Origin: an uncultured Solirubrobacterales bacterium
GTDB taxonomy: Bacteria; Actinomycetota; Thermoleophilia; Solirubrobacterales; 70-9
Direction: 5' to 3'
Assembly (NCBI GenBank): GCA_963820665.1
Contig: CAWGAL010000002.1
Coordinates: 8,598-72,597, forward strand
Length of the DNA stretch: 64,000 nucleotides
The notes beneath the pieces were generated by a model, which saw only the letters and a list, made by a program, of their open reading frames with translations, had not been told where the DNA came from and did not search any database. How positions within the stretch are numbered: position 1 is the stretch's first letter; each line of letters opens with the position of its first letter. Below, piece by piece: positions 1 to 64,000 of this stretch. The position numbers were made by a program, and so were the translations under genes.

Positions 1-152
1 GCTTCGACTGTGTCGAGTGTGGCGGCCTGCGTGATGGCTTCGGTGATGTCAGCGTCCTCCTCGCTACCGTCATCATCGCCCCCGCAGGCGGCAGGGACGA
101 GCGCGGCAGCGACGACTGCGGTGATCAGAACTGTGACCGGGGTGCTGCGCAT
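1..152 (-). CDS. putative lipoprotein, N-terminal part only (gene runs off the left edge)
   Basis: Minus-strand ATG at 152. Translation MRSTPVTVLITAVVAAALVPAACGGDDDGSEEDADITEAI... is a signal peptide with a lipobox-like VPAAC followed by an acidic linker. No stop inside the window. Confidence 0.4.
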   Translation of the reverse strand, partial: MRSTPVTVLITAVVAAALVPAACGGDDDGSEEDADITEAITQAATLDTVE

Positions 153-166
153 ACCGACGACGAGGG

Positions 167-904
167 CTAGCCACCCGCCGAGGACGGCCCCTTCTTCGGG
201 CGCAGCTCGGTTACGTCCGCGTTCGGCTCGCCCTCGCCGCGGGCCTCGGCGAGCTTTCGCTCCAGCTCGGCGATCCGGCCCGAGAGCTCCTTGATCGCTT
301 CGGCGATCGGGTCGGGAAGGTGGATCCAGTCCACGTCGGGGCCCTCGATCGGCTTGCCCTCGACGCGCACGGGGTGTCCGGGGTTGCCGACGACCGTGGT
401 CTCCGGCGGCACGTCCTCGATCACAACGGTGTTGGCGCCGACCTTCGCGTTCTGGCCGACGACCACAGGCCCGAGCAGCTTGGCGCCCGAGCCGACGGTG
501 ACGTCGTCCTCGAGCGTCGGATGGCGCTTGCCGCGGGCGAAGCCGGTGCCGCCGAGGGTCACTCCCTGAAACAACGTCACGCGGTCGCCGATCTCGGCCG
601 TCTCGCCGATGACGACGCCCGAGCCGTGATCGATGAAGAAGTCGCTGCCGATGGAGGCGGCCGGATGTATCTCGACCCCGGTGATCGAGCGGCTCGTATA
701 GGCGAGCACGCGCGGGAAGAACGGCACGCCCGAGTCCCAGAGCGCGTGGGCGACCCTGTGTGTCAGCAGCGCCTGCACGCCGGCCCACCCAGTGAGGATC
801 TCCAGCGTCCCCACGCCGCGAGCGGCCGGGTCGCGATCGCGAGCGGCGGTGACGTCGGAGCCGATCTCCTTCGCGACGCTCTTCAGGGTCCCCAGGCCGA
901 GCAT
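167..904 (-). CDS. cysE: serine O-acetyltransferase
   Basis: 245-aa ORF. Hexapeptide-repeat acetyltransferase with SAT-type motifs (THRVAHALW, GVEIHPAASIGSDFFIDHGSGVVIGETAEIGDRVTLFQGVTLGGTG). Immediately downstream of cysK. Confidence 0.9.
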   Translation of the reverse strand: MLGLGTLKSVAKEIGSDVTAARDRDPAARGVGTLEILTGWAGVQALLTHRVAHALWDSGVPFFPRVLAYTSRSITGVEIHPAASIGSDFFIDHGSGVVIGETAEIGDRVTLFQGVTLGGTGFARGKRHPTLEDDVTVGSGAKLLGPVVVGQNAKVGANTVVIEDVPPETTVVGNPGHPVRVEGKPIEGPDVDWIHLPDPIAEAIKELSGRIAELERKLAEARGEGEPNADVTELRPKKGPSSAGG

Positions 905-939
905 GGCCTAAGACTAACCCGGGTGGCGGCCCCTACGAA

Positions 940-1902
<963 letters not shown>

Positions 1903-1927
1903 ACTACCAATTGTTGACCAGGTTTGA

Positions 1928-2050
1928 CGGGATTACGCTGGCTTTTCGCCCCTGGATGCAGATCATCTGCTCCCGATCGGCGCCGGCGGCGACGACTCGG
2001 TGGTCAACCTGCGGCCCTCGTGCGCCCGCTGCAACCGCGGCTGGCGGTAG
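1928..2050 (+). pseudogene. relic 3' fragment of an HNH endonuclease gene
   Basis: A 40-codon open frame bounded by TGA (1925) and TAG (2048). It reads ..SPLDADHLLPIGAGGDDSVVNLRPSCARCNRGWR, matching the HNH signature D-H-x2-P-x3-G-G-x5-N-L-x3-C-x2-C-N. The N-terminal part of the domain is absent. A 10-bp hairpin follows at approx 2062-2092. Confidence 0.45.
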
Positions 2051-2198
2051 GCGACCGGAAACTGCTGCTTCGCATGGAAAGCAGCGGTGTCACCAGCCGA
2101 AATTCCCGCTGCAAAGTGAGAACAGAAGCGAGTAGGCTCACACCCTGGCGTCCAACCAAACAATCCGCGGGCGCGGGCAGCGCATTCGTGTCGCGGCA

Positions 2199-3518
2199 TT
2201 GGCGTGCTTGACGCTATTTGCGCTCGCGGCCTGGGCGGCGCCCCCGGCGAACGCAGCCGACAGCGTCTACTGGACCAACACCGGCGACAACACGATCCGC
2301 GGCGCGCCGCTCGCCGGCGGCGGCACCGTCGACACCCTCTACGGCCCGGCGCAGGGGGTGAGCAACCCCTTGGGGGTGGCGATCGACTCCGCCGCCGGGC
2401 GGATCTACTGGGCCAACGCCAGCGGCAGCACGATCCGCGGCGCCCCGCTCGCCGGCGGCGGCACCGTCGACACCCTCTACGGCCCGGCGCAGGGGGTGAA
2501 CGTCCAGCGAGGGGTGGCGGTCGACCCCGCCGCCGGGCGGATCTACTGGGCCAACCAAGGCGACAACACGATCCGCGGCGCCCCGCTCGCCGGCGGCGGC
2601 ACCGTCGACACCCTCTACGGCCCGGCACAGGGGGTGAACGGCCCGCAAGGGGTGGCGATCGACCCCGCCGCCGGGCGGATCTACTGGACCAACTTCGGCG
2701 GCAGCACGATCCTCGGCGCCCCGCTCGCCGGTGGCGGCACCGTCGACACCCTCTACGGCCCGGCGCAGGGGGTGAACGGCCCCTTCGGGGTGGCGATCGA
2801 CTCCGCCGCCGGGCGGATCTACTGGACCAACGCCAGCGACAACACGATCCGCGGCGCCCCGCTCGCCGGCGGCGGCACCGTCGACACCCTCTACGGCAGC
2901 GCGGCGCAGGGGGTGATCGGCCCCCTCGGGGTGGCGATCGACTCCGCCGCCGGGCGGATCTACTGGGCCAACGTCGGCGGCAGCACGATCCGCGGCGCCC
3001 CGCTCGCCGGCGGCGGCACCGTCGACACCCTCTACGGCCCGGCGCAGGGGGTGAGCGGCCCACTGTTCCTCGCCGCCCTCCGCGCCCCGCTCGGAGTCAC
3101 GGCGCCTGCGATCTCCGGCGGCGGGCAGGTCGGGCAGCTCGCCTGCTCGCAGGGGGGCTGGGCGCCGGACCTGCTCGGCGCCTTCCTCTACCGGGCCCCG
3201 CAGGGCTTCGCCTACCAGTGGCAGCTGAACGGCACCGACATCCCCGGCGCGATGGCGAGCTCCTACACGCCTACGAGCGCGGGCTCCTACGCCTGCCGGG
3301 TGACGGCCTCAAACCAGGCCGGCTCGACCTCGCAGACGAGCGCCGGGGTGAGCGTCGCCGCGGACAACCCGAAGTGCAAGAAGCTCCGCAAGAAGCTGAA
3401 GCGCCAGAAGAAGGGGCTCGCCAGAGCGACCACCGAGGCGAAGCGCTCAATGATCCAAGCGAACATCGCCGACACCAAGAGGCGTCTCAAGAAGCGCGGC
3501 TGCAAAATCCGCAAATAG
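2199..3518 (+). CDS. secreted six-bladed YWTD (LDL-receptor class B-like) beta-propeller protein with Ig-like module and Lys/Cys-rich tail
   Basis: 439-aa ORF with a signal-like N-terminus (LACLTLFALAAWAAPPANA). Six 46-47-aa units of the form IYW[AT]N....TIRGAPLAGGGTVDTLYGPAQGV..P.GVAID.AAGR. Then an Ig-like segment (CSQGGW..YQWQLNGTDIPGA..YTPTSAGSYACRVTASN). The tail is NPKCKKLRKKLKRQKKGL...RRLKKRGCKIRK. Confidence 0.8.
   Translation: MACLTLFALAAWAAPPANAADSVYWTNTGDNTIRGAPLAGGGTVDTLYGPAQGVSNPLGVAIDSAAGRIYWANASGSTIRGAPLAGGGTVDTLYGPAQGVNVQRGVAVDPAAGRIYWANQGDNTIRGAPLAGGGTVDTLYGPAQGVNGPQGVAIDPAAGRIYWTNFGGSTILGAPLAGGGTVDTLYGPAQGVNGPFGVAIDSAAGRIYWTNASDNTIRGAPLAGGGTVDTLYGSAAQGVIGPLGVAIDSAAGRIYWANVGGSTIRGAPLAGGGTVDTLYGPAQGVSGPLFLAALRAPLGVTAPAISGGGQVGQLACSQGGWAPDLLGAFLYRAPQGFAYQWQLNGTDIPGAMASSYTPTSAGSYACRVTASNQAGSTSQTSAGVSVAADNPKCKKLRKKLKRQKKGLARATTEAKRSMIQANIADTKRRLKKRGCKIRK
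2262..3060 (+). repeat. six near-identical tandem 138-bp (one 141-bp) coding repeats
   Basis: The string atctactgg recurs at 2403, 2541, 2679, 2817 and 2958 (period 138, 138, 138, 141). Long identical runs such as ccgctcgccggcggcggcaccgtcgacaccctctacggcccggc occur in every unit. Confidence 0.85.
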
Positions 3519-3674
3519 CTGCTTTGGCGAAAAGCGCAACTCTTCGCGCGCGCCGGTCAGTGGAACTGTGGGGTCGAGCCGCCAGCCGAAAAACTGACCT
3601 TCGCCCGGGGAGGTAGCTGCTTCTCGTCCAAAGCGACTGATCCGGGCGGTTCCCGCTTGTGGCCGGGATCCCTT

Positions 3675-4073
3675 CTAGATGTAGTACATCCCGGCGCCGG
3701 ACTCACGGTCCTCGCGCGCGGCGATGTCGGCGATCGTGTTCGAGCGGAACGTCGCGCGGAGGGAGTCGACGCCCTCGGCCCAGATGCCGCCGGCCTCCTC
3801 GCCCTCCTGGCCGAGCGTGCCGTCGAGTGCCTGGACGACCTCGAGGACCGTGATTTCCTCCGGGGAGCGGGCGAGCGTGTAGCCGCCCTTGGCTCCGCGG
3901 TGGCTCGTGAGGATGCCGGCGCGGCGAAGGGTCGAGAACAGCTGCTCGAGGAACTGCACGGGGATGCCGCGGCGGTCGGCGACCTGGCCGATCGGGACCG
4001 GATCGGTGCCCGAGCGCGACAACTCCGCCAGCGCGACCACCGCGTAACGTGACTTCGAGGTGACCGAGATCAC
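3675..4073 (-). CDS. Rrf2-family transcriptional regulator (CymR/IscR-like)
   Basis: 132-aa ORF starting MISVTSKSRYAVVALAELS, with a winged-helix segment IGQVADRRGIPVQFLEQLFSTLRRAGILTSHRGAKGGYTLAR typical of Rrf2 proteins. Lies near cysEK. Confidence 0.85.
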   Translation of the reverse strand: MISVTSKSRYAVVALAELSRSGTDPVPIGQVADRRGIPVQFLEQLFSTLRRAGILTSHRGAKGGYTLARSPEEITVLEVVQALDGTLGQEGEEAGGIWAEGVDSLRATFRSNTIADIAAREDRESGAGMYYI

Positions 4074-4107
4074 TGGACAAGCTTCTAACAGGTCGGGCGG
4101 ACCTCGC

Positions 4108-4524
4108 GTGCGCCGGCACCCCGTCCCCCGGTCCCGCCTGCTGGCCCCGCTGGCGATGATGATCGCGATCTTCTACCTCTCCGCGCAGCCGTTCGAGGGA
4201 GACCCGCTCGAGTGGTGGGAGGTCCTCGCCAGGAAGCTCGGCCACATGGCCGGCTACGCCCTGCTCACGGGAGCCTGGATCTGGGCCCTCGCGGGTCGTG
4301 TGCGGCGCCCGCTCGCCACCGCGGCGGCGATCTCGTTCCTCTACGCCGTCTCCGACGAATACCACCAGACGTTCGTCGAGAACCGCTCCGGCACCGCCGT
4401 CGACGTGCTGATCGACTCCGCCGGTATCGCGCTCGCGCTTCTGATCGCGCTCGCGCGGCGCCGCCGGCCTCGCGGCACTGTGCCCTCCTCTAGCCCCGCT
4501 TCGCCCGCTTCTTCGCCTTACTGA
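4108..4524 (+). CDS. VanZ-like family membrane protein
   Basis: Hydrophobic protein with VanZ-type motifs (LAMMIAIFYLSAQP, KLGHMAGYALLTGAW, SFLYAVSDEYHQTFVENRSGTAVDVLIDSAGIALALL). The ORF-track start 4060 would overlap the divergent Rrf2 start, so GTG 4108 is preferred. Start uncertain. Confidence 0.7.
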   Translation: MRRHPVPRSRLLAPLAMMIAIFYLSAQPFEGDPLEWWEVLARKLGHMAGYALLTGAWIWALAGRVRRPLATAAAISFLYAVSDEYHQTFVENRSGTAVDVLIDSAGIALALLIALARRRRPRGTVPSSSPASPASSPY

Positions 4525-6283
4525 TGCATTTCTTCCTGGCCGCCTTGCGCTTGATCTTCTTGCACTTGCGCAGCGCGCTCTTGAGGTCGAACGCGGGGTC
4601 ATTGAACGGCGGAGGGGGCACGAACGTCGGGTCGCTCAGGCGCAGCGTGAAGTTCCCTTCCTGCTGAAAGCCCCCGTCGACGACGATCAGGTACCTCGTA
4701 CCGGCGACCGCCGCAAACTGCGTGCGGGCGCCCGGCCCCGGTCCACAGCCCCCTTGGCCCAAGGCCACCTGATCAAGTGAGGCGAGCGTCGACCCCGTGT
4801 ACACGGCGACGAGGTGGAAGAAGTCCGATGCGCACGTGTCCAGCGCGACGGGCGAGTTGGCAGCCGGAGTCCACGAGTACCAGACCGACCGGCTCGGGGG
4901 CGTGTCCTCGGTGTGGTCGGGCTCACCGGCCTCCGCGGATGAATCGACGTTCGAGCCGAAGACGGTCGCGGGCAGCGCGCCTCCGATCAGCTGCGGCGCC
5001 GCGAAGAGATCGTTCGCGGGAGGTTGGAACGGGTGGATGTCGAGCGTGAACGTGCCCTCATCGTCGGGCGCAGGGCTGCCGGCCGCGATGAAGTAGGTCG
5101 TGCCGGCCACCGCGTTGAAGCGAAAGGCGCAGAACGGAAAGCTGTTTATGGTCTCGGCCGGGGTGACGCGGGTCAGGGCATTCACGGACGCGCCGGTATA
5201 GACGCCGAGGCGAGCGCCCTCGGCGCTTTCGCAGACACGGACCCGGGCGAGCACCGAGGCCGACGGGGTCCACTCGAACCAGACCGAGTCGTTGGGCGGA
5301 AAGCTCGCATCCGTCGCTGCACCGTGAAACGGCTCCCCCGCCTGCACCGTCGCGAATTCGTTCGACGCCTGGAGCAGGACCGGCAGGCCCGGTCCTACTG
5401 CCTGAGCGTTCGCGAAGTCGTCGTTCGCGGGCGGGGTCGTCTGGAGCAACCGGAACGTGAACGGCCCCTCGCCGCCGAACGCGCCGCTGAACGCGATCCG
5501 GTAGGTCGTCCCCGCGACTGCGTCGAAGGTCGCCCGGCAGTCGATCGACGTGACGACGGGCGCCCCGAGGGCCGCGAGGGTCGACCCCGTATAGACGGCG
5601 ACGCGCCGGTTACCCGCTCCGAACCTCGGCCGGAAGTCGCAGAAGTCGGCCCGCACCTGGACGTTCGAGGGGGCGACCCACCGGTACCAGACAGAGCGCC
5701 CGCCGGGACCCCCATGGGCGGCGGGCTCGCCGGCCTCGGTGCTCGAGTCGACCGTGGTGCCCGGCGCGGCGACCGGGAGCGCCGGCCCGACGGCCTGGGC
5801 GCTAGCGAAGTTGTCGTTGGCCGGTGGGGAGATCGGGCGAACCACGAAGTTGAACGCCTGCTCGTTGAAGAGACCGTCGACGGCGATCAGATAGGTCGTG
5901 CCGGAGACGGCGCTGAAGCTCAGCTGGCATTCGCCCGCGACGGCGACCGTGGCGAGGGCGTTCACGGCACCTCCTGTGTGGACGCCGATCTGGCCGAAGT
6001 TCAGGTCCGGGTCGCACGAGCTGATGACCACCGACGCGCTCACCGCCGGAGTCCACCGGAACCAGACCGAGCGGGTGGCCGGATTGAAGCCGTGCGGGGG
6101 CTCACCTGGCTCGGCGGTCGCCTCCACGGAGCTCGACGGCACCGAAACCGGGATGGCAGGCCCGACGGTGGTCGCGTTCGCGAAGTTGTCGTTCGCCGGG
6201 GGCGCGGCCGTCGCGGCGGACGGGAGGGCCAGGGCTCCCAGGGCCAACGCCCCAGCAGCGGCGACACCAACCAATCGCTTCAT
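4490..6283 (-). CDS. secreted protein with four tandem PPC-like (pre-peptidase C-terminal-like) modules and Lys/Cys-rich tail
   Basis: 597-aa ORF with signal peptide MKRLVGVAAAGALALGALALPSAATA. Four repeats of about 135 aa each start PPAND.FA.A and carry EAGEP.H, SVW[FY].W.P, VYTG....L and AVAGTTY.IA..G. The C-terminus is LRKCKKIKRKAARKKCISKAKKRAKRG. The domain name is tentative. Confidence 0.75.
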   Translation of the reverse strand: MKRLVGVAAAGALALGALALPSAATAAPPANDNFANATTVGPAIPVSVPSSSVEATAEPGEPPHGFNPATRSVWFRWTPAVSASVVISSCDPDLNFGQIGVHTGGAVNALATVAVAGECQLSFSAVSGTTYLIAVDGLFNEQAFNFVVRPISPPANDNFASAQAVGPALPVAAPGTTVDSSTEAGEPAAHGGPGGRSVWYRWVAPSNVQVRADFCDFRPRFGAGNRRVAVYTGSTLAALGAPVVTSIDCRATFDAVAGTTYRIAFSGAFGGEGPFTFRLLQTTPPANDDFANAQAVGPGLPVLLQASNEFATVQAGEPFHGAATDASFPPNDSVWFEWTPSASVLARVRVCESAEGARLGVYTGASVNALTRVTPAETINSFPFCAFRFNAVAGTTYFIAAGSPAPDDEGTFTLDIHPFQPPANDLFAAPQLIGGALPATVFGSNVDSSAEAGEPDHTEDTPPSRSVWYSWTPAANSPVALDTCASDFFHLVAVYTGSTLASLDQVALGQGGCGPGPGARTQFAAVAGTRYLIVVDGGFQQEGNFTLRLSDPTFVPPPPFNDPAFDLKSALRKCKKIKRKAARKKCISKAKKRAKRG

Positions 6284-6326
6284 GGTCCCTCCTCCGCAGC
6301 GAGGAGTCGTCCCTCGCGGTCGGGAG

Positions 6327-7376
6327 CTAGATCCAGCCCTGGTCGGTGGCCATCAGCACGGCCTGCGCCCGATCAAGGGCACCCAGCTTCCCATACACGT
6401 TGTGCAGGTGGCTGCGCACCGTGCTCGCGGATAGGTCGAGCTCCTGGGCGATCTGCTTGTAGACCTTTCCCTCGGCGAGGCGGCGGAGGACATCGAGCTC
6501 GCGGCTCGAGAGCGGGCAGGGGCCGCTCGCGCGGCGCTTCGAGCTGCCCTGCGGAAGCTCGTAAAGGACCTTGCGGACGCCGGCCTCGTCGAGCCCGCTC
6601 GCCTCGCCCGCCTGGAGCATCATGTCCAGGCTGACCGGCGAGTCCTCGACGTAGGCGACGATCATGTCGGCGACGCGAATTACGGCCGCGGCGCCCCTGG
6701 CCTGCTCGGAGTGGTGGCGCTCGACGGCCTCGGCGATGCGCTGGTGCAGCCCCCACCGCCTGGTCAGGACGCCGCCGACGAGCGCGTGGTCGATGCCGAG
6801 CTCGCGGCGCTCGGCCGCGATGCGGTCGTCGGGGGTCCCGCCGCGGCGGTCGAAGCGCTCGGCGTAGCCGGGATGCAGCCGCGCCAGGACCGGGCGGCCG
6901 ATGTCGTGAAGGATCGCGGCGAGAGCGAGCTCGTCGCGCTCGGTGTAGCTGACCGCCTCGGCGACGCGGTCCGCGGAGCGCTGCACAGCCAGGGCGTGCA
7001 GGCGGAAGCGGTCAGGGGACAACGCCAGCTGGCCGCCGCCCTCGAAGAGGTCGTAGCTGGGCGCCGAGCGCAGGATCGCCTCGACGGCGCCGGGGCCGAG
7101 CCGCTCGACCGCGTCGGGGACGCTGCGGATGCGGCCGCCGCCGGGAAGCTGGCCGGCGGACCGGATCACCGCGCAGGTCAGGCCGACGTCGGTCTCGACG
7201 ATGCCCGCGACTTCATGCGGAGGGGAACCTCGCGAGACGAGCTCGAGTGCCAGGTCCCGCGACTCGCTGAGCGCGGGCTGCTTCTCGGCCTCGTCGAAGG
7301 CCGCCGCGAGCACGCGGCCGCGCCCCTCCCCGCGAGGAGGCGGCTGGGACGCGCGGGTGGACGCGGCGGTTGCCAT
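6327..7376 (-). CDS. HDOD/HD-domain protein fused to LuxR-type HTH regulator
   Basis: 349-aa ORF. Central HD-like region (LALAAILHDIGRPVLARL, IDHALVGGVLTRRWGL, AVERHH). C-terminal LuxR/FixJ HTH (LSSRELDVLRRLAEGKVYKQIAQELDLSASTVRSHLHNVYGKLG). Confidence 0.75.
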   Translation of the reverse strand: MATAASTRASQPPPRGEGRGRVLAAAFDEAEKQPALSESRDLALELVSRGSPPHEVAGIVETDVGLTCAVIRSAGQLPGGGRIRSVPDAVERLGPGAVEAILRSAPSYDLFEGGGQLALSPDRFRLHALAVQRSADRVAEAVSYTERDELALAAILHDIGRPVLARLHPGYAERFDRRGGTPDDRIAAERRELGIDHALVGGVLTRRWGLHQRIAEAVERHHSEQARGAAAVIRVADMIVAYVEDSPVSLDMMLQAGEASGLDEAGVRKVLYELPQGSSKRRASGPCPLSSRELDVLRRLAEGKVYKQIAQELDLSASTVRSHLHNVYGKLGALDRAQAVLMATDQGWI

Positions 7377-7408
7377 GGGGTTCCAATCGGCAGCCGCCCC
7401 GAAATTGT

Positions 7409-8815
7409 TTAGCCCCTACTCGTGCCCGAATTCAGCCTGGCGAGGGTGCGGTCGATTCGCTGCAGCGAGAGCTCGCGGCCCAGTACCGCGAGGGACTCGA
7501 AGATCCCCGGCGAGATCGATCCTCCGCTGATCGCCACGCGGATCGGCTGGTAGAGCTTGCCGGGCTTCACGTCGTGTGAGGCCAGCACCGGGGTGAGCGC
7601 CTGCTCGATCGCCTTGGGTTCGAAGGGCTCCACACCGTCGAGCGCGGCGCGCGCGGCCGCGAGCAACTCGCCCGAGCCGTCCTTCATCACCTTCTTCCAG
7701 GCCTTCTCGTCGGTCTCGGGCTCCTCCAGCAAGAAGCGGATCAGGGGCCAAACCTCGTTCAACGTCTGCGCCTTCTCCTGGACGATCTCGCAGGCGGCGC
7801 GCAGCTGCGCGTCGGGCTCGCGGCCGAGGTGGGCGGCGACCGCTGCGGTGTACTCGTCGAGCGGCATCTCGCGCATGAACCGGCCGTTCAGCCAGCGGAG
7901 CTTCTGCTCGTCGAAGATCGCCGACGCCTTGCCGACGCGGTCTAGCTCGAACCGCTCGACCAGCTCGGGCGTGCTCATGATCGTCGTGTCGTCGTCGGTC
8001 CCCCACCCGAGCAGGGCGAGGTAGTTGCGGACCGCGGCCGGCAGGTATCCGCCCTCGCGCAGCTCCTGCACGCTGGCGGCACCGTGGCGCTTCGAGAGCT
8101 TCTTCCCATCGGGGCCGTGCAGCAGCGGCAGGTGCGCGTAGCGCGGCGGCTGGGCGCCGAGCGCCTCGATGACCATCAGCTGCTTGGGCGTGTTCGAGAG
8201 GTGGTCGTCGCCGCGCACGACGTCTGTGATTCCCATGTCGAGGTCGTCGACGGCAACCGCGAAGTTGTAGAGGACCGAGCCGTCCCCCCTCGCGATCACG
8301 AAGTCGTCGGCCGATGCGTTCGGGAAGCGGACCTCGCCGCGGATCTGATCGTCGACGACGGTGTCGCCGTCGTCGGGGACGCGCAGCCGTACGGCCGCGC
8401 CCTCGTCCTCGCTCGCCTCTCCGCGATAGCCGCGACTCGACCCGTGGGTGTCCTTCCACGCCTTGACGTCGTCCGCGCCGGCCGGGTCGCGGTATGCCGC
8501 GCCTGAGTCGAGGAGCTGCCGGAGCGCCTCGCCGTGCCGCGTCGCGCGCTCGGCCTGGCTCAGGGGGCCCTCATCCCAGTCGAGCTCGAGCCAGCGCAGG
8601 GCATCGAGGATCTGCTCGACGTTCTCGGGGGTCGAGCGCTCCCGGTCGGTGTCCTCGATCCGCAGGACCATCTCACCGCCGCGGTGGCGGGCCAAAAGCC
8701 AGTTGTACAGTGCCGTCCGCGCTCCCCCGATGTGGAGCGCCCCCGTCGGGGACGGGGCGAAGCGGACCCTCGTTGTCGAGTTCGGATCGGAGTTCATGTG
8801 CTGATCGGCGCGCAC
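7409..8815 (-). CDS. gltX: glutamate--tRNA ligase
   Basis: 468-aa ORF. Class I signature RVRFAPSPTGALHIGGARTALYNWL (HIGH) and KLSKRHG (KMSKS). An alternative ATG at 8797 (MNSDPNST) avoids the overlap with nfo. Confidence 0.9.
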   Translation of the reverse strand: MRADQHMNSDPNSTTRVRFAPSPTGALHIGGARTALYNWLLARHRGGEMVLRIEDTDRERSTPENVEQILDALRWLELDWDEGPLSQAERATRHGEALRQLLDSGAAYRDPAGADDVKAWKDTHGSSRGYRGEASEDEGAAVRLRVPDDGDTVVDDQIRGEVRFPNASADDFVIARGDGSVLYNFAVAVDDLDMGITDVVRGDDHLSNTPKQLMVIEALGAQPPRYAHLPLLHGPDGKKLSKRHGAASVQELREGGYLPAAVRNYLALLGWGTDDDTTIMSTPELVERFELDRVGKASAIFDEQKLRWLNGRFMREMPLDEYTAAVAAHLGREPDAQLRAACEIVQEKAQTLNEVWPLIRFLLEEPETDEKAWKKVMKDGSGELLAAARAALDGVEPFEPKAIEQALTPVLASHDVKPGKLYQPIRVAISGGSISPGIFESLAVLGRELSLQRIDRTLARLNSGTSRG

Positions 8816-9649
8816 GTCTCAACCAGTGGCGGCCTGCTCAAGGTATTGGAGCGCGCGAACGAGACGCGATCCGACGCGATTCAGATCTTCAACCAGAGCC
8901 CGCGGATGTGGCGCCCGACGAACTACTCCGAGCAGAACTTCGCCGAGTTCCGCGAAGCGAGGCGGTCCTCGCGCCTGCAGGCGGTGATGATCCACATGAT
9001 CTACCTGATCAACCCCGCCTCGGGCGACCGGGAGATGCGCCACAAGTCGCTGACCTCGCTCGTCCACGCTCTGCGGGTCGCGGAGGGCATCGAGGCGCTC
9101 GGCGTGGTCGTCCACCCCGGCGCGCTCAAGCAGGACACCCGCGAGACGGCCCGCAAGCGCGCGATCGGGATGCTGTCCGAAGCGCTCGCCGAAACCGACT
9201 CGGCCCGGATCATCTACGAGAACACGGCCGGGTCCCCGCAGCTCCTCGGCCGCGACTTCGACGAGACCGCCGAGCTGATCGAGAAGACGGGCGAGCGCAC
9301 GGGCCTGTGCATCGACAGCTGCCACCTGCACGCGACCGGCTACGACGTGCGCACCCCCAAGGGCGTCAGCGAGCTCGCCGACGAGATCGACGCCAAGATC
9401 GGCATCGAGCACCTGAAGGCGATCCATGTGAACGACTCCCGAGACGCCCGAGGCTCGAACCGAGACCGCCACGCGGCGATCGGCAAGGGAGAGATCGGCC
9501 GCAAGGGCTTCCGAGCCTTCCTCTCAGAGCCCCGCTTCCAGGACATCCCGGCCGTCTCCGAGACGCCGGGCCTCGAGGGTCAAGGACCGGACCGCAAGGA
9601 AGTCCTGCTGATGCGGCAGCTGCGCCGCGAAGGCCTGAAGGCGCGCTGA
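8798..9649 (+). CDS. nfo: deoxyribonuclease IV (endonuclease IV, AP endonuclease family 2)
   Basis: ORF-track ORF 8534-9649 is 5'-extended antisense to gltX. Homology starts at GTG 8798 (VLIGAHVSTSGG; IQIFNQSPRMW; VVVHPG; IYENTAG; IDSCHLHATGYD; HVNDS). The start is only moderately certain. Confidence 0.85.
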   Translation: MLIGAHVSTSGGLLKVLERANETRSDAIQIFNQSPRMWRPTNYSEQNFAEFREARRSSRLQAVMIHMIYLINPASGDREMRHKSLTSLVHALRVAEGIEALGVVVHPGALKQDTRETARKRAIGMLSEALAETDSARIIYENTAGSPQLLGRDFDETAELIEKTGERTGLCIDSCHLHATGYDVRTPKGVSELADEIDAKIGIEHLKAIHVNDSRDARGSNRDRHAAIGKGEIGRKGFRAFLSEPRFQDIPAVSETPGLEGQGPDRKEVLLMRQLRREGLKAR

Positions 9650-9655
9650 AAGCGG

Positions 9656-10540
9656 CTAGGGACAGCTGCGGAGCGTGTCGCGCCCCGCCCCGCCCTTGCA
9701 GCTATCGCTGTTACGACCTCCGTTGAGCAGGTCGTTGCCGCGCTGTCCACGGAGCACATCCCGCCCTGCCTTACCTCGGATCAGGTCACCTCCGCCGCCG
9801 CCGAGCAACCTGTCGCGACCCGGACCGCCGATCATCGTGTCGGCGCCGGTTCCGCCGACCACCCGGTCCACACCGATGTCAGCGCAGATCAGGTCGTTGC
9901 CGCCGCCGGCGAAGATTCGATCGTTGCCGGCAAACCCGCGAATGACGTCGGCACCCGCTGTGCCGACCAGCACGTCAGCACCCGCAGTGCCAGAGATCGT
10001 CGGGGTAGCGCAGCTGGCCCCCTTTGGCTTCTTCGGCTTCTTCCCGGTCGCCTTCTTGTTGATCACCGTGGTTTCGGTGTCCTGGTTGTTCGCTGCATTC
10101 GTGTCGTCGACACTGGCAAGTGAAGCGGTGTTCGAAACCGTTCCCGTCCTCTTCGCCTTGACGAGAATCGTGACGGTGGCGGTCGTGCCGGCGTTGACCT
10201 GGCCGAGGTTGCAGGTGACGTCGGCGCCTGTCCGCTGACAGCTGCCGGCCGTCGCCGATGACGAGACGTAGTCGACGTCCGCGGGCAGCGTGTCTGTGAC
10301 GACCACCGCCGAGGCGTCACTGGCTCCCTGGTTGCGCGTCGCGATCGTGTAGCTGAAGTTGTCACCCTGAACAGCCGGGTCAGCGCTATCGCTCTTGGTC
10401 AGGATGAGATCGGTCGGACCGACCGCTGCCGTCGCGCCGCCCGGGCCGACCATCATCAGGACAAGGGCGGCGAAGACCGTTCCTGCCAGGCCGACCATCC
10501 GAAGGCCGCCCAGGCGCCGCCTGCAAACGTCCGTGTTCAT
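9656..10540 (-). CDS. secreted DUF11-domain protein with C-terminal RTX (hemolysin-type Ca-binding) repeats
   Basis: 294-aa ORF with a signal/TM segment (LRMVGLAGTVFAALVLMMV). The DUF11 pattern is DLILTKSDSADPAVQGDNFSYTIATRNQGASDASAVVVTDTLPADVDYVS...NTASLASVDDTNAANNQDTETT. A Lys-rich linker KKATGKKPKKPKG follows, then GGxGxD nonapeptides (GTAGADVLVGTAGADVIRGFAGNDRIFAGGGNDL...). Strong SD (AAGGAGGA) before the ATG. Confidence 0.8.
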   Translation of the reverse strand: MNTDVCRRRLGGLRMVGLAGTVFAALVLMMVGPGGATAAVGPTDLILTKSDSADPAVQGDNFSYTIATRNQGASDASAVVVTDTLPADVDYVSSSATAGSCQRTGADVTCNLGQVNAGTTATVTILVKAKRTGTVSNTASLASVDDTNAANNQDTETTVINKKATGKKPKKPKGASCATPTISGTAGADVLVGTAGADVIRGFAGNDRIFAGGGNDLICADIGVDRVVGGTGADTMIGGPGRDRLLGGGGGDLIRGKAGRDVLRGQRGNDLLNGGRNSDSCKGGAGRDTLRSCP

Positions 10541-10751
10541 CTCTTCCTCCTTGTTCCTGGGGGCCCCGAGGGGCCCCCGTTCCCTGGCACGAAGCCATGT
10601 ACCTCCTAACAGCGCCGGGACGTCGCGATTGGTTACGGACCGGGCGAAGACCGGCTCATGTCCAGGCTCCAGATAACCGATGAGTAACCCACGAGCCCTC
10701 CCCGGCGCTACCCCGGTGAGTGCTCATAGCTCCACGACCAACTGCAAGAAA

Positions 10752-11060
10752 ATGCGTATCCCAACTCAAGCCGGCTTCATTCTCGTCGTTGCGCTGGTCG
10801 CGGTCGCAGTTGCCTGGGTCGCGTCCTCTGCGCCCGCTCAGGATCCGGCTAGCCCCGCGGAGAGCCAGTACACGGCTCCGATCCCTGCGGAGGCCGGCGA
10901 GTCAGGCTCGGACGAAGAGCCGACAGGCATGAGGAGCAACATCGGCTCGTTTCCGTTCACCGGCCTGGACCTTCTGATCCTGGGCGTAGTCACCTCGTTG
11001 GTGGCGCTGACGGGATTCCTGCTCCGCAGGCTGTCCGCGCCCCGCAGACCGGTCCGCTGA
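10752..11060 (+). CDS. small secreted acidic protein with LPXTG-like (FPFTG) sortase sorting signal; paralog of 23741-24072
   Basis: From ATG 10752 the translation reads MRIPTQAGFILVVALVAVAVAWVASSAPA / QDPASPAESQYTAPIPAEAGESGSDEEPTGMRSNIGS / FPFTG / LDLLILGVVTSLVALTGFLL / RRLSAPRRPVR. That is a signal peptide, a low-complexity acidic segment, the motif, a TM helix and a basic tail. The ORF-track start 10680 is also possible. Confidence 0.6.
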   Translation: MRIPTQAGFILVVALVAVAVAWVASSAPAQDPASPAESQYTAPIPAEAGESGSDEEPTGMRSNIGSFPFTGLDLLILGVVTSLVALTGFLLRRLSAPRRPVR

Positions 11061-11093
11061 CCCCAACCTCTCGGCGCCGCAGGGTCGCGCGCG

Positions 11094-11528
11094 CTACGTG
11101 AGCGCGTTGCGGAGGTCGAAGGCGCGTATCCCCTCGGGGCCGTCGTCCGCGCAGTCGAAGAAGCGGCGATTCACGCACTCGAACGCCGCGCCCTCGCCCT
11201 CGTAGGCCGTCTCGACCGAGAACTGGCACTGGGGCAACGGGTCGGCGTTCATCTTGATGCCGCCGTAGCCGCCGGCCATCAATCCCGTCTTCGCGTTTCG
11301 CTTCGCTTCACGCTCGGCGAAAAGGAACATGTCGAGGTCGATCTCGCCCCTGAAGACCTTCTGCATGCAGCCCATGAAGCGGCTGCCGGTGGTGATGTCC
11401 TCGTACGAGTAGAGAAAGCGGCAGCCGACGGCGATGCAGCCCGCGGGCTCGATCAGCTTGTCGCAGAACCCACGGCACTGCCGGCATTCGCCTGCCGCGG
11501 TTCGCTGCTGTCTTTGCTCTGCGGGCAC
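11094..11528 (-). CDS. hypothetical Cys-rich protein (9 Cys in 144 aa)
   Basis: 144-aa ORF directly downstream of dnaE on the same strand. N-terminal cluster C-x2-C-x3-C-x8-C-x4-C (ECRQCRGFCDKLIEPAGCIAVGC) plus four further Cys. I recognise no family. Confidence 0.5.
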   Translation of the reverse strand: MPAEQRQQRTAAGECRQCRGFCDKLIEPAGCIAVGCRFLYSYEDITTGSRFMGCMQKVFRGEIDLDMFLFAEREAKRNAKTGLMAGGYGGIKMNADPLPQCQFSVETAYEGEGAAFECVNRRFFDCADDGPEGIRAFDLRNALT

Positions 11529-11624
11529 AGGCGGAGTCTAAGACGAGATCGGACGCCAATGGGAGGGCGATACGCGGGTCTGGAAGCTGGGGTTGCGGGC
11601 GGCGCCGCGGCGTGCTAGAGGGCT

Positions 11625-14600
11625 CTAGGCGGCCTGGGCCCCGGCGCCGACCAGGGCGCTGAGCTCGGCGCGCAGCGCGGCTGAGGGACGGACGCGGTAG
11701 CCGTCGCCGAACCGCAGCCGGCGCTTGCCCTCGCGGGTGTTCATCTCGAGCTCGACCTCGGACTCGCCGGGGAAGCTCTCGAACACCGTCTTCAACTCGT
11801 CGATCAGCGAGGGGCCGAAGGCGGCGGCGTCGATGCGGAGCACGATCGGCCCGTCGGCGCGCGCCTTGCGGGCGCGGGCGACCTCGTCCTCTGTCGGCTC
11901 GAAGCGCTCGAGCTCCTGCGCGATCAGCTTCGTCTGCCCCCGCTCCTGGTGGTCGAGGCGGCCCCGCACGGTGACGACGGCGTCAACCGCGAGGTAGTCG
12001 ATGGAGGCCTCGTAGGTCTTGCCGAGGACGAGCATCTCGACCTGGCCCTCGATGTCGTCGAGCGTCGCGAAGGCCATCGTCGAGCCGCTCTTCGTCTTGT
12101 GGCGCTTGAACTCGGTGACGATGCCGCCGACCTTGACGAAGGAGCCATCCGCCTTGGAGCCGAGGTCTGAGATCGGGCAATCGACCGCCGCGCGAAGCGC
12201 GTCGCGCACGTCCGCGATCGGGTGCGAGGAGAGGAAGGTGCCGAGCGTCTCCTTCTCGAGGCTGAGCAGCTCGTTCTTCTCGTACTCGGCGAGACCGACC
12301 GGAGGATGCTGTGAGCGCGCCGAGGACGCCTCTGAGGCGCTCCCGGCCCCGAGGTCGAAGATCGAGCCCTGCCCGAGGCGCGAGTCCTCCTGCGCCTTCT
12401 GGCCCGCCGCGGCGGCCATCGGGAGCGCGTCCACCATCCCCATGCGGGTAGCGCCGGTGGAGTCGAGCGCTCCGCACTTGATCAGGCACTCCACCGCGCG
12501 CTTGTTGACGGTGCGGTTGTCGACCCGCTCACAGAAGTCGTAGATCGACTCGAAGTCGCCGCCCTCGGTGCGCGCAGCGATGATCGCCTGGACCGCGGCA
12601 TGACCGACGTTCTTGACCGCGTCGAGGCCGAAGCGGATGCTCTTGCCCGAGACGACGAACCCGTGGTCGGAGGTATTGACGTCGGGCGGCAGGACGTCGA
12701 TCCCCATCTCGTCGCAGCGGTTTACGAAGAACGGGACCTTGTCCTTGGTCGACATGACCGATGAGATCAGCGCCGCCATGTACTCGGCGGGGTAGTTGGC
12801 GCGAAGCCAGGCCGTCCGGTAGGCGATCAGCGCGTAACAGGCGGCGTGGCTGCGGTTGAAGGAGTAGTCGGCGGCCGCCTCCATCAGCGACCACAGGTCC
12901 TTCGCCACGTTCGGCTTGGTATCCGAGGCCTGGAGGCCCGCCAGAAACTCATCCCGGATCGTCGCCATCAGGTCGCGCTTCTTCTTGCCGATCGCCTTGC
13001 GCAGGTCGTCGGCTCGCGCGGGGCTGAAGCCGGCCATCTGCTTGGCGATCTCCATCAATTGCTCCTGGTAGATCACGCAGCCGTAGGTCGACTCGGTGAT
13101 CGAGCGGAGGCGGGGGTCCGGGTAGGTGACCGAGGCCGGGCTCTTCTTCCCGCGTGCGTACTGCGGGATGTAGGCCATCGCGCCGGGCCGGTACAGCGAC
13201 ACCAGCGCGACCAGGTCCTGGAACTCGGTCGGCTTCACGCTTCGCAGCGCGTCGCGCATGCCGTCGGACTCGAACTGGAAGACGCCGATCGACTCGCCGC
13301 GAGCGAGCATCTCGTAGGTGGCGAGGTCGTCGAGCGGAAGGTCCTTGATGTTGAGCTCGGCCTCGCTCGAGCGCTCGATGATGTCGACCGCGTCCTCGAT
13401 CACGTCGAGGTTTCGCAGGCCGAGGAAGTCCATCTTCAGCAGCCCGATCTCCTCGATCGGGCCCATCGAGTACTGCGTGACCATCTTGTAGGCCCGCTCC
13501 GGCTTTCCGCCCGCGACGTTCCCGTTTCCGTTTCCGTTTCCGCTCGCAGCGGCGCCGCGGTCCTCCGCCAGCTGGAGGGGGACGATCTCCTGCAGCGGGC
13601 GATCCGAGATCACCACCGCCGCGGCGTGGATGGAGTTGTTGCGGACGACCCCTTCGAGACCCTTGGCGACCTCGATGATCTTCTTCGCGTCGGCGTCGGT
13701 GTCGTAGGTGCGCCGCAGCTCCTGGCCGGAGCGCAGGCACTCGTCGAAGCTGGGGGAGCGGCCCATGATCGGCTCGGGGATCTGCTTCGCGAGCCGGTCG
13801 CCGATCACATAGTCGTAGCCGAGGACGCGGGCGGCGTCGCGGGTCGCCTGGCGAGGGGCCATTTTGCCGAAGGTGATGATCTGCGCGACGCACTCGCGCC
13901 CATACTTCTCCTGGACATAGCGGATGACGCGCTCGCGGCCGCGGACCGAGAAGTCGATGTCGATGTCCGGCATCGACTTGCGGCCCGGGTTCAGGAAGCG
14001 CTCGAACAGCAGCCCGTTGGCTATCGGGTCGATGTCGGTGATGTCGAGGACGTAGGAGACGATCGAGCCGGCCGCCGAGCCGCGGCCCGGGCCGACCGCG
14101 ACGCCGTTCTGCTTCGCGTAGCGAACGAAGTCCCAGACGATCAGGAAGTAGGACTCGAACCCCATGTCCTTGATCACCCCGAGCTCGAAGTCGAGCCTCT
14201 CGGCGGCTTCGGCCGGCACCGGGTCGCCGTAGCGGGCGCGCATCCCCTCGTCGCAGAGCCGGCGCAGCATCTCGCCGGGCTCGGAGTCGTCCCCGGTCTC
14301 GTACTGCGGCAGCAGCAGGCCGCCGAGCTCCATCTCGACCTCGCAGCGCTCTGCGATCTCGAGCGTGTTCGGGACGGCCTCGGGCCAGTCGGCGAAATCG
14401 GCCTCCATCTCGTCCGCGCTCTTCAGGAAGAACTCGTTCGTGTCGAAGCTCAGCTTCGGCTCGGCGACCGTCGACTTCGTCTGCACGCAGAGCAGGGCGG
14501 CGTGGTTCTCGTAGTCATCGCGGTGCAGGTAGTGGACGTCCGCCGTCGCGACCAGGGGCCTGCCGACCTCGCGGGCGACCTTGACGATTCCCTCGTTCGC

Positions 14601-15203
14601 CTTGTCCTGCTCGGGGATCCCGTTGCGCTGCAGCTCGAAGTAGACCTGGTCGGGGCCGAACACCTGGAGCAGCTCGTCGGCGTGGGCGCGCGCGTCGGCC
14701 GGCCGGTCCTCGACGATGCGGCGGCAGAAGCGCGACTGCAGGCAGCCGGTGAGCGCGATCACGCCCTCGGAGTGGCGCGAGAGCAATTCCATGTCGAGGT
14801 TCGGCTTCCCGCGCGAGAAGCCCTCGAGGAAGCCGGCCGAGCTCAGCATCACGAGGTTGCGAAAGCCGGCGTCGTTGTGCGCCATCAGCGTCAGGTGGTT
14901 GCGCTCGTAGCGCGCCTGCGACTTGACGGCCTCGCGGTCGGAGACGAGGTAGGCCTCGACCCCGATGATCGGCTTGATCCCGACGTCGCGGCATGCCTTG
15001 TAGTGCTCGACCGCGCCGTTCATGACGCCGTGATCGGTGAGCCCGAGGGCCGGCATGTCGAGCTCGGCTGCGCGCTCGGCCAGGGACTTCCGCCCGATCA
15101 GCTCGCCCTTCTTGTTCTTCTTGCGGGGGCTGAGCTTGCACGCGCCGTCGAGCAGCGAGTACTCGCTGTGGACGTGCAGATGTGCAACCCCGGGTGCGCT
15201 CAC
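11625..15203 (-). CDS. dnaE: DNA polymerase III subunit alpha
   Basis: 1192-aa uninterrupted ORF. N-terminal PHP domain (HLHVHSEYSLLDGA), polymerase core (DIDIDF, LLKMDFLGLRNL, YRPGAM, FNRSHAACYA) and a C-terminal OB fold. Confidence 0.95.
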   Translation of the reverse strand: MSAPGVAHLHVHSEYSLLDGACKLSPRKKNKKGELIGRKSLAERAAELDMPALGLTDHGVMNGAVEHYKACRDVGIKPIIGVEAYLVSDREAVKSQARYERNHLTLMAHNDAGFRNLVMLSSAGFLEGFSRGKPNLDMELLSRHSEGVIALTGCLQSRFCRRIVEDRPADARAHADELLQVFGPDQVYFELQRNGIPEQDKANEGIVKVAREVGRPLVATADVHYLHRDDYENHAALLCVQTKSTVAEPKLSFDTNEFFLKSADEMEADFADWPEAVPNTLEIAERCEVEMELGGLLLPQYETGDDSEPGEMLRRLCDEGMRARYGDPVPAEAAERLDFELGVIKDMGFESYFLIVWDFVRYAKQNGVAVGPGRGSAAGSIVSYVLDITDIDPIANGLLFERFLNPGRKSMPDIDIDFSVRGRERVIRYVQEKYGRECVAQIITFGKMAPRQATRDAARVLGYDYVIGDRLAKQIPEPIMGRSPSFDECLRSGQELRRTYDTDADAKKIIEVAKGLEGVVRNNSIHAAAVVISDRPLQEIVPLQLAEDRGAAASGNGNGNGNVAGGKPERAYKMVTQYSMGPIEEIGLLKMDFLGLRNLDVIEDAVDIIERSSEAELNIKDLPLDDLATYEMLARGESIGVFQFESDGMRDALRSVKPTEFQDLVALVSLYRPGAMAYIPQYARGKKSPASVTYPDPRLRSITESTYGCVIYQEQLMEIAKQMAGFSPARADDLRKAIGKKKRDLMATIRDEFLAGLQASDTKPNVAKDLWSLMEAAADYSFNRSHAACYALIAYRTAWLRANYPAEYMAALISSVMSTKDKVPFFVNRCDEMGIDVLPPDVNTSDHGFVVSGKSIRFGLDAVKNVGHAAVQAIIAARTEGGDFESIYDFCERVDNRTVNKRAVECLIKCGALDSTGATRMGMVDALPMAAAAGQKAQEDSRLGQGSIFDLGAGSASEASSARSQHPPVGLAEYEKNELLSLEKETLGTFLSSHPIADVRDALRAAVDCPISDLGSKADGSFVKVGGIVTEFKRHKTKSGSTMAFATLDDIEGQVEMLVLGKTYEASIDYLAVDAVVTVRGRLDHQERGQTKLIAQELERFEPTEDEVARARKARADGPIVLRIDAAAFGPSLIDELKTVFESFPGESEVELEMNTREGKRRLRFGDGYRVRPSAALRAELSALVGAGAQAA
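13518..13541 (-). repeat. hexanucleotide microsatellite (GGAAAC-type, 4 units) inside dnaE encoding (GN)4
   Basis: The plus strand reads gttccc gtttcc gtttcc gtttcc. On the coding strand this gives ..AAASGNGNGNGNVAGG.. within DnaE. Confidence 0.7.
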
Positions 15204-15286
15204 CTGGCGATCATGCCAAGCAGGCCAGATGCAACCCGGGTGTGACGAAGGTGACTTTGCGGTATTTACGGGGCTATGAGCGCATC

Positions 15287-15739
15287 ATGATCTGGCTGCT
15301 GAGACACGGAGACGCAGAGGACGCCGCCCCCGGCGCCGACGACGCGAGCCGTGCGCTGACCGAGAAGGGCCGCAGGCAGTCGCGCGACGCCGGCCGCGCC
15401 CTGGCGGCTCTCGGCGTCGACGTCGAGGCCTGCATCGCGAGCCCCAAGGTGCGAGCCCGCGAGACCGCCGAGCTGGCCGCCGAGGCACTCGGCGTCGAAG
15501 TGGAGATCGACGAACGGCTGCGGGGCGGCGACTTCGACGCCGCCGACATCGCGGCCGGCCGCGGCGAGGTGCTGCTCGTCGGCCACGAGCCGGACTTCTC
15601 CCGCGCGATAGCCCTCACCACAGGCTCCCGCGTGAAGCTGCGCAAGGGCGGAGTGGCCGCCTTCGACGACCACCTGCTGCACGCGCTGTACCGGCCGAAG
15701 GACTTGCGCGAACTCACCTCGTGGCACCGCAGGACCTGA
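15287..15739 (+). CDS. sixA: phosphohistidine phosphatase SixA-like (histidine phosphatase superfamily)
   Basis: Starts MIWLLRHGDAEDA (RHG catalytic motif), with SPKVRARETAE and LLVGHEPDFS typical of SixA. The ORF-track start 15182 overlaps dnaE and is unlikely. Confidence 0.75.
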   Translation: MIWLLRHGDAEDAAPGADDASRALTEKGRRQSRDAGRALAALGVDVEACIASPKVRARETAELAAEALGVEVEIDERLRGGDFDAADIAAGRGEVLLVGHEPDFSRAIALTTGSRVKLRKGGVAAFDDHLLHALYRPKDLRELTSWHRRT

Positions 15740-15791
15740 CGGTGAATCGCCTCGTTGCACCGCGCGTCGGCATCAGCATCCCGCCGCGTCG

Positions 15792-15825
15792 CGCGTCGCG
15801 ACCCGGGGCCGCGGCTCGCGACGCG
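15792..15825. terminator. GC-rich hairpin between convergent sixA and ferritin-like genes (possible bidirectional terminator)
   Basis: Perfect 10-bp inverted repeat cgcgtcgcga (15792-15801) / tcgcgacgcg (15816-15825) with a 14-nt loop. No U-tract. Confidence 0.3.
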
Positions 15826-15854
15826 ATCGCGGGGGAGGCGGCTCGCAGCTCAGG

Positions 15855-16364
15855 TCAGGCGAGGCCTTCGGCCTCGTATTCGCGCATGAAGCCCTCGAAC
15901 AGTCGGCGGTGGCCCTGCTCGTCGGCCAGGATCGCGATCACCATGTCCTGCGTCACGGGGTCGACGCCGTCGGTGACCTCGATGATCCTCGTGTAGTGCT
16001 CGATCGCGCCGGTCTCGGCCTCGATCACGCCGCGCACGATGTGGACGACGTCGGTCTGGTGCTCGGGCGGTTGCAGGTAGCTCTGCTCGGCGCTGAACTC
16101 CTCGGAGCCCGGGACGACGCCGTAGAGCTCCTTGATCCGCGCCGCGTATTGCTGCGCGTGGCCGAGCTCCTCGACGATGTCCTCCTCGAGGGCCTCCTTG
16201 ATCTCCTGGGCGCGGACGCCGTCCGGATTCACGGAGTTGGCGATGTAGCTCATCACCGTCTCGAGCTCCATCCAGTAGGCCTTCTTCAGCAGGTCGACGA
16301 TCTCCTCGCGCTTGTCGAGGCTCTCCTCGCCCAAGATGCCGGTTGAGTTGGTGGCGGTCGCCAT
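15855..16364 (-). CDS. ferritin-like (bacterioferritin/Dps superfamily) protein
   Basis: From ATG 16364: MATATNSTGILGEESLDKREEIVDLLKKAYWMELETVMSY..EELGHAQQYAARIKEL..EAETGAIEHYTRII..LADEQGHRRLF. This is a four-helix di-iron-type E..H / E..H pattern. Confidence 0.65.
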   Translation of the reverse strand: MATATNSTGILGEESLDKREEIVDLLKKAYWMELETVMSYIANSVNPDGVRAQEIKEALEEDIVEELGHAQQYAARIKELYGVVPGSEEFSAEQSYLQPPEHQTDVVHIVRGVIEAETGAIEHYTRIIEVTDGVDPVTQDMVIAILADEQGHRRLFEGFMREYEAEGLA

Positions 16365-16463
16365 GGGTGTCCCCTTCGGTCGAAGTTGTCTCGGGAAGCT
16401 ACCCACAGCGGGCGCCCGGCTAACTTCGGGCGCCCTTACGCGAGCTACGCGAGCAAGGGTCAC

Positions 16464-17453
16464 TCAGGCGCAGGACCAGGCGCCCGGGCCGTCCTCGCGC
16501 CAGATGATCGCCGCGATGCGGTCCTGCTCGGCCTTCGAGGCCTCGTGCGGGAGGCCCTGGCCCCCGTAGGCGCGCCAGGTGGACGGGATGATCTGGTAAG
16601 CCCCGCCGGCACCGCTCGAGGGGTTCAGCGCGCGGTAGTTGCCGCCTGACTCGCACATGACGATGTAGGTGGGGATGGAGTACGGCCCGCCGAGGAACGC
16701 CTCGCCGCCGCCCTCGGAGATCTCGGCCGCCGCGGCCTTTCTGACCTCGAGCTCCCATCCGGAGATCTGTTGCCGGAGCTCCGCGAGCGCGCCTTCGGCG
16801 TCGGCGCGCACGGCGGCGATCTCCTCCGCCCGCTGGGCGGAGGCGGCGCGCTCGGCCGCGATCTGCCGCTTCGCGTCGTCGAGCGTGCGGCTCTGCTCGT
16901 CGATCCCCTCCTTGAGGCCGGAGATCTCCTCGTACCGGCCATCGACCTCCTCGCGGAGCGCCGCCACCCGCTCGGCGATCTGCTGGTCGGCGTCTGTCAG
17001 CGCCTCCACGTACTCGGCGCGGCTCTGGATCTCCGCGTAGTCGGAGGCCTCGAGAATGACCGCGAGCAGGTCCGGGTCGGGCGACTTGTAGATCGCGACG
17101 AGGCGGTCGGCGAGCACTCCGACCGAGCGGTCGTAGCGTGCTCGCACGGCCTCGAGCTCCCGCTCGGCCGCGACCAGGTCGTCGCTCAGCTCGCTCGAGC
17201 GGGCGGTGGCATCGCGGAGCTGGGACTCGAGCTCCGCCTCGCGCGCCGCCGCCGCGGCGGCTTCGGCCTCGAGCTCGGAGATCTCGGCGGACTGGGATGA
17301 GATCCGCTGCGAGATCAGCGACGCCTCGGACTCGGCGGAGTCGATCTTCGCCTCGAGTCCGGGATCGGCGGCGCCCGCGACGGCGATCCCGCCCACGGCA
17401 ACGAGGGCGATCGCGCTCGCGATCACGGCTCCGATCTTGAAGTTTGGTCGCAC
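16464..17453 (-). CDS. secreted coiled-coil protein with C-terminal Rpf-like (resuscitation-promoting-factor type) transglycosylase domain
   Basis: 329-aa ORF with a signal/TM segment (IGAVIASAIALVAVGGIAVAGA). About 230 aa of Ala/Glu/Arg/Leu-rich heptad-like sequence follow. The C-terminus MCESGGNYRALNPSSGAGGAYQIIPSTWRAYGGQGLPHEASKAEQDRIAAII..GPGAWSC resembles Rpf (ECESGGNW...PHQASKAEQI...GAWP.C). Confidence 0.75.
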   Translation of the reverse strand: MRPNFKIGAVIASAIALVAVGGIAVAGAADPGLEAKIDSAESEASLISQRISSQSAEISELEAEAAAAAAREAELESQLRDATARSSELSDDLVAAERELEAVRARYDRSVGVLADRLVAIYKSPDPDLLAVILEASDYAEIQSRAEYVEALTDADQQIAERVAALREEVDGRYEEISGLKEGIDEQSRTLDDAKRQIAAERAASAQRAEEIAAVRADAEGALAELRQQISGWELEVRKAAAAEISEGGGEAFLGGPYSIPTYIVMCESGGNYRALNPSSGAGGAYQIIPSTWRAYGGQGLPHEASKAEQDRIAAIIWREDGPGAWSCA

Positions 17454-17588
17454 CTGTGTCCGCTCCCCGGGGTCGTCGTGCCCGCGAAAACGTTAGCGGA
17501 CGCTTACACACTGCCAGCGAGGCATCGCCGTCCCCAGGCGCGATCCTGCGCCTGCAAGGATCGTGCAGGAAGCCCCGCCCGCTGCCGC

Positions 17589-18515
17589 CTAGGCGGCGGA
17601 ACGGAGCTCGTGCTCGCGCCCGTACGACTCCCCCACCGAGCGCAGGATGGCGAGCATCTCCTCGGCCGCCGGCGAGCGCGACTCGCTCGGGCGGCTGATC
17701 GACCAGATGCGCCTGGTCGGCTCGGTCCCGGCGATCTCGCGCAACACGACGCTCGGGTCCTTGTAGGCGAGGGTCGGGAGCAGGCCGACCCCGAGCCCTG
17801 CGGCGACGAGGCCCTGGATCACCTGGTAGTCGTCGCTCTCGAAGGAGATGCGCGGCTCGAAGCCGGCGGCGCGGCAGGCCGCGATCACGTGCGCGCGACA
17901 CGAGCTCGGCTGGTCACCGCAGAGCCAGTCCTCGTCGGCGAGATCGGCGATGCGGACCTTCTTTGAGGCGGCAAGCGGGTGACCCGGAGCGAGCGCCACC
18001 CGCATCGGGTCCGTGTAGATCAGCTCGGCCTCGAGGTCGCGGCCGAAGTCCTCGGCGATGTCGACGTAGTCGAACGCGAGCGCGATGTCGTACTCGCCGC
18101 GCTTCACCGCAGGCACCGACTTCTCGGGCTCGCCCTCGGCGAACTGGAGCTCGATCTGGGGGTGGCGCCGCTTGAACTCGGACATGGCCAGCGTCATCAG
18201 CGTCGCACTGGCGGTGGGGAAGCTGATCAGCCGCAGGCGTCCGCCCTCGAGGCCCGCGATCTCGGCGAGCTCGCGCTCGGCCTCGTCGAGTCGGGAGATC
18301 ACTGCGTCGGCGTGGGCGACGAGCTTCTCGCCCGCCGCCGTCAGCTTCGGCCCGTCACTGGTGCGCTCCAGCAGCTGCAGCCCCACCTCGCGCTCCAGCG
18401 CGGCGACCTGCTGGCTCACCGCCGACTGCGACAGGTGCAGCGAGTCGGCAGCCGCCGAGAAGGAGCCTCGGGCGACGACCTCCCGCAGGACGCTCATTCG
18501 CTTGACGTCGAGCAT
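17589..18515 (-). CDS. LysR-family transcriptional regulator
   Basis: 308-aa ORF. N-terminal HTH MLDVKRMSVLREVVARGSFSAAADSLHLSQSAVSQQVAALEREVGLQLLER plus a LysR substrate-binding region. Confidence 0.9.
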   Translation of the reverse strand: MLDVKRMSVLREVVARGSFSAAADSLHLSQSAVSQQVAALEREVGLQLLERTSDGPKLTAAGEKLVAHADAVISRLDEAERELAEIAGLEGGRLRLISFPTASATLMTLAMSEFKRRHPQIELQFAEGEPEKSVPAVKRGEYDIALAFDYVDIAEDFGRDLEAELIYTDPMRVALAPGHPLAASKKVRIADLADEDWLCGDQPSSCRAHVIAACRAAGFEPRISFESDDYQVIQGLVAAGLGVGLLPTLAYKDPSVVLREIAGTEPTRRIWSISRPSESRSPAAEEMLAILRSVGESYGREHELRSAA

Positions 18516-18618
18516 AAGTGCAACTTATCAGAGATAGAAGCAATCGATGTTGCACTGATATCAGCGAAGCGGGACGATGCTGTTCAACCGATCACATCAC
18601 CTGATGAGGGGAAACGCC

Positions 18619-18996
18619 ATGAGCACCAAACGCGACAAACACGAAGCGATCACGATCAGAAGGCTCGACGGCGCCGACCGCGACGCCCTCGTGCGCCTGG
18701 CCGAGCGCGACAGCTCCTCCGCGCCGAAGGGCCCGGAGGTCCTCGGCGCGGTGGTCGAGGGCGAGTTGATCGCGGCGACCTCAGTCGCCGGCGGCGACAC
18801 GGTCGCCGACCCGTTCACCCACAGCGCGCGGGCCCGCGCCCTTCTCGAGAGCCGCGCGGCCGAGATCCGCAGGGCCTCCCGGGGCGGCGGCCGCCTCAAG
18901 CGGCTGCTGGGCCGGCGCTCGCGGGCGGCCCTGCCCTCCTCGCCCCCGGGCGGCGGCGGCAGGTTCCTGATCCCGCCGCCGCCGGAGTGCCGCTAG
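18619..18996 (+). CDS. hypothetical protein
   Basis: ATG 18619 preceded by GAGGGGA. Translation MSTKRDKHEAITIRRLDGADRDALVRLAERDSS... with a basic Gly/Pro-rich tail. Divergent from the LysR gene. No family recognised. Confidence 0.45.
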   Translation: MSTKRDKHEAITIRRLDGADRDALVRLAERDSSSAPKGPEVLGAVVEGELIAATSVAGGDTVADPFTHSARARALLESRAAEIRRASRGGGRLKRLLGRRSRAALPSSPPGGGGRFLIPPPPECR

Positions 18997-18999
18997 GCC

Positions 19000-19157
19000 C
19001 TAGGCCTCTTCGCTGTCGCGGGTCGCCGCGTAGGCGCCGATCGCCGCCACGGCCGCGACGCCGACGCCGATCGCGGCGGCGGTGCGGATCTCGGAGCGGT
19101 AGCGGGCCGCACGAACCCGACGACGATGCGACCGATCAGCTCGTAGATCGCGCTCAT
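19000..19157 (-). pseudogene. small membrane protein ORF (needs one frame change)
   Basis: ATG 19157 with GAAAGG upstream gives MSAIYELIGRIVVGFVR. Shifting frame then gives RYRSEIRTAAAIGVGVAAVAAIGAYAATRDSEEA-stop (complement of 19000-19002). Weak call. Confidence 0.3.
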
Positions 19158-19179
19158 CTCTGGTGCCTTTCTCTCGTTT

Positions 19180-20466
19180 TCATCTCTCTCTTCCCCCTCG
19201 ACTGTACGCCGAACCCGGTGCGCGAGTCGGCTCTGAAGGGTGAACAGCTCGATGAAGCCCGGGCTCGCGTGCTGGGAGAACTCGCCTCCGGACTCGCCGA
19301 ACGACGCCAGCGACTGGTCGTAGAGGGCGAACGGCGAGCTGCGGATCACGGGCGTGACCGAGCCCTTGTAGAGCTTCACGCGTCACCTCGCCCGTCACGA
19401 CCTCGTTGACCGAGTCCATGTAGGCGTCGATGTCGCTGCGCAGCGGCTCGAGCCAGAGGCCCGCGTAGGCGAGGTAGGCCCAGTGGTCCTCGAGCGCGCC
19501 CTTGAAGTTGTTCTGGTGGATCGTGCTGACGAGCTTCTCGAGGTCGCGGTGCGCCGCCATCAGGATGGCCGCGGCCGGGACCTCGTAGAGGTCGCGCACC
19601 TTGAGGCCGACGATCCGGTCCTCGATGTGGTCGACGATGCCGCAGCCGTGGCGGGCGCCGATCTCGGTGGCGCGGTCGATCAGCTCGACCAGCTCCATCG
19701 ACACACCGTCGAGGGCGATTGGCCGCCCTCGCTCGAACTCGACGCGTCACGAGCTGCGGCTCGTCTGGCGCGAGCCTCGGGGCGGGTGACCAGCTGGAAG
19801 ACGTCATCGGGCGGCGGTGCCGAGCAGGTCCTCGATCTCCTTGCCCTCCGACGAGCGCCCCCAGAGGTTGTCGTCGATCGAGTACGGCGAGACCTCGTTG
19901 CCGCCCTTCAGCGGGATGCCGTTGTCCCGCGCGTACTGGATCTCCTCGTCGCGGCCCATCCGCCAGTCGCGCACCGGCGCGAGCACCTTGAGCTCCGGGT
20001 CGAGCGTGGCGATCGTGGCCTCGAGGCGCACCTGGTCGTTGCCCTTCCCGGTGCACCCGTGGGCGATCGTGTCGCAGCCGTGCTCGCGCGCCACGTCGAC
20101 CGCCTTGGTCGCGATCAGCGGCCGCGCGAGCGCGGTGAACAGCGGGTAGCCGCCCGCCGTAGAGCGCGTTGGCCTTGATCGCCGGCAGCACGTAGTCCTC
20201 GGCGAACTCCTCGCGGGCGTCGACGACCACGGTCTCGACCGCGCCGAGCGCCTTGGCCTTGTCGGTGACGGCGGTGTAGTCCTCGCCCGGCTGGCCCAGG
20301 TTGACGGTCAGGGTCACGATCTCGGCGCCGTAGTGCTCGGCGATCCACTTCACCATCACGCTCGTGTCGAGCCCGCCGGAGTAGAGCAGCAGGACGCGCC
20401 CGATCTCGTCCGGGTCGACCTCGAAGGAGGCGATGCGGGGGCTGTCGGGGGCCGGGTCGGTCACGT
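19180..20466 (-). pseudogene. argG: argininosuccinate synthase, frame-disrupted in this sequence (at least 3 frame changes)
   Basis: Pieces lie in different frames: 19376-20485 (RVLLLYSGGLDTSVMVKWI...IKANALYGG), 19804-20094 ([22 protein letters not shown]...[11 protein letters not shown]), 19180-19704 (ELIDRATEIGARHGCGIVDHIEDRIVGLKVRDLYEVPAA) and 18993-19379 (KLYKGSVTPVIRSSPFALYD). Together they form a complete ArgG. Confidence 0.85.
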
Positions 20467-20556
20467 TGGCGGAGCAGTTTCGCACGGGCGGCGACCAGCG
20501 AGCTTCGCGGCCCGGGCCTTGAGCGCGCGCTGGGGCGCCCCTGCCAGAATGCGCCC

Positions 20557-21247
20557 ATGCGCCGCTTCGCCCGCATCCTCTCCACCGCCCTGATCACCGC
20601 CGGCATGGTGGTCTTCGCCGATGTCGCGGTGACGCTGCTGTGGCAGGAGCCCGTCTCGGCCGCGTACGGAAACCTCCAGCAGGGCAAGGCCGAGGACGAC
20701 CTGGCGGACCTCGAGACCGACTTCGCGGCCGAGACCGAGGCGCTCGGCGAGATCGCCGCGGAGAAGCGAACCAGGGTGCTCGCAAAGCTGTTCGAGCGCG
20801 AGATCTCGCAGGGCGACGCGATCGGCCGCATCCGGATCCCGAGCATCGGCCTCGACACCGTGCTGATGAACGGCACCGACACGGCCACCCTTCAGAAGGG
20901 GCCCGGCCGCTTCCCGCAAACACCCCTCCCCGGGCTTGGACGGCACCACGGGGATCGCCGGCCACCGCACCACGTACGCCGCCCCGTTTCGGAAGATCGA
21001 CCAGATCGACGACGGTGAGGAGATCCAGGTCAAGCTCCCCTACGGGACCTTCAACTACGAGGTCGAAGGCCACGAGATCGTCGACCCGAGCGACGTCGAG
21101 GTCGTGTTCCCCGTCGGCTACGAGAGGGTCGTCCTGACCGCGTGCCACCCGCTGCACAGCGCGGCGCAGCGCTACGTCGTCTCTGCCCGCCTGACCGACA
21201 TCGAGACTTTCGGCGGCGCCGGCGAGGACCGCTGGCCCGCTCCCTGA
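20557..21247 (+). pseudogene. sortase (class D/E-like transpeptidase), one frame change near 20930
   Basis: The N-terminal TM anchor (ILSTALITAGMVVFADVAV) and IGRIRIPSIGLDTVLMNGT are in ORF 20557-21018. GIAGHRTTYAAPF (His), VVLTACHP (catalytic Cys, TLxTC-like) and RYVVSARL (Arg) are in ORF 20936-21247. Confidence 0.8.
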
Positions 21248-21253
21248 CGCCCG

Positions 21254-22171
21254 CTAGCGCGGCGTGAAGCTGTCGAGCGTCGCCTCGGCCTCGCGCACCT
21301 GACGGCGCGAGGCGTTCCCCTCCACCCGCTTAAGGAGCAAGTAGGACACTCCCCCTCGCGAGAAGAAAGTCGCGATCTCCTCGCCGCCGTCGTAGCTGAT
21401 TCGGGCGCGAGCCACCGCCCTGCCCTTGAACTTCGCCGGGTAGAGGGGGCCCACCACCGCACCGTCGTGGCGCTGTTCGAGGAAGAGCTCCGAGGTATCG
21501 GCGAACTCGATCGGCGAGAGATCGCTCGGGCCGAAGTAGACGGTCACCGCGGCGCTTTGGTCGGGCGCCTCGATCTCCGCCTTCTCGTCGTCTGAGTCGA
21601 CGGCCTCCCAGCCCGCCGGAACCCCGATCGAGAAGACGTCGGCGAACGTGCGGCGCTCGAGCTCGACGCCGTTCACCGTCAGCTTCTTCGGCGGAGCCTG
21701 CGGCTCCGGCTTGACGGGGGCGGGGTCTGGTTCGACGGCCGCGCTCGGAGCCGGATCCGGGTCGGGAGCCGGCTCGTCGTCATCGGATCCGAGCACGGCG
21801 GCGCCCACCACCAAGGCCGCGGCGCAGATTCCCAGCACCGCGAGCGGGACGCCGATGCGACGGCGCGCGGAGGGCTTGGATGGACGCTCGGCGGTGCGGC
21901 GGGCCTGCTCGAAGTCGGCGGCCTTGACAGCCGCGTACGGCTTCCCCGCCGTGGCGGGCGGAATCACGCTGCCCGCCGCGTCCATGTCGCCCGCCTCCGC
22001 CATCCGGTAGCCGGTGCTCTTTCCGCAGCCCTCGCAGCTGATGCGGAGCCTGCCGCTACCGGCCTGGTCGGAGCGTTCGACGTTGAAACCCGCGTCGCAG
22101 GCCTCGTGCTCAGCGAGGAACTGCGCGATGCTCGGCGCGCCCCCGCCCTTGAATCTCTCCCCAGGCGCCAT
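21254..22171 (-). CDS. membrane protein with cytoplasmic Cys/His zinc-ribbon-like N-terminus and extracytoplasmic domain
   Basis: 305-aa ORF containing FLAEHEACDAG...RISCEGCGKS (H-x2-C ... C-x2-C), one TM helix (IGVPLAVLGICAAALVVGAAVLG), a Pro/Asp-rich linker and a C-terminal domain of about 150 aa. Last gene of the operon containing the priming transferase. Confidence 0.55.
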   Translation of the reverse strand: MAPGERFKGGGAPSIAQFLAEHEACDAGFNVERSDQAGSGRLRISCEGCGKSTGYRMAEAGDMDAAGSVIPPATAGKPYAAVKAADFEQARRTAERPSKPSARRRIGVPLAVLGICAAALVVGAAVLGSDDDEPAPDPDPAPSAAVEPDPAPVKPEPQAPPKKLTVNGVELERRTFADVFSIGVPAGWEAVDSDDEKAEIEAPDQSAAVTVYFGPSDLSPIEFADTSELFLEQRHDGAVVGPLYPAKFKGRAVARARISYDGGEEIATFFSRGGVSYLLLKRVEGNASRRQVREAEATLDSFTPR

Positions 22172-23715
22172 CAGCGAGGCGAAAGCTATCCGCTAGGTGA
22201 CTTCCACGCTCGCGGGGACCTGCTCCTCGGCCGCGGGCTCGGACGGCGACGATGAAGCGCTCGTCGGGCCGGTTGATCGGCTCGGGGACGACGACGGTGC
22301 TGAGCGTCTCGAGCATGATCAGCAGGTCGAACAGCACCGAGCGGCGCTTCAGGTAGAAGAGGTCGTGGCAGAGCTTCCAGGCGCTGCCGATGTGGCTGCC
22401 GGAGTAGCCGCAGCGCACCTGAGCCCAGCCCGTGATGCCGGGCTTGACCAGATGCCGGCGGTCGTAGTAGGAGAAGCGGCTCTCCAGGTCGATCACCAGG
22501 CTCGGCTGCTCAGGCCGGGGGCCCACGAGGCTCATCTGCCCCTTCAAGACCAGCCAGAGCTGCGGCAGCTCGTCGATGTGCGTGCGGCGCAGGAAGCGCC
22601 CGACCAGGGTGATTCGGTCGTCCTCGTTGCCGGTCCACATCGGGCCGTCGTCGTGAACGCGCATCGTCCGCAGCTTCACGAGGTCGATCGCCTGCCCGCC
22701 CTCGCCCATCCGCGGCTGGCGGTGCAGCACCGGCCCGCGGTCGTTCAGCTTGATCGCAAGCGCCGCCACGATCACGAGGGGGGCCGCGATGATCGCCGCG
22801 ATCGTGCCGAGCGTGAGGTCCAGGATTCGCTTGGAGATCGGCCAGCTCGCGCGGTAGCGCGGATGCAGCAGGTACTGGAACCAGGCCGAGGTCGTGGTGC
22901 CGAGCGGGACGTGGCCGAAGAGCTCCTCGTAGAGCTGCCCGGCTTCGATCATCGATACGGGCAGGTCCAGGCAGGCGTCGGCGACCAGCTCGAAGACTTC
23001 GAGCCTCGAAACGCCGGCGGACTGGAACTGCCCCTCGGATTGCTCCGTCGAGGCCTGGCTCAGAGGGCCGAGCACGAGGAGCTCGACTCCGTTGTCGGAT
23101 GATCGTCCCGCGCAACTCGGTGAGCGAGCCGAGACAGCGGATGCCCGCCACCTCGTCCTCGACGCAGGCGTGCTCGGGATCGATGCAGCCGACGACGCGG
23201 TAGCCGTGCACGCCGACCGCCTCGAGCTCGGCCTCGAGGCCGCGCGCGAACTCGTGCGAGCCGATCACCGCGACCTGCACCTCCCGCCCGCGCCGGAAGT
23301 TGTAGGTGACCATGGCGCCCAGTGCCGTCACGACCCAGGCGCCGATCACCGGCGCGACCATCTCGGAGGCCGTGATGTCGCTGACCGAGTAGCCGTCCCA
23401 GGCGCTGATGGCGATCGCCAACCCAGCGCCGAGGGGCGCGGCCGCTGCGTAGAGGGTCGCCGATGCGAACGGGATCAGGTGCAGCGGGTACTGGGGCCTG
23501 CGCAGCACCATCGAGACGCCGAACGCCGACCCGAAGACCAGCAGGGCCTGCCACTCGGACTCGAGGTGCGCGTAGACGATCGCCGCAGCCGCGAGGGCCG
23601 GAGCGATCCGCAGCGTCACCAGCTCGACCAGGCGCTGAGCGGTCAGACCGCTCAGGTGCGGGAACGAGCGGCGCGGCGGAGTCTCACGAGCGAGATGCCT
23701 CTGCCCGTCGCTCAT
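22110..23715 (-). pseudogene. polyprenyl-phosphate glycosyl-1-phosphate (priming) sugar transferase, WbaP/EpsB-like; one frame change near 23080
   Basis: The N-terminal polytopic part and the Rossmann-like VAVIGSHEFARGLEAEL are in ORF 22510-23715. The catalytic bacterial sugar transferase domain is in ORF 22110-23075 ([58 protein letters not shown]). Confidence 0.8.
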
Positions 23716-23740
23716 CTCAATGTCCCAGTGGGGAGCCCTG

Positions 23741-24072
23741 CTAGGAGCTGGGATCCCGCGGCATGGACAGCCTGCGCAGCGCGAACCCGGTGCCCGTGAG
23801 CATCAGTGCAACCGCGGCGATGATCAGCAGGTCCATTCCGGTGAACGGAAGGGAGCCGATCGACGCGCTGAGGCCGCTTTCCTCGCTGCCGGTTGCCGGC
23901 CGCCGGCACCGGAGGCGCCGCCACCGGCGGTGCCCTCTTCGATGTTCGGCGGGTTGTACTGCGCCGACGACGGATCGTCGGTCTGAGCGACTGCCATGGG
24001 TGCAGCTGCGAAAGCCCCCACAAGGGCAACCGCCACGATCATGCCAAAACGGCTGAGCTTTGTCTTACGCAT
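23741..24072 (-). pseudogene. small secreted acidic protein with LPFTG sortase sorting signal (needs one frame change); paralog of 10752-11060
   Basis: ATG 24072 with a GAAGGA SD. Frame 1 reads MRKTKLSRFGMIVAVALVGAFAAAPMAVA/QTDDPSSAQYNPPNIEEGTAGGGASGAGG. After a frame change at approx 23895-23925 it continues PATGSEESGLSASIGS-LPFTG-MDLLIIAAVALMLTGTGFAL-RRLSMPRDPSS-stop (complement of 23741-23743). The ORF track shows only the 82-aa frame-1 product. The gene lies 25 nt upstream of the priming transferase start. Confidence 0.55.
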
Positions 24073-24342
24073 TTGGTTTCAATCCTTCTCTAAGTTCGGG
24101 GGCTATTCGTTCGGTACTTCATGTGGTTCGGATCACACTGGTACGGAACATCGTCAGGCAAGTGCTCAGCCTTGAGCGCAGCATACTACCTAATTTTGGA
24201 GAGCTGGGCCCCTCGCCCAACTTCCGCACTCAAACATCACCCTTGCCCGTCGCGGGCATGATAGTCGGTCGTAATCCCGGAAAAACAACCGCCTGTTTCG
24301 GGTAATCATCGCGATTCCTCACGCCTGGAGATACGGATGCAC

Positions 24343-26323
24343 TCACTTCTGGGCGGCGATTTCGTCCGCCAGCGTCGGCGATCTCCTCCCCGCGCGGGTT
24401 CAGTTCGCGGGCTCGCTGCAAGGCGCGGTTCGCCCCCGCGGATCGCTCGCCGCGAGCACCTGGGCGCGGATGTAGTACAGCGTCCATTCCTCGGGCTGGC
24501 GGTCCTCGGCCTCGTCGAGCGCGGCCAGGGCACGTGCGCGATCCCCGTTGCGGTCGGCGATCACCGCCTCGGCCGCGAGGGCGCGCTCGCTGAACGGGTT
24601 CAGGTCGGCTGCGCGGTCGAGGTCCTCGTAGGCGCCCTCGGGGTCGGCGCCCCCGGTCCGGATTCCCTCGTTCGTGTAGCGCTCGCTGAAGAAGAACGGG
24701 AGCAGGCTCAGCGCCGCGACGACCGCGGCGCACGGCGAACCCGATTCGCAGACCGCGGCTCGGCCCCGGTCCCGGGTTGCGCAACGCCGGCGCGGCCGCG
24801 GCGCCGAGCACGAACGCCATCGGCAGCGTGATCACGGGATAGGACCAGAACCACTCCACCGAGGCGTGCACGAGCCAGTAGCCGGCGACCGCCAGCGCCC
24901 CGGCGACCAGCGCAGCCGCCTGCGGCCCTCGCCTGCGCGATCGAAGCGCCGCCCAGGTCCCCGCCACGACGAAGACGCCGAACAAGAGCAGCCCCGGCAC
25001 CCCGAGCTCGGAGGCCATCAGCATGATCACGCTGTGCGGGTCCTCGGGTTGCAGCGTGGACTCCTTGTCGCGCAGGTAGCTGAACCGCCATCCGCCGGCC
25101 CCGACGCCGCCAGCCGGGTTCGCGGCGAGGTCGTCGATGGCGACGCGCCAGAAGTCGCCGCGGTCGGAGGACAGGTCGAGGCCGAAGCGGCTGCCCTTCG
25201 AGCTCAGGTCGGGGGTGCCCGCGGTGAGCTCGTCCGTCTGGTTGTCGATGAACTCGCGCGGTCCCCCGCCCGAGGCGACCACGGCGATCGTGCCGGCCAC
25301 CACGACCACCGCGGAAGACGCCGGCGAGCACGCGGCCCAGCAGCCGCCCGCGCCGCTCGGAGAGCTCGATCAGCGGGTCCCGCCAGGCTGCGAACGCTCC
25401 GATCACGGCCGAGACGGCGCTGGTGATGGCGATCGCCGCGGCGGCCGAGCGCAGCGGGTCGAGCGATGCCGCGGTGTTGCCGCCCTCGGTCTGGAAGACG
25501 TCGAGCAGCCACGGCAGCGCGGGCAGCACCGGCAGCACCGCCAGAGCGAGCCAGCCGAGGATGCGAAGCCGCTCGGGATGGGCTGCGACGAGCACGGCGA
25601 CGCCGGCCGCGAGGGCGAAGACCGAGGTCCGGCTCTGCGAGAGCACCGCCAGCTCGATCGCGAGCGTCGCCGAGCCCACCAGGAGCCCGCGAAGCCGCCA
25701 GTCCAGCCCGTCGCGCGCCGCCGCCAGGACGACCATCGGGAACATCGCCATCAGGAAGAAGCCGGCCACGGCGTTGCGGTAGCCGACGGGATAGCGAAGC
25801 GTGGCGTCGATCTCGAGCAGCTCGGTGGAGTTGTCGCTGACGGCGAGCGCGATCAGGGTGGCGACGCCGACGAGCGCCCCGGCCACCGCCAGCGGCGCGA
25901 GCGCGAGCAGCACCCTTGGCCCGAGCAGCGAGCAGAGCCAGAGGCCGAGCACGAACGCGACCGCGTAGGCGAGCACCCGCTGGGCGTCCTCGATCGCGAT
26001 GTCGGGAGCGGGTGACCAGGTCGCCGAGATGAGGGTGAGCAGCGCGATTCCCCCAGCAGCGCGACGAGGCAGACGAGCGCTGGGCCCCGGAGGCGAGCCG
26101 GCAACGGAGCGAACAGCAGCAGGGCGACGAGCAGGCCGAGCAGCCCGATCGTCCCGGGCAGGAGCGTGACCCCGAAGTAGGCACCCCGCTCCCAGGCGAA
26201 CCATGCGATCAGGGCCGCGATCAGGCCCAGGGGGAGCAGCGCAGCGGCCAACGAAGGGGGCCCCGCTGCCGCCGGAGTCGCGGGCGTTCGCGAGGTCTCC
26301 ACGCCGGGGCCGGGGTCAACCAT
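24343..26323 (-). pseudogene. O-antigen ligase/Wzy-like polytopic membrane protein fused to C-terminal TPR-like repeats; several frame changes
   Basis: Start ATG 26323 (MVDPGPGVETS.., the tail of ORF 25853-27106). TM-rich pieces lie in ORFs 24708-26204 and 25204-26184. The Wzy_C-like region is GGWRFSYLRDKESTLQPEDPHSVIMLMASELGVPGLLLFG (ORF 24230-25309). The TPR-like part reads EGAYEDLDRAADLNPFSERALAAEAVIADRNGDRARALAALDEAEDRQPEEW..RALQRARELNPRGEEIADALADEIAAQK-stop. The 3' end at 24343 depends on accepting the last frame change. Confidence 0.65.
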
Positions 26324-26398
26324 CGGCGTGCACACCCACCATGTAACGCAAGCTATCGGGGTCTGACTGTCAGAATGGCGGCCCGCCGGATTTTCCCG

Positions 26399-27930
26399 AT
26401 GGCCCAGACCCCGACTAAAAGCGCAGAGTGGCTCGAGTCCCCTGCGGAGGAGGAGGGTCTTCGACGCTACGTCGAGACGATCCGCGAGCGCCTGCCTCTG
26501 GTGGGGGTCGCGGTGGCTGTGACGACGCTGGTGGCGATCCTCTACGTGCTCACCGCGCCGAAGACCTATGAGGCGCGCGCCGACCTGCTCGTCACGCCGG
26601 TCTCCGGCGACGACCCCGTCGCCCGCAGCCTGCCGGTGATCGTCGAGTCCGTCGACCCGACGCGCGACGTCGAGACCGCCTCGCAGTTCGTGACCAACAT
26701 CGATGTCGCGGCGAAGGGTCGCCGAGGACGGGGATTCGGAGCCTCCTCGCGACCTGCTCGACAAGGTCTCGGCGGAGCCGGTCGCCTCGAGCAACATCGT
26801 CGCGATCACGGCCGAGGGCGGATTCGCCTGAGGCGGCCCGCGACCTCGCCAACGACTTCGCCGAGGCCACCGTCGAGGACCGGACCGACGCAGATCCACG
26901 AGTCGATCGAGGTCCTGCTGCCCCCCCTCGAGGCGCAGCTCGAGCACAGCCGACCAGACGTGGTTCGGGAGGAGCTCGGCAGCGACGTGGCGCGCTGCAG
27001 CGCCCTGCTCGTCGCCCCCGCCCCCGACCTCCGCGTCGAGACGAAGGCCGACCTTCCAACCTCGCAGGCCTCGCCCCAGGCCGGTGCTGAGCATCGTCGG
27101 CGGCATGCTCGCCGGGCTGGTGCTCGGGATCGCCGGCGCCTTCGCCGCGCAGAACCTCGACCCGCGGCTCCGCCGCGAGACGCAGCTTCGCCGCCTCTAC
27201 CGGCTCCCGATCCTGGCCCGCATCCCGAAGGAGACCGGGAGCCCGGCCACGCTCCGCTCGGGCCCGACCGGCTCTCGCGCGTCGGCGCCGAGGCCTACCG
27301 GACCCTGCGCTCGACCCTCGAAGCGTCGCGCCGCGGCGACAGGGCTCGCGGGTGATCCTGGTCACCGGCCCCTCGCCCTCGGAGGGCAAGAGCACGACCG
27401 CCGTCAACCTCGCCTCTTCGCTCGCGCTCTCGGGCAAGCGCGTGATCCTGATCGAGGCGGACCTGCGGCGCCCGGCCCTCGCCGAGGCGCTTGACGCCCA
27501 GCCGACAAGGGCGGCGTGGTCAGCGTGCTGCTCGGGGAGACCAACCTCGAGGACGCGCTCACCGTCCCGCCGGCCTTCGGCGAGAACCTGGAGTGCCTGC
27601 TGGCCGACAACGAGACGACGGCTGGATCGTCGAGCTGTTCTCGATTCCGCCGCGCGGACGATGATCGAGGACGCGCGCCACCTCGCCGACTACGTGATCA
27701 TCGACAGCCCGCCGCTGAACGAGGTCGTCGACGCGATGCCGCTCGCGCGCCAGGCCGACGACGTGCTGATCGTCGTCCGGCTCGGCAAGACCCGCCTGCA
27801 GCGGATCGGGCAGCTCGGCGAGCTGCTGGCCGAGAACGGCGTTCGCCCCGTCGGGTTCGCCGTCGTCGGCGTCCCCCGGCCCGGCAGAGGCGAGTACCAC
27901 TACTACCAGAGCGGGCAACGAGGCGTTAAC
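26399..27930 (+). pseudogene. polysaccharide co-polymerase (Wzz domain) fused to BY tyrosine autokinase (Wzc/EpsG-like); at least 4 frame changes
   Basis: Wzz-type N-terminus with a TM helix (LPLVGVAVAVTTLVAILYVL) and a second TM (LSIVGGMLAGLVLGIAGAFAA). Walker A VTGPSPSEGKSTTAVNLA, A' VILIEADLRRP, Walker B DYVIIDSPPLN, and a Tyr-rich end GEYHYYQ. The 3' end is approximate. Confidence 0.75.
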
Positions 27931-28082
27931 ACCCTGAAGAGAATCGGAATCAGCAGCGCTCTCTGTTCCGGGGGCTCCTGCCGAGAACGGTTGGCCCGGC
28001 TTCGCGGTGGTCGTCCAGGCTCGACGGGGAGCTGGCGTGGGCGGGCGCCTCCTGACGCTTGCCGCGGCGACGGTCGGGCGTC

Positions 28083-29380
28083 ATGGCGGGCTATGACCCA
28101 CGCGTCGCGATCGCGGTCGCCCTCTCGGCGGCCTTCGTGCTCGTCGCCTTCGCCGATCTCGCCATCGGGCTCGCGATCTTCGCTTTCCTCGGCTTCGTCG
28201 AGGTCGTGCCGGTCGTGTCCCGCGCTCAGCCCCACCAAGCTACTCGGGCTATTGCTGACTCTCTCGTGGTTCGCGGTCCTGACGACCGGGCGGGGAGCTC
28301 GGCTCGATTTCGTCGCGTGCATCCCATCGTGTCCACCGCACTGGGGTTGTTCTTGGGTGGGTCGCGTTGAGCACGCCCTGGGCGGAGGATCCCGCGGCCG
28401 CGCTGGCTCCACCTCCCGTTACGGCCTCAACCTGGTGCTGTTCGTGATCGTGTTTACGGCGGTCCGTACCGCGGGGGACCTCGGCCGTGTCCTGGTCGGC
28501 TTCATGCTCGGGGCGTCGGTTGCTGCCATCTTCGGGATCGCGTCCCCAGCCCCGGGGATCGCCGGCCGCCTGGGCAGCGTCGTGCTCGATCCTAACGAGG
28601 TCGCGGTGCTGGTCTCGGGTCGCCTGCTCGCCGTCGGGGTGGTCGCGCTCTACCGCAGCGCCCCGCTGGTTGATCCGGCCGCGGCCACCGGGGTCTGCGT
28701 GCGCCCGGTGTCTGGCTCACGGCGTCACGCGGCGGACTGATCGCGCTCACGGTCGCCCTCGTGCTCGCGATCTTCGTCGCGGGCCGCTGGCGCCCCCCGA
28801 TGGCGGTCGGCGCCGCCTGCTCGCCGCCGCCAGCGTCGTTTACTTCTCCGGGTTCGCCTCGGCCGACGTTCAGGAGCGGATCACCGAGCCGACTCAGCGG
28901 ACAGGCGCGCCTCCAGGAGGGCCGCACCACCATCTGGCAGGTGGCGTGGCGCTCGGTCGAGGCCAACCCCGCGGAGGGCCTCGGCGCCGGGAACTTCGCG
29001 GTCTCCTCCAAGCATTATCTGCTAGAGCCCGGCGCTCTCGCACGCTCCGACGAGATTATCGACGAGCCGAAGGTCGCCCACAACAGCTACCTCGGAGTCC
29101 TTGCCGAGCTCGGCATGGTCGGGTCTGCCTGTTCGTGCTGATCGTCGGGTTCTCGGTTGCCTCGATGCTGATCGCCGCGCGACCTTCGGCGCCCGGGCGA
29201 CACACGCATGCAGGGGGTCTCGCTCTGCGTGGCGGTCGCTATGCTCGGCCACCTCGCCGCGGGCTTCTTCGTCTCGGGTCAGTACGGCGGGACGCTGTGG
29301 CTGCTGATGCGGCTCGGCCCGGCGCTGCTGGCGATCGCCAAGTCCTCGGTCGCCGGGGCGCGACGACGGGCTGCAACCCT
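28083..29380 (+). pseudogene. second O-antigen ligase/polymerase (Wzy)-like membrane protein; several frame changes
   Basis: Starts MAGYDPRVAIAVALSAAFVLVAFADLAIGLAIFAFLGFVEVVP and has multiple TM segments. The Wzy_C-like loop is RTTIWQVAWRSVEANPAEGLGAGNFAV...KVAHNSYLGVLAELGMVG (ORF 28761-29141). The 3' end is uncertain. Confidence 0.6.
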
Positions 29381-29535
29381 AGCCACGACGCGCTGCTCGC
29401 GCTCAACTACACTCGCGCGAGCCGATACGGTCTGGACCAGGAGTCCGAGGAAGGGATTAGATGGGCACCCGGACGGGTATCCAGACACCCCTCGGAAGTT
29501 TAGCGGCACACCGTTCGAGGTCGACAAATCCGCTG

Positions 29536-30377
29536 ATGTACACGAAGTTCGGCCGCGAGTCGTTCGCGGTCCAGCACAACCTCACGAGTCACCCGCTGCT
29601 GACGATCGACCGGCTCGCGCAGGGCTCCGCCGATTCGCTACCCGCCGATCAGGCCGAGTTCGTCGCTCACGACATGCCCGACCTCCTTCCCGGGGGCGGC
29701 GAGCAGGACGAGCGATGACCGCGGGTGACGTCATCCGCGGGATCGAGACGAACGGCAAGTGGATGGTGCTGAAGCGCGTCCACACCGACCCCGAGTACGC
29801 CGAGCATGACCGAGCAGATCCTGTCGGAGGTCCATCTCCGATCAGATCGATCTCGAGGGCGGCCGAATCTCGAGCGAGTGCTACATCCTGATCTCGTCGG
29901 CGAACTCCAACGTCCCGTCGCACTTCGATCCGGAGCACAACATGCTCTTCCAGATCCACGGAACCAAGGAGATCACGATCGGCAAGTTCAAGGACCTCGA
30001 GACCGAGCGGTCGTGAGGCCGAGCGCTACTACGGCGGCGGGCACCGCAACATCAACGACATGCCGTTCAACGCCGAGACCTTCCACATGGGCCCCGGCGA
30101 CGGCGTCCACATCCCGCCGCAGGACCCGCACGCGATCAAGAATGGCGACAGCTACTCGATCTCGCTCTCGACGTCCTTCTATACGAAGCGCAGCGCCGAG
30201 GTCGTCGATGTCTACGCGGTCAACTCGCGCCTTCGCAAGCTGCGCATCTCGCCCAAGGCTCCGGGCGAGAGTGCCGCCAGCGACCGGCTCAAGGCCGGCG
30301 CCTGGCGCGCCATGCGCCGGGGCGCGACGCGGTCCGCGCGCTCACCTCGCGCCCCGGCTAGGGGTCAGGCACGCTAG
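29536..30377 (+). pseudogene. cupin-8/JmjC-like putative 2-oxoglutarate/Fe(II) oxygenase; several frame changes
   Basis: Fragments in three frames: MYTKFGRESFAVQHNLTSHPLLTIDRLA; GDVIRGIETNGKWMVLKRVHTDPEYAE; CYILISSANSNVPSHFDPEHNMLFQIHGTKEITIGKF; FHMGPGDGVHIPPQDPHAIKNGDSYSISLS. H-F-D ... H is a candidate facial triad. Confidence 0.55.
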
Positions 30378-31517
30378 GTCCGCCCGCCCGGCAGGGCCCG
30401 CGCGAAAGCCTGGGCCGCGCGCTTGAGCCGAGGCCGTGACGTCAAACCCCGTCCACGTTGCCGCGCCGCGGCCTCCGCTGAGACGAGCAGGCGAGCGGGC
30501 TGCCAGGCCCTTACCAGCACCAGCGTTCGGACGTGACGTGCCTCGGGGGCGAAGCGCCACTTGTAGGACTCTGATCCCAGCAGGAAGTCGACATCCTCGG
30601 CATCCTCGGAGATCGCGCTTCGTACGGTGTCCCTTGAACAGCAGCATGCCGGCGCTGTGTTCCGCCCAGACGGGGTCGAAACCTGTCTGATAAATCCCGT
30701 AGCTGGGGCCGATCCGCCATGCCAAAATCGCGGCCGCATGCTGGCCGTTCGTCCAGGTGTTGCGCAGCCGCAGCCACCCGCGCGCCAGCGCTTCGCGCGC
30801 GAATGCGGTAAGCGACTCGCGCACCTCAAGGCTTGATATCGATGACTCGCCTTCCGTTTTTCGCAGGTCGTGCAGGCGGAAGAGGATTCCATGTCGGCGT
30901 CGAGGGACACCAGGTCGACGTCTCCCTGACCCGGTGCGTGATGCCGTGGCGGTCAAGGGCTCGTTCCAGGCCACGCGCGACTCGCTGGCGGAACTTCTTG
31001 CTGCGGGCGGCGACGTACCTGTCCCAGTCGAGACCGGCAACGACGGTATGGGGAAGCTCAGCGTGGCCCTGTTCGACGATCGCCAGCCGACGCCTCGAGC
31101 CCCGCGCCATCGCGGCGGGCCAGCGGCTGCCAACATCGATTCGGTGGAGCACCAGGATCGCCCTGGCTGCGGGCCCGGACTCGAGCGCCTCGATCGCGGC
31201 GACAGCGACGGCGTCCTCGTCTTGGGGCGATGAGGCGACACCGAAGCGGTCGCCGAAGCCGGCGCCGCCGAAGCGCAGCGCGCGAGGGTGGGCGCTCGCA
31301 TCGAGCACCAGCGGGAGTACACCGGCGGGCGCTCGCCATCCTGCCGTCGCACAGCGACGATCATCGGCTGTCGGTCGCCCGATCGCGAGGTCGCCCAGGC
31401 ACGGAACCACGCGGGGGTCAGAAACGCATTGCCGCGGGCCTCGGCCACCCGTGCCCACTCCTCCTCGATCGGTCCGATGCCCGAAAGGTCGGTGATCAGC
31501 TCAGCCTTCACCGGCAA
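30374..31517 (-). pseudogene. FemAB/CelD-like GNAT acyltransferase (Acetyltransf_6-type); frame changes
   Basis: N-terminus MPVKAELITDLSGIGPIEEEWARVAEARGNAFLTPAWFRAW. Middle section LDWDRYVAARSKKFRQRVARGLERAL. C-terminus LRLRNTWTNGQHAAAILAWRIGPSYGIYQTGFDPVWAEHSAGMLLF...DVDFLLGSESYKWRFAP, spread over ORFs 30342-31517, 30826-31458 and 30374-30910. Confidence 0.6.
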
Positions 31518-31634
31518 ACAGCCCCCACATCGGAACCCGTGGCCACCGGGAGTTCGCCGTAGAGCCGGACGCGCATTACTCTAGTTTTGCGCAGTAAAGT
31601 CCACAACTACGCTTCGGCGAGTTCCAGCCACGCG

Positions 31635-32700
31635 ATGAAAGCCAAGATCGGAGCAGCCAGGGAGCCGCGGTACCGCCGGGGCGCTCGGCCCCCCGGCGGC
31701 ACCGGCACGTTCAGCAGCGAGGGGTCGTTCGCCCCGGTGGGCAGTCACTGGGCCCCCGAACAGACCCTGCGCGGCTACTACATCGACTTCAGCGTCAAGA
31801 CCGAAACTCCGTCATGGCCCCCGAGTGGCTCCACGGCGGCAACGGTGAGATCCACGTCGCGGCGGTGCAATGGGGGCTGCGGCGCCCTCGAGCGCTACGT
31901 CAAGGGAGAGGGAGAGGTGTGGTTGAGCGCTGCGATCGACACCGGGGAGTATCTGATCGAAATGCAGATCCGGGGCGGCGCCAGGGACGGCGCCTTGAGC
32001 GTTGGGTGCCGCTGCTCATACCTACCGGATCGACCCGCCCTGGCCCTCGGCGATCACTCAGGGCGAGGCAGCGAGCCTGCTCATGCGTCTTTACCACGAG
32101 ACCGCGGACGAGCGCTTTGCCGACGCTGGGACGCGGGCGCTGCACCCGATGCGCGTCCCGGTCGCCGCGGGCGGCGCGCTCACAGAGGTCGATGGGCTGC
32201 CGTTCTTCAAGGAATACCCGACGCGCCTCCCTGGTCCTGAATGGCGCCATCTTCGCGCTCTGGGGTTTCCATGACGTCGCTGAGGCGCTGGGCGATCGCG
32301 AGACCCGCCAATGGTATGAGGCCGGGATCGAGGGGGAACTCACTCCCTGCTCGACAGGTATGACACCGGCTACTGGTCGCGTTACGACCTCTACCCCCAC
32401 CCTGCCGCCAACATCGCCCACTCCGCCTATCACCTGCTTCATATTAACCAGCTCTCGGTGCTCGGGCGCCTGACGGCGCGGCCCGAGTTCGACTCGATCA
32501 GGGAGCGCTTCGAGCGGTACCGGGAGTCGCGAGCCTGCCGGGCAAGGGCACTACGAAAGAAGATCGCCTTCCGAATTGTGACGCCGCGGAACGCTGCACT
32601 GGCTCACCGGCTGCCATGGAACAAGCGCGTCCGCGATCAAAGCCACGACCAGGATTTGATCGTGCTCTGCTACCACGCCATTAGCGACGAATGGGCCTCC
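31635..32700 (+). pseudogene. D-glucuronyl C5-epimerase-family protein, running in frame into the first ~15 codons of a polysaccharide-deacetylase-like N-terminus; frame changes
   Basis: Epimerase-like stretches are ITQGEAASLLMRLYHETADERFADAGTRALHPMRVPVAAGGALTEVDGLPFFKEYPT; NGAIFALWGFHDVAEALGD; YDTGYWSRYDLYPHP..A.SAYHLLHINQLSVL. Downstream ..DQDLIVLCYHAISDEWAS resembles the LxYHxIS start of deacetylases and stops making sense at approx 32700. Confidence 0.55.
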
Positions 32701-33312
32701 GACGACGAGGGCGTCGGCCGGAACCCCGAGCTCGGCCCGCATCGTCACGTCCGTGCGGGTCTTGGCCGACTCGATTCCGTTGGGGATGACGTGGATCTTC
32801 CTGGTAGGGATGCCCTCCGACGCGATCATCCGACGCCGGTCGATTTCACTGACCGCGACGAACGCGTCGGCGCGCCGCGCGATCAGGTGACGATCCATGA
32901 AAGCCCGCTTTCGTAGACCCTCCATCGCCACCCCGTGCTCTTGCGCCACCAGCACGGGGACGCCCGCTCGCGGTGCCAGCAATGCCCCCCAGATGTTCGA
33001 GCCGAGCTTGTGCGTGTGGAGGACGTCGATCGAGTGCACTCGCATGTGGGTCACTAGCTGGCCCGACGGCCGCAATGCCGCGGCGGAACTCCGCTCGAGG
33101 CCGAGGAAAGGCACACCGGCGGCCTCGAGTTCGGAGCGTGCCCGGTCCTCCTCGGGGAAGGGATCCCAGCGCGTGACACAGAAGCTGGACTCGAAGCGTC
33201 TGCGGTCCAGGCGCACGGCCACCGACCGGGCCAGGGCCTCGGCACCACCAAAGCCGATCGCGTCGATCATCGTCATGACGCGGATCTTGTGGTTTTCCCT
33301 AGTGGCGAGCAC
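32700..33312 (-). pseudogene. GT4 glycosyltransferase, N-terminal half only (C-terminal catalytic half missing)
   Basis: KIRVMTMIDAIGFGGAEALARSVAVRL...VLHTHKLGSNIWGALLA...FVAVSEIDRRRMI..KIHVIPNGIES...RAELGVPADALVVG is a typical GT4 N-domain up to the linker. The following 45 codons are antisense to the deacetylase-like stub and lack the GT1 E-x7-E region. Confidence 0.6.
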
Positions 33313-33390
33313 TCTCTGTAGTTTCGCCGATATGCCCGTACTCCCTGCGGCAGCCCCAAGCGCCCCGCTTCTCGGAAGCCGCGAGGCGTC

Positions 33391-34953
33391 GTGAGCGAGC
33401 GCAAGCCTTCCACCGCCGGCCTCCTAAGGACCGTGGTCAGAGGCGCCGGCCTGGCCGGGGTCGGCTACGCGCTGGCGCAAGCGCTGACGCTGGCCTCTTA
33501 TCGTGGTGCTGGCCCGGCTGATCTCGCCGGGCGACTTCGGGGACTTCGCCGCCGCCTCGATCCTGGTGAACGCCGGGATGCTCTTCACCGAGTCAGGCAT
33601 GCTGGCGGCGCTGATTCACCGCCGCGACCGGATCGAAGAGGCGGCGAGCACAGCCGTGATCGCCACCTTGGCCGCCGGGCTTCTTTTCGGTCTGATCGCG
33701 CTCGTCGCCTCCCCCCTGGTCGGCGCCTTCTTCGACAGCGACACGATCGCCACCGTCTCCGCCGCGCTCGCGGGCCTGCTCCCGCTTCGCGCCCTGCCGA
33801 TCGTGCCCGAGGCCCTGCTGCAACGCCGCTTCTTGTTCCTGCGCCGAATGGTCTCCGAGCCAGCCGCCGTCGTCGCCTTCGGCACGGTGGCGATCATCGC
33901 CGCCTCCAACGGTATGGGGGTCTGGGCCCTCGTGCTCGGTTACTACGCCTCTGCGGTCACCGACATCATCCTCTCCTGGGCGCTGGTCCGGTGGCGGCCG
34001 CGGCTTGGCCTCGCCTCGTTCGCCGTCTGGCGCGAACTCGTCTCCTACGGACGCCATGTGCTGGCGGCGACCGCGATCCTTCGAGCCGGATCCCAGGTGC
34101 CGAACGCGCTGCTAGGGCGCTACGTGGGCACCGCGCCGCTGGGCCAGTACCGCTACGCCGACCGCATCGCGTCCACACCCTTCTCCGCGATCCTGGCGGC
34201 GGCCTCGTGGGTTCTCTTTCCCGCGTTCGCGCGGATCTCGCACGAGAGCGAGCGCTTCCGCGAGGCATTCCTCCGCTCGCTGCGCTCGATCATGGCCCTC
34301 GCCGTGCCCTTCGGGATGGTGCTGCTGCCGCTGGGGGTGCCGATAGCGGTGGTTGTCTTCGGACCGGTCTGGTACGACGCCGGCGAGGCTGCGATGGCGC
34401 TTTGCCTATACACCGGCGCGGCGTCGCTCATCTCGATCGCAACCGAGGCTTTCAAGGCCGCCGGCAGGCCCGAGCTGCTGACCAGGACCCACCTGCTGAC
34501 GGTGGTATTCGGCTCGATCTTGATGGTCGCCCTGCTCCCGTTCGGTCTCGTCGGCGTCGCCGCAGGCATCTCGCTGGGGATGGTCGCGGGCGCCGCCTAT
34601 GCGGTCGTCGCCTCGGGCCGCGTGATGGAGATCAGCCGGGGCGCCCTGTTCGATGCATCTGGCCGGCGGCGGCGGCGGCGAGCGTCATGGCGGCAGCCCT
34701 GTTCGGTGTCGAGTACCTGCTCGATGCCGAATCGCACAGCACCGCCGCGGGGCTAGCCCTGCTCGCGGCCGAGGGGGCGATAGGTGCCGCTGTCTACATC
34801 CCGCTGCTGCTCGTCCTCGACCCCGCGATGGAGGAACTGCGGTCGCTGCGCACGAACATGAGGCGCGGCGGCGCGCGGCCCGCGGACGATGCCTACGATC
34901 CGCATGCCGTCGCCGAGGAGCCATACGCAGCCGGACCTGGGACCACAGGATGA
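33391..34953 (+). pseudogene. MOP-superfamily polysaccharide flippase (Wzx-like); two frame changes
   Basis: The 417-aa core is in ORF 33503-34756, with about 12 TM segments (ARLISPGDFGDFAAASILVNAGMLFTESGM...). The N-terminal 35 aa and C-terminal 90 aa are in the frame of ORF 33391-34953. Confidence 0.75.
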
Positions 34954-35894
34954 GCCCACCTCGCTTCAGCGTCGTGATCCCCGCTTACAACGGCAGCCTC
35001 ACGATCGGCGCCACGATCCGCTCCGTCCTCTCCCAGTCCGAACCGAGGTTGGAGTTGATCGTCGTGGACGACGGGTCGAGCGATGGGACTCCTGCAATCG
35101 TTCGCAGCTTCGCCGCTGCGGACCCGCGGGTGCGGCTGCTCGAGCAGGCGAATCAGGGTGTAGCCGCGGCCCGTAACGTCGGGATCGCTCAGGCGAGCGC
35201 CGATTTCGTCAGCTTTCTCGACAATGACGACCTCTGGATGCCACGGTATCTGGCGGCGATGGGCGCCGCACTCGAGGCGGCGCCCGACGCCGGGCTGAGC
35301 TTCGCCGACGGCTGGGCGCTGCACGATGCGATTCGCAGAATCCGGCGGGAGACGCTGTTCGCGGGTTCAAGGCCCCCCTTGCCACTGCCTCCGGATGCGG
35401 GCACGCAGCTGATCGAGCTCAGCAGGGACAACTACATCTGGGGCTCGATCACGGCTCGCCGCACCGTGCTCGAGGAGGTCGGCGGCTTTGATTCCGAGGT
35501 GAACGCCGTCGACGACTATGACCTTTGGCTGAGGATTCTCGCGGCAGGGCATCGGGCGGTCGTCGCCAATGGCAGGCTGATCTTGCAGCGGGCGCGCCCA
35601 GACTCGGTCTCACACGATCAGCTGATGATGCTCGAGCGCACCAGGGACGTCTGCCGACGCCTGGCCGCAAATCAACTCGCCCCTGACGAAGCCCGGACGA
35701 TCGCCGCAGCACGCGTCTCCGCCCTTGGCCGGACGATCTCAGCCCTACAGGGCGCGGGGGGAGCCGCCGCCCGCTGGTACCGCGCGCGGCGGGTGATCGC
35801 AGGACTCCGTGCCCGCCTGCTCGAGCGTCGGCTCTACCCGAGACGACCGCCGGACGAGGTCGCGGAGGCATTCCCGGATCTCGAACGCCTTTGA
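34950..35894 (+). CDS. family 2 glycosyltransferase
   Basis: From ATG 34950 (ATGA overlap with the flippase stop): MSPPRFSVVIPAYNGSLTIGATIRSVLSQSEPRLELIVVDDGSSDGT...FLDNDDLW, the classic GT2 DxD architecture. Confidence 0.85.
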   Translation: MSPPRFSVVIPAYNGSLTIGATIRSVLSQSEPRLELIVVDDGSSDGTPAIVRSFAAADPRVRLLEQANQGVAAARNVGIAQASADFVSFLDNDDLWMPRYLAAMGAALEAAPDAGLSFADGWALHDAIRRIRRETLFAGSRPPLPLPPDAGTQLIELSRDNYIWGSITARRTVLEEVGGFDSEVNAVDDYDLWLRILAAGHRAVVANGRLILQRARPDSVSHDQLMMLERTRDVCRRLAANQLAPDEARTIAAARVSALGRTISALQGAGGAAARWYRARRVIAGLRARLLERRLYPRRPPDEVAEAFPDLERL

Positions 35895-35898
35895 GCGA

Positions 35899-37004
35899 TC
35901 AGCAGGCGCCCCGCGCCACGCAGGGTGCAACGATCCGCAGCTTCGACCATTTGATCCCCTTGTCGACGTTGAACCAATACTCGCCGATGCCATTGTTGTT
36001 GTAGTCCTCCGGCGGCAGCTTCAGCGCCCTCGCGAGCCTCGTCAAGCCATCCTCGGCACCGAAGCTTTGGTATGTAGCACCGCTCTCGATCTCGAAGCCC
36101 CACTCGGTCGCAAGCCCGCTGGTGTCGGAGACGTAGGCCCCGTACCGGCTGAGGGCGATCGCGATCGCCTTGCGGTACCTGGGGATCTTCCACCGTTTGA
36201 TCTTCTTCGGCTTGACGTTGAGCTGAAAATGGGAACCGGTCGGCCAGGAGTGGGCGCTGGGGAGGCCGGCGGCGCGGCAGGGAAGGCCATGGTTGTCAGC
36301 CGGGTAGACGAAAGAATCGGAGCAGGGAACACCCATCACCAGCGCGTGGTCGATCCTGCCAGCCAGCAGCTCTTCGCTCCGGATGATCCCCGCGAGGTTG
36401 CCGAAGTGCGCCGACGTGCCGCCAGAGCCGAGACCGTTGCCATCGATCCGCGTCCTACCGCCCCAGCCGAAGACCAGCGTGCCGCCTGCGTCCGGCTTCG
36501 AGCGCACGTTCCATAGGTCGTACTCCCAGCCGCTCGCCTGGTCGACGATCGTCATGTGAGCGTCGTGGTCGTCCTCGGCGGTGGCGTAGCCTTGGGCTGG
36601 CAGCGCCTGCGCCGGCACGCGGATTTGGTGGCCCTCGATCTCGCAGGTCCCCCAGGGACGGTTGCAGTGCAGCGTGTAGAGCGGGTCGGCGGAGTCCGGG
36701 AAGTAGGTCGGGTTGCCGGCGTCCTGGCCGGGTCGCCTCCGACAATGTAGCTGGCCCGGCCGCCTGAGAGCAGTCGCCTGACCATCGCTTTCGAGCCTCG
36801 CGCAACCCGGCTCTTCTTCGGAATCGCCCGATTGAAGGGGCTGGCGTCGGAATACGGCCGCCAACACGCTCCAGGCAGCACCTCGGGGCTGTTGAAGCTG
36901 CCGAGGCCGTTGCGGAAGCTGCAGTCCGTCGTCTGGGCGGTGGCGGCGCCCCCTAGGGGCGGGGGCGCCGCGAGCATCCCGATCACGGCGAGGATCGCGA
37001 CCAT
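35899..37004 (-). pseudogene. secreted hypothetical protein inside the EPS island (one frame change near 36750)
   Basis: Signal peptide MVAILAVIGMLAAPPPLGGAATA (frame of ORF 36552-37175). The mature part is in ORF 35899-37065 (HDAHMTIVDQASGWEYDLWNV..GWGGRTRIDGNGLGSGGTSAHFGNLAGIIRSEELLAGRIDHALVMGVPC..). I recognise no family. Confidence 0.5.
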
Positions 37005-37267
37005 GCTCAGTCGCCTGCCAAGTTGGGAGCCGACGGGACGGCTGTGAGGCTGAGTACGTGTCCATCGAGTCTCCTCGACTCCGCCCCGCTTTCGTGCCTC
37101 GTCGCGCGATTCGGGCGGATGCGAGTCGATGCGCACATCGACCAGCGATGCCGACCCGAAAGCTGGGTCAACCATGTTTGGACAATAAGCCGATACCGGG
37201 GGCCGGGGGGCTGGACAGACGGTCGAGGGTACTCGGTCCGCCTGACGCCCTCATAAGCTTTAGCCCC

Positions 37268-38392
37268 TTGCGCCTGATCGAGGTCGCCAGCTTTGGAGTT
37301 CCGCGAGCGGGATCGTTCATTCCCGCGATGACGACTCTGCTCAGTTCGGCGCGGGCCCGCGGCTGGCCAGCCGAGGCGGTGTTCGGATCTGACTCCAAGG
37401 GCCGGTCGTGGCTGAGCGAGTTCGAGCGCCGCCAGATCCCCGTGCGGTTCGCCCCGTCCGCTTCCCGTCTGCGACTTCGAGGCTGGTTCGAAGGGCTGCT
37501 CGATGAGACCAGCGAGCCGACCGTGATCCACGCGCATTTCTCTGAGCTCGACGTTCCGGTCCTGCTCGCGGCCCGCAACCGGCCCCATACGGCGGTGATC
37601 TGGCATGTACACACGCCCCTGAGCCGACAACCGCTGACCGTACTTCGGAACGTCGTCCGCTTTGGCCTGGTGGGCCGCAGCGTCGATCTGATCCTCACGC
37701 CCTCCCCAGACATGGCCGCCTCCATCCGCCGCCGAGGGGCTCCCCCCGGGCGGGTGCGCACCTTCCTCAACGCGATCGACGCCCGGCTCTATCCGCTCCA
37801 AGACCACGAGCATCGGCTGGCGGCGCGCCGGTCCCTCGGTATCGACAACGACGAGCACGTGCTCCTCCACTTCGGCCTGCATTGGAAGCGCAAGGGTGGC
37901 GACCTCTATCTGCGTGCAGTTCGCACGCTCGTCGACGACGGGGTGCCAGTCACCGCGCTCTCGCTCACGGAAGCGCCCGAGGCCCGGCGCCTGTGCAGCG
38001 AGCTCGGCCTGAATGACCAGGTGCGGCTGTTGGCGCCAAGAGGCGACGTCAGAGAGTTGTTCGCCGCCGCGGACGTGATGGTGACCGCGAGCCGAGCCGA
38101 GGCCACCGCCTATGCCGTGATGGAGTCGCTCGCCAGCGGCACCCCTGTGGTCGCCTCCGACATCCCCGGGCACAGGCTGATCACCCAGGATCTTTCAGCA
38201 TGCCGCCTGGTTCCCCTCGAACCCGCCGCGATCGCCGCCGGGGTCCGCCAGCTGCTCGAACGCGACTCCTCCACCGCTGAGCGAGACGCGATCTCGGCCC
38301 GGGAGATGATCGAATCCAAATTCGGCCTTCGGGATTGGTGCGAGCGGCTGCTGACCACCTACGAGGAGGTTGCGGCAACCGCAATCAGGTAG
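37268..38392 (+). CDS. GT4 glycosyltransferase
   Basis: TTG 37268 (LRLIEVASFGVPRAGSFIP..). C-terminal GT1 domain LHWKRKGGDLYL...ASRAEATAYAVMESLASGTPVVASDIPG (E-x7-E). The ORF-track start 37058 is upstream of the homology. Confidence 0.8.
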   Translation: MRLIEVASFGVPRAGSFIPAMTTLLSSARARGWPAEAVFGSDSKGRSWLSEFERRQIPVRFAPSASRLRLRGWFEGLLDETSEPTVIHAHFSELDVPVLLAARNRPHTAVIWHVHTPLSRQPLTVLRNVVRFGLVGRSVDLILTPSPDMAASIRRRGAPPGRVRTFLNAIDARLYPLQDHEHRLAARRSLGIDNDEHVLLHFGLHWKRKGGDLYLRAVRTLVDDGVPVTALSLTEAPEARRLCSELGLNDQVRLLAPRGDVRELFAAADVMVTASRAEATAYAVMESLASGTPVVASDIPGHRLITQDLSACRLVPLEPAAIAAGVRQLLERDSSTAERDAISAREMIESKFGLRDWCERLLTTYEEVAATAIR

Positions 38393-38396
38393 CCGC

Positions 38397-39332
38397 TCAG
38401 ACCGTCCCGCTCTCAAAGCCAGTGACGAGAGCTCGATACGTCTCCGGCACCCCGAGCTCGAGTGGTACCTCGGCTTTCCAGCCAAGGTCTGCCGCCGCCT
38501 TCTCGGGGTCGATGCAGGAGCGCTCGAGCTCTCCGTCGCGAAGCGGGGCGAGCTCCGGCTCGCTATCGATGCCGGCTTCAGCTCGCAGCAGGTCGAAGAT
38601 CTCCTGGACCGGCGCTTCGCGGCCAGTTGCCAAATTGAACACGCCGTCCACGCCTGAGGCCCGCACGAGGCCTTCGACGACGTCGCTGACGTGCACGTAG
38701 TCTCGGGTGGGCTTGCCGTCGCCGTACAGTGTCGCCCGCTGCCCGGACCAGAGTCTGTGGCTGAGGATCGCGACGACCCCTGCTTCGCCATGAGGGCTCT
38801 GGCGCGGTCCGTAGACGTTGCCGAGTCTGCAAACGGCGTGGGCCTGCCCGGCGGCCGCGGCCCAGGTCCGAAGGTAGGCCTCGCCTGCCCATTTGGAGGC
38901 GCCGTAGGGTGCCAGTGGCGCGGGCGGCTGCGTCTCCGGAGTCGGCATCGGCGCGTCGTCGCCGTAAAGCGCTCCGCCGGTTGAGGTGAAGACGACGGGG
39001 GCGGCGTGCTCGCGAGCGATCTGGAGCACGTTGAGCGTGCCCTTGACGTTGACATCGCAATCGCGCCACGGATCGGCGACCGAAACGGTGACCACCGACT
39101 GCGCTCCAAGGTGGAAGATGCGCTCAGGCTTGACGGCGTTCGCCAGCGCCTTTAGCCCTTCGAAGTCCACGATGTCGAGCTCCTCGAGCTCCGCCTCGGC
39201 GGAAACCCGCTCTCGGATCCCGGTCGAGAGGTCGTCGACGGCGATCACGCGGTAGCCATCAGCGAGCAGCCGGTCGACCAGATGCGAGCCGATGAACCCT
39301 GCGCCCCCAGTCACGATCGCGGCCGGCATCAT
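38397..39332 (-). CDS. NAD-dependent sugar-nucleotide epimerase/dehydratase (GalE-like)
   Basis: From ATG 39332: MMPAAIVTGGAGFIGSHLVDRLL (GxxGxxG), a YGASKWAGE catalytic YxxxK, and an SDR-extended fold. Confidence 0.85.
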   Translation of the reverse strand: MMPAAIVTGGAGFIGSHLVDRLLADGYRVIAVDDLSTGIRERVSAEAELEELDIVDFEGLKALANAVKPERIFHLGAQSVVTVSVADPWRDCDVNVKGTLNVLQIAREHAAPVVFTSTGGALYGDDAPMPTPETQPPAPLAPYGASKWAGEAYLRTWAAAAGQAHAVCRLGNVYGPRQSPHGEAGVVAILSHRLWSGQRATLYGDGKPTRDYVHVSDVVEGLVRASGVDGVFNLATGREAPVQEIFDLLRAEAGIDSEPELAPLRDGELERSCIDPEKAAADLGWKAEVPLELGVPETYRALVTGFESGTV

Positions 39333-39339
39333 GGGAAAG

Positions 39340-40547
39340 CTACAGACAACCCGCCAGCACCCGCTCGAGCCTCTCGATGCCGCGATCGCGCAGGTTGTCG
39401 GCGGCGAAGCTCCGCGCGCTTCGCGAAAGCTCCTTCGACCTAGCCGGTTCCCTGCGAAGCAAGGCGATGGCGTCCGCGAGCGCCCTCGCATCCCCGGGTG
39501 GGACCGGGACCCCGGCGTCCCATTCGGCGACGAGACGCTGCGGCTCTCCCGCGGCGGCGACCAAGACCGGTCGACCTAGCGCACAGTAGTCGAATAGCTT
39601 CGAAGGAACGAACTTCTCCAGCTCGGGCTGGGCCCCGAGCGGGACCAGCAGTGCGTCGCAGGCGCGCAGCACCGCCGCCGCCTCGGCTGGCTCGATGAGC
39701 GAGCGAAACTCCACGGCTGCTCCAGGCAGCTCGGCCGCCCTCGCCCGCACAGCGTCGAGCCTGGGCCCTGCCCCGATGACGAGCAGCCGGAACCCCTCTC
39801 CAGCATCGCGGCGGCTTCGACCGCGAACTCCAAGCCCTGGCCGATTCCGACGTTGCCGCCATAGGCCCAAACGAACTCGCCCGCCGCCAGGCTGGCCGCA
39901 GCGCGATCGGGTTCGCGCGCTCCCGCGTCGAGCCACACCTCGGTAGTCCCGTTGGGAATCACGGTCAGCTTGCGCGGCTCGCCGCCCACGGATGCGATCT
40001 GTTCGCGGAACGGCTCGGTCACCGTGACGATCGCCGCGGCGCTGCGGTAGAGCCGGCGCTCGAGGCGCTCGGCCGCACGAATCGCGCGTTCGCCGCTGAG
40101 CTCTCCGAGCACGACGGCTGCCTCGGGCCAGAGATCGCGCACGTCGAAGACCCAGGGAACCCGGTGCCGTCGCGCGATCGTGGCGGCGGCCACTCCGACT
40201 GGAAGCGGCGGCGAGGACGTGAGCACCACATCCGGGCGCGCCATCTGGAACCCCGCCACGACGGCGGAGGCCGCGAAGCTGCCATAGGCCAGCAGCCGGT
40301 TGACCGTCGTCTTGTCGGGCCGCGCGCGGATCCAGACGTGGCTCACCCTCACCCCACCGCCCTCCCGCACGACTAGGCGCTTGCCGTGGTAGCCCTCGGC
40401 GATCACGCCGCTTGGATGATTGGGAAGCGCGCAGATCACCTCGACCTCATGGCCGCGCCCGGCCAAGCCTTCTGCGAAAGCTTGGACCCGCGCGACCGCC
40501 GCGGTCACCTCCGGGACGTAGTGCTGGCTGACGATCAGGATGCGCAC
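39340..40547 (-). pseudogene. GT4 glycosyltransferase (WbuB-like); one frame change near 39790
   Basis: N-domain MRILIVSQHYVPEVTAAVARVQAFAEGLAGRGHEV (ORF 39576-40547). C-domain FRLLVIGAGPRLDAV...FVPSKLFDYCALGRPVLVAAAGE (ORF 39340-39936). Confidence 0.75.
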
Positions 40548-40553
40548 GTGCTC

Positions 40554-42461
40554 TCAGGGACGCCGGACCTGGGCGTCGTCCGCGCCTCCCGAACGGCCGT
40601 GTTTGTCGAGCCAAAGCGAGAGCGTAACGAGGCCCCAGATGTTGCGGCTCAGCTCGTCCCGTCCTGAGACGTGCGTCTCGAGTGTCGCCATTACGGCCTC
40701 GGGGTCGAGGTACCCTTGCGAGCGGATACGCTCGTTGCGAGAGCACCTCACGGGCGAACGGCAGTAGCGGCCCGCGGAACCAGGCGGCCGCCGGCACCGC
40801 GAAACCTCGCTTGCGGCCTTTGACGATCTCCCGCGGGAGCAGCGGGGCGACAGCGCGGCGAAAGAGACGCTTTTTTGCCAGCCCCCTGACTTTGTGGCGG
40901 GCGGGCAGCGCAAGCGCCAGATCGGCGCACGGCAGGGTCGAGGAATGGGACGCGGGACTCCAGCGAGTGGGCCATGCTGGCGCGGTCGATCTTGACCAGG
41001 ATGTCGTCGACCAGGTAGGTGCCCATGTCGATGTCCTGCATGCGGCTCAGGTGCTCGGCGCCTTCCGTCTCGTAGTAGCGGCGGCGGTGCAGCCGCAGCG
41101 GGTCCGATTCCTCCGCAGGTAGGCGCTGCGCCATCAGCTCGGCGCGCGCCTCGGGCGAGAACACCTGGCTCCACGCGGCGTGACGGTCGACGACCGGCAG
41201 GTGCGAGCCGCGTGCGAAGCGCTTCACCCGGTCGTCGAGGCGACGGCTGGTGGCAGTTCCGGGCAGGCGCTCGACAAGGGGGCGAACGGCGCTCGCGACC
41301 CGGCCGATCCGCGGAGCCATGACGTCGCCGACATACCAGTAGTAGCCCCCGAAGAGCTCATCCCCCCCCTCGCCCGAGAGCACGACCTTGACATGCTCGG
41401 CTGCAAGCTGGCTGACGAGGTAGGTCGGCAACGCGGAGTTGTCGGCGAAGGGCTCGTCGAAGACCTCCACGATCTTCGGAAGCAGCTCGTGCGAGTCCGG
41501 ACGGACGACGAGCTCGTGGTGGTCGGTGCCGAAGCGGCGCGCCACCAGCCGCGCGTTGTCCATCTCCGAGAAGCCGGCCTCGTCGAAGCCGATCGTGAAC
41601 GTCTTCACGGGCTCCTCGGATTCGCGGCTGGCGAGCGCGGTGAGCACGCCCGAGTCAATCCCCCCCGAGAGCAGGACGCCGACCGGGACGTCGGAGACGA
41701 GATGCGCTCTGACGGAGTCCTGGAGCCGCTCGCGCAACTCGGCCTCGAGCTCCGCGGCGCTCTCGGAGCGAACCTCGGACGCCGAAGCCGGGCGCGGTCG
41801 TGCGTACTGGACGATCTCGCTGCGCCCTTCGTGGTGGACGAGCAGGCAGCCGGCGGGCAGCTTGCGCGCCTCGCGGAAGATCGACATCGGCGTCGGCACG
41901 AAGTTGAAGGCGAGGTACGCCTCGAGCGCCTCGAGATCGAGCTCGCGCGAGAAGTCCGGCTGCCGGACCAGCGCCTTCAGCTCCGAGGCGAACGAGAGCG
42001 AAGCTGCGACCTCGCGGTAGTAGAGCGGCTTGATCCCGAAACTGTCCCGCGCCAACACCAGGCGTCGGCGCGGAAGATCCCAGAGAGCGATCGCGAACAT
42101 GCCCCGTAGGCGCTCGACGAAGTCGGGGACCCTCGTCCTCGTAGAGGTGCACGAGCACCTCGGTGTCGGAGCCCGTCCGAAGCTCGTGCCCACGCGCACG
42201 CAGCTCCGCTGCCAGCTCACGGTAGTTGTAGATCTCACCGTTCTGGATCACCTGGACGGTGCCGTCCTCGTTGCCGATCGGCTGGTCGCCGCCGGCGAGA
42301 TCGATGATCGAGAGACGGCGCATCGCCAGCCCTACGGGTCCCTCGAGGAAGCTGCCGTCGCTGTCGGGGCCACGGTGCCTCAGCGCCTCGTTCATCGACT
42401 CGAGCACACCGCGGTCGGGCGCGCTGCCGTCCAGCCTGAGCATTCCGCAGATCCCGCACAT
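40554..42461 (-). pseudogene. asparagine synthase (glutamine-hydrolysing)-family amidotransferase; 3 frame changes (approx 42128, 40930, 40740)
   Basis: MCGICGMLRLDG (Ntn Cys2) and the GATase domain are in ORF 41655-42527. The synthetase domain is in ORF 40748-42238 (VGVLLSGGIDSGVLTALA, VVLSGEGGDELFGGYYWY). The C-terminal pieces are in ORFs 40447-40797 and 40554-41174. Confidence 0.8.
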
Positions 42462-42471
42462 TTCGTAGACC

Positions 42472-43599
42472 CTAGGCGGAGCCGGGTGCCGAGATGAACG
42501 CGGCGACCCGTTCGCTCTCGGACTCAATCGTCGTCCGCCCCGCCAGCTCCAGCGCCCGCGACGCCAGCGCGCCCCGCAGCTTTGGGTCGGCCGCGAGCCG
42601 GCGGATCGCCGCCGTCAGGGCGGCGGGGTCGCCGGGCGCCACCAACATCCCCGCCTCGCCGCTACCCAGGGCCTCCCTCACTCCGCCGACGTCCGTGGCG
42701 ACGATCGGCAGCCCCGACCCCATCGCCTCGAGGATGACGCCGGGCACGCCCTCGGTGAGCGAGACGTGAACGAACGCGTCGGTTTCCTGATACAGGTCAA
42801 CGAGGCCGCCTTCGAACGGAACGAAGCCCGGCAATGTGAGCAGGGGCGAAACACCCGCGGCCCGCGCCGCCTCGCGCATCGGGTCCGCGAGCGGTCCCTC
42901 GCCCGCCCAGGTGAGGACGAAGCCAGAGCCAGGGCCGCGGTTCAACTCAGCGAGGGCCGTGACCGCCAGCAGGGGGTTCTTCTCAGCCGCCAGCCGCCCG
43001 ACAGAGAGCAGCCTGACCGGGTCGCCCCACGCCTCGCCGCGCGGCTCCCGTGCAAGGTGGGCTCGATCGAGCTGCGTGACGCGCATGTCGAGCACGTTGG
43101 CGCGCGGTGCACCGTAGTGCTCGGCGATCTCTGCCCCGACGACCGTGGTCCGGGCGCGGCGGCCGATCAGGCGAAAGCAGAGATCGAGCGCTCGAAGCGG
43201 CAGCAGCAGCGGAGCCCAGCGCGCGCTCGGCAGGCGGCTGCGGAAGTAGCGCGGCGAGTCCTGGCGAATCAGCAGGACGACGCGGCGCCGGCGCAGGCCG
43301 GCGAGCACGGCCATCACCAGTCCGAGCGGATTGACGCCCGACACCCAGACCGCATCGAGCTCATCGAGCGCTCGCCACATCTGCCGCACGGTCGCCGGAA
43401 GCGCTGCGAGCACGCGACCGATGCTCCGCAGGCTCGGATAGTGGGGCAGCGGCACGAGCTCGATTTCGCTCGCCAGCACCTCCCAGTCGGCTGCGTCCTC
43501 CGCCGTGCCGATCCGCGCGATCACCGCGAAGCGCTCGAACCTGGAGCCGACCGCGCCGGCGAACCGCATGAAGCCGAGCAGCTCGTCCCCACACAGCAC
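42472..43599 (-). CDS. GT4 glycosyltransferase
   Basis: 375-aa ORF with the C-domain LLSVGRLAAEKNPLL...HVSLTEGVPGVILEAMGSGLPIVATDVGG. GT4-like sequence (IRRLGLFVDATFR) continues upstream of the GTG at 43599 to approx 43650 without a canonical start, so the 5' end is uncertain. Confidence 0.8.
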   Translation of the reverse strand: MLCGDELLGFMRFAGAVGSRFERFAVIARIGTAEDAADWEVLASEIELVPLPHYPSLRSIGRVLAALPATVRQMWRALDELDAVWVSGVNPLGLVMAVLAGLRRRRVVLLIRQDSPRYFRSRLPSARWAPLLLPLRALDLCFRLIGRRARTTVVGAEIAEHYGAPRANVLDMRVTQLDRAHLAREPRGEAWGDPVRLLSVGRLAAEKNPLLAVTALAELNRGPGSGFVLTWAGEGPLADPMREAARAAGVSPLLTLPGFVPFEGGLVDLYQETDAFVHVSLTEGVPGVILEAMGSGLPIVATDVGGVREALGSGEAGMLVAPGDPAALTAAIRRLAADPKLRGALASRALELAGRTTIESESERVAAFISAPGSA

Positions 43600-43699
43600 G
43601 CGGGGAGGGTCTCCCTCGGCGCGGAACGTGGCGTCGACGAAAAGCCCGAGGCGCCGGATCTCGGAGGTCCCTCTCAGCTTGTTCCCTCGGAGGCCGCCG

Positions 43700-43942
43700 C
43701 TATTCGCCGAGCCCGCTGCTGCCGCTGGGCGGAGCGACCCCGCCGTCGCCCGAACTGGTCTCGGTCGGCGGCGCCTGGGTCTCGGTCGACTGCGTCGGTG
43801 GCTGCGTCTCGGTCACGGTGGGTTGGGAGGTCGTGGTCGTCTCGTCCTCGGCGTCGTCGCCCGCTACGACCGCGAGCCCTACCGCGAGGCCGATTACGAG
43901 TGCCAGCAGCAGCCCGATGATCCATCTGGCGTTGGTGCTCAT
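43700..43942 (-). CDS. small N-terminally anchored Thr/Pro/Glu/Gln-rich protein
   Basis: 80-aa ORF: MSTNARWIIGLLLALVIGLAVGLAVVAG (TM) followed by DDAEDETTTTSQPTVTETQPPTQSTETQAPPTETSSGDGGVAPPSGSSGLGE. Confidence 0.45.
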   Translation of the reverse strand: MSTNARWIIGLLLALVIGLAVGLAVVAGDDAEDETTTTSQPTVTETQPPTQSTETQAPPTETSSGDGGVAPPSGSSGLGE

Positions 43943-43953
43943 CGGGGCGAAAG

Positions 43954-45129
43954 CTATCCAAGCGCCCGGCCGACTTTTTCCACGGCCTCGTCGATGTCAC
44001 CCTCGTCGACGATCAGCGGCGGCAGCATCCGCAGCGTGTCCTGCGCCGGGACGTTGACGATCAGCCCATCCGCAAGCAACCGCGCGCCGACGTCGGCCGC
44101 GTCGAGCCCGTCGGCGAGCCGTGCGCCGACCATCAGACCCCGGCCGCGAACCTCGGCGACCGCGTCGAGCCCCTCGAGGCCCTCGCGCAGCCGCCCGCCG
44201 AGCTCTCGCACCCGACGGAGCAGGTCCGGGTCGTCGACGACGTCCAGGGTCGCGAGCGCAGCGGCGGCGACCAGCGGGCCGCCGGCGAAGGTCGAACCGT
44301 GGTCGCCGGGCTGCAGGACCTCGCTGAACTCGGGGGCCGCGATGCACGCTCCGGCGGGCAGGCCGCCGCCGAGCGCCTTCGCGGTGGTGATCACGTCGGG
44401 GCGCACGGGCAGCTGCTCGTAGGCCCACAGTGACCCCGTCCTTCCCATCCCCGCCTGGATCTCGTCGAGCACGAGCAGGGCACCGGTGGCATCGCAGGCC
44501 TCGCGGGCGGCGGCGAGCATCGGGTCGGAGATCACGTGGATCCCGGCCTCGCCCTGGATCGGCTCGATCAGCACCGCCGCGGTGCGCTCGCCGACCGCGG
44601 CGCGAAGAGCATCGGGGTCGTCGCGCGGCACGGCGACGAAGCCCGGCAGGTAGGGAGAGAAGCTCGGGTTCGCGGCCATCCCCGGCGTCGCCGAGACGGC
44701 GCCCATCGTGCGACCGTGGAACGCACTCTCGAGCACGACGATCTCGGGCTCGTCGATGTCGCGCCCGTGCGCGTGCTTTCGCGTCAGCTTGATCGCGCAC
44801 TCGTTGGCCTCGGCCCCGGAGTTGCAGAGGAACGCGCGGCCGCCGAGGCTCGACTCGCACAGCCGCTGCGCGAGGCGCACCGAGCCCTCGGTGAAGTAGA
44901 GGTTCGATACGTGGGTGAGGGTGCCGGCCTGCTCGCGGACCGCGGCGACCACGGCCGGATGGCAGTGCCCGACCGAGCAGACCGAGATCCCGGCGAGGAA
45001 GTCGAGGTACTCCCTGCCATCCGAGTCCCACAGGCGAGCCCCATCGCCGCGAACGAACTCGACGGGAGCCCGCTTGTACGTCGGCATCACCCATTGGGCC
45101 TCCAAGGCCTGAAGCTCGGCGAGCTTCAT
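43954..45129 (-). CDS. argD: acetylornithine aminotransferase
   Basis: 391-aa intact ORF, a class III PLP aminotransferase (FLCNSGAEANE, LVLDEIQAGMGRTG, ITTAKALGGG). Lies in the argCJBD block. Confidence 0.9.
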   Translation of the reverse strand: MKLAELQALEAQWVMPTYKRAPVEFVRGDGARLWDSDGREYLDFLAGISVCSVGHCHPAVVAAVREQAGTLTHVSNLYFTEGSVRLAQRLCESSLGGRAFLCNSGAEANECAIKLTRKHAHGRDIDEPEIVVLESAFHGRTMGAVSATPGMAANPSFSPYLPGFVAVPRDDPDALRAAVGERTAAVLIEPIQGEAGIHVISDPMLAAAREACDATGALLVLDEIQAGMGRTGSLWAYEQLPVRPDVITTAKALGGGLPAGACIAAPEFSEVLQPGDHGSTFAGGPLVAAAALATLDVVDDPDLLRRVRELGGRLREGLEGLDAVAEVRGRGLMVGARLADGLDAADVGARLLADGLIVNVPAQDTLRMLPPLIVDEGDIDEAVEKVGRALG

Positions 45130-45998
45130 CGCGCGGTGATCTTCGTGCCGATTCCCGCGTCGGTGAAGAGCTCGAGCAGCAGGTTGTGCGGCTTGCGGCC
45201 GTCGATGATGTGCGAAGCCTTCACGCCGCGGTTGACCGCGTCGACGCAGGCCGCGAGCTTGGGGCGCATCCCGCCCCCGACCCCCGCCAGGGCCTCCTCG
45301 ACCTCCGAGACCTGGGCCTGCGAGATGCGCGAGGTGGGGTCATCCGGATCTCGCATCCAGCCGTCGACGTCGGTCATGAAGATCACCTTGTCGGCGCGCA
45401 GCGCGGCGGCGACCTGCGCGGCGGCCTCGTCGGCGTTGATGTTGTACGAGCGGCCGTCGCCGTCGGTCCCGACCGACGAGATCACCGGGACGTAGTCCTC
45501 GGCGATGTGGTCGATGATGCCGACGTTCACGCGGTCGATCTGGCCGACAAGCCCGACCTGGGAATCGGGCACCTGGCGCACGTCGAAGAGCCCTCCGTCC
45601 TCGCCTCCGAGCCCGACGGCCGCCTGGCCGTGGCGCTTCAGCCGCGTGAGGATGTCGGAGTTGATCTTGCCGAGCAGCACCATCTTCGCCACCTCGACCG
45701 TCTGCTCGTCGGAGACGCGGAGGCCCTCGACGAACTTCACCTCCATCCCCATCTTCTCCATGTAGTGCGAGATCTCGGGTCCGCCGCCGTGCACGATCAC
45801 CGGGTTCATCCCGACGAACTTGAGCAGCGCGATGTCCGTGGCGAAGGCCTCCTTGAGGTCGTCCTCGCGCATCGCGGCGCCGCCGTACTTGATCACCACC
45901 GTGCGCCCGTGGAACTCACGGATGTAGGGCAGGGCCTCGAGCAGCGTCGCGACGCTGGTGTTGTCGGTCGGGATGGGTGCGTTGGGGTCGGTTGTCAC
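45126..45998 (-). CDS. argB: acetylglutamate kinase
   Basis: 290-aa intact ORF: TVVIKYGGAAM, NPVIVHGGGP, YNINADEAAAQVAAAL. Confidence 0.9.
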   Translation of the reverse strand: MTTDPNAPIPTDNTSVATLLEALPYIREFHGRTVVIKYGGAAMREDDLKEAFATDIALLKFVGMNPVIVHGGGPEISHYMEKMGMEVKFVEGLRVSDEQTVEVAKMVLLGKINSDILTRLKRHGQAAVGLGGEDGGLFDVRQVPDSQVGLVGQIDRVNVGIIDHIAEDYVPVISSVGTDGDGRSYNINADEAAAQVAAALRADKVIFMTDVDGWMRDPDDPTSRISQAQVSEVEEALAGVGGGMRPKLAACVDAVNRGVKASHIIDGRKPHNLLLELFTDAGIGTKITAR

Positions 45999-46011
45999 GT
46001 CGTGGTGGGCT

Positions 46012-47176
46012 TCAAGTCGTGTATTCCGCGTTGATGCGGACGTAGTCGTAGGTCAGGTCCGAGAAGTAGACATGCGCGCTCGAATCCCCGCGGGCGAGAG
46101 CGACCGAGAGCTCGGCCTCGGGCTCATCGCCTCCGAGCTCGGTCTCGATGTCCTCGGCGCCGAGCTCGTGCAGCTCCTCGCCGGCGAGGGCCATGCCGGC
46201 CGCCTGAGCGATCCGGCCCCAGTTGGGGTCGCGGCCGAACAGCGCGGTCTTCACGAGCGGCGAGTTGGCGATGGCCCGCGCGACGCGCTCGGCCTCGTCG
46301 GGGTCGCGTGCCTCGCGGACCTCGGCGCGGCCGACGCGCGATGGCGCCCTCGCCGTCGGCGACGATCTCGATCGCGAGCTGCAGCAGCACGGCGTCGAGC
46401 AGCCCGCCGGGCAGCGGCGCGCCCGCGACGCCCGAGGACTGCAGCACGACCATGTCGTTGGTGCTCATCTGGCCGTCGACGGTGATGCGCTCCATGGAGG
46501 GCGCGATGGCAGCGCGCAGGGCCGCCTCGGGATCCTCAACCACCGCGTCGGTCTGCACGAAGCACAGCATCGTCGCGAAGCCGGGCTCGATCATCCCCGC
46601 TCCCTTGGCCTGCGCCGAGACGGTGACCCCGCCGAGCCGAAGCGTGCACTGCTTGGGCCCGCGGTCGGTGGTCATGATCGAGCGCGTGAAGTCCACTCCC
46701 CCGCTCTCGCTCAGCGAGGCGGCCGCATCGCGGACGCCGCCGAGCAGCGAGTCGCGGTCGAGCGGCACGCCGATCACCCCCGTCTCGCCGATCGCCACCG
46801 CCGACGCGTCGAGGCCGAGCGCCTCGGCGGCCGCGTCGCGCATCGCGCGGGCGTCGGCCATGCCCCGCTCGCCGGTGGCGGCGTTGGCGTTCCCCGAGTT
46901 GACGGCGACCGCCCTGATCGCTGCGGCATCGGTGTCCTCCCGGCACACGCGCACCGGTGCGGCGGCGGCGGCGTTCGCGGTCAGCGCCATCGCCGAGTGC
47001 AGGTCGGGGGCGTCGCAGGCGACGATGCCGACGTCGGTCCCCCCTCCCGCCTTCAACCCGCAGGCGACGCCCGAGGCCCGAAACCCGGGTGCGAGCGTCG
47101 CGGGGTCGAGGTCCTCGACGCCCTCTGGGGCCTCCACCCAGCGAGAGCGCAGAAAGGGCTGAGCGGCGACGTTCAT
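46012..47176 (-). pseudogene. argJ: bifunctional ornithine acetyltransferase/N-acetylglutamate synthase; one frame change at approx 46254-46330
   Basis: N-terminal 283 aa are in ORF 46124-47176 (GFRASGVACGLK, NSGNANAATG, KGAGMIEPGFATMLCFVQTD with the autocleavage ATML site). The C-terminus is in ORF 46012-46254 ([19 protein letters not shown]...INAEYTT). Confidence 0.85.
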
Positions 47177-48210
47177 CGGGAGATCCCCTCGCCCTCGGGC
47201 AGCTCCAGCATCAGGTTCAGGTTCTGCACGGCCTGGGAGGCGGCGCCCTTCCAGAGGTTGTCGATGGCGGCGAAGGCCATCACCCGCCCCGAGTCCGGGT
47301 CGGCGCGAACGTGGACGCGGCAGTGGTTGGTCTCGCGGACGTCGGCGACTCCCGGGGGCTCGTCGACGACCTGCACGAACGGCTCGCTCGCGTAGCGCTC
47401 GGCGTAGAGCGTCGCGAGCCGCTCCGCGTTCACCGGCTCTGTGGTCGTCACGTAACAGCTCACGAGCTCGCCCTGGTCGAACGGCAGCAGGTGCGGCACG
47501 AAGGTGAGCGAAGCACCCGGGCTGCCGAGCCCCCGAAGCTCCTGCGCGATCTCGGGCGCATGCCGGTGCCCGGCGACACCGTAGGGGCGAGCGTCGTCGG
47601 TCGATTTCACGACCTCCATCTCCTCGACGGCGCCCCTGCCTGCGCCCGAGACACCCGACTTCGCGTCGATGATCACGTCATCGATCAGGCCCGCCTCTGC
47701 GAGCGGGGCCAGCGCCAGCACGCTCGCGGTCGGGTAACAGCCCGGGTTGGCGACCAGCTCGGCGGCGGCGATGCGCTCGCGGTTCAGCTCGGGCAGCCCG
47801 TACACCGCGCCGTCGAGCAGCTCGGGCTCGCCGTGGGGGCCGTACCAGCGCTCGTAGGTCGGGATGTCGCGCAGGCGGAAGTCGGCCGAGAGGTCGACGA
47901 CCTTGGCCCCGAGGCCGCGGAGCTCCGCCACGACCGGCGCCGAGGCGCCGTGCGGATAGGCGACGATCGCGGCGTCGACGTCGTCGGCCGCCTCGATGTC
48001 GAGCTCGGTGAGCGCCATCGGGACGGCGTGGCGAGGGTAGAGCTGGTCGAGGCGCGCGCCGGCGTCGCTGCGCGACGTCACCCGCGCGAGCTCGAGGCTC
48101 GGGTGGTTCCAGACAAGGTCCGCGGCCAGCGCGCCGGCGTAGCCCGAGGCGCCCGCGACGAGCACGCGGGCGACGGGGTCGCCGCTCTGGGGTTGCGCAC
48201 CGCTACTCAC
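47173..48210 (-). CDS. argC: N-acetyl-gamma-glutamyl-phosphate reductase
   Basis: 345-aa intact ORF: VLVAGASGYAG, NPGCYPTA (catalytic Cys), NLWKGAASQAVQNLN. Confidence 0.9.
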   Translation of the reverse strand: MSSGAQPQSGDPVARVLVAGASGYAGALAADLVWNHPSLELARVTSRSDAGARLDQLYPRHAVPMALTELDIEAADDVDAAIVAYPHGASAPVVAELRGLGAKVVDLSADFRLRDIPTYERWYGPHGEPELLDGAVYGLPELNRERIAAAELVANPGCYPTASVLALAPLAEAGLIDDVIIDAKSGVSGAGRGAVEEMEVVKSTDDARPYGVAGHRHAPEIAQELRGLGSPGASLTFVPHLLPFDQGELVSCYVTTTEPVNAERLATLYAERYASEPFVQVVDEPPGVADVRETNHCRVHVRADPDSGRVMAFAAIDNLWKGAASQAVQNLNLMLELPEGEGISR

Positions 48211-50698
48211 GCAGCGACCCTCCGATCTCGGAGACCGCCGCGCGGATCTGCTCGCGGCGGGCGCTCACCTCCTCCTCGGTCAGGGTTCGATCGGGTGCGC
48301 GGAAGCTGAGACGCAGCGCGAGGCTCTTGTTGCCCTCGCCGGCCTGGTCGCCGCGATAGACGTCGAAGACCTCGGCCGAGGCGAGCAGCTCTCCCCCGCC
48401 CGCGATCACCGCATCGCGCACCTGCGCCGCGCTGACGTCATCGGAGACGACGACGGCGACGTCCTGGTGCACGGAGGGGAAGGTCGTGACGTCCTCGTAG
48501 CGCTCCGTGCCGAGTGTCGCGGCTGAGATCAGCGCCGCGAGGTCCAGCTCGAAGGCCGCGCCCCCGTCGAGGTCCCATTCGCGCGCGACGAGGGGATGCA
48601 GCTCACCGATCCAACCGGCGGCCGAGCGCACGTCGCCGTCGCCAGGCTTCGAGACGAACACCCGCGCCGAGCGACCGGGATGCAGGAACGGCTGCTCGGC
48701 GGCCTCGACCTCGACCGCGGCGCCGAGCTGGGCCGCCAGCGACTCGAGGACGCCCTTGGCCGTGAAGAAGTCGGGCGCCGCAGCGGCGTCGCGCCAGCTC
48801 GCCGCGGGCTCCCCCGCCGCCAGGTATCCCAGCCGGTGCGGCTCGTAGGCCGGAGCCCGGTATTCGCCGGAGAAGCCGCCGCCGAACTCGCCGCTCGGCT
48901 CGGCGCCGTCGGGCGGCTGGCGCAGGTAGACGTGCGCCGATTCGAACAGCGCGACGCGACCGGCGCCGCGCGCGAGGTTCAGCATCGCCGCGTCGAGCAG
49001 GCTCCCGATCAGCGTCGGGCGCATCACCGACTGCTCACTCGAGAGAGGGTTGGCCAGCTCGACGAGCTCGCGGCGCGGGTCGCCTTCCGCCAGCCGCAGG
49101 CGATCGGCGATGCCGGGGTCGGTGAAGCTCCAGCCGACGATCTCGTCGGCGCCGAGGCCGCGCAGCGCGTCCTCCGCGCGGCGACGCAGATGCTGCACCG
49201 CGCTGAGGCGGCCGACGCGCTCGCGCGTCGCGGGAAGCGTCGACGGGAGCTGCGTCTCGAGGTCGGCGAGCCGCGCGACCTCCTCGATCAGGTCCGCCTC
49301 GCGGCTCACGTCCTCGGCGCGCTCCGGCGGGACGGTCGCGCGGATCACGTCGCCGTCGGTCTCGACGCCGAAGCCGAGCCGCTCCAGGCGTTCGGCGCAG
49401 GTCTCGACGTCGATCTCGAGCCCGACGAGCCGCTCGACCCGGGGGACGCGGAGCTCGACGACACGCGGGCTTGGGCTCGCCGGCGGAGACGTCGATCGTG
49501 CCGGGCACGAGCTTCGCGCCGAAGACGTCGACGAGCAGCTTCGAGGCCACGCGCTGGGCGCGCATCGCCAGGGCGGGATGCAGTTGCTTCTCGAAGCGGC
49601 CCGATGCCTCTGAGCGCAGGCCGAGCTTGCGCGAGGTGCGGAGGATGTTGACGCCGTTCCAGGTGGCGGCCTCGAGCAGGACGCGGGTCGTCGAGTCCGA
49701 GACCTCCGAGGCCTGGCCGCCCATGATCCCGGCGATGCCCGAGGGCCCTTCGCGGTCGCAGACCAGGACCGCATCGGAGTCGAAGGTTCGCTCGTGCCGT
49801 CGAGGGTCGTCATCTTCTCGCCCTGGTTCGCCGTCCGCACGATCAGCTCACCGCCGGGAACCTCATCGAGGTCGAAGGCATGAAGGGGCTGGCCGGTCAG
49901 CAGCATCACGTAGTTGGTCACGTCGACCACGTTGTTGATGGGCCGCTGGCCCGCGGCAGCCAGCCGCGCCTTCAGCCACAGCGGCGAGGGCCCGATCTCG
50001 ACGTCGGTGAACACGCGCGCGGTGAAGCGCGGACAGAGCTCGGGGGCCTCGACGCTGACCGAGGCGTAGTCGGAGGCCTCGCCCTCGCCGGCCGCCTCGG
50101 CGTCGACGCTCCAGGGCGCCTCGGCCAGGGCGGCGTCGGAGATGGCGTGGACCTCGCGCGCGACGCCGTACACGGCGAGGCAGTCCGAGCGGTTGGAGGT
50201 GACCTCGAGCTCGAGCACCCGCTCGGCCACCGGGAGCACCTCGCCCAGCGCCGTCCCGGCGCCTGCGCCTCCGTCATCAGGCCCCGGGAGCACGGCGATC
50301 CCTCCGGAGTCCTCGCCGATCTGCAACTCGGTCTCCGAGAGGATCATCCCGTCGGATTCGACGCCGCGCAGCTTCGCCTTCTTCAGCTCCTGCCCGTCGG
50401 GCAGCACCGCGCCGGGAAGCGCGACGGGCACGTGCTGCCCGGCGGCGACGTTGGGTGCGCCGCAGACGATCGTGCGCGGGCCGTCGCCGGTGTCCACCGT
50501 GCAGACCCGCAGCCGATCGGCATCCGGATGCGGCTCGACCCTGTCCACGTACCCGACCACGTACCCGTCGGCCGAGGACGCGCCCGCGATGCCGACCCGC
50601 TCGACCTCGGTCCCGGTCATCGCGAGGCGCTCGGCCAGGTGCTCGACAGACCAGTCGGGGTCGCAGTACTCGCGCAGCCAGCTGACGGGAACCTTCAT
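48203..50698 (-). pseudogene. pheT: phenylalanine--tRNA ligase beta subunit; middle ~230 codons in another frame (changes near 49740 and 49040)
   Basis: MKVPVSWLREYCDP..., the tRNA-binding domain and the C-terminal FDX-ACB domain are in the 831-aa ORF. The central B5/B3_4 stretch of that ORF is Arg/Ser-rich nonsense. The true sequence (EVSDSTTRVLLEAATWNGVNILRTSRKLGLRSEASGRFEK) is in ORF 49035-49724. Confidence 0.9.
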
Positions 50699-50705
50699 GC
50701 GGACC

Positions 50706-51856
50706 TCATGCGAACTGCTCCAGCACGCGCACGTCGTTCTCGACGAACAGCCTCAGGTCGGGCACGCCGTGCAGCAGCATCGCCATTCGCTCGATGCCGA
50801 AGCCGAAGGCGAAGCCCTGCACGCGCTCGGGGTCGTAGCCGTTCCCCTCGACGAAGCCGAACACGTTCGGGTCGACCATGCCGGCGCCGCCGACCTCCAC
50901 CCAGCCGATGCCCTTGCACAGCGGGCAGCGCGAGCCGTCGGGCAGCACGCCGGTCGCGTCGCAGCGGAAGCAGGAGACGTCGAACTCGACGCTCGGCTCG
51001 GTGAAGGGGAAGAAGTGCGGCCGCATACGGGCCTCGCGGGCCTCGCCGAAGAGGCCTCGGAGCATCTCGCGCAGGGTTCCCTGGAGGTCGGCGAGCGTGA
51101 TGTCCTCGGCGACGGCGAGCCCCTCCATCTGGTGGAACATCGGCAGGTGGGTGGCGTCGATGGTGTCGCGGCGGTAGCAGCGACCCGGTACCGCGATGAA
51201 GATCGGCGGCTCCTCGGCCTCCATCGCCCGCACCTGCATCGGCGACGTGTGGGTGCGCAGCATCACCAGCTCGTCGTCGGGCGTATCGGTGCCCTCGGCC
51301 GAGGCCCGCGAAGCCGCGGCGCGCGCGGAGTCGAGCGCCTGCTTCGTGAGCGAGCCCGGAGCCGACGTAGAAGGTGTCCTGCTCCATCCGGGCGGAGTGG
51401 CCCGGCGGGTGGTTCAGCGCGGTGAAGTTGTAGTAGTCGCTCTCGACCTCGGGCCCCTCGAGGATCCGGTAGCCGAGGCCGACCATGATGTCCTCGATCC
51501 GGCGACGCGTCCTCGTGATCAGGTGCAGGTGCCCGACCGGCGCGGCGGGCGCGCCGGGCAGCGTCACGTCGACGCGGTCAACGGCGAGCTGCTCGGTCAG
51601 CTCCGAGGCGTCGAGCTCGCCTGCCCGCGCGTCGATCAGCGACTCGAGCGCCTGGCGGGCCTGGTTGCCGCCCTTGCCGACCGCGCCGCGCTCGGACGCA
51701 GGAAGGTCGGCGATGCCTCGCAGGATCGTCGTCAGTTCGGCCTTGCGGCCGAGGTAGCGGACGCGAAGCTGCTCGAGCTCGTCGGTGCTCGCGGCGGCGC
51801 CGATGGCGTCAGCCGCCTGCTCGCTCGATCTCCTTGATGCGGTCGATGGTCGTCAT
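50706..51856 (-). pseudogene. pheS: phenylalanine--tRNA ligase alpha subunit; frame changes near 51823 and 51355
   Basis: ATG 51856 (MTTIDRIKEIE) hits a stop after 15 codons. The continuation EQAADAIGAA...RYLGRKAEL...HPPGHSARMEQDTFYV is in the frame of ORF 50695-51567. The catalytic core LRTHTSPMQVR...FHQMEGL...FPFTEPS...GAGMVDP...FGFGIERMAML is in ORF 50706-51266. Confidence 0.85.
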
Positions 51857-51871
51857 GCGTCACCCCCGTTC

Positions 51872-52588
51872 TTACTCGCTCGGCAGGACCGACGTTCGGG
51901 CCGGGGGGCCTATCCGCTGCAGGGCGATCGCCGCCGCAGCGGCGACGTTGAGCGACTCGGCGCCCTCGCGCAGCGGGATGGTCACCGCCACGTCGCACCG
52001 CGCGGCCAGCTCGGCCGGCAGCCCCTCGCGCTCCGCCCCGAAGCAGACCGTCGCCGCGCCCTCCAGGCCGTCGAGCGGATCGCCTCCGTGGGCGACGAGC
52101 GCCGCGCGCGGCCCGGGCGTCGCGTCGAGCTCGGCGCGCGCCAGCGGCTGGGTGAACACCGCCCCCATGCTCGCCCTCACGGCCTTGGGGCCGAACGGGT
52201 CCGCGCAGCCGGGCCCGATCGCCACCGTCCCGCCGACGAGCGCGGCGGCTGTGCGGATGATGGTGCCGACGTTGCCCGGGTCGGAGATGCCGTGCAGGTA
52301 GCAGCAGGGCTCGGTCAGCTCCTCGGCCCAGCTCTCGCGCCAGACGCCGATCGAGCGGCTCCCCGAGCCGAGCGCCGAGACGGCGTCGAGCAGGGAGGGC
52401 TCGACCTCGGTCCCTCCCAGCCCCTCGCCGGCGGCCGTCAGCAGCTCGACCGGCTCCGCGCCCGCGCTCCGCGCGGCGGCCAGCAGGTCCTCGCCCTCGC
52501 CGACGAACAGGCCCTCCGCGTCGCGCACCCGGCGGCGCTGGAGCTTTCGCACCAGCTTCAGCTTCTCGTTCTGTGGGCTCGTTATCAC
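51872..52588 (-). CDS. TrmH/SpoU-family RNA 2'-O-methyltransferase (TsnR-like position)
   Basis: GISDPGNVGTIIRTA, FGAEREGLP and IPLREGAESLNVAAAAAIAL are SpoU motifs. The ORF-track TTG at 52624 lies inside the rplT terminator, so GTG 52588 (VITSPQNEKLKLV) is preferred. Confidence 0.8.
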   Translation of the reverse strand: MITSPQNEKLKLVRKLQRRRVRDAEGLFVGEGEDLLAAARSAGAEPVELLTAAGEGLGGTEVEPSLLDAVSALGSGSRSIGVWRESWAEELTEPCCYLHGISDPGNVGTIIRTAAALVGGTVAIGPGCADPFGPKAVRASMGAVFTQPLARAELDATPGPRAALVAHGGDPLDGLEGAATVCFGAEREGLPAELAARCDVAVTIPLREGAESLNVAAAAAIALQRIGPPARTSVLPSE

Positions 52589-52622
52589 TGGCTTCTCTCC
52601 GGCTGATCTCGTTTCAGGAAAC

Positions 52623-52650
52623 AAAAAAGGCGGCCGCTTTGCGGACCGCC
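52623..52650 (-). terminator. rho-independent terminator after rplT
   Basis: The minus strand reads GGCGGTCCGC-AAA-GCGGCCGCC (9 bp with one bulged T) followed by TTTTTTG. It lies 29 nt after the rplT stop. A T-run of this length is rare in this GC-rich window. Confidence 0.7.
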
Positions 52651-52678
52651 CGGGTGAGAACCTCTGATGCGAATGGCC

Positions 52679-53038
52679 TCAGGCCGTCGCACCCTCCCGG
52701 GCTAGCTCCACGAATCGGCGAAACCCATCGGGGTCGTTGACTGCGATGTCGGCGAGCATCTTGCGGTTCACCTCGACGCCGGCCTCGCTCAGACCGTGGA
52801 TCAGCTGCGAGTAGCTCATGCCCTCCTGGCGCGCCGCGGCGTTGATGCGGGTGATCCACAGGCGGCGGAAGTCGCGCTTGCGGTTGCGCCTGTCGCGGTA
52901 GGCGTAGGCGTCCGAGCGCATGACCTGCTCGTTCGCGAAGCGGTAGCTCGAGTGCTTGCGCCCGTAGTAGCCCTTGGCGCGGTCGAGGACCTTCTTGCGG
53001 CGCTTGCGGCGCGCAACGGCGTTGGTCGCGCGCGGCAT
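52679..53038 (-). CDS. rplT: 50S ribosomal protein L20
   Basis: 119-aa [36 protein letters not shown]...[13 protein letters not shown]. Confidence 0.95.
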
Positions 53039-53241
53039 CAGCGACCCCTTCCGGCGAGCAGCGTCTTGACGCGCTTCTGGTCGGCCTTGGCGATCTCAGC
53101 CGGTTGCCCGAGGTGGCGCTTTCGCTTCGGCGACTTCTTCTCGAGGATGTGGCTGCGGTTCGCGTGGGCGCCGCGCAGCTTGCCGCCGGCGGACTTGTGG
53201 AAGCGCTTCTTGGCGCCTGAGTGGGTCTTCATCTTCGGCAT
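53038..53241 (-). CDS. rpmI: 50S ribosomal protein L35
   Basis: 67-aa [47 protein letters not shown]. Confidence 0.95.
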
Positions 53242-53362
53242 GGCGGTCGCCTATTGAAGCAAAGTCCGGGCCACAGGCGGGATCCGCGCGGTGGAGGCGC
53301 CGCGATCGTCCATCTGTCCAATATTGCGTAGCGCGGCCGACGGGGGTCCGATGTGAGCAGGG

Positions 53363-54694
53363 ATGGCTCTCCCACGTCCCAACAGGTCTCGATCGGCGCT
53401 CGCGCTCGCAGCGGTTTCGGCCTTCGCTGCTCTTGCGGCCTCGACCCCGCGCGGCTGCCGCCGCGCAGGATGGCGCCACGGCGGCGTCGGGCTGCTCCGG
53501 CGTCACCCTCACCCCCGCCTCGCGGAGCGTCCGGCCGCGGCGGGCGCGTGCTGATGAGCGGACAGGCGTGCGGCGCGGCCTACTCCTCCGCCTCGGCTCC
53601 CCGTGTCCAGCTGAAGCTGAAGCGCAAGCGCAAGTGGGCGACGATCGGCAGCGCGACGGCGGACACGAGCGGCAGTTTCTCGCTCTGCGCGAAGGTCGAA
53701 CGGCCCCGAAGGGCTCAAAGGTCGCCAGGCTGCGGGCCACCGGCGCCAGGTGGCGCGTCGGGCGCCGCGGCCATCAGGGTGACGAGCAAGGGCCCCAGCG
53801 GGTGCGAACCGCAGGCACCCGCCGAGGAGCCGCCCGAGGTCGGTAACCCCGACTGCCCCCTATCGCAGCCCGGGTCGACCGTCGAGTTCACCCTGCCGGC
53901 CGCGTGCACCGTCGTTGCCTCGGACACATCGTCGAACCCCGACCCGCTTCCTTTCTGGGGCCGCCTCGACTGCGCCAACGCCTCACGACACCAGCAGGTT
54001 GCGAGCGGCGGCGACTCGCGCGACGATGGCCGTCGGCGGCTCGCAGGGCAACTCGTCATACCGCCGCATGACGGTCTTCGACGGCGACAACTACTGGGGC
54101 GAGCGCTGCGAGCTCGGGGCTGAACGACCACCGAGGGCCCGGTCGCCTTCTACCGCGAGGGGCAGGCGCCGGGTGACGTACGCGAGCTTCCGCCTGCCCA
54201 GCAACTTCCCCACCAACACCGACAAGTGGCAGGGCGTGCTGCAGATGAAGCAGGGTCAGAGCTCCGACAACGGCGGCGGGACCCCGGTGCTCTCGCTCAG
54301 CGCCTTCCAGGGCAAGTGGTCGCTGTGGCACAGCGACCCCGGCTACACCGACGAGGACTTCAAGCTCTGGGAGGTGCCGCCCAGAACGGACGTCTGGACG
54401 CGCTTCGCGATCGACGTTTTCTACTCCCAGCACGCTTCGAAGGGCCGGGTAAAGGTCTACGTCGACCTCAACGCCGACTCGGACTTCGCCGACGCCGGGG
54501 AGCAGAGCCCGACGTTCCAGACCAACACGCTGAAGCACGAGACCGGGACCGACACCTCCGACGGCCTCGCCGCCGGGCAGTCGATTCCCTCGCACCTGCG
54601 CGTCGGGATGTACCACCACCAGGACATCCCGTGCCCCACCTCAACGGCCGGCTGCTCGGTCGAGTCGGACAACATCCAGATCGTCAAGCCGTAG
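53363..54694 (+). pseudogene. secreted polysaccharide-lyase-like protein (concanavalin-like fold, Polysacc_lyase PF14099-like); several frame changes
   Basis: Signal peptide MALPRPNRSRSALALAAVSAFAALAAS (ORF 53363-53554). The C-terminal 200 aa are in ORF 53915-54694: YRRMTVFDGDNYWGERCELG, WQGVLQMKQ, VWTRFAIDVFYSQHASKGRVKVYVDLN, HLRVGMYHH. The family call is tentative. Confidence 0.55.
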
Positions 54695-54696
54695 AG

Positions 54697-55441
54697 CTAG
54701 CCGGCGAGAGCGCAGACCCCGAGGTCGTTGCCGCGCCAGTAGTGACGCAGTGGCTGCTCGGCCAGGGTCCCCGACTTCCCGCCGTGGCGCGCGCAGACCT
54801 CGCGCATCGCTCCGGTGGATGACGCGTCGTCGGTGTAGAGGACCAGGCGCCCCCGGCGGTTCCGCACCGCAGCCTCGAGTTCGAAGGTCTCATGCTCGTG
54901 CGTCTTCAGTGAGTCGTGGATGAAGACGTCCGGCGGACCCTCATCCAGCACCGCCTCGAGGGTTTCCCGTGCATCCCCGATCACGAGTTGGAGCCTGCCC
55001 CCGTGGCGGTCGCGGTCGATCAGCCACCCGGCGTCGGGGTTGAGGTCGAGTGCGACGAGCCGGCCCGGATCCCCCTCGGCCTCGTTTCTCTCCAGCGCGC
55101 GCAGCAGCACGGAGCTGCCGAGGCCGTCGTGCACGCCTGACTCGACGACGACGCCGGGGCGCTCGGCGCGGAGCAGGCAGTAGAGGAGCCTGCGCCTTCC
55201 CAAGCAGCGGCTCGGCGTCGCGGCGCGGTGAGCCGCGCAGGCCCTCGCGCAGCTCGTCAAGCAGAGCCTCGTCAGCACGAAGCTCGCGAAGGTAACCGTC
55301 GAGCGCCTCTTGGTCGGTCCCGAGCAGGCCGGAGAGAAACGCCGGGATCTCGTCCTCGTTCGCAAGCTCGTACGTGAAGTTGCTGATCTCGCGGCTGCGA
55401 AACAGGTAGTGCATCGCATCCCGCGGGCGCCGCCGCGCCAT
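54697..55441 (-). pseudogene. class I SAM-dependent methyltransferase (Methyltransf_24-like); one frame change near 55200
   Basis: The N-terminus is in ORF 54941-55441 (MARRRPRDAMHYLFRSREISNFTYELANEDE...). The Rossmann part is in ORF 54697-55419 (PGVVVESGVHDGLGSSVLLRAL...LVALDLNPDAG...VFIHDS). Confidence 0.6.
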
Positions 55442-55518
55442 CTGGCGGTCCGCCCAGAGCAGGCGAACCCGGTAGGCGAAGCGGACGGCTCCGAACCGCC
55501 CGAGTCGCTGCGACGCGC

Positions 55519-56094
55519 TCAGCTCGCCGCGGCCTCTGGCTCTTTGCCGGCGGCGCGCGACGGGGCCAGCAGCATGTGCATGTTGCGCCCCTCCTGGAGG
55601 GGCTCCTGCTCGACGACGGCGAGCTCGGAGACGTCCTCGAAGAGCCGGTCGAGGAGCATTCGCCCGCGCTCGGGGTGGGTGGCCTCGCGGCCGCGGAACA
55701 TGATCGTCACCTTGACCTTGTCGTGCTGCTTGAGGAAGCGCTCGACGTGGCCCTTCTTGGTCTCGTAGTCGTGGGTGGCGATCTTCGGCCGCAGCTTGAT
55801 CTCGCGCACGTTCACCTGCTGCTGGTGCTTGCGAGCGGCCTTCGCCTTCTGCTCCTGCTCGTACTTGTACTTCGAGTAGTCGAGCACCCGGCAGACGGGC
55901 GGCTTCGAGCCGGGAGCGACCTCGACCAGGTCGAGGTCGTGCTCGCGCGCGTACTCGAGCGCCTTCGGCGTCTCCATCACTCCAGCCTGCTCGCCCTTCT
56001 CGTCGATCAGCCGGACCTCGGGAACGCGGATGCGCTCGTTGATCCGAGTCGAGTCGCGCTCGGGCGGGCGACGGTCGAAGCGAGAGACCGCCAC
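55519..56094 (-). CDS. infC: translation initiation factor IF-3
   Basis: 191-aa [45 protein letters not shown]...[17 protein letters not shown]...[15 protein letters not shown]...FRGRE. The exact (often non-ATG) start is uncertain. Confidence 0.9.
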
Positions 56095-56217
56095 TACTTA
56101 GACATCCAGAGGGGCGTCAATCAAGCGCTGTGAAGGAGGATCGGGGAATCGGGCACGGGGGCGCTAGGCGCGGCGCTTCGTGGTGTGGATACCCGGCATC
56201 GCTTCGCAGTATAGGCA

Positions 56218-58164
56218 CTAGCCGTCCGATTGCGCCTCGGAGCGCAGCCGGGCGACGACCTGGTCGAGCTCGAGCGCGCCGAGGTCTCCCTCGCCGTGGT
56301 GGCGGACGGACGCCGCGCCCGCCTCCTGCTCGCGGTCGCCCACGACCAGCATGTAGGGCGCCTTGCCGAGCTCGGCGTCGCGGATCTTGCGGCCGACCGA
56401 CTCGCTGCGCTCGTCCACGTCGGCGCGCAGCCCGGACTCGCGTCAGCTTCGAGGCGATCTCGCCCGCGTAGTCGTTGTGGCGGTCGGCCACGGGCAGGAC
56501 CAGCGCCTGAACCGGAGCGAGCCAGAACGGCAGGCGCCCGCCGTGGTGCTCGATCAGGATCCCCGCGAAGCGCTCCATCGAGCCGAGCAGCGCCCGGTGG
56601 ATCATCACCGGGCGGTGGTCGGCGTTGTCCGCCCCGGTGTAGGTCAGGTCGAAGCGCTCGGGCATGGAGAAGTCGAGCTGGCAGGTCCCGAGCTGCCACG
56701 AGCGGCCGAGCGCGTCGGTGACGTGGAAGTCGATCTTCGGCCCGTAGAAAGCGCCGTCGCCGGGGTTCAGCTGGTAGGTGCGGCCGGCGTCGTCGAGCGC
56801 CTGCTGCAGGGCGGCCTCGGCCTTCTCCCACTGTTCGTCGGAGCCGATCGACTTGTCGGGGCGCGTCGAGAGCTCCAGCTGCACATCCTCGAACCCGAAC
56901 CGCGCGTAGAGCTCGTCGATCGCCTCGAGGATGTCGATCACCTCCGCCTCGATCTGATCCTCGGTGCAGTAGACGTGGGCGTCGTCCTGGGTGAAGGCGC
57001 GGACGCGCAGCAGGCCGTGCAGCACGCCCTCGCGCTCGTCGCGGAAGACGTCGCCGAACTCCGCGAGGCGCAGCGGCAGCTCGCGGTAGGAGTGACGGCG
57101 TCGACCCGAAGACCAGGCAGGCACCGGGGCAGTTCATCGGCTTCAGCGCGAAGCGCCTGCCCTCGGACTCGACGAAGAACATGTTCTCCTTGTAGTTGTC
57201 CCAGTGGCCCGAGCGGTGCCACAGCTCCTCGTCGAGCACCTGGGGCGTGCGGATCTCCTGGTAGCCGCGCTTGCGGAGCTGGCCGCGGACCTCCTCCTCC
57301 ATCAGCTCGAGCAGGCGGCTTCCGTTCGGGAGCCAGAAGGGCATCCCGGGCGCCTCGGGGCGCAGCATGAAGAGGTCGAGCTCGGGGCCGAGCTTGCGGT
57401 GGTCGTTCTCCTTGGCCTGCTCGATCCGCTCGAGGTGCGCGGCGAGCTCCTTCTCGTCCACGAACGCGGTGCCGTAGATGCGGGTCAGCATCTGGCGGGT
57501 CTCGTCGCCGCGCCAGTAGGCGCCGGCGAGCGAGGTCAGCTTGAAGGCGCCGACGCGGCCCGGTCGAGGGGCCGTGCGGCCCGCGGCAGAGGTCCTCGAA
57601 GGCGCCGTTTCGATAGATCGAGACGGTCTCGGCGCCCTCGTCGCGCTACGAGGTCCGAGATCAGCTCGACCTTGTAGTCCTGCCCCTCGCCCTGGAAGTG
57701 CTCGATCGCCTCGGTGCCGGAAGCTCGCGGCGCTCGAAGGGCTCGTCGGCCTTGACGTGCTCGCGCCATCTTCTCCTCGATCCGCTCGAGGTCGTCCTCG
57801 CCCGGCGCGTCGCCGCTCGGGGAACTCGATGTCGTAGTAGAAGCCGTCGGCGATCGGCGGGCCGATCGAGATCTTCGCCTCGGGCCAGAGCTCGAGCACG
57901 GCCTCGGCCAGGACGTGGGCCGTGTCGTGGCGGATCAGCTCGAGCGCCTCGGGGCTCTTCGTCGGTGACGATCTCGATCTTCTCGCCGCCCGCCAGCGGC
58001 GCCGAGAGGTCGCGCAGCTCGCCGTCGTGCTTGATCGCGAGGGCGGCCTTGGCGAGGCCCGGCGCCGATCGCCGCGGCGGCGTCGGCGCCGGTGGCCCCG
58101 GGCTCCAGCTCGAGCTCCGAGCCGTCGGGGAGCTCGACCTTGAGCTTGACGTCGGGATCGCCAT
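56218..58164 (-). pseudogene. thrS: threonine--tRNA ligase; many frame changes
   Basis: TGS-domain start near ATG 58164 (..DPDVKLKVELPDGSELELEPG..LAIKHDGELRDLS). Editing and catalytic pieces are in ORFs 56121-57899 and 56117-57124 (RDHRKLG.ELDLF, RSGHWDNYKENMF, LKPMNCPG, FRDEREGVLHGLLRVRAFTQDDAH). The anticodon-binding end is in ORF 56218-56418 (SESVGRKIRDAELGKAPYMLVVGDRE..). Confidence 0.85.
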
Positions 58165-58271
58165 CGGGCTGATGCTATCCGTGGCCGCAGGCGTGGCGAG
58201 GCACCAGGATCTACCTAATCTGCGCAACTTTGTTTGCGATGCTAGTTTTCCGCTGCTGTACGACCTAGCTG

Positions 58272-58400
58272 AACCGCCTTCTCGCCTCGGCGAGGCGGCG
58301 GCCGGGGGACCCAAAGTCCCAGGGGCGAATCGCAAGTCTCGTTGCGTAACGCGACTCTCTTTCGCGTGAGCCCGACAGCTAACCCCGGAAGCGCTTACGA
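58272..58400 (+). promoter_or_regulatory. ydaO/yuaA-class cyclic-di-AMP riboswitch
   Basis: The 5' leader of the RlpA-like gene contains the class-defining blocks in the right order: GCCGGGGGACCCA (58301-58313), GGGGCGAAUC (58322-58331) and CCCGACAGCUAACCCCGGAAGCG (58371-58393). The B. subtilis ydaO equivalents are GGGGGACCCA, GGGGUGAAUC and CCGUCAGCUAACCUCGUAAGCG. The SD and ATG follow at 58405-58421. Boundaries are approximate. Confidence 0.65.
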
Positions 58401-58418
58401 CAAGAGAGAGGTCCGCGC

Positions 58419-59083
58419 ATGCGACAGAAGTGCGCTGATCGGCTGCGCCGCACTTGCGGCGGCGACGGCCTTGGCGCTTCCCGCTGCGCGCGTCCGCCCA
58501 GACCGGCGGCTCCGACCGGCGGCGGCCTCCCGCCGCCGGCCGCCGAACTCGCAGCGACCGCGCCGACCCGACCTTCTACGACCTTCCCTTCGGCGCGCGC
58601 GACCTGAGCGCCGGGCATGACCGGCACCGACGTCAAGACTCTGAACTGGGTCCTGCGCGGCCTCGCCCTCGGCACCACGCCCGACGGCACCTTCGTCCAC
58701 GACGACCGACGGCGCCGTCCGCTCGCTCCAGTCCGGCGCCGGCGTCGGCGCCAGCGGCGTCGTCGACCTGCCGACCCGCAAGGCGATGGCGAGCCGGATG
58801 CTCGGACCAGCTACGCCTCGTGGTACGGCCCCGGCTTCTACGGCAACACCACCGCCTGCGGCCAGAAGCTTCGCAAGGGCACCGATCGGCGTCGCGCACA
58901 AGAAGCTCCCCTGCGGCACCAAGGTCACGTTCGCCTACGAGGGCCGCTGGGTCCGCGCCAAGGTGATCGACCGCGGCCCCTACATCGCGGGGCGCAAGTG
59001 GGACCTGACCTACCAGACTCGCGCTGCAGCTCGGCACGATCGACGCCGGCACCGCGATGGTGAAGGCGATCGCCGCGCCGTGA
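58419..59083 (+). pseudogene. secreted peptidoglycan-binding + RlpA-like double-psi beta-barrel lytic transglycosylase; several frame changes
   Basis: ATG 58419 after GAGAGAGG. Signal-like SALIGCAALAAATALALPAA, a PG_binding_1-like segment GMTGTDVKTLNWVLRGLALGTTPDG...VVDLPTRKAM, and a DPBB segment SWYGPGFYGNTTACGQKL...IGVAHKKLPCGTKVTFAYEGRWVRAKVIDRGPYIAGRKWDL. Stop at 59081-59083. Confidence 0.6.
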
Positions 59084-60131
59084 CCCTGCCGCCGCAAGAG
59101 CGCGCGCTCGCGCTGCTGCTCGCGGCGGCGCTCGCTTCGCTCGCCCCGATCCGCCGCCACGCGCCGGCAAGCCGCATTCGGCTCGCGCGTCCTGACGATG
59201 GGCAGCAAGGGCAAGGACGTCCGGGCCCTGCAGCGCTCGCTGACCACCCTCGGCCACACGGCCCCGATCGACGGCTTCTACGGCACGACCACCAAGCAGA
59301 GCGTGAAGAAGCTCGAGCGCAAGCAGGAGCGTGGAAGGTCGACGGCAAGGTCGACCGCAAGGACGCGATGCGGATCACGACCCTGGTGTCGAAGCGCTCG
59401 ACCAAGGTCCCCGTCGGTGTTCTTCCTCGGCGGCCCCACGCACGCCGACCGCGACCGTCACCGTCAGCCGCCCGGGCACCCTGAACCTGAACGTCGTCGA
59501 CGCGATCAGCGGCCTCGGCATCGTCACGCTTCCCCGTCACCTTCACCGCCGCCGGCAGCCAGACCGATCCCGCTGGAACGGGCTCGACCGCGGTGCCGGG
59601 CATCTGGGCGCCCGACTCCACCTATCGCTTCACGCCTCGACGACGACGGGCGACACCGGCGCCGACGCTCAGCGGCCAGACGAAGGCCCTTCGCGCTGCG
59701 CCGCCACTTCTTCCCCGTCCCCGGCACCCACAGCTACGGCGGTGCCGGCTCGCGCTTCGGCGCCGGGCGCTCCGGCCACATCCACCAGGGCCAGGACATG
59801 GCGGCGCCGCTGCGGCGAGAAGCTCTACGCGACCGAGGCCGCGACCGTGACCACCAAGGCCTACCAGGCGAGCGGCGCCGGCTACTACCTGGTGATCCAG
59901 GGCACCTACACCGGGCACCAGCCACGTCTACATGCACATGCAGAAGCCCTCGTGGGCCGAGGAGGGCACGATCCTCTACCCCGGCCAGCAGATCGGCAAG
60001 GTCGGGACGACGGGCTCCTCCACCGGCTGCCACCTGCACTTCGAGCGCTGGTCGCGCGCCCGGCTGGTACGAGGGCGGCGCCGCCGTACGACCCGCTACC
60101 CGAGCTCCAGGCCTGGGACGCCTACTCCTGA
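59080..60131 (+). pseudogene. M23-family metallopeptidase with N-terminal peptidoglycan-binding domain; several frame changes
   Basis: GTG 59080 overlaps the preceding stop. PG_binding_1-like MGSKGKDVRALQRSLTTLGHTAPIDGFYGTTTKQSVKKLE. M23 core FPVPG.HSYGG..SRFGAGRSGHIHQGQDMAAP.GEKLYA...GYYLVIQG...VYMHMQKPSW..GQQIGKVGTTGSSTGCHLHFE. Confidence 0.65.
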
Positions 60132-61017
60132 GCGACGCCTCGGCTCCGTCGATCGTCGAGACCTCGGCCGGCCCGATCGAGGTCGCGCGCGCCGGCGAGG
60201 GCCCGCCCGTCGTCCTCGTCCACGGCACGCCGGGCGGGCTCGACTCCTCCCTCGCGATGGGGCAGTTCCTGGTCGACGCCGGCTTCGAGCTGATCGCCCC
60301 CTCCCGCCCCGGCTACCTCGGCACGCCGCTCGCCGGCCGCGAGTCCTTCGACGCCGCAGGCCGAGCTGCTCGGCGCGATGCTCGACGCGCTCGGCCACGA
60401 TAGCGCCGCCTTCCTCACCTGGTCGGGCGGCGGCCCCAGCGGCTACAGGCTCGCGGCGACGCCAGCCGCGAGAAGGTCTCACGCGCTGGTCGCCTTCGCC
60501 GCGGTCAGCGGCAACTACCGCTCGCCGAACGAGGGCATCGAGGACCGGCTGGTGCTGGAGACGCGGCCCGGGAACTGGCTGCTCCGCAAGCTCGTCGCCC
60601 GCGCCCCGAAGACGACGATCAGCGCCACGCTGCGGCGCCGAGGGCGACCTCAGCCGCAAGGAGCTGAAGGCCCAGGTCGCCGAGGTGATGGCGGACGCCG
60701 AGCAGGCCGAGGTGGTCCTCGAGATGGCGCAGGGTCGGCGGCGACTACGAGCACCGTCGCGAGGGCATCGCGAACGACCGGGCGCGCTTCACCGAGATCG
60801 CCTCACTCGGGCCTCGAGGAGATCGCGGCGCCGACCCTGATCGTCGTCGGCGACGCCGACGTCGACGTGCCCCCGGCCCACAGCGACTTCGCGGCCGCAG
60901 ACGATCCCCGGCGCCGAGAAGCTGACGATGGAGCGCGGCACCCACCTGAGCCTGTTCGCGCACCCGGACGCGCGGGCGGCGCAGGGCCGCTCCGTCGAAG
61001 CGCTCAGGTCGACCTAG
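60124..61017 (+). pseudogene. alpha/beta-fold hydrolase; several frame changes
   Basis: IVETSAGPIEVARAGEGPPVVLVHGTPGG, FLTWSGGGPSGYRLA (nucleophile-elbow-like) and APTLIVVGDADVDVPPAHS...GTHLSLFAHPDA. Stop TAG at 61015-61017. The start is uncertain. Confidence 0.5.
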
Positions 61018-61020
61018 GGC

Positions 61021-61665
61021 CTAGAGGCCGCCCGACGAGCTGACCGCCGGGTCGACCCGGAACCGCTTGCGCTGCGGGTTCGCGGGCTTGAAGAACATCC
61101 CGTTGGTCGCCTTCACGCGCCACGCCTTGGGCAGCTTGCCCGAGGGGAAGTTGAGGAAGCGCCGGAACAGGTTCGAGGCCTGCGCGCAGGTGATGATCGA
61201 GTTGCGTGGGATCAGGATCTCGTACGCGCCCTTCGGGAAGCTCACCCTGCCGATCCGGTCGTTATTCAGCACCTGGAAGTTGCCCGGGCAGAGAGTGCCG
61301 TGCGGCGCCGGCGGAGGCGGCGTCGGCGGGATGCCGTTGATGATCGCGACGCTGAAGCCGGGCGCGGAGCCCTGGGTGAAGGTGGCCCGCCCGCTTCCCT
61401 GAGCGTTCAGGCGCCACGGCTTCGGCAGGTTGCCGTCGTAGTCCTGGAGGAACTGCGCGAAGAGCTGGGATGCCGAAGCGCAGCTGACCCCGGTCGCCGA
61501 CACCGAGTAGACGCCCTTCGGGAAGAGCGCGGTCCCGATCTGGTCGTTGTGCAGGACGCGGAAGGTCGGGCACTGTGCGGAGGCGGCCTGTGCCTGCGCG
61601 GAAGGAGCCGTCGCCGCCAGCAGGGCGGCAGCGGCCGCGGCGATGACGAGGGTTCTGCGGATCAT
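61021..61665 (-). CDS. secreted hypothetical protein with internal two-fold domain duplication
   Basis: 214-aa ORF with signal peptide MIRRTLVIAAAAAALLAATAPSAQA. Two units of about 80 aa share C.(T/N)F.VL.ND.IG...FPKG.Y........C..AS.LF..FL....G.LPK.WR..A. They are joined by a poly-Pro linker (PPTPPPPAP). Confidence 0.55.
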   Translation of the reverse strand: MIRRTLVIAAAAAALLAATAPSAQAQAASAQCPTFRVLHNDQIGTALFPKGVYSVSATGVSCASASQLFAQFLQDYDGNLPKPWRLNAQGSGRATFTQGSAPGFSVAIINGIPPTPPPPAPHGTLCPGNFQVLNNDRIGRVSFPKGAYEILIPRNSIITCAQASNLFRRFLNFPSGKLPKAWRVKATNGMFFKPANPQRKRFRVDPAVSSSGGL

Positions 61666-61669
61666 CCGA

Positions 61670-61742
61670 TGGGCACTACTGGGCTCGAACCAGTGACCTC
61701 CGCCTTGTCGAGGCGGCGCTCTCCCAACTGAGCTAAGCGCCC
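61670..61742 (-). tRNA. tRNA-Val(GAC): tRNA-Val (anticodon GAC)
   Basis: Hand-folded 73-nt cloverleaf: GGGCGCT-TA-GCTC-AGTTGGGA-GAGC-G-CCGCC-TCGACAA-GGCGG-AGGTC-ACTGG-TTCGAGC-CCAGT-AGTGCCC-A. CCA is not encoded. Position 33 reads C instead of the near-universal U. Confidence 0.85.
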
Positions 61743-61755
61743 GGGACGGGAGAAG

Positions 61756-62790
61756 TTAGCAGCGGGAAGCGTGCCTGAGGGCGCTAGGCGACCGGCGCGC
61801 GGGGCGTCGCGACGGTCGGCTCGTGCGGGCATCTTGCCCTTCGCGCGCATCGTCACCTTGAAGGTCTCGAGCGTGTCGTAGCTTCGGCTGCCAGCCCGTC
61901 GTCGACTTCAGCTTCTCGGTCGAGACGACCCACGGATAGCGCAGGAAGTGGAGGTTGCCGGCGGGCGCGTCGGTGCGCGGGCACGCGCAGCGCCCACAGC
62001 GTCCCGGTGATGCGCTTCGCGGCTCTTCATCGAGAGCTCGCGGGTCTTGACGCCGATCAGGTCGGCCGACTGCTTCCAGGTCATCAGGCCGTCGCCGGCG
62101 AGGTTGAAGGCGCCGGGCGCCTTGGCGTCGAGCAGGGCGATCAGCGCGCTGACGACGTCGTCCTCGTGGACGAGCTGGAACTCCTCGTCGTGCCCGTCGA
62201 TGATCGGCAGGAACGGGGCGTTCTCCCAGGTCCGGACGATGTAGTTGTTGACGTTCGGCCCGAGGACGATGCACGGGCGCACGATCGTCATCACGGCGTC
62301 GGGGTGGTCGGCCGCCCAGAGCTGGCAGACGCGGTCGGCCTCGGCCTTGTCGCGGGCGTAGGAGAAGTCGGGGGCGCCGCGCACCGGCCAGTCCTCGGCG
62401 ATCGGCTTCGGGTTGTCGGGCCAGGCGCCGTAGGCCGACGCCGACGAGGTGACGAGCACCTGCTTGGTCCCGGCCTCGGAGGCGGCCCACAGCGTCGCCT
62501 GCGTCCCGTTGACGTCGACGTCGTACATCTTCGCCTCGTCGTGGATCGGGTCGAGGATGAAGGCGAGGTGGACGAGGGCGTCGATCTCGTGCGCGCTCGA
62601 GCAGGTGGCGGGTCGCGTTGCGGTCGCGGACGTCGCCCTTGACGAACTGGGTCTTCGGCCACTGGCGCTTGGGGGCCGCGACGTCGACGATCACGATCAG
62701 CTCGGTCTCCTCGCGGTGCGAGAGCTCGTCGATCAGCCTGCCGCCGATGTAGCCCGAGCCGCCTGTGATCAGGTAGCGCACGCCGCGCAT
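61756..62790 (-). pseudogene. NAD-dependent epimerase/dehydratase family protein; frame changes
   Basis: ATG 62790 gives MRGVRYLITGGSGYIGGRLIDEL (GxxGxxG). The core is in ORF 61908-62528 (VLVTSSASAYGAWPDNP..., YARDKAEADR as YxxxK). The 3' end is uncertain, because the ORFs there read into the tRNA. Confidence 0.65.
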
Positions 62791-62805
62791 CGTAACGAGC
62801 GGTGA

Positions 62806-63567
62806 TTGGATTGGCTGCGTGGCCAACCCAGCCCCATTGCAGCATCCGACGTCCTGCTGGTCCCGACCGTCACCGAGGTCGAGTGGAAGATCAAGCCCCT
62901 CCTCGAGGAGTGGGCCGAGGTCGCCTCGTTCGACGCTCCGGGGGTCGGCGCCGAGCCGATGACCGAGCCGACGATCGAGGCGATCGTCGCCCGCGGCCTC
63001 GCCGAGATCGACCGCCGCGGCTGGGATCGCTGCGTGGTCGTCGGGGACGAGGTCGGCGCCGCGCAGGCCGCGCGAATCGCCGCGGCAGCGCCCCGGCGCG
63101 GTGCGGGCGCTGGTCATGGGCCACCCCGCGCTCGACTTCAACGCGCGGCGGCAGGCGCCCGTCGCTCAACCCCGAGGTCCGCGACGTGCTCGTCCAGACT
63201 CGGCCGCACCGACTACCGCAGCTACGTCCGCGCGCTGACCCAGGTCACGCAGAACGCCTACGACGAGGAGCTCGCCGACGCCTACATGGCGCGCGTCTCG
63301 CAGGAGGTGACGACGTCCTACGTCCAGGAGTTCTTCGGCGCGCGCCGAGCGGATCGACCTCCTCCCCGATCCTGCGCGGCCTCGACGCCCCGATGCTCCT
63401 GGTCGAGCACGCCGGGCTGCCTGATGTGGACGCGCGAGGGATTCGAGGACGCGATGGCGGCGCTGCCGACCGCGGTCCGCACCTCGGTCGACCAGAAGCC
63501 GAGCGTCAGCCCGGCGTTCGCGGCCCTCGTGCGCGACTTCTGCGCAGGGTTGCCCGACGACGATTAG
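62806..63567 (+). pseudogene. hypothetical alpha/beta-hydrolase-like protein; frame changes
   Basis: The 253-aa ORF has plausible segments (VLLVPTVTEVEWKIKPLLEEWAEVASFDAPGVG; CVVVGDEVGAAQAARIAAAAP; TDYRSYVRALTQVTQNAYDEELADAYMARV; MWTREGFEDAMAALP) interrupted by Arg/Pro-rich out-of-frame stretches. Weak call. Confidence 0.35.
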
Positions 63568-63596
63568 CCGCGTTCGCTCCGGGTAGTTTCGAGCTG

Positions 63597-64000
63597 ATGG
63601 CCGACTACACCGTCAAGAAGATCACTGAGCTCGACACGCTCAGCGGGTTCCTCGAGGGGATCGAGATGCGGCAGGTCCGCGAGGACCTCGGGATCGAGTC
63701 GTTCGGCATCTCGATCATCGAGATGGAGCCGAACGCGAGCGAGGCGCCCGAGCATGACCACTCCTCCGAGGGCAAGGGCGGCCAGATGTTCGCCAGGTTC
63801 CCGGCGCAGCTCGAGCAGGAGGAGCTCTACGTCGCCCTGCGCGGATCGGGGACGGTCACGCTCGACGGCACCGATCACGAGATCGACCCCGAGACGGTCA
63901 TCCACATCGGCCCGACGGTCACCCGCAAGGTCGTCGCAGGCCCCGAGGGGCTGCGCCTGCTGGCCGTCGGCGGAGTGCCCGGCAAGGCCTACGGCGCGGA
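63597..64000 (+). CDS. cupin-domain protein, 5' part (runs off the right edge)
   Basis: ATG 63597: MADYTVKKITELDTLSGFLEGIEMRQVREDLGIESFGISIIEMEPNASEAPEHDHSSEGKGGQ..EELYVALRGSGTVTLDG. The G-x5-H-x-H-like motif is PEHDHS. No stop before the window end. Confidence 0.5.
   Translation, partial: MADYTVKKITELDTLSGFLEGIEMRQVREDLGIESFGISIIEMEPNASEAPEHDHSSEGKGGQMFARFPAQLEQEELYVALRGSGTVTLDGTDHEIDPETVIHIGPTVTRKVVAGPEGLRLLAVGGVPGKAYGA

Follow-up and report, generated by a model that had tools for sequence, protein, structure and literature searches.

Lys-Rich Terminal Modules with Two Conserved Cys Residues on Exported Proteins of Solirubrobacterales: A Lineage-Specific Family Proposed to Act in Retention by Charge

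Two exported proteins encoded in a 64,000-nucleotide window of DNA from an uncultured Solirubrobacterales bacterium (the window being the whole of the stretch that was analysed) end in Lys-rich tails that belong to a family of small modules at protein termini; the family is specific to the lineage, and its members are about 23-54 residues in length and have two conserved Cys residues. The usual site of the module is the C-terminus of Sec-exported proteins, after a linker, and we consider it fairly probable that it acts as a disulfide-stapled polycation that retains these proteins on an anionic component of the envelope or matrix.

Results

The genes of the two proteins, A and B, are convergent yet non-adjacent, and a Sec-type signal peptide is present on each (Table 1). 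In the case of A the Arg-rich n-region RGRGQRIR is found in frame upstream of the listed TTG start, at about 2166-2198, a stretch in which there is no canonical start codon, and the homologue consensus (alignment A2) contains about 28 residues ahead of AD.VYW. The propeller of A is matched by the Pfam models PQQ_2 (2e-11), NHL and Ldl_recept_b and its blades are modeled by AF2 as all-beta with pLDDT values of 94-98, while the beta-sandwich is matched by PKD (7e-5), He_PIG and Ig_2, with AF2 strands at residues 314-386. Every repeat of B has PPANDNFA at its start and includes two invariant Cys residues (alignment A1); the mean AF2 pLDDT of this passenger is 91, Foldseek matches are to ColG s3a-s3b, CUB and neuropilin domains, and PF04151 matches homologues of B.

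Table 1. Positions in the window of proteins A and B, their parts and nearby features
Feature	Position	Strand	Remark
Protein A gene	2199-3518	+	
Protein A signal peptide (h-region, ANA|AD cleavage site)	2199..2255	+	sequence, homologue consensus
Protein A passenger, part 1: six-bladed YWTD/NHL/PQQ-like beta-propeller	2262..3101	+	
Protein A passenger, part 2: PKD/Ig-like beta-sandwich domain	3105..3356	+	
Protein A tail, long 'CX41C' subtype	3366..3515	+	net charge about +19
Small ORF between A and B	3675-4073	-	
Small ORF between A and B	4060-4524	+	
Protein B gene	4490-6283	-	
Protein B tail, 'CX11C' subtype	4493..4591	-	net charge about +16
Protein B Pro-rich linker SDPTFVPPPPFNDPA	4592..4636	-	
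Protein B passenger: four tandem PPC/collagen-binding-domain-like beta-sandwich repeats	4637..6205	-	
Protein B signal peptide MKRLVGVAAAGALALGALALPSAATA	6206..6283	-	cleaved before AP
Lys-rich linker INKKATGKKPKKPKGASCAT of DUF11+RTX protein	10004..10063	-	internal, RTX domain follows

A first-pass annotation of the window had described two extremely basic tails, both starting with KCKK and both with exactly two Cys, and the reading frames and tails are indeed as quoted there. Protein A ends in NPKCKKLRKK...KKRGCKIRK (residues 390-439), with Cys393 encoded at 3375-3377 and Cys435 at 3501-3503, and protein B in FDLKSALRKCKKIKRKAARKKCISKAKKRAKRG (residues 565-597), with Cys574 encoded at 4562-4564 and Cys586 at 4526-4528. 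About 12 homologues share the A-type tail, which is found on the unrelated passengers P0232, P0236 and P0238-P0240 as well, its usual ending being ...RLKKLGC-stop. Tails of the B type follow the pattern LKxALKKC+KIKxxxxRxxC[IV]KKAKKRAK; Cys574 and Cys586 are invariant (71 homologues), the Cys spacing is 11 in 93 of 103 units, and 18 homologues have a doubled unit with 4 Cys. AF2 models both window tails with high confidence as helix-loop-helix hairpins, with predicted elements at 391-409 (helix), 410-412 (loop) and 413-432 (helix) in A (pLDDT 86-95) and at 567-575, 576-579 and 580-596, respectively, in B (pLDDT 84-96). One Cys lies on or beside each helix of the modeled hairpin, and the two Cys residues of B are placed asymmetrically relative to the predicted loop. 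A stretch of the DUF11+RTX protein, KKATGKKPKKPKGASC, that had been called related to the tails is internal, with one Cys where the tails have a bracketing pair, and its resemblance to them is only compositional.

Far from being confined to A and B, the same tail design ends about 20 reading frames of the 2.1-Mb genome (G000), nearly all of the intact ones carrying signal peptides. The tails found genome-wide and in relatives form a family, and the earlier suggestion of a shared module on unrelated secreted proteins is borne out. Among the passengers are propeller plus PKD, PPC repeats, S8 subtilase, GDPD phosphodiesterase, FG-GAP, a GO-like E-set, an alpha/beta hydrolase and RTX, and many are without a Pfam match. 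The net charge of the module is between +15 and +23, mostly from Lys, and nearly all tails follow a Pro/Thr/Ala-rich linker.

Several subtypes can be distinguished, the commonest being a CKKGxKLKKGKC loop. Other Solirubrobacterales MAGs provided 104 distinct CKKGxKLxKGKC tails, every one preceded by a P/T/A-rich linker and 96 stopping 6-12 residues past the second Cys. The Val that follows this Cys is 87% conserved, though it formed no part of the pattern searched for, and synonymous variation is seen in the codons for Gly, Leu and Val, which together indicate that selection acts on the protein sequence of the tail. On the exported proteins the Lys-rich end stands in place of a covalent anchor, and orthologues of one GDPD enzyme exist with and without a tail. 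Those from tail-rich genomes bear the loop, longer-loop or Ala-spaced subtype, and those from tail-poor genera either end just past the catalytic domain or, in three cases, have an unrelated C-terminal extension in place of the tail, so that the subtypes are interchangeable add-ons. In two proteins a basic Cys loop stands immediately past the signal-peptide cleavage site, at the N-terminus of the mature protein, and the module thus seems to work at either end.

Within the family, tails abound in the genus of the source organism and in two further genera, and they are sporadic or absent across the remaining Solirubrobacterales. When 185,579 species were scanned for the most frequent subtype, 87 stretches were obtained; among the matches listed all are from Solirubrobacterales except for one "Chloroflexia" MAG.

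The design shared by the tails of A and B far exceeds chance. In a proteome with 2.4% Lys and 1.1% Cys, a K-rich final stretch of 30 residues combined with two or more Cys among the final 45 is found 12 times vs 2.5 expected (Fisher p = 5e-7). Of the 77 K-rich 30-residue windows, 52 fall in the last tenth of a protein, and when 'basic Cys pairs' are strictly defined and sought in all six frames 16 of 19 are located 5-21 residues from the stop codon. Concern that Lys-rich ends might be equally common on cytoplasmic proteins, and hence a compositional artefact, proved unfounded: such tails do occur there, but they are of a Cys-free AKP/KKAP type. Secreted proteins bearing Cys-free poly-K tails occur too. 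Signal peptides are found in 8 of 12 tailed proteins vs a background of 17.7% (p = 2e-4), an enrichment figure that rests on a crude predictor.

Discussion

In the mechanism that we propose the exported module would fold to a hairpin (an alpha-hairpin in the subtypes of A and B, and for the CKKGxKLKKGKC subtype probably a loop resembling a beta-hairpin), and a disulfide between the two Cys residues would staple the hairpin into a protease-resistant polycationic knob. This knob could bind an envelope or matrix polyanion electrostatically, candidate ligands being anionic phospholipid head groups, acidic wall or matrix polysaccharide and extracellular DNA, and the linker would give the passenger enzyme or adhesin outward reach. 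As a result, soluble exoproteins would be kept non-covalently at or near the producer.

Retention, as put forward in the first-pass annotation, is the best-supported function that we infer, but the ligands proposed with it, an anionic wall polymer or the acidic EPS, gain no support from co-occurrence. None of the six tail-rich genomes, G000 included, has a TagF-type teichoic-acid polymerase (PF04464), and glucuronyl C5-epimerase, which marks the acidic EPS island of the window, is missing from tail-rich G006 and G021 and occurs in many genomes that are poor in tails. As to the disulfide, exported proteins with even and odd numbers of Cys number 84 and 60, vs 545 and 567 for cytoplasmic proteins, a weak even bias (p = 0.04). 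The usual actinobacterial disulfide-oxidase partner is VKOR, and a search of six tail-rich genomes (G000 among the six) found it in only 1. A segment with some 16 positive charges would be expected to be difficult to translocate.

The tail might instead be a sorting or attachment signal that dispenses with a transmembrane segment and is cleaved by a putative enzyme or linked by it covalently, a reading that we regard as unlikely. The link could be made through Lys side chains, in a transglutaminase- or sortase-like isopeptide, or through a Cys modification, as proposed for MYXO-CTERM-type signals. One terminal tag past a linker on many unrelated passengers is a hallmark of sorting domains, the tail Cys is invariant and the lineage-restricted, all-or-little distribution among genera is that of many-to-one sorting systems; a precedent for functional Cys is provided by the Cys-containing signals of Haft 2023 (bioRxiv 10.1101/2023.06.07.544157). 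Several results nevertheless weaken the secretion or sorting tag that had been offered earlier as a second possibility. No hydrophobic segment of transmembrane length is present in the last 50 residues of 20 G000 members, where the Kyte-Doolittle 15-mer maximum is at most 1.28 (mean 0.45 in 103 loop-type tails), as compared to 2.42 for the LPXTG mini-protein of G000, and a classical tripartite sorting signal is rejected because the tails have no membrane helix. Structurally different subtypes swap on orthologues, the module is also N-terminal on mature proteins, and tails of the Cys-free poly-K type exist. In addition, a search of the genes adjoining 85 tail loci gave no recurrent non-housekeeping gene, and no conserved partner is seen at the level of gene neighbours, although a dedicated processing enzyme may be encoded at a distant site of the genome. 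Decidedly improbable, in our estimation, is a new sorting or attachment system of monoderm Actinomycetota, likewise free of a transmembrane segment, where polybasic first contact would be followed by covalent fixation by a putative enzyme restricted to the tail-rich genera; were it to exist, fixation would be by Cys lipidation or a thioether, or by a Lys isopeptide cross-link to wall or matrix.

We are doubtful, too, that the tail targets substrates, sticking enzymes and adhesins to soil polyanions in the manner of a charge-based carbohydrate-binding module, for which clay or silica, humic matter, extracellular DNA and foreign acidic polysaccharides would be candidates. The source organisms are uncultured and known as soil MAGs, the proteins that bear tails include hydrolases and repeat proteins of adhesin-like character, neither of the envelope polymer markers tested (TagF, C5-epimerase) co-occurs with tails, and the binding of extracellular DNA by ScpH (see below) is a precedent. 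However, this reading is computationally indistinguishable from self-anchoring, and the Pro-rich linker with its terminal tag mimics wall-spanning anchors. Moreover, tails dominate among the C-terminal features of a genome with almost no sortase substrates (one intact LPXTG-like substrate was found in G000), which suggests a role at the cell surface.

Charge balance or solubility, or back-binding of the tail on an acidic passenger (as an intramolecular inhibitor or in head-to-tail self-assembly), is very unlikely. Passenger charges range from 0 to -55 with a mean of -5 per 100 residues, and most passengers are indeed acidic, but some are neutral and the tail charge stays at +15 to +23 irrespective of passenger charge or size, so that a binding module fits better than pI balancing; adjustment of pI, moreover, needs neither a fixed Cys pair nor a flexible linker. 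An artefact of composition or assembly, in which low-complexity (AAG)n DNA at the ends of genes would give rise to tails without selected function, is in practice refuted. Even though (AAG)n runs are error-prone, several long-read MAG tails are frameshift-extended and G000 has many frameshifts, there is conservation of the Cys, Gly, Leu and Val positions over synonymous codon variation, the same tails recur in JGI, ENA, NCBI and Logan assemblies and are kept between homologues of 40-55% identity, and enrichment at termini and on signal-peptide proteins is strong.

Comparison with Known Systems

The first-pass annotation had pointed to no named sorting or anchoring domain with this signature, and Pfam and NCBIfam models match no tail. 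NCBIfam/TIGRFAM sorting-domain models (E <= 10) gave two chance-level matches only for six tails and none for the full proteins, the LysM, SLH, GW, CWB, WxL, SPOR and PG_binding profiles of Pfam/NCBIfam do not match in the anchoring region, and a literature search returned no description of these Cys-bracketed Lys-rich tails. The family is new to the databases and literature searched and the module is so far unnamed.

Mycobacterial surface-exposed proteins of the HBHA/Hlp type have Lys/Ala/Pro-rich C-terminal domains that bind polyanions (heparan sulfate). HBHA shares with the present proteins a Lys-rich C-terminal domain in an actinobacterial protein, surface-exposed in its case, but it has no signal peptide, no Cys pair and KKAAPA-type repeats, and its class resembles instead the Cys-free AKP-type tails on cytoplasmic proteins of G000. 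Cationic disulfide-looped peptides include the frog 'Rana box' C-terminal loops, the Limulus anti-LPS factor loop and thanatin, and the polybasic membrane anchor of K-Ras4B needs a prenylated CAAX Cys. In these a short Lys-rich segment, combined with one disulfide or an adjoining Cys, binds anionic lipids or glycolipids by charge, much as is proposed for the tails; these systems are eukaryotic and without homology to the tails, which have no CAAX box.

The LPXTG/sortase, PEP-CTERM/exosortase, GlyGly-CTERM and PGF-CTERM systems and the Cys-bearing MYXO-, JDVT-, Synerg- and CGP-CTERM are tripartite C-terminal sorting signals (bioRxiv 10.1101/2023.06.07.544157). Like these, the tails are short terminal tags on many unrelated exported proteins per genome, often past a Pro-rich linker, and are basic at the extreme C-terminus, with invariant Cys and a lineage-restricted distribution. 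In contrast, they are without the transmembrane segment that is a defining part of such signals, are Lys-rich rather than Arg-rich with two Cys bracketing the basic stretch, occur also at the N-terminus of mature proteins, are not matched by NCBIfam sorting models and have no cognate enzyme that the neighbour search of 85 loci could find.

In the protease ScpH of Streptococcus sanguinis the LPXTG anchor borne by orthologues has given way to a Lys-rich tail at the C-terminus, which binds extracellular DNA and so retains the enzyme on a polyanion, according to a recent preprint (bioRxiv 10.64898/2026.05.25.726231). There, as here, a Lys-rich tail is found on a secreted protein where a covalent anchor would stand, and both sets include a subtilisin-like protease. 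The ScpH tail acts together with a FIVAR domain and in one protein family only, unlike the present tails, and is not reported to have a conserved Cys pair; a sequence relationship is not expected.

Finally, the non-covalent wall-binding modules of monoderms, LysM, SLH, GW/SH3_8, CWB1/2 and WxL, are covered in a review that lists no polybasic tail (PMC5817068). Each of these is a folded domain, 40-80 or more residues in length, with specificity for particular glycopolymers, whereas the tails are polycations of 23-54 residues, and what the two have in common is modularity, varied passengers and, as proposed for the tails, non-covalent display on the envelope.

Tail-bearing proteins in the source genome

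Translation of the listed reading frames reproduced both window proteins, protein A (propeller and PKD domain) and protein B (PPC-like repeats), together with their Lys/Arg-rich, two-Cys terminal tails, exactly as quoted in the first-pass annotation. The window occupies C2:8598-72597 of a 2.14-Mb genome (G000; 5 contigs, C1-C5, 70% G+C, rated 63.7% complete) whose likely coding frames contain 2.4% Lys and 1.1% Cys. A six-frame scan of G000 returned ∼20 reading frames ending in a Lys-rich two-Cys tail, so that the feature is not confined to the two proteins in which it was noticed. Strictly defined 'basic Cys pairs', counted over all six frames, are situated 5-21 residues before the stop in 16 of 19 cases, 52 of 77 Lys-rich 30-residue windows fall within the last tenth of their proteins, and a Lys-rich end combined with at least two Cys is observed 12 times against an expectation of 2.5 (p = 5e-7). 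Signal peptides are evident by eye in nearly all intact tail proteins and a crude predictor assigns one to 8 of 12, vs a background of 17.7% (p = 2e-4). Lys-rich ends do occur on cytoplasmic proteins, but these are of a Cys-free Ala/Lys/Pro type, and the tails are thus not a matter of general C-terminal composition. The Lys-rich linker of the DUF11+RTX protein, which had been proposed as a relative of the tails, is internal, holds a single Cys and was removed from the family.

The tail proteins of G000 are otherwise unrelated: Pfam recognizes among them an S8 subtilase, a GDPD phosphodiesterase, an alpha/beta hydrolase, FG-GAP and RTX repeats and an E-set domain of galactose-oxidase-like kind, and many have no Pfam match. 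Several are broken by frameshifts, which fits assembly errors in this genome, and in several tail genes the N-terminal part lies in a different frame. In long-read metagenome-assembled genomes, MAGs, frameshift errors appear to concentrate at the (AAG)n runs of tail-gene ends (tails L037, L042, L058, L082 and L112), and some tails at such runs read through into long Arg-rich extensions.

Coordinates of the features discussed (C1-C5, contigs of G000; L numbers, tail loci)
Feature	Location	Strand	Details
In-frame codons 5' of the protein A TTG	window 2136-2201		TIRGRGQRIRVAA
Protein A	window 2199-3518	+	50-residue tail NPKCKKLRKKLKRQKKGLARATTEAKRSMIQANIADTKRRLKKRGCKIRK; Cys393, Cys435
ORF between genes A and B	window 3675-4073	-	
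ORF between genes A and B	window 4060-4524	+	convergent, 35 nt overlap with 3' end of gene B
Protein B	window 4490-6283	-	tail FDLKSALRKCKKIKRKAARKKCISKAKKRAKRG after Pro-rich linker; Cys574, Cys586
Secreted GDPD-family phosphodiesterase with tail	C5:47708-48958		L008/L119
Exported protein, N-terminal (mature) two-Cys loop	C4, near plus-strand 2271	-	
Exported protein, N-terminal (mature) two-Cys loop	C5:116257-117000	+	
Secreted protein, poly-Lys end, no Cys pair	C3:94836-95720	+	K12RKK
Secreted protein, poly-Lys end, no Cys pair	C4:364610-366124	+	K9ANAKK
Putative (AAG)n frameshift site	C1:9060-10328		
Putative (AAG)n frameshift site	C2:75650-76462		
Putative (AAG)n frameshift site	C5:392235-392846		
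Putative (AAG)n frameshift site	C5:656558-656881		
Loop-type tail, Chloroflexia-labelled MAG	L080:4981-5019		CAVSUG010000001.1; TKCKKGYKLVKGKCKKVKKKGL behind Pro/Thr linker

Proteins A and B and their predicted structures

Protein A, 439 aa when counted from the listed TTG, has a signal peptide with a hydrophobic core that ends between ANA and AD, followed by a six-bladed PQQ/NHL/YWTD-like propeller and a PKD/Ig-like domain (Pfam; AlphaFold2, AF2). Read from the listed TTG, the signal peptide lacks a charged n-region. An Arg-rich one, RGRGQRIR, comes from the codons that precede the TTG in the same frame; as these include no ATG, GTG or TTG, either translation begins at a rare codon, ATC or ATT, or the start has been lost through assembly error. 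The A-type tail, with consensus DPKCKKLRKKLKRQKKGLAKAxxEAKRSMIQANIKDTKKRLKKLGC-stop, is kept in ∼12 homologues and is also present on unrelated passengers, as we call the rest of the protein (P0232, P0236, P0238-P0240); other homologues of the propeller have a tailless end or different C-terminal domains.

Protein B (597 aa) has a classical signal peptide and four tandem beta-sandwich repeats (AF2 mean pLDDT 91) that lack a Pfam match of their own and whose fold resembles the collagen-binding (PPC) domains of clostridial collagenase and CUB domains (AF2; Foldseek), making 'PPC-like' a fair label. Among 8,000 candidates scored there are 2,166 proteins at E <= 0.001, from Solirubrobacterales wherever a source name exists, and the B-type tail, [ND]LKxALKKC+K[IL]Kxxxx+RxxC[IV]KKAKKRAK, is found in 85 of the 120 best. 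Of 103 units of this type, 93 have a Cys spacing of 11; 18 proteins carry the unit in duplicate, with four Cys, and both tail cysteines are invariant across a 71-sequence alignment. When queried with the 46-residue tail, phmmer found only 2 matches at E <= 1e-3 among 1.84 billion representative proteins, the query being too short for a database of this size and the result uninformative on distribution. Genes A and B are convergent and separated by two small ORFs; by eye, one is a candidate small VanZ-like membrane protein and the other a candidate Rrf2-type regulator.

AF2 runs on both proteins with homologue alignments predict, with confidence, a helical hairpin for each tail, with helices 391-409 and 413-432 joined by loop 410-412 in A (pLDDT 86-95) and helices 567-575 and 580-596 joined by loop 576-579 in B (pLDDT 84-96). 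In the A model one Cys is the third residue of helix 1 and the other comes three residues past helix 2, which puts both at the hairpin's open end, where a disulfide staple would sit; in B each predicted helix carries one Cys. A disulfide between the tail cysteines is an inference. Their fixed spacing and always even number hint in the same direction, as does, also weakly, the even-Cys bias of exported proteins (even:odd 84:60 vs 545:567 for cytoplasmic proteins, p = 0.04). Counting against a disulfide, a search of six tail-rich genomes, G000 included, detected VKOR in a single one, which was not G000; as it shows no correlation with tails, it was rejected as the tail oxidase.

Subtypes and distribution

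At least four tail designs can be told apart, all variations on '[KR]-C-[KR]-K ... [KR]-C-x-[KR]-K' near the protein end: the loop type, KKCKKG[RQK]KL[KR]KGKC[VK]KKKRKK, whose Cys spacing is 10; a longer version of the loop, KCKKGFKLKKIKKKGKKPKKKC; an Ala-spaced type, KCKKKKKG..AAASAKKKKC; and two further types represented by proteins A and B. Orthologues of the GDPD phosphodiesterase carry the loop type in G000 and in its relatives G001, G006 and G021 (Arg-enriched in the last), the longer loop type in G003 and the Ala-spaced type in G002; those of tail-poor G008, G010 and G036 end directly behind the catalytic domain, and those of G005, G014 and G022 have an unrelated C-terminal extension in place of the tail. 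Such differences between genomes indicate that the subtypes are functionally equivalent add-ons whose presence follows a genome-level trait. GDPD-family enzymes of Bacillus degrade teichoic acid; the lineage of the tailed enzyme in G000 has no TagF-type polymerase.

Two G000 proteins place a basic Cys loop right behind the signal-peptide cleavage site (KKKCKKAKWKC and KNCKNKKGKDKKCKKGK), and a few secreted proteins end in Cys-free poly-Lys. The module is terminal, though not strictly C-terminal, and positive charge is what all its forms share. The poly-Lys-ended protein of contig C4 is, by eye, a candidate cupredoxin-type copper protein (motif FFCGLHPVQM).

The strict DNA pattern KCKK-x5-22-KC, run on G000 and 40 relatives, matched 8 times in G000, 11-12 times per genome in the congeners G001-G003, 30 and 27 times in G006 and G021, each from another genus of the family, once or twice in each of five further genomes and never in the remaining 30; the reversed pattern gave 1 match in all 41 genomes together. 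A degenerate K/R pattern over 41 relatives was matched equally often by its reversed control except in G021 (15 vs 1), and its gap setting left out the commonest subtype, making it unusable as proof that 'tail-poor' genomes are poor. Run on 201 genomes of the order, the pattern CxK-x8-10-C[VI]KK gave only 4 sites in G000 and, beyond the expanded genera, only 1-3 per genome; it is too strict for counting.

With one genome per species (185,579 species) the loop-type pattern returned 87 stretches, the records listed being uncultured Solirubrobacterales MAGs, mostly long-read soil MAGs, bar one 'Chloroflexia' MAG, for whose tail (L080) horizontal transfer, convergence and mis-binning are possible explanations. 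A stop follows 6-12 residues past the second Cys in 96 of the 104 distinct tails at these loci, all of them are preceded by 15-30 residues of Pro/Thr/Ala-rich linker, and Val after the second Cys is 87% conserved though it lies outside the search pattern. The tail-rich MAG contig CAWDBV010000002.1 (L064, L076, L041, L045) contains arrays of 2-4 consecutive same-strand genes, ∼1-1.8 kb apart, with the same loop-type tail at the end of each, which suggests tandem expansion of tail-bearing paralogues.

Function and ligand

The best-supported reading is that the tail is a putative disulfide-stapled polycationic knob at the end of a flexible linker; the knob would bind a polyanion and the exported protein would so be retained. 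The first-pass annotation had proposed an anionic, teichoic-like wall polymer or the acidic EPS as a possible ligand. None of the six tail-rich genomes, G000 included, has the TagF-type polymerase PF04464, and the C5-epimerase PF06662 that marks the window's EPS island does not correlate with tail abundance; on these grounds teichoic acid and the window's uronic-acid EPS were set aside as ligands. What stands of that interpretation is a recurrent terminal module of secreted proteins, with retention preferred; the two ligands, for want of co-occurrence, and the DUF11+RTX link do not. Anionic membrane lipids, another acidic polymer, extracellular DNA and external soil polyanions are possible ligands.

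Alternatively, these terminal segments of exported proteins might be a sorting signal without a transmembrane segment, served by an enzyme yet to be recognized. We consider this unlikely: when the genes next to 85 loop-type loci were clustered, no candidate processing enzyme emerged, and the clusters held nothing but paralogues with tails and genes of housekeeping function (AidB-like acyl-CoA dehydrogenase, acyl-CoA synthetase, GcpE, HpcH aldolase). To a similar degree we doubt that the tail is a module targeting enzymes to substrate. Charge balancing is very improbable: passengers do range in net charge from 0 to -55, and the tail stays at +15 to +23 (mean 17.5) irrespective of the passenger. 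That the tails are an artefact is scarcely credible; Gly, Leu and Val codons of loop-type tails vary synonymously, which shows selection on the peptide.

Among soil actinobacteria, the Solirubrobacterales rank with the most abundant and the least cultured, and we know of no display route for their exoenzymes and adhesins. With one intact LPXTG-like substrate found in G000 vs ∼20 tail proteins there, and 27-30 pattern matches in related genomes, the polycationic module is probably the main means of keeping secreted hydrolases, phosphodiesterases and adhesin-like proteins near the cell. The module offers a compact candidate for a Pfam/NCBIfam family of its own, with several subtypes, which would annotate many 'hypothetical' proteins, and a simple marker of the secreted surface proteome in MAGs; a 25-residue disulfide-stapled polycation could also find use as a small tag for surface display or immobilisation. 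Were a dedicated processing enzyme to exist, the minority reading, the tails would define a new sorting system.

Comparison with known systems

Pfam and NCBIfam models give no match to the tails beyond chance level, even at E <= 10. The hydrophobic segment that is the defining part of tripartite sorting signals (Haft 2023, bioRxiv 10.1101/2023.06.07.544157) is absent from the tails, and a membrane anchor through the positive-inside rule was rejected for the same lack. A review of monoderm surface display (PMC5817068) lists no polybasic tail and a full-text search of the literature found no description of the module. As far as the searched databases and papers go, the module appears to be undescribed; its working principle is familiar. 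In S. sanguinis ScpH a Lys-rich tail is reported to take the place of the LPXTG anchor and to bind extracellular DNA (bioRxiv 10.64898/2026.05.25.726231), which is a direct precedent for the principle of a Lys-rich tail substituting for an anchor and held on a polyanion.

Follow-up and report, generated by a model that had tools for sequence, protein, structure and literature searches.

Is a reading frame of 102 codons, carrying what looks like a complete cell wall sorting signal, a genuine gene, and if it is, what could so short a protein do at the surface of an uncultured Solirubrobacterales bacterium? The frame in question (hereafter copy 1) was analysed within a window, by which we mean the whole stretch of 64,000 nucleotides corresponding to contig C2:8598-72597 of a 2.14 Mb assembly (five contigs, 70% G+C, 63.7% estimated completeness). 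On the forward strand the ORF 10680..11060 is open throughout, and an ATG inside it at 10752 gives a mini sorting-signal protein of 102 aa followed by a stop codon (10752..11060), the frame of which is kept in orthologues and the product of which matches a family profile (see below). ORF positions and Pfam matches agree that copy 1 stands outside the polysaccharide locus, between a DUF11 and RTX protein encoded on the reverse strand (9656-10540; PF01345 84 bits, PF00353 92 bits) and, also on the reverse strand, a Cys-rich 144-aa ORF (11094-11528) beyond which comes dnaE (11625-15203).

The copy 1 frame is real and uninterrupted, and a predicted signal peptide, FPFTG, a transmembrane helix and an RRLSAPRRPVR tail are all present as reported in the preliminary description. 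The predicted Sec signal peptide, M1-A29 (10752..10838, forward strand, as are all parts of copy 1), consists of a basic n-region (R2) and an h-region of 18-19 residues (A7-S25, mean Kyte-Doolittle 2.57), with cleavage predicted after A27-P28-A29; these regions and the conserved A-x-A before Q30 fit a Sec signal peptide, the exact start codon being uncertain. A27 and A29 are at least 90% conserved in the family and Q30 comes next in most members. The mature protein would then open with a conserved head, D31-PASPAESQ-Y40 (10842..10871), which contains the family-invariant Tyr40, and continue with an acidic low-complexity spacer, T41-S66 (10872..10949), which ends in a conserved SNIGS and varies in length and composition among members. 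The acidic region, previously put at 45 aa, measures 37 aa (Q30-S66), with seven D/E against one R. It is followed by the sortase motif F67-P-F-T-G71 (10950..10964), which is LPFTG in relatives (LPVTG in one orthologue) and which retains P, T and G at 31 residues from the C-terminus, within the ~35 residues allowed for an LPXTG signal. A membrane helix and basic tail, L72-L91 and R92-R102, complete the protein (10965..11057): the motif is followed by L-D and by a hydrophobic stretch, L74-L91 (Kyte-Doolittle 2.52), and the tail holds five Arg, R92 being invariant and R93 near-invariant, so that the helix and positive tail of an LPXTG signal are both there. A chaplin-like hydrophobic surface protein was considered and rejected for copy 1, its passenger being acidic and hydrophilic.

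Small frames of this kind call for caution. High-GC genomes contain many spurious ORFs, dozens of which appear in the list for the window, and copy 1 might be one more frame left open by chance, at 70% G+C, between two convergent genes. A sequence scan around copy 1 recognised no promoter, Shine-Dalgarno sequence or terminator, folding of its 3' spacer gave nothing above shuffles, and NCBI called merely a truncated 75-aa version in a relative. That copy 1 is not a gene is nevertheless extremely improbable, because its conservation spans genus to order level (family profile match E 2e-29), because indels within the ORF keep the frame while those outside break it, and because only three ORFs in the genome carry the tripartite signal. 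Among 5.8 billion proteins searched, seven relatives of about this length came up, and a six-frame search gave matches in 19 of 41 genomes (40 relatives and the window's own). True orthologues of copy 1, at 63-77% identity, come from one genome of the same genus (G001), three long metagenome contigs and a number of short-read contigs (Logan, from unrelated runs), and all share the context of DUF11-RTX, Cys-rich and dnaE genes. In a DNA alignment of six of these orthologues, all independent assemblies, indels inside the ORF always come in multiples of three, while indels of one and two bases separate the orthologues upstream of 10752. Pairwise dN/dS among the orthologues is 0.36-0.65, below 1 in every pair; copy 1 is therefore under purifying but relaxed selection.

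The same alignment bears on the start codon, for which 10680 and 10752 had been proposed as candidates. At the position of ATG 10752, two other orthologues also have ATG, G001 has TTG and two have AAG. The ATG codons, together with the contrast between upstream and internal indels, thus favour 10752 as the most likely start over 10680 or a GTG at 10716, but the two AAG codons mean that the start is not settled clade-wide. In G001, translation likely begins at the TTG, judging from the alignment. The public annotation of this orthologue (P0005; L048 10001-10228) starts at an internal Met, giving 75 aa with the signal peptide cut off.

Copy 1 belongs to an unnamed Solirubrobacterales family for which no Pfam or NCBIfam model exists. 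Members share a common plan of 80-135 aa (observed lengths 83-135 aa): a signal peptide ending in A-x-A-Q, a head with an invariant Tyr, a low-complexity spacer, and a C-terminus composed of G-S-LPFTG-[LM]-D, a transmembrane segment and an LRRLS-type tail. Copy 1 has every one of these features except Leu at P4. In the alignment of 34 members from which the profile was built, Tyr40, Pro68, Thr70, Gly71, Asp73 and Arg92 are invariant, and Ala27, Ala29, Gly65, Leu67, Phe69, Gly88 and Arg93 are at least 90% conserved. The pattern G[SP]LPFTG[LM]D served to collect some of the rows, in which the motif is therefore conserved by construction; this does not apply to Tyr40, Arg92 or the A-x-A site. Members found by the profile only, in other families of the order, show the same plan, with the Tyr 8-15 residues past the predicted cleavage site (QY, SY, GY or TY).

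Two variations of the head deserve mention. In several lineages (L076-L079, L081, L084, L085, L088, L095 and L098, and G018, G016b, G026a and G031, the last four being loci L106, L125, L108 and L110), the head (DPTAAQY or a shorter x-Y) lies between two cysteines (C-x4-12-C), which suggests a disulfide-closed loop presenting the invariant Tyr. Conversely, the Tyr-containing head is lost in two dispersed secondary copies, G006:C5:179518-179844 (L124) and L105 (P0006/P0007), both of which retain a perfect SLPFTG[WM]DL sorting signal. On sequence grounds, this loss fits a head function that would be tied to the polysaccharide locus.

How specific is the sorting signal? A strict pattern (xPx[TSA]G followed by a hydrophobic stretch and a basic tail at the C-terminus), applied to all 22,822 stop-to-stop ORFs of the genome, picked 13 ORFs, of which only copy 1 and its homologue at 23741-24072 are convincing. 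With a broader pattern, which also let in 17 obvious false positives, one more convincing case appeared: a cupredoxin protein with LPSTG, encoded on another contig, that the strict pattern had missed because its basic tail is long. The signal is thus more than a motif occurring at random frequency in this genome. The third candidate substrate, of ~271 aa (G000 contig C5:391337-392224, forward strand, outside the window), has a signal peptide, a Pro-rich stretch, a copper domain of the cupredoxin/plastocyanin type (PF00127 35 bits), and a Gly/Ser/Ala linker leading to LPSTG, a helix and a long basic tail, and would represent a copper protein anchored to the wall. Searched with copy 1, TIGR01167, PF00746 and the NCBIfam and Pfam collections gave no match at E<=1, nor did PADLOC-style or other family models, and a genome-wide TIGR01167 search did not return the copy 1 ORF. 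The TIGR01167 and PF00746 models were built mainly on Firmicutes signals. Weak matches of the mini-protein to XrtQ, DUF6541 and SCO2097 were dismissed as transmembrane or low-complexity noise.

From a Phe held to be conserved at motif position 1 or 3, the preliminary description had suggested a dedicated sortase specificity. Phe at position 3 is indeed conserved, but Phe67 (P4) is private to copy 1 of this genome: the orthologues have Leu (LPFTG, once LPVTG), and the codon, TTT against CTT or CTG, differs by a single C-to-T change, so that Phe67 may be either a recent substitution or a base-call error. Phe at P4 is unusual and could lower or abolish sortase cleavage in this genome. A sortase dedicated to [LF]PFTG was rejected: large proteins in related genomes (frames of 261 and 474 aa) likewise terminate with LPFTG, and further large proteins have LPATG or LPYTG at this place. 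The common sorting motif of the order Solirubrobacterales is therefore LPFTG, with its Phe at P2, and, given the LPSTG cupredoxin protein as well, the sortase of this genome is a general enzyme rather than one dedicated to the mini-proteins.

That sortase is the only one found in the assembly (20557..21247, forward strand; PF04203 73 bits). One extra base near 20940 shifts the frame of its gene in this assembly, and the catalytic His (GHRTTY), Cys (LTACHP) and Arg (QRYVVSARL) are all present; G001 has an intact orthologue of 229 aa. The enzyme scores below every class cut-off of the NCBIfam profiles: the G001 orthologue reaches 116.4 bits on the class E model NF033747 (cut-off 160), its best, and then 103.8 and 95.4 bits on class D models. 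Its best solved relative in a PDB sequence search is 4d70, which we take to be a class D enzyme, the PDB entries that follow being presumably of class E; the PDB titles name no class. Class E sortases prefer LAXTG, with Ala at P3, and are marked by a conserved Tyr in the beta3/beta4 loop (PMC5148588); the candidate substrates here (LPFTG, FPFTG and LPSTG) all have Pro at P3. The enzyme thus resembles SrtE1/SrtE2 of Actinobacteria (PMC5148588) in its best class score, in its N-terminal membrane anchor and in being a single, housekeeping-type sortase of a soil actinobacterium, but differs from them in a score below 160 that is nearly tied with class D and in substrates with Pro rather than Ala at P3. 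Across genomes, the family and the sortase go together: all 20 of the 41 genomes with a strong family match (E<1e-10) have a sortase, which 9 of the 21 others lack (Fisher p = 0.0008, with the window's own genome included and uncorrected for phylogeny). The two genes are also often close, with no more than 8 kb between sortase and mini gene in 24 of 49 related loci and 3-5 kb in 8 of 40 relatives.

The window contains a second member of the family, copy 2, with an LPFTG motif (23741..24072, reverse strand), in which the frame changes near 23895-23901. Copy 1 had been put forward as the paralogue that validates the reconstruction of this interrupted frame. It is homologous and uninterrupted, but the best validation comes from the intact 108-aa orthologue of copy 2 in G001 (L040 2704-3030, 95% nucleotide identity). 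Relative to G001, uncompensated frame-breaking indels affect argG (five single-base insertions in a gene 96.6% identical overall), the sortase (one), copy 2 (net two bases in its Gly-rich spacer), the priming transferase (two) and the Wzy_C-TPR gene (several); there are none in dnaE, the ferritin gene, the Cys-rich gene or copy 1. The indels cluster in window 19180-26250, and the 11-16.4 kb stretch (dnaE, ferritin) is free of them. The breaks in copy 2, the sortase and argG look like assembly errors rather than decay, because the essential argG holds five insertions in near-identical sequence; as argG lies in the same 7-kb stretch, we rejected genuine pseudogenes as the main explanation of the breaks in copy 2 and the sortase. 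There is probably a local assembly or consensus problem at 19180-26250, which would explain part of the low completeness estimate. G001 is itself frameshifted in a gene for a coiled-coil Rpf-type transglycosylase (L040 9453-10463, orthologous to window 16446-17453) that is intact, with PF06737, in the sibling assemblies L049 and L050, and these long-read genomes therefore all carry sporadic indel errors.

The setting of copy 2 is that of the family at large. Forty-nine related loci were fetched from GTDB species representatives, and a mini gene is recognisable in 46 of them. In 37 loci its stop codon lies 16-300 nt upstream of a WbaP-like glycosylphosphotransferase gene on the same strand, such a transferase is encoded within 8 kb in 45, and a homologue of a membrane protein with Wzy_C and a C-terminal TPR (PF04932) is present in 32. 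A second mini gene lies between the transferase and the sortase in five loci (L057, L059, L062, L063 and L069, ~7.7-10.2 kb in each), in the order mini, transferase, mini2, with mini2 ending 16-840 nt from a convergent sortase gene. The same layout is found at 20.5-26.2 kb of the window, with the sortase, a zinc-ribbon/TM protein, the transferase, copy 2 and the Wzy_C-TPR protein. The transferase, a WbaP-like polyprenyl glycosylphosphotransferase (22193..23715, reverse strand; TIGR03025 292 bits and PF02397 188 bits on the G001 orthologue), begins 26 nt after copy 2 in the intact relative. Upstream of copy 2, the Wzy_C (O-antigen-ligase-type) membrane protein with its C-terminal TPR (24343..26246, reverse strand) is split over several frames; its G001 orthologue gives 49.6 bits on PF04932 plus a TPR match. 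After the priming transferase comes a gene for a 305-aa protein with a zinc ribbon, a single TM and an extracytoplasmic domain (window 21254-22171, reverse strand; L040 4725-5642). It has tblastn matches (29-45% identity) in about 20 of the 49 related loci and no match in Pfam or NCBIfam.

Copy 1, unlike copy 2, has no WbaP-like transferase adjoining it. It lies 9.5 kb from the sortase, with argG, a LysR regulator, the Rpf-type hydrolase, ferritin and dnaE in between, and 12.7 kb from copy 2. Its identity with intact copies from polysaccharide loci of the same genus is 45-51%, and in the gene tree the copy-1 clade (100/100 support, stem 0.66) falls inside a polytomy of polysaccharide-linked copies from the same taxonomic family. 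Another genome of the genus, G003, has the linked copy only, plus two large proteins with the signal. Tree nesting and the gene content of G003 therefore point to copy 1 as a recent duplicate confined to part of this genus. The family is thus not dispersed, as the position of copy 1 had first suggested; 37 of the 49 loci adjoin a priming glycosyltransferase, and by comparison of the loci the founding copy would be the first gene of a priming-glycosyltransferase operon in a surface-polysaccharide locus.

Copy 1 is most likely a sortase substrate of a known kind from an undescribed family. By analogy with the established sortase pathway (PMC5148588), the pre-protein would be exported by Sec and its signal peptide removed after Ala29; the C-terminal helix and basic tail would hold the protein in the membrane, the single sortase (window 20557-21247) would cut between Thr70 and Gly71, and the ~41-residue acidic peptide Gln30-Thr70 would become covalently bound to peptidoglycan. 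We regard this sequence of events as highly likely. Points that count against it are the missing matches to curated LPXTG models, the unusual Phe at P4, the start codon that two orthologues lack, the absence of recognisable expression signals around copy 1 and the frameshifted sortase gene. Besides a predicted signal peptide, copy 1 shares with other LPXTG proteins a C-terminal motif in which P3 is P, P1 is T and P1' is G, the hydrophobic helix and basic tail that close the protein, and a nearby sortase gene. Unlike them, the mini-protein has a passenger of ~40 residues with no folded domain, P4 is Phe in copy 1, the flanks of the motif are unusually conserved in the family (SNIGS-LPFTG-[LM]D) and curated profiles give no score. 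It might be objected that copy 1 is a decaying or neutral duplicate without a function of its own, in which Phe67 has already put an end to sorting, leaving a product that is degraded or stays in the membrane as a short bitopic protein. Several observations could be read this way: Phe67 is private to this genome, dN/dS is fairly high, the copy-1 clade sits on a long stem, the entire conserved head is deleted in one lineage (L105) and the copy is present in only part of one genus. However, none of the six orthologues has lost the open frame, their indels being in-frame only, the sorting-signal half is the best-conserved part of the protein and no pair of orthologues reaches a dN/dS of 1, so that we find this reading unlikely.

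What might the anchored peptide do? An idea that extends the sortase-substrate reading, and does not exclude it, is that the family, copy 1 included, provides a wall-anchored glycan carrier for the surface polysaccharide. According to this idea, the polysaccharide would be primed by the adjacent WbaP-like transferase and moved from its lipid carrier onto the peptide head by the Wzy_C+TPR protein, acting as an O-oligosaccharyltransferase; the acceptor would be the invariant Tyr or a nearby Ser/Thr of the head, and the polymer would be tied to the wall once the sortase had joined the glycopeptide to peptidoglycan. We consider this possible, though tentatively so. The invariant Tyr of the mature head may be a glycan attachment site: it is kept in every transferase-linked copy across order-level divergence and is lost in the two dispersed copies described above. 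The linkage to the priming transferase in 37 of 49 loci, and the presence of the Wzy_C+TPR gene in 32, point the same way, and so does the architecture of that protein, Wzy_C with a C-terminal TPR, which is shared with the known O-oligosaccharyltransferases WsfB and PglL. Yet the Wzy_C+TPR protein has no PglL-specific Pfam match and no relative in the PDB by sequence (no match at E<=1), and could be an ordinary polymerase; gene adjacency might reflect co-regulation only; and copy 1 itself is unlinked to the polysaccharide locus. It is more doubtful still that the mini-proteins are dedicated sortase-anchored polysaccharide acceptors with copy 1 as a second, separately regulated one.

Precedents exist for each half of such a system. 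S-layer glycans of Paenibacillus alvei are O-linked to Tyr and primed by a WbaP homologue, WsfP (PMC2943079). The S-layer loci of P. alvei and Geobacillus (WsfP/WsaP with WsfB/WsaB; PMC2943079) resemble the present ones in pairing a WbaP-type transferase with a Wzy_C (+TPR) protein beside a presumed acceptor gene. Their acceptor is however large and held by SLH domains, where here it would be a 40-residue peptide held by a sortase, and we found no sequence relationship between the S-layer and mini-protein acceptors. As for the anchoring step, a sortase-anchored actinobacterial glycoprotein is known in GspA of Actinomyces oris, to which the glycan is added before wall anchoring by the housekeeping sortase (PMC6381275). 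The GspA/LcpA/SrtA system (PMC6381275) is similar in that the gene of a wall-anchored actinobacterial protein is linked to genes handling glycopolymers. GspA is nevertheless larger (the monomer runs at ~25 kDa) and is glycosylated by an adjacent LCP enzyme, while here glycosylation of the mini-protein is a hypothesis, the linked genes are those for a priming phosphoglycosyl transferase and the Wzy_C+TPR protein, and the sole LCP gene is unlinked, which speaks against the carrier idea. The PEP-CTERM/exosortase system (PMC1569441) offers a further parallel: there too, short low-complexity secreted proteins end in a tripartite C-terminal sorting signal, and the genes for substrates and sorting enzyme are grouped with exopolysaccharide loci in which a priming sugar transferase is encoded. 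On TIGR03013, a model of the PEP-CTERM system, the present transferase reaches 244 bits, which is under the cut-off. The motif (LPFTG against PEP), the enzyme (a cysteine transpeptidase against a polytopic exosortase) and the envelope all differ, and the resemblance is an analogy, not homology.

Taken alone, copy 1 is of modest importance: it confirms the existence of an unannotated family of very small sortase substrates and supplies an uninterrupted example where the main copy suffers from assembly errors. The wider value lies in the family, whose members are usually missed or truncated by gene callers, are linked with unusual regularity to the enzyme that begins polysaccharide synthesis and share one invariant tyrosine. 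The recognition of LPFTG as the general sortase motif of the order should also be useful for annotating surface proteins in these abundant, almost uncultured soil bacteria. If the tyrosine does carry the polymer, the family would represent a new route by which surface polysaccharide is attached to the Gram-positive wall, a protein-mediated fixing of capsule or exopolysaccharide to the actinobacterial wall that would be the Gram-positive counterpart of the PEP-CTERM/exosortase link.

Follow-up and report, generated by a model that had tools for sequence, protein, structure and literature searches.

Surface-glycan loci that keep to one chromosomal site are familiar from several well-studied bacteria, including the cps locus of Streptococcus pneumoniae (dexB/aliA), the O-antigen locus of Escherichia coli (galF/gnd), and the K locus of Klebsiella. 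Arginine biosynthesis genes can likewise form a cluster of fixed order, as in Mycobacterium tuberculosis, where argCJBDFRGH corresponds to Rv1652–Rv1659. A cluster of the same make-up is described for Corynebacterium (PMC4258820, PMC4919616). For the order Solirubrobacterales, our literature search found no account of polysaccharide loci or of the layout of the arg cluster.

Here, we consider a 64-kb stretch of DNA (the window) from a Solirubrobacterales MAG, in which a polysaccharide gene cluster stands between two arginine genes. A first-pass annotation had taken this block for an island lying where argF and argR lie in Mycobacterium. We hold with good confidence that it is instead an ordinary, long-resident, variable surface-polysaccharide cluster (Wzx/Wzy-dependent, EPS or capsule-like) in an inherited slot between argD and argG.

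The argD–argG junction

Pfam scans of the window place rpmI, rplT, a SpoU gene, pheS, pheT, argC, argJ, argB, and argD in this order on the minus strand, followed by 23.4 kb and then argG, bearing out the first-pass annotation, which had recognized a Mycobacterium-like minus-strand order with an island between argD and argG. The interval 20467–43953 runs exactly from the argG start, a GTG at 20466 giving VTDPAPDSPRIASF, to the argD stop codon (43954–43956). The genes of the site and its surroundings are as follows:

53038–53250, minus: rpmI (Pfam)
52679–53038, minus: rplT (Pfam)
51872–52624, minus: SpoU/TrmH-like gene (Pfam)
about 50709–51830, minus: pheS, in two frames (Pfam)
48203–50698, minus: pheT (Pfam)
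47173–48210, minus: argC (Pfam)
46124–47176, minus: argJ (Pfam)
45126–45998, minus: argB (Pfam)
45126–51830, minus: argB, argJ, argC, pheT, and pheS together, the syntenic backbone common to Mycobacterium (Pfam)
43954–45129, minus: argD (acetylornithine aminotransferase), right backbone flank (Pfam Aminotran_3, 8e-105)
43700–43942, minus: small membrane protein with one TM helix and a Thr/Glu-rich tail, backbone gene after argD (translation)
20557–21247, plus: sortase gene, backbone neighbour of argG and divergent from it (Pfam Sortase)
20467–20556, no strand: divergent argG/sortase intergenic region of 90 bp (sequence read directly)
19188–20466, minus: argG (argininosuccinate synthase), left backbone flank, in three ORFs (Pfam Arginosuc_synth and Arginosuc_syn_C)

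The order pheS-pheT-argC-argJ-argB recurs in 24 Solirubrobacterales loci. The argG promoter would sit in the 90-bp region shared with the sortase gene, where a search for a sigma-70 consensus found none. Searching the junctions for promoter and terminator consensus sequences gave one weak terminator-like site only (43645–43658, after the small membrane-protein gene), which does not exceed shuffle expectation.

The sortase gene, which the first-pass annotation had counted as part of the island, lies outside the variable block. It adjoins argG in most loci examined from the clade of large-block genomes described below (exceptions G017, G020, and G023), as well as in G018 outside that clade and in the short-gap genomes G013, G021, and G024; because it stands beside argG even where the gap is only 1 kb, we assign it to the backbone. 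Homologues of the small membrane protein occur in the argD–argG slot of 17 relatives' loci in addition to the window, short-gap loci included. The variable block is then about 21248–43699, or ~22.5 kb.

Gene content of the variable block

The nearest congener, G001, provided intact counterparts for many of the block's genes, listed here from the argG side to the argD side:

21254–22171, minus: membrane protein, first gene of the variable block (no Pfam match)
22110–23823, minus: priming phosphoglycosyl transferase (Pfam Bac_transf, 2e-56, at 22110–23075)
23744–24075, minus: small LPFTG-type sortase-substrate gene (hand translation; intact 107-aa G001 orthologue)
24346–26359, minus: Wzy_C (O-antigen polymerase/ligase-like) membrane protein, several frame changes (Pfam Wzy_C)
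26375–27942, plus: Wzz-type chain-length regulator fused to a P-loop tyrosine-kinase-like domain, PCP/BY-kinase (Pfam Wzz, AAA_31, CbiA)
28077–29348, plus: second Wzy_C-type membrane protein, frameshifted (Pfam Wzy_C on 28674–29141 and on the intact G001 orthologue)
29404–30317, plus: gene without Pfam match, start of the divergent centre (36–40% identical to a 327-aa G001 ORF)
30434–31571, minus: FemAB/GNAT-like acyltransferase, frameshifted (Pfam Acetyltransf_6; 37–45% identical to a G001 ORF, in four frame pieces)
31674–32916, plus: D-glucuronyl C5-epimerase-like gene, two frames (Pfam C5-epim_C; 44–49% identical to a 611-aa G001 ORF)
32698–33312, minus: GT4 glycosyltransferase, N-terminal half only (Pfam Glyco_transf_4; only residues 3–208 of the 401-aa G001 homologue align)
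33503–34756, plus: Wzx-type flippase, MOP family (Pfam Polysacc_synt_3, 3.5e-57; no homologue in the G001 locus)
34653–35894, plus: GT2 glycosyltransferase (Pfam Glycos_transf_2, 6e-32)
35899–37065, minus: protein without family match (no Pfam match; ~40% identical homologues in the loci of G020, G022, and L027)
37058–38392, plus: GT4 glycosyltransferase (Pfam Glyco_trans_1_4, Glycos_transf_1, Glyco_transf_4)
38397–39491, minus: NAD-dependent sugar epimerase/dehydratase, start of the conserved right edge (Pfam Epimerase and GDP_Man_Dehyd, 4e-54; 85% identical to the G001 orthologue)
39343–40559, minus: GT4 glycosyltransferase, frameshifted at about 39801 (Pfam Glyco_trans_4_4; a 419-aa G001 ORF maps in two frames)
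40596–42524, minus: AsnB-like glutamine amidotransferase, four frame pieces (Pfam Asn_synthase and GATase_7; 95% identical to the G001 orthologue)
42472–43599, minus: GT4/GT1 glycosyltransferase, last gene of the variable block (Pfam Glycos_transf_1, 6e-31; 89% identical to the G001 orthologue)

The set thus comprises a priming Bac_transf enzyme, Wzx, two Wzy_C proteins, Wzz with its kinase-like domain, and five GT4/GT2 glycosyltransferases, together with epimerase/dehydratase, AsnB-like, FemAB-like, and C5-epimerase-like enzymes. Four components expected of a Wzx/Wzy locus are represented: the initiating phosphoglycosyl transferase, a MOP-family Wzx, Wzy, and a chain-length regulator with a kinase module, the last predicted to be a tyrosine kinase. 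The Wzy role would fall to the two Wzy_C genes, either of which could be the polymerase, as the domain is also common to O-antigen ligases; by eye, the C-terminal extension of the first resembles a TPR region. Judged from domain families, the product would be a cell-surface heteropolysaccharide.

At the argG-side edge, the first membrane protein (N-terminal Cys motif, one TM helix, Pro-rich linker, and C-terminal domain) shares 88% identity with its G001 orthologue; one or two copies occur in G003, G006, and G019. The LPFTG gene, just upstream of the priming transferase, encodes a tiny, secreted, acidic, Gly/Ser-rich product and is kept in the loci of G001, G002, G003, G004, G006, and G019. 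Sortase, LPFTG peptide gene, and glucuronyl C5-epimerase-like gene keep company in seven loci, and a sortase-anchored core peptide could for that reason be imagined as the polymer's foundation or attachment point, giving a wall-anchored, proteoglycan-like surface polymer. We know of no such polymer described in bacteria and regard this possibility as very improbable.

Frame breaks in the window genome

Many of these genes are broken. The window argG carries five 1-bp insertions relative to G001 within 0.8 kb (at 19380, 19747, 19775, 19825, and 20156), and tblastn with the intact G001 ArgG maps it to frames -1, -2, and -3. The sortase gene is interrupted by a 1-bp insertion near 20940 (the 230-aa G001 orthologue is intact), an indel divides the LPFTG gene within its Gly/Ser-rich stretch, and the priming transferase is frameshifted near 23096, the intact 541-aa G001 ORF mapping to 22236–23823 in two frames. 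The first Wzy_C gene matches a 672-aa G001 ORF in four pieces, and the Wzz/kinase-like gene, split at about 27340, matches a 598-aa fused G001 ORF in two frames.

Most likely, the many broken genes reflect single-base assembly errors, since the insertions are patchy and occur outside the block as well (at 57–59 kb and 61.7–63.6 kb), the essential pheS is split, and the assembly is only 63.7% complete in five contigs (0.16% contamination). Were the breaks real, argG, argF, and most of the polysaccharide genes would be pseudogenes in a decaying genome, with the locus and arginine synthesis defunct. The clustering of five insertions in argG, with none in dnaE, pheT, argC, argB, or argD, would fit such decay, as would an argF in four pieces with one stop codon and a GT4 gene lacking its C-terminal half. 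However, the differences are mostly one-base insertions, the usual look of an unpolished long-read consensus, and genes are fragmented in the same way in G002, an assembly of a congener that is 50% complete; we therefore find genuine decay improbable.

The fate of argF, argR, and argH

No argF, argR, or argH was found within the 64-kb window, as the first-pass annotation had reported for argF and argR, along with the absence of argH after argG. In the whole window-genome assembly, rated 63.7% complete, we found no ArgR C-terminal domain and no true argH, and two OTCase-like matches: One is pyrB-like, and the only other, the argF match, lies on another contig (C5:502702–503521) in four frame pieces with one stop codon. 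This arrangement is general in the order. ArgR_C was detected in none of the 41 Solirubrobacterales genomes searched, and in 34 of the 34 with an argF match, that gene sits at a distance of more than 1 Mb or on a different contig. The gene argH lies 57–85 kb beyond argG in nearly all relatives that have both on one contig (about 410 kb from argG in G026), a distance that in our assembly falls past the contig start; the island thus did not displace it. The absence of ArgR from a whole order of abundant soil bacteria means that arginine synthesis there must be controlled otherwise.

Other lineages of the class retain these genes at the site. Of 61 genomes sampled across the class, 40 have ArgR_C, most of them beside argG; argD-argF-argR-argG-argH is contiguous in G056 (family f11), and argD-argR-argG, with argF elsewhere, is seen in G054, G086, G092, and G059. 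Within the order, argD and argG are only 21–72 bp apart in seven genomes of families other than that of the window (G025, G027, G030, G032, G034, G038, and G040), and the gap spans 0.16–3.3 kb across the order's other families. The idea that argF or argR is concealed in the 0.8–1.1-kb gap of short-gap relatives was rejected, the gap being taken up by the sortase gene or by a pair of small, unrelated ORFs.

Because the order is without ArgR, argF is unlinked, argD abuts argG in seven genomes, and other families of the class retain the genes there, argF and argR must have left the site before any insertion; the 23-kb block did not displace them, both being long gone. The first-pass proposal of an insertion or replacement within a syntenic block consequently divides: Relative to the order's ancestral argD abutting argG, there has been an insertion, but the block does not sit in place of argF–argR. 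That annotation had itself allowed that an interrupted layout shared by relatives, with these genes elsewhere, would tell against it, and for argF and argR the layout is indeed order-wide, with argF elsewhere and argR absent.

As a separate observation, ArgG identity jumps between 65–69% to family f7 and 41–47% to the ArgR-bearing families, with ArgD steady at 45–54%. We rejected a foreign type of argG in the order, since the two ArgG types share their matches, both to canonical solved structures and to one NCBIfam equivalog.

Identity, composition, and distribution

Alignment to G001 by blastn gives 92% identity over 14897–22196 and 81% over 22193–29330, about 68% or no alignment in the centre (29.3–38.4 kb), then 85% over 38407–40584 and 92% over 40602–49103. 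Such conserved flanks and edges around a centre that cannot be aligned with that of a close relative are the pattern of a hypervariable glycan locus.

A compositional deviation and border repeats, both suggested by the first-pass annotation, did not materialize. No 4-kb window of the block leaves the genome's 5th–95th percentile range for GC or tetranucleotide distance, and we reject a compositional island; the centre has GC of 0.677–0.683, slightly lower than its surroundings, GC3 below that of the flanks, and tetranucleotide distance at the 86th–91st percentile. No direct repeats pair the 20.4–21.3-kb end with the 43.6–44.0-kb end, and no tRNA or tmRNA that could serve as an integration target lies near the block (the only tRNA in the window is tRNA-Val, 61670–61742). 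The ORFs scanned over 20.1–44.0 kb, a few short or frameshifted ones of which are matchless, contain no integrase, recombinase, or transposase Pfam domain.

In a comparison set of one genome per species, 12 genomes of family f1 have argD–argG gaps of 14–33 kb, representing all three congeners (23.3, 27.9, and 28.3 kb) and nine other genera. A tree of the two flanking genes places 13 of 13 large-gap loci inside one 19-genome clade (support 100) and all 11 loci outside it among the short ones. At least five state changes are forced within that clade, where six nested genomes have short gaps; two of these (G010 and G017) still have an isolated epimerase gene and a fragment of the FemAB-like type. 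The block is accessory DNA, as had been claimed, being missing from these six genomes and having a centre unlike that of the nearest congener.

Alternative histories

A recently acquired horizontal island, inserted into or replacing argF–argR of a Mycobacterium-like arg cluster, would explain why the interval falls exactly where those genes lie in Mycobacterium and in family f11 of the same class, and the slightly lower GC and GC3 of the centre could be read the same way. Yet the whole order shares the missing argR (41/41) and unlinked argF (34/34), seven genomes preserve the intermediate in which argD abuts argG, and the block recurs in the same slot, with homologous edge genes, across genera and in 3/3 congeners, not sporadically as integrative islands do, its edges 92% identical to those of the nearest one. 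With its unexceptional composition and want of tRNA, flanking repeat, and mobility domain, the block makes this reading scarcely tenable.

A more serious contender is that the argD–argG junction is an insertion hot spot, entered independently several times by different polysaccharide loci, with no single ancient locus. The five or more state changes are compatible with this, as are insertions of 5.6–9.8 kb at the same junction in other lineages (G046, G067, G090, and G088). Whereas the window has its small membrane-protein gene at the argD end of the block, G004 has it at the sortase end, and a second subclade (G005, G008, G020, and G022) has another gene order, with a GT1 gene and the Wzz/kinase gene beside the sortase or argG; both features fit independent insertions or rearrangements as well. 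Against this, all large blocks are confined to one well-supported clade, the edge genes are homologous and in the same order and orientation across genera (G001, G003, and G004), one edge consisting of the sortase, membrane-protein, priming-transferase, LPFTG-peptide, and Wzy genes and the other of GT4, AsnB, and GT1 genes, and the remnants in G010 and G017 point to deletion. Repeated independent entry is thus a possibility that we consider unlikely; a single gain followed by losses is not proven over several gains, because the flanking-gene tree is the product of a quick search, with weak support at 11 of its 27 inner branches.

For the long-resident locus that we prefer, the history may be reconstructed as follows. 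The class ancestor would have had argD-argF-argR-argG-argH; before the Solirubrobacterales radiation, argF presumably moved off, argR was lost, and argH became separated, so that argD abutted argG. Small genes (the sortase and the small membrane protein) would then have entered the junction, and the polysaccharide locus would have settled in the slot in one clade of the window's family, with vertical inheritance since. Exchange or remodelling may have changed its centre; the likeliest route would be recombination via the conserved edges, a process familiar from capsule and O-antigen loci. The locus was probably deleted again in several genera.

A synteny gap relative to a distant model organism is, then, no mark of recent foreign DNA, tempting as that conclusion was here. 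The relatives point to an arg-cluster history in one actinobacterial class, stepwise from argD-F-R-G-H through argD-R-G and argD-G to argD-[insert]-G, and a fixed slot for a variable surface-polysaccharide locus in uncultured Solirubrobacterales. The slot could serve as a typing marker and offers a way into the question of surface variation in these soil bacteria. None of these findings will surprise a specialist on glycan loci.

Comparison with known systems

The window resembles the actinobacterial argCJBDFRGH cluster in that pheS-pheT-argC-argJ-argB-argD keep the same order and strand with argG next on the same strand, and the full argD-F-R-G-H order persists in G056 of the same class. It differs in the order-wide loss or dispersal of argF, argR, and argH, and in the sortase gene, small membrane-protein gene, and 22.5-kb polysaccharide locus between argD and argG. 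With integrative islands, it shares an accessory block that breaks conserved synteny and is missing from some relatives; unlike the tRNA-linked, integrase-bearing kind, the block lacks integrase, tRNA, att repeats, and compositional signal, is present in all congeners, and has edges as well conserved as its flanks.

The block also resembles the cps, O-antigen, and K loci: a Wzx/Wzy-type set between conserved housekeeping genes, whose initiation, export, and regulation genes are conserved at the edges and whose glycosyltransferase, flippase, and tailoring genes make up a centre that defies alignment between close relatives and has somewhat lower GC and GC3, with no mobility genes. In contrast to those loci, this one splits a single amino-acid operon, whose genes form its flanks, and it belongs to a soil actinobacterium that is uncultured and presumably has a single membrane. 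With one genome per species compared, the variation is seen between species and genera only. What further sets the locus apart is the conservation, within it or next to it, of a sortase gene and a small LPFTG-peptide gene.

Gene order around argD and argG

The window (C2:8598-72597, C2 being a contig of the assembly) belongs to an assembly of 2.14 Mb in five contigs, with 70% G+C and a completeness rating of 63.7%. The first-pass annotation had read an arg cluster from which argF and argR are missing, and this observation stands: Pfam scans confirm, on the minus strand, rpmI, rplT, a SpoU methylase gene, pheS, pheT, argC, argJ, argB and argD, then argG (GTG start at 20466) with neither argF nor argR between; the only OTCase-like matches in the genome are one broken into four frame pieces, on contig C5, and one that is pyrB-like; and neither an ArgR C-terminal domain nor a true argH was found in this 63.7% complete assembly. 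In one genome collection searched, the closest relatives of the window's ArgD come without exception from MAGs of Solirubrobacterales (class Thermoleophilia) and reach no more than 72% identity; in a further species set the ArgD of G001, the nearest congener, reaches 90%.

Past argG lie genes for a LysR regulator, an Rpf-like transglycosylase and a ferritin-like protein, and dnaE. The LysR-type gene (17589-18515, minus strand, between argG and the Rpf-like gene) occurs in the genus and in the relatives G006, G013 and G019, and was not found in a compared set of Solirubrobacterales loci at an 80-bit score threshold.

Features of the argD-argG interval and its borders
19188-20466, minus: argG (Pfam; GTG start)
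20557-21247, plus: sortase gene, divergent from argG, 90 bp apart
Within the block of about 22.5 kb:
priming Bac_transf transferase
small LPFTG peptide
two Wzy_C proteins
Wzz protein fused to a P-loop kinase-like domain
Wzx flippase
five GT4/GT2 glycosyltransferases
sugar epimerase/dehydratase
AsnB-like amidotransferase
FemAB-like acyltransferase
glucuronyl C5-epimerase-like protein
three proteins without a family match
43700-43942, minus (with argD): membrane protein of 80 residues with a Thr/Glu-rich tail, 12 bases after argD
43954-45129, minus: argD (Pfam scan)

The roughly 22.5 kb that separate the sortase gene from the small membrane-protein gene carry what reads, by domain content, as the gene set of a Wzx/Wzy-dependent heteropolysaccharide pathway. 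From the epimerase and AsnB-like genes, the polymer would be predicted to contain uronic acids or an amidated sugar. The LPFTG-motif gene (23744-24075, minus), split by an indel in the window and intact in G001, encodes a small secreted peptide with a TM helix and an RRLS tail; six relatives (G001, G002, G003, G004, G006 and G019) keep it in their loci, directly upstream of the priming transferase, and a paralogue lies at 10752-11060 (plus). One GT4 gene (32698-33312, minus) has its N-terminal half only, and its coordinates overlap those of the C5-epimerase-like gene (31674-32916, plus) at the latter's 3' end. The order of this pair differs between the window and G001, and this may mark the joint of a deletion or rearrangement.

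Many genes here are spread over two to four frames, among them argG and the genes for the sortase, the priming transferase, both Wzy proteins, Wzz/kinase, and the FemAB-like, C5-epimerase-like, GT4 and AsnB-like proteins; argJ and pheS are likewise frame-broken. Differences from G001 in the broken stretches are mostly one-base insertions, with patches of them at 19380-20156, 57100-59020 and 61780-63590, while the dnaE and argD-argC stretches are clean of them. The breaks look like local consensus error of a long-read assembly, which fits the low completeness despite only five contigs. That they are real and the locus is decaying seems improbable, given the same low completeness, the patchiness of the insertions and the damage to an essential gene (pheS, at about 51354).

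Probable early departure of argF and argR from the junction

According to the first-pass annotation, the block is an accessory island, an insertion or replacement at the position that argF and argR have in Mycobacterium. In the order (40 relatives searched), argF, wherever it was found, sits on a different contig or at a distance above 1 Mb, and the ArgR C-terminal domain is found in none of the 41 Solirubrobacterales genomes, the window's included. Spacing between argD and argG is 21-72 bp in seven f2 and f4 family genomes, and 0.16-3.3 kb in families f3 and f5 and one further f4 genome. In nearly all relatives with both genes on one contig, argH lies 57-85 kb past argG on the side opposite argD (G026, at about 410 kb, is the exception); in the window's assembly, the expected position runs off the start of C2.

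Earlier states of the cluster can be seen in a class-wide sample of 60 genomes. The order argD-argF-argR-argG is retained in family f11 and part of f10 (in one genome, G056, with argH next in line), argD-argR-argG with argF elsewhere in family f9 and another part of f10, and family f7, like Solirubrobacterales, has the site without either gene. Of 61 genomes sampled across the class, 40 carry the ArgR C-terminal domain, and none of those from f7 does. These states suggest that argF and argR left the junction stepwise, long before any insertion; as their departure would have preceded it, the block did not replace them. To judge from the domain searches, arginine regulation in Solirubrobacterales must use another factor than ArgR. 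That ArgR is missing throughout the order, and that the cluster came apart in steps inside one class, are by-products of modest comparative interest.

ArgG of Solirubrobacterales is 65-69% identical to that of family f7 and only 41-47% to that of the ArgR-keeping families, whereas ArgD holds steady at 45-54% over the same comparisons. The ArgG shift falls together with the disappearance of argF-argR from the cluster, and both ArgG types are canonical (PDB, NCBIfam).

Age and distribution of the block

A gap of 14-33 kb between argD and argG is present in 12 of the 20 genomes of the window's own family with both genes on one contig, including all three congeners (23.3, 27.9 and 28.3 kb). A tree built from ArgD and ArgG together places every one of the 13 large-gap loci inside one clade of 19 genomes (support 100), and all 11 loci outside it have short gaps; six short-gap genomes are nested within the clade, forcing at least five state changes. 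Remnants of the locus, a lone epimerase gene in short-gap G010 and a FemAB-like fragment in short-gap G017, point to deletion as the origin of these two short gaps. In G001, G003 and G004, edge genes recur in unchanged order and orientation (sortase, membrane protein, priming transferase, LPFTG peptide and Wzy at one edge; GT4, AsnB-like and GT1 at the other). A second subclade has different gene orders, and G004 has its small membrane-protein gene on the opposite side of the block from the window's; rearrangement, or some independent entry at the junction, may account for this. The congeners' gaps, the edge genes shared across genera and the single clade of large-gap loci speak against a recent block.

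The sortase gene adjoins argG in most clade loci examined (exceptions: G017, G020 and G023), and also in three short-gap genomes (G013, G021 and G024) and, beyond the clade, in G018; no less widespread is the gene for the small membrane protein. Both are backbone genes of the slot, and the sortase gene does not belong to the island.

No marks of mobility were found. A single tRNA gene occurs in the window, at 61.7 kb, away from the block; no repeats, direct ones included, were found to pair its two ends; and Pfam scans of its ORFs found no integrase or transposase domain. The deviant composition expected of an island is not borne out: the centre (GC 0.677-0.683) has a tetranucleotide distance at the 86th-91st percentile of the genome's 4-kb windows, the edges cannot be told apart from the flanks, and GC is just as low in the dnaE region. 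In G001, whose assembly is cleaner, GC3 is 0.77-0.89 in the locus genes versus 0.93-0.94 in argG and the sortase gene; lowered GC3 is usual in surface-polysaccharide loci. Of the first-pass interpretation, then, an inserted block that is accessory in content survives. The block does not replace argF-argR, is neither recent nor a mobile island, and leaves the sortase gene outside.

Divergence from the nearest congener

Nucleotide identity of the window to G001
14897-22196: 92%
22193-29330: 81%
29.3-38.4 kb: about 68% or no alignment
38407-40584: 85%
40602-49103: 92%

In G001, a gene of about 970 bp for a polysaccharide lyase (Polysacc_lyase domain, Pfam 1.3e-9) stands between the GT4 and AsnB-like genes; the window lacks it (40584-40602), and the window's Wzx, GT2, one GT4 and a family-less protein have no counterpart within the G001 locus. 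Elsewhere in the window, 1934-3677 holds 1.7 kb where G001 has about 9 kb, and the rpmI-infC stretch (53481-54694) is only 65% identical between flanks at 92%.

An exchanged centre between conserved edges is what marks out capsule and O-antigen loci, and the window and G001 compare in just this way. The block is best read as a variable locus for surface polysaccharide that occupies a fixed site, splitting the arginine operon of an uncultured soil lineage; it is a fresh example of a kind of locus that is already well known.

Follow-up and report, generated by a model that had tools for sequence, protein, structure and literature searches.

The gene considered here lies on the minus strand of the window, by which we mean the whole 64,000-nucleotide stretch analysed, between a gene encoding a Wzy_C membrane protein and one encoding a priming glycosyl-phosphotransferase. 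Its parts, its neighbours and a paralogue located farther away are given below, each with the evidence on which it was placed.

24340 to 26204, minus strand: Wzy_C (O-antigen-ligase-like) membrane protein with C-terminal TPR; four 1-nt indels, 3' end approximate (PF04932 and TPR matches).
24083 to 24088, minus strand: Shine-Dalgarno-like GAAGGA, with the ATG at 24072 located 10 nt downstream (sequence reading).
23741 to 24072, minus strand: gene of the small LPFTG protein, about 110 codons, split into an 82-aa ORF and a tail in the adjacent frame (intact 107-108-aa orthologues, 95% identity).
23986 to 24072, minus strand: predicted Sec signal peptide MRKTKLSRFGMIVAVALVGAFAAAPMAVA, cleavage before Q (by inspection: basic n-region, hydrophobic core, AxA site).
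23956 to 23976, minus strand: N-terminal mature motif DPSSAQY with the single conserved Tyr of the family (alignment and Tyr counts).
23891 to 23906, minus strand: site of the frame break, a 16-nt linker CCGGCGGCCGGCAACC (in relatives 11 nt, L001 and L003, or 8 nt, L002).
23837 to 23851, minus strand: LPFTG pentapeptide (translation and family motif counts).
23777 to 23836, minus strand: hydrophobic segment MDLLIIAAVALMLTGTGFAL (translation and alignment).
23741 to 23776, minus strand: basic cytoplasmic tail RRLSMPRDPSS and stop codon (translation and alignment).
22110 to 23715, minus strand: priming polyprenyl-phosphate glycosyl-phosphotransferase, Bac_transf, about 507 aa, broken by a +1 at 23095 (profile matches).
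21254 to 22171, minus strand: 305-aa bitopic membrane protein, intact in the window, between the transferase and the sortase (structure model and profile work).
20557 to 21247, plus strand: sortase (229 aa in relatives), its frame shifted by +1 at about 20934, ahead of the codons for the catalytic His, Cys and Arg (profile matches and motif reading).
10752 to 11060, plus strand: intact paralogue of the small protein, 102 aa, FPFTG variant, not adjoining any transferase (translation and alignment).

Minus-strand translation reproduced both reading frames as they had first been described. From the ATG at 24072, frame 1 reads MRKTKLSRFGMIVAVALVGAFAAAPMAVAQTDDPSSAQYNPPNIEEGTAGGGASGAGG, then RQPAARK and onward to a stop at 23824, yielding an 82-aa product that contains the signal peptide and DPSSAQY (24072-23824). 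The adjacent frame reads PATGSEESGLSASIGSLPFTGMDLLIIAAVALMLTGTGFALRRLSMPRDPSS up to the stop codon at 23743-23741, and contains IGS, LPFTG, the transmembrane (TM) segment and RRLSMPRDPSS. The interval 24072-23741 spans 332 nt, and either +1 nt or -2 nt is required to make it one ORF. The original observation thus holds; the position of the frame junction, first given as about 23920, has to be moved to the divergent 16-nt linker at 23906-23891. The GAAGGA sequence and the spacing to the priming glycosyltransferase had been read correctly, as the ATG of the latter (23715) begins 25 nt past the stop of the small gene. Scans for Rfam families, promoters and terminators around the small gene were negative. 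After removal of the signal peptide and cleavage between T and G of the pentapeptide, the mature product is predicted to have about 49 residues, including six D+E and zero K/R, which agrees with the acidic product first proposed, though not with the length of about 60 residues then attributed to it. This stalk is also rich in Gly, Ser, Ala and Pro, and contains one conserved Tyr, in DPSSAQY.

That the two frames belong to one gene is supported by relatives of the window. In a profile search, the joined protein matched intact 107-108-aa proteins with 95% identity over 100% of its length (E ~1e-51); P0001 (108 aa) and P0002 (107 aa) are each 95% identical across the full joined protein. The contigs carrying them, L001 and L002, share 95.3% and 91% DNA identity with the window, respectively, and the same gene order; a third relative, L003, is about 92% identical. 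The residue-by-residue resemblance to the intact paralogue at 10752-11060, noted from the outset, was also recovered (E = 8e-17, 43% identity), with both the N-terminal mature part and the tail matched. Such agreement greatly exceeds what chance would give. This paralogue stands alone; on one side lies the minus-strand gene of a secreted DUF11/RTX-repeat protein (9656-10540), on the other an ORF of 144 aa without family match. It is conserved in relatives (P0121, on the contig of P0001). Whether the tail frame is ever joined to the first in a single ORF had been set beforehand as a test of the original prediction; the homologues examined are single ORFs, a few splits in other MAGs excepted.

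The linker of the small gene contains 5 nt that are private to the window, and its neighbours carry private changes of their own: +1 at 23095 in the transferase gene, +1 at about 20934 in the sortase gene, five separate +1 insertions in argG (20156, 19825, 19776, 19748 and 19380) and four 1-nt indels in the Wzy_C-TPR gene (25314, 24731, 24438 and 24375). Altogether, at least 12 lineage-specific frame-breaking indels, each polarised with two relatives, affect five adjacent genes (argG, sortase, transferase, small gene and Wzy_C-TPR); these claims cover the regions for which relatives or homologues were compared. The genes encoding LysR, a transglycosylase, ferritin and DnaE (11.6-18.5 kb) showed zero window-private frame-breaking indels upon comparison with relatives. 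Private frame-breaking indels of the three relatives in the same five genes are confined to variable 3' ends, and L003 has one more private single-base insertion, located in the transglycosylase gene. Homologues of the tyrosine-kinase/Wzz protein, the second Wzy and AsnB each match in more than one frame, which shows that the broken genes extend on to 26-29 kb and 42 kb of the window.

On the scale of the window, frame-breaking single-base indels are dense across 19,180-29,100 and around 42,127, where they affect the genes for ArgG, the sortase, the transferase, Wzy_C-TPR, tyrosine-kinase/Wzz, the second Wzy and AsnB. The genes within 0-19 kb are clean, the 3.6-kb dnaE among them. Most of these indels are insertions located outside long homopolymers.

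A genuine frameshift that had turned the small gene and its neighbours into pseudogenes in this strain would be compatible with a sequence that, as given, carries the break, and with five adjacent genes being broken. Nevertheless, window-specific substitutions at codon positions 1, 2 and 3 amount to 6/2/24 in the transferase gene and 2/1/8 in argG, both broken, versus 2/3/17 in the intact gene encoding LysR, such that the purifying pattern of the broken genes is that of intact ones. Five private 1-nt insertions in argG against only 11 private substitutions, mostly at third positions, is not a natural pattern for an arginine-biosynthesis gene still under purifying selection, and none of these indels occurs within the bodies of the genes compared in the three relatives. 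Given this excess of private indels and the purifying pattern, true pseudogenization is very unlikely and was rejected. Programmed -1 ribosomal frameshifting was rejected as well, and its probability is close to nil: a -1 slip after GGC GGC into CCG GCA ACC would indeed yield the joined protein, but this model is contradicted by the intact orthologues, with splits seen only in a few other long-read MAGs. Furthermore, the site has no canonical slippery heptamer, no slippery site is conserved, the linker in which it would lie is not conserved, and neighbouring genes carry eleven other indels.

In view of the intact ORF of the relatives, of the many private indels of the window and of the third-position bias kept in the broken genes, we consider that the small gene is very probably a single gene split by an assembly or sequencing error. 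From the sequences compared, the break at 23906-23891 is almost certainly an indel error in a GC-rich linker of naturally variable length, and not biology. A biological meaning of the change of frame is not supported. Five adjacent genes share at least 12 private frame-breaking indels, of which this is one; it reads as an assembly error, and what it provides is only a warning that this stretch of the assembly is full of them. Four other loci (L014, L016, L026 and L057, at about position 10,000 in each), all of them from 'MFD' MAGs, likewise have a split or truncated small gene. Tail ORFs of genes split in other assemblies already stand in public protein collections, where the tail-only fragment P0129 (53 aa) appears as a separate protein.

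Homologues with the architecture of the joined protein, whose absence had been named beforehand as decisive against it, are abundant. A profile search returned 265 of them, all single ORFs of about 100-120 aa. With an exhaustive profile search, 1007 representative clusters were obtained at E <= 1e-3, of which 173 remained at E <= 1e-10; among the clusters listed, nearly all are 95-125 aa long and match from end to end. The 73 genome loci examined belong to uncultured Solirubrobacterales, Gaiellales, Conexibacter, Thermoleophilaceae or less precisely labelled Actinomycetota. This is a large family, restricted to genomes of the Thermoleophilia type. It has no model in Pfam or NCBIfam, for which the joined protein and the paralogue gave noise matches only, and the literature yielded nothing related on LPFTG and nothing on sortases in connection with Thermoleophilia. 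What the small gene represents is a large family of miniature proteins with a sortase signal, unannotated and found in a class of soil Actinomycetota that is abundant but poorly studied.

Alignment of the family reveals a constant layout: a signal peptide ending in AxAQ, a short motif (in the window DPSSAQY), a variable linker in which Gly, Ser, Ala, Thr, Gln and acidic residues abound, then GLxSxIGS, LPFTG and (M/L)D, a helix with small residues (LTGTG), and LRRLSxPRGP. Among 144 representatives, 136 have LPFTG and six have LP[LIV]TG; Pro occupies the second position of the pentapeptide in 142 of the 144, and a conserved GS directly precedes it. In alignment A2, P34 and Y39 are invariant. A Tyr is found 6-23 residues past the signal peptide in 67 of 70 loci, and exactly one Tyr is present in 121 of 143 representatives. 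Since the 70 loci were chosen by their C-terminal pattern alone, the conservation of this Tyr is independent of how the sequences were found. Conservation is highest in the TM helix and the RRLSxPRGP tail, above that of the mature part, and all differences from the relatives in the hydrophobic segment and tail are synonymous, which indicates that selection acts on the protein and not on the DNA. Such conservation is unusual for a segment that a sortase discards and hints at an extra or different role.

Some loci depart from this layout. The loci L027-L037 (small gene at about 10,000-10,390) belong to a more distant subclade, where the conserved Tyr stands between two Cys, as in NCSTSDPTASQYCPP, a placement that suggests a putative disulfide loop around it; they keep the adjacent transferase, but encode no sortase within 10 kb. 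L022 (9806-10159) is a second copy, located on the contig of L015; it is devoid of the conserved Tyr, and no transferase, Wzy_C or sortase gene is found within 10 kb of it. This single case fits a link of the Tyr to glycan genes.

As originally proposed, all parts of a sorting signal for sortase are present in the tail: LPFTG, a TM segment and the basic RRLSMPRDPSS. Several features expected of a sortase substrate are present, namely a Sec signal peptide (AVA|Q, by inspection), LPFTG near the C-terminus followed by MDLLIIAAVALMLTGTGFAL and RRLSMPRDPSS, and a sortase encoded in the genome. A match to a curated LPXTG-anchor profile is the one feature that failed to appear: none was reported for the joined protein in NCBIfam or Pfam at E <= 10, with models that are short and whose weak matches the HMMER filters may drop. 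A regular-expression scan of 1.49 Mb of genome loci recovered only one other LPXTG-type tail, LPNTG in L065. The sortase orthologue matches PF04203 with 96 bits and passes the cut-off of TIGR01076 (73.8 versus 39.35), and its catalytic His, Cys and Arg motifs are visible downstream of the frame error of the window. It scores below every class-specific cut-off; class E is its best-scoring class, with 116.7 bits against the cut-off of 160 for model NF033747. Because every sequence feature of a substrate except the curated anchor profile is in place, the small protein is probably a miniature sortase substrate, and anchoring to the cell wall would be its most likely fate.

The organization of the neighbourhood associates this protein with polysaccharide genes. 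In close relatives, the order is Wzy_C-TPR (about 660 aa), the small gene, the Bac_transf transferase, one or two unannotated membrane proteins, the sortase (opposite strand) and argG. The transferase reaches 287 bits with TIGR03025 in relatives, with sub-threshold matches to TIGR03013, the PEP-CTERM-system transferase model. A Wzx/Wzy-type polysaccharide locus is located upstream and comprises genes for a Wzz/tyrosine-kinase protein, a flippase, GT4 enzymes, AsnB, a deacetylase, GHL15 and a second Wzy_C. The priming transferase is directly downstream and on the same strand in 55 of 72 loci, and directly upstream of a second small-gene copy in three further ones. The initial view of the small gene as the first of the priming-transferase operon is supported. 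A Wzy_C gene (with TPR) is found within 4 kb in 47 of 73 loci, usually directly upstream. A sortase is encoded within 10 kb in 32 of 73 loci, and two to three genes off throughout the closer clade. Even among members with 35-40% identity, which have no sortase within 10 kb, the transferase remains paired with the small gene, and in L028 the two form an isolated pair outside any polysaccharide cluster. The family is tied more tightly to the polysaccharide-priming enzyme than to anything else.

A few loci show other arrangements. In L017 (7408-10249), and also in L021 and L029, two copies of the small gene flank the priming transferase. In L076 (10001-12077, 72% identity), only two short ORFs separate the small gene from a sortase gene about 1 kb off, with no priming transferase between them; this gap is either a real deletion or a problem of contig assembly. 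The 305-aa protein encoded between the transferase and the sortase begins with a Cys-rich domain that contains CxxC; a TM helix and a Pro-rich linker connect it to an extracytoplasmic PsbP/Mog1-like domain. The latter was modelled confidently (pLDDT about 90), and Foldseek matched it to PsbP (E = 3e-8) and also to DcrB, Apa and LpqN. As modelled, this domain is a binding or scaffold fold, and not an enzyme.

The tightness of the pairing with the transferase, closer than that with the sortase and maintained in distant members that have no sortase nearby, together with the isolated pair of L028, would also be expected if the small protein were not, or not only, anchored to the wall. It could instead act as a single-pass membrane partner or regulator of the transferase, or its function could reside in the C-terminal peptide that remains after cleavage; the strong conservation of the TM helix and tail, with its synonymous differences, points the same way. 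We regard this as improbable, since the protein displays the canonical succession of signal peptide, LPXTG motif, TM segment and basic tail, its LPFTG is nearly invariant and preceded by a conserved GS, the sortase gene stays within two to three genes throughout the closer clade, and the N-terminal motif and Tyr are conserved outside the membrane.

Taken together, we favour, with a probability of roughly 70%, the explanation that the locus encodes a single pre-protein of about 110 residues, split by an artefact in this assembly and probably anchored by sortase, with a role as glycan acceptor as a far less certain further step. The small protein would be exported via its Sec signal peptide, after which the sortase would cleave LPFT|G and link the mature peptide to peptidoglycan. 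The short wall-anchored peptide could then accept a glycan started by the priming transferase of the operon, and the Wzy_C-TPR enzyme, which is built like the PglL/WsfB O-oligosaccharyltransferases, would transfer this glycan, possibly to the conserved Tyr.

The acceptor part of this scheme, taken for itself, is tentative: a wall-anchored acceptor, possibly O-glycosylated on Tyr, is suggested by the tight operon link to the priming transferase, by a Wzy_C with a predicted external TPR, by the existence of a second Wzy_C and by the conserved Tyr. The TPR was placed outside the membrane, beside the catalytic loop, by a rough reading of hydropathy and the positive-inside rule, and the Wzy_C-TPR protein gave only weak TPR matches against PDB sequences. 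Wzy_C proteins include polymerases and ligases besides protein O-transferases; the second Wzy_C of the locus can serve as polymerase. The conserved gene order and the conserved Tyr make the proposal that the small protein is an anchor or acceptor rather than an adhesin more plausible.

More speculatively still, Thermoleophilia might attach a Wzx/Wzy polysaccharide to their wall through a dedicated protein bridge: the Wzy_C-TPR enzyme would O-glycosylate the Tyr of the 49-residue peptide with the glycan begun by the co-transcribed priming transferase, and sortase would then link the glycopeptide to peptidoglycan, without any LCP enzyme and with the unusually conserved TM helix and tail coupling both steps. 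No LCP gene (PF03816) was found among the genes called within 10 kb in L001, L002 and L076-L079. Should the small protein prove to accept a glycan, the way in which these bacteria attach surface polysaccharide to their wall would become apparent.

Several known systems share parts of this organization. The signal peptide, LPFTG, the hydrophobic segment of about 20 residues, the basic tail and a nearby sortase with His, Cys and Arg are those of classical LPXTG/sortase anchoring. The small protein differs by its mature part of only about 49 residues without a folded domain, by the fixation of X as Phe, by a TM helix and tail more conserved than the passenger and by the missing NCBIfam anchor match. 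Class E sortases, such as SrtE of Streptomyces and SrtA of Actinomyces oris, come from the same phylum and provide the best-scoring class for the sortase described here. Their sorting signals are LAXTG, with Ala at the second position (PMC11231552), whereas the small-protein family has Pro there, and the sortase remains below the class cut-off.

The PEP-CTERM/exosortase (EpsH) system of Gram-negative environmental bacteria associates signals made of a motif, a TM helix and a basic tail with proteins encoded alongside exopolysaccharide loci (PMC1569441). The C-terminal layout is alike, as is the kinship of the transferase, sub-threshold, to TIGR03013. Unlike in that system, the small protein has no PEP motif, which is absent from the alignment, and the processing enzyme is a sortase; the sole NCBIfam exosortase match was at E = 0.098, with 12 bits against a cut-off of 270.

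S-layer O-glycosylation loci, such as those of Paenibacillus alvei (WsfP/WsfB) and Geobacillus stearothermophilus (WsaP/WsaB), combine as here a WbaP-type priming transferase, a Wzy_C-TPR protein and AsnB. WsfB and PglL, both O-oligosaccharyltransferases, combine Wzy_C with a TPR at the C-terminus, WsfB of P. alvei works with the WbaP-like primer WsfP from a glycosylation locus that also encodes an AsnB homologue, and S-layer glycans of this type are tyrosine-linked (PMC2943079). The locus of the window contains both genes of this type, a Wzy_C with C-terminal TPR (PF04932 and TPR) and a WbaP-type transferase (Bac_transf, TIGR03025). It differs in that the candidate acceptor is a miniature protein with a sortase signal and not an S-layer protein.

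Finally, GspA of Actinomyces oris is a sortase-anchored protein to which LcpA, encoded next to it, adds a glycan; the housekeeping sortase SrtA then attaches it to peptidoglycan (PMC6381275). As in the GspA-LcpA-SrtA system, a protein with a sortase signal is encoded here beside its candidate glycosylation enzymes. The mature part of GspA has about 225 residues versus about 49 in the protein of the window, and its enzyme is an LCP phosphotransferase, while the linked genes here encode a priming transferase and a Wzy_C-TPR protein. If the small protein is indeed a glycan acceptor, GspA would no longer stand alone as a well-studied glycosylated substrate of a sortase, and a different enzyme system would be added to its own.
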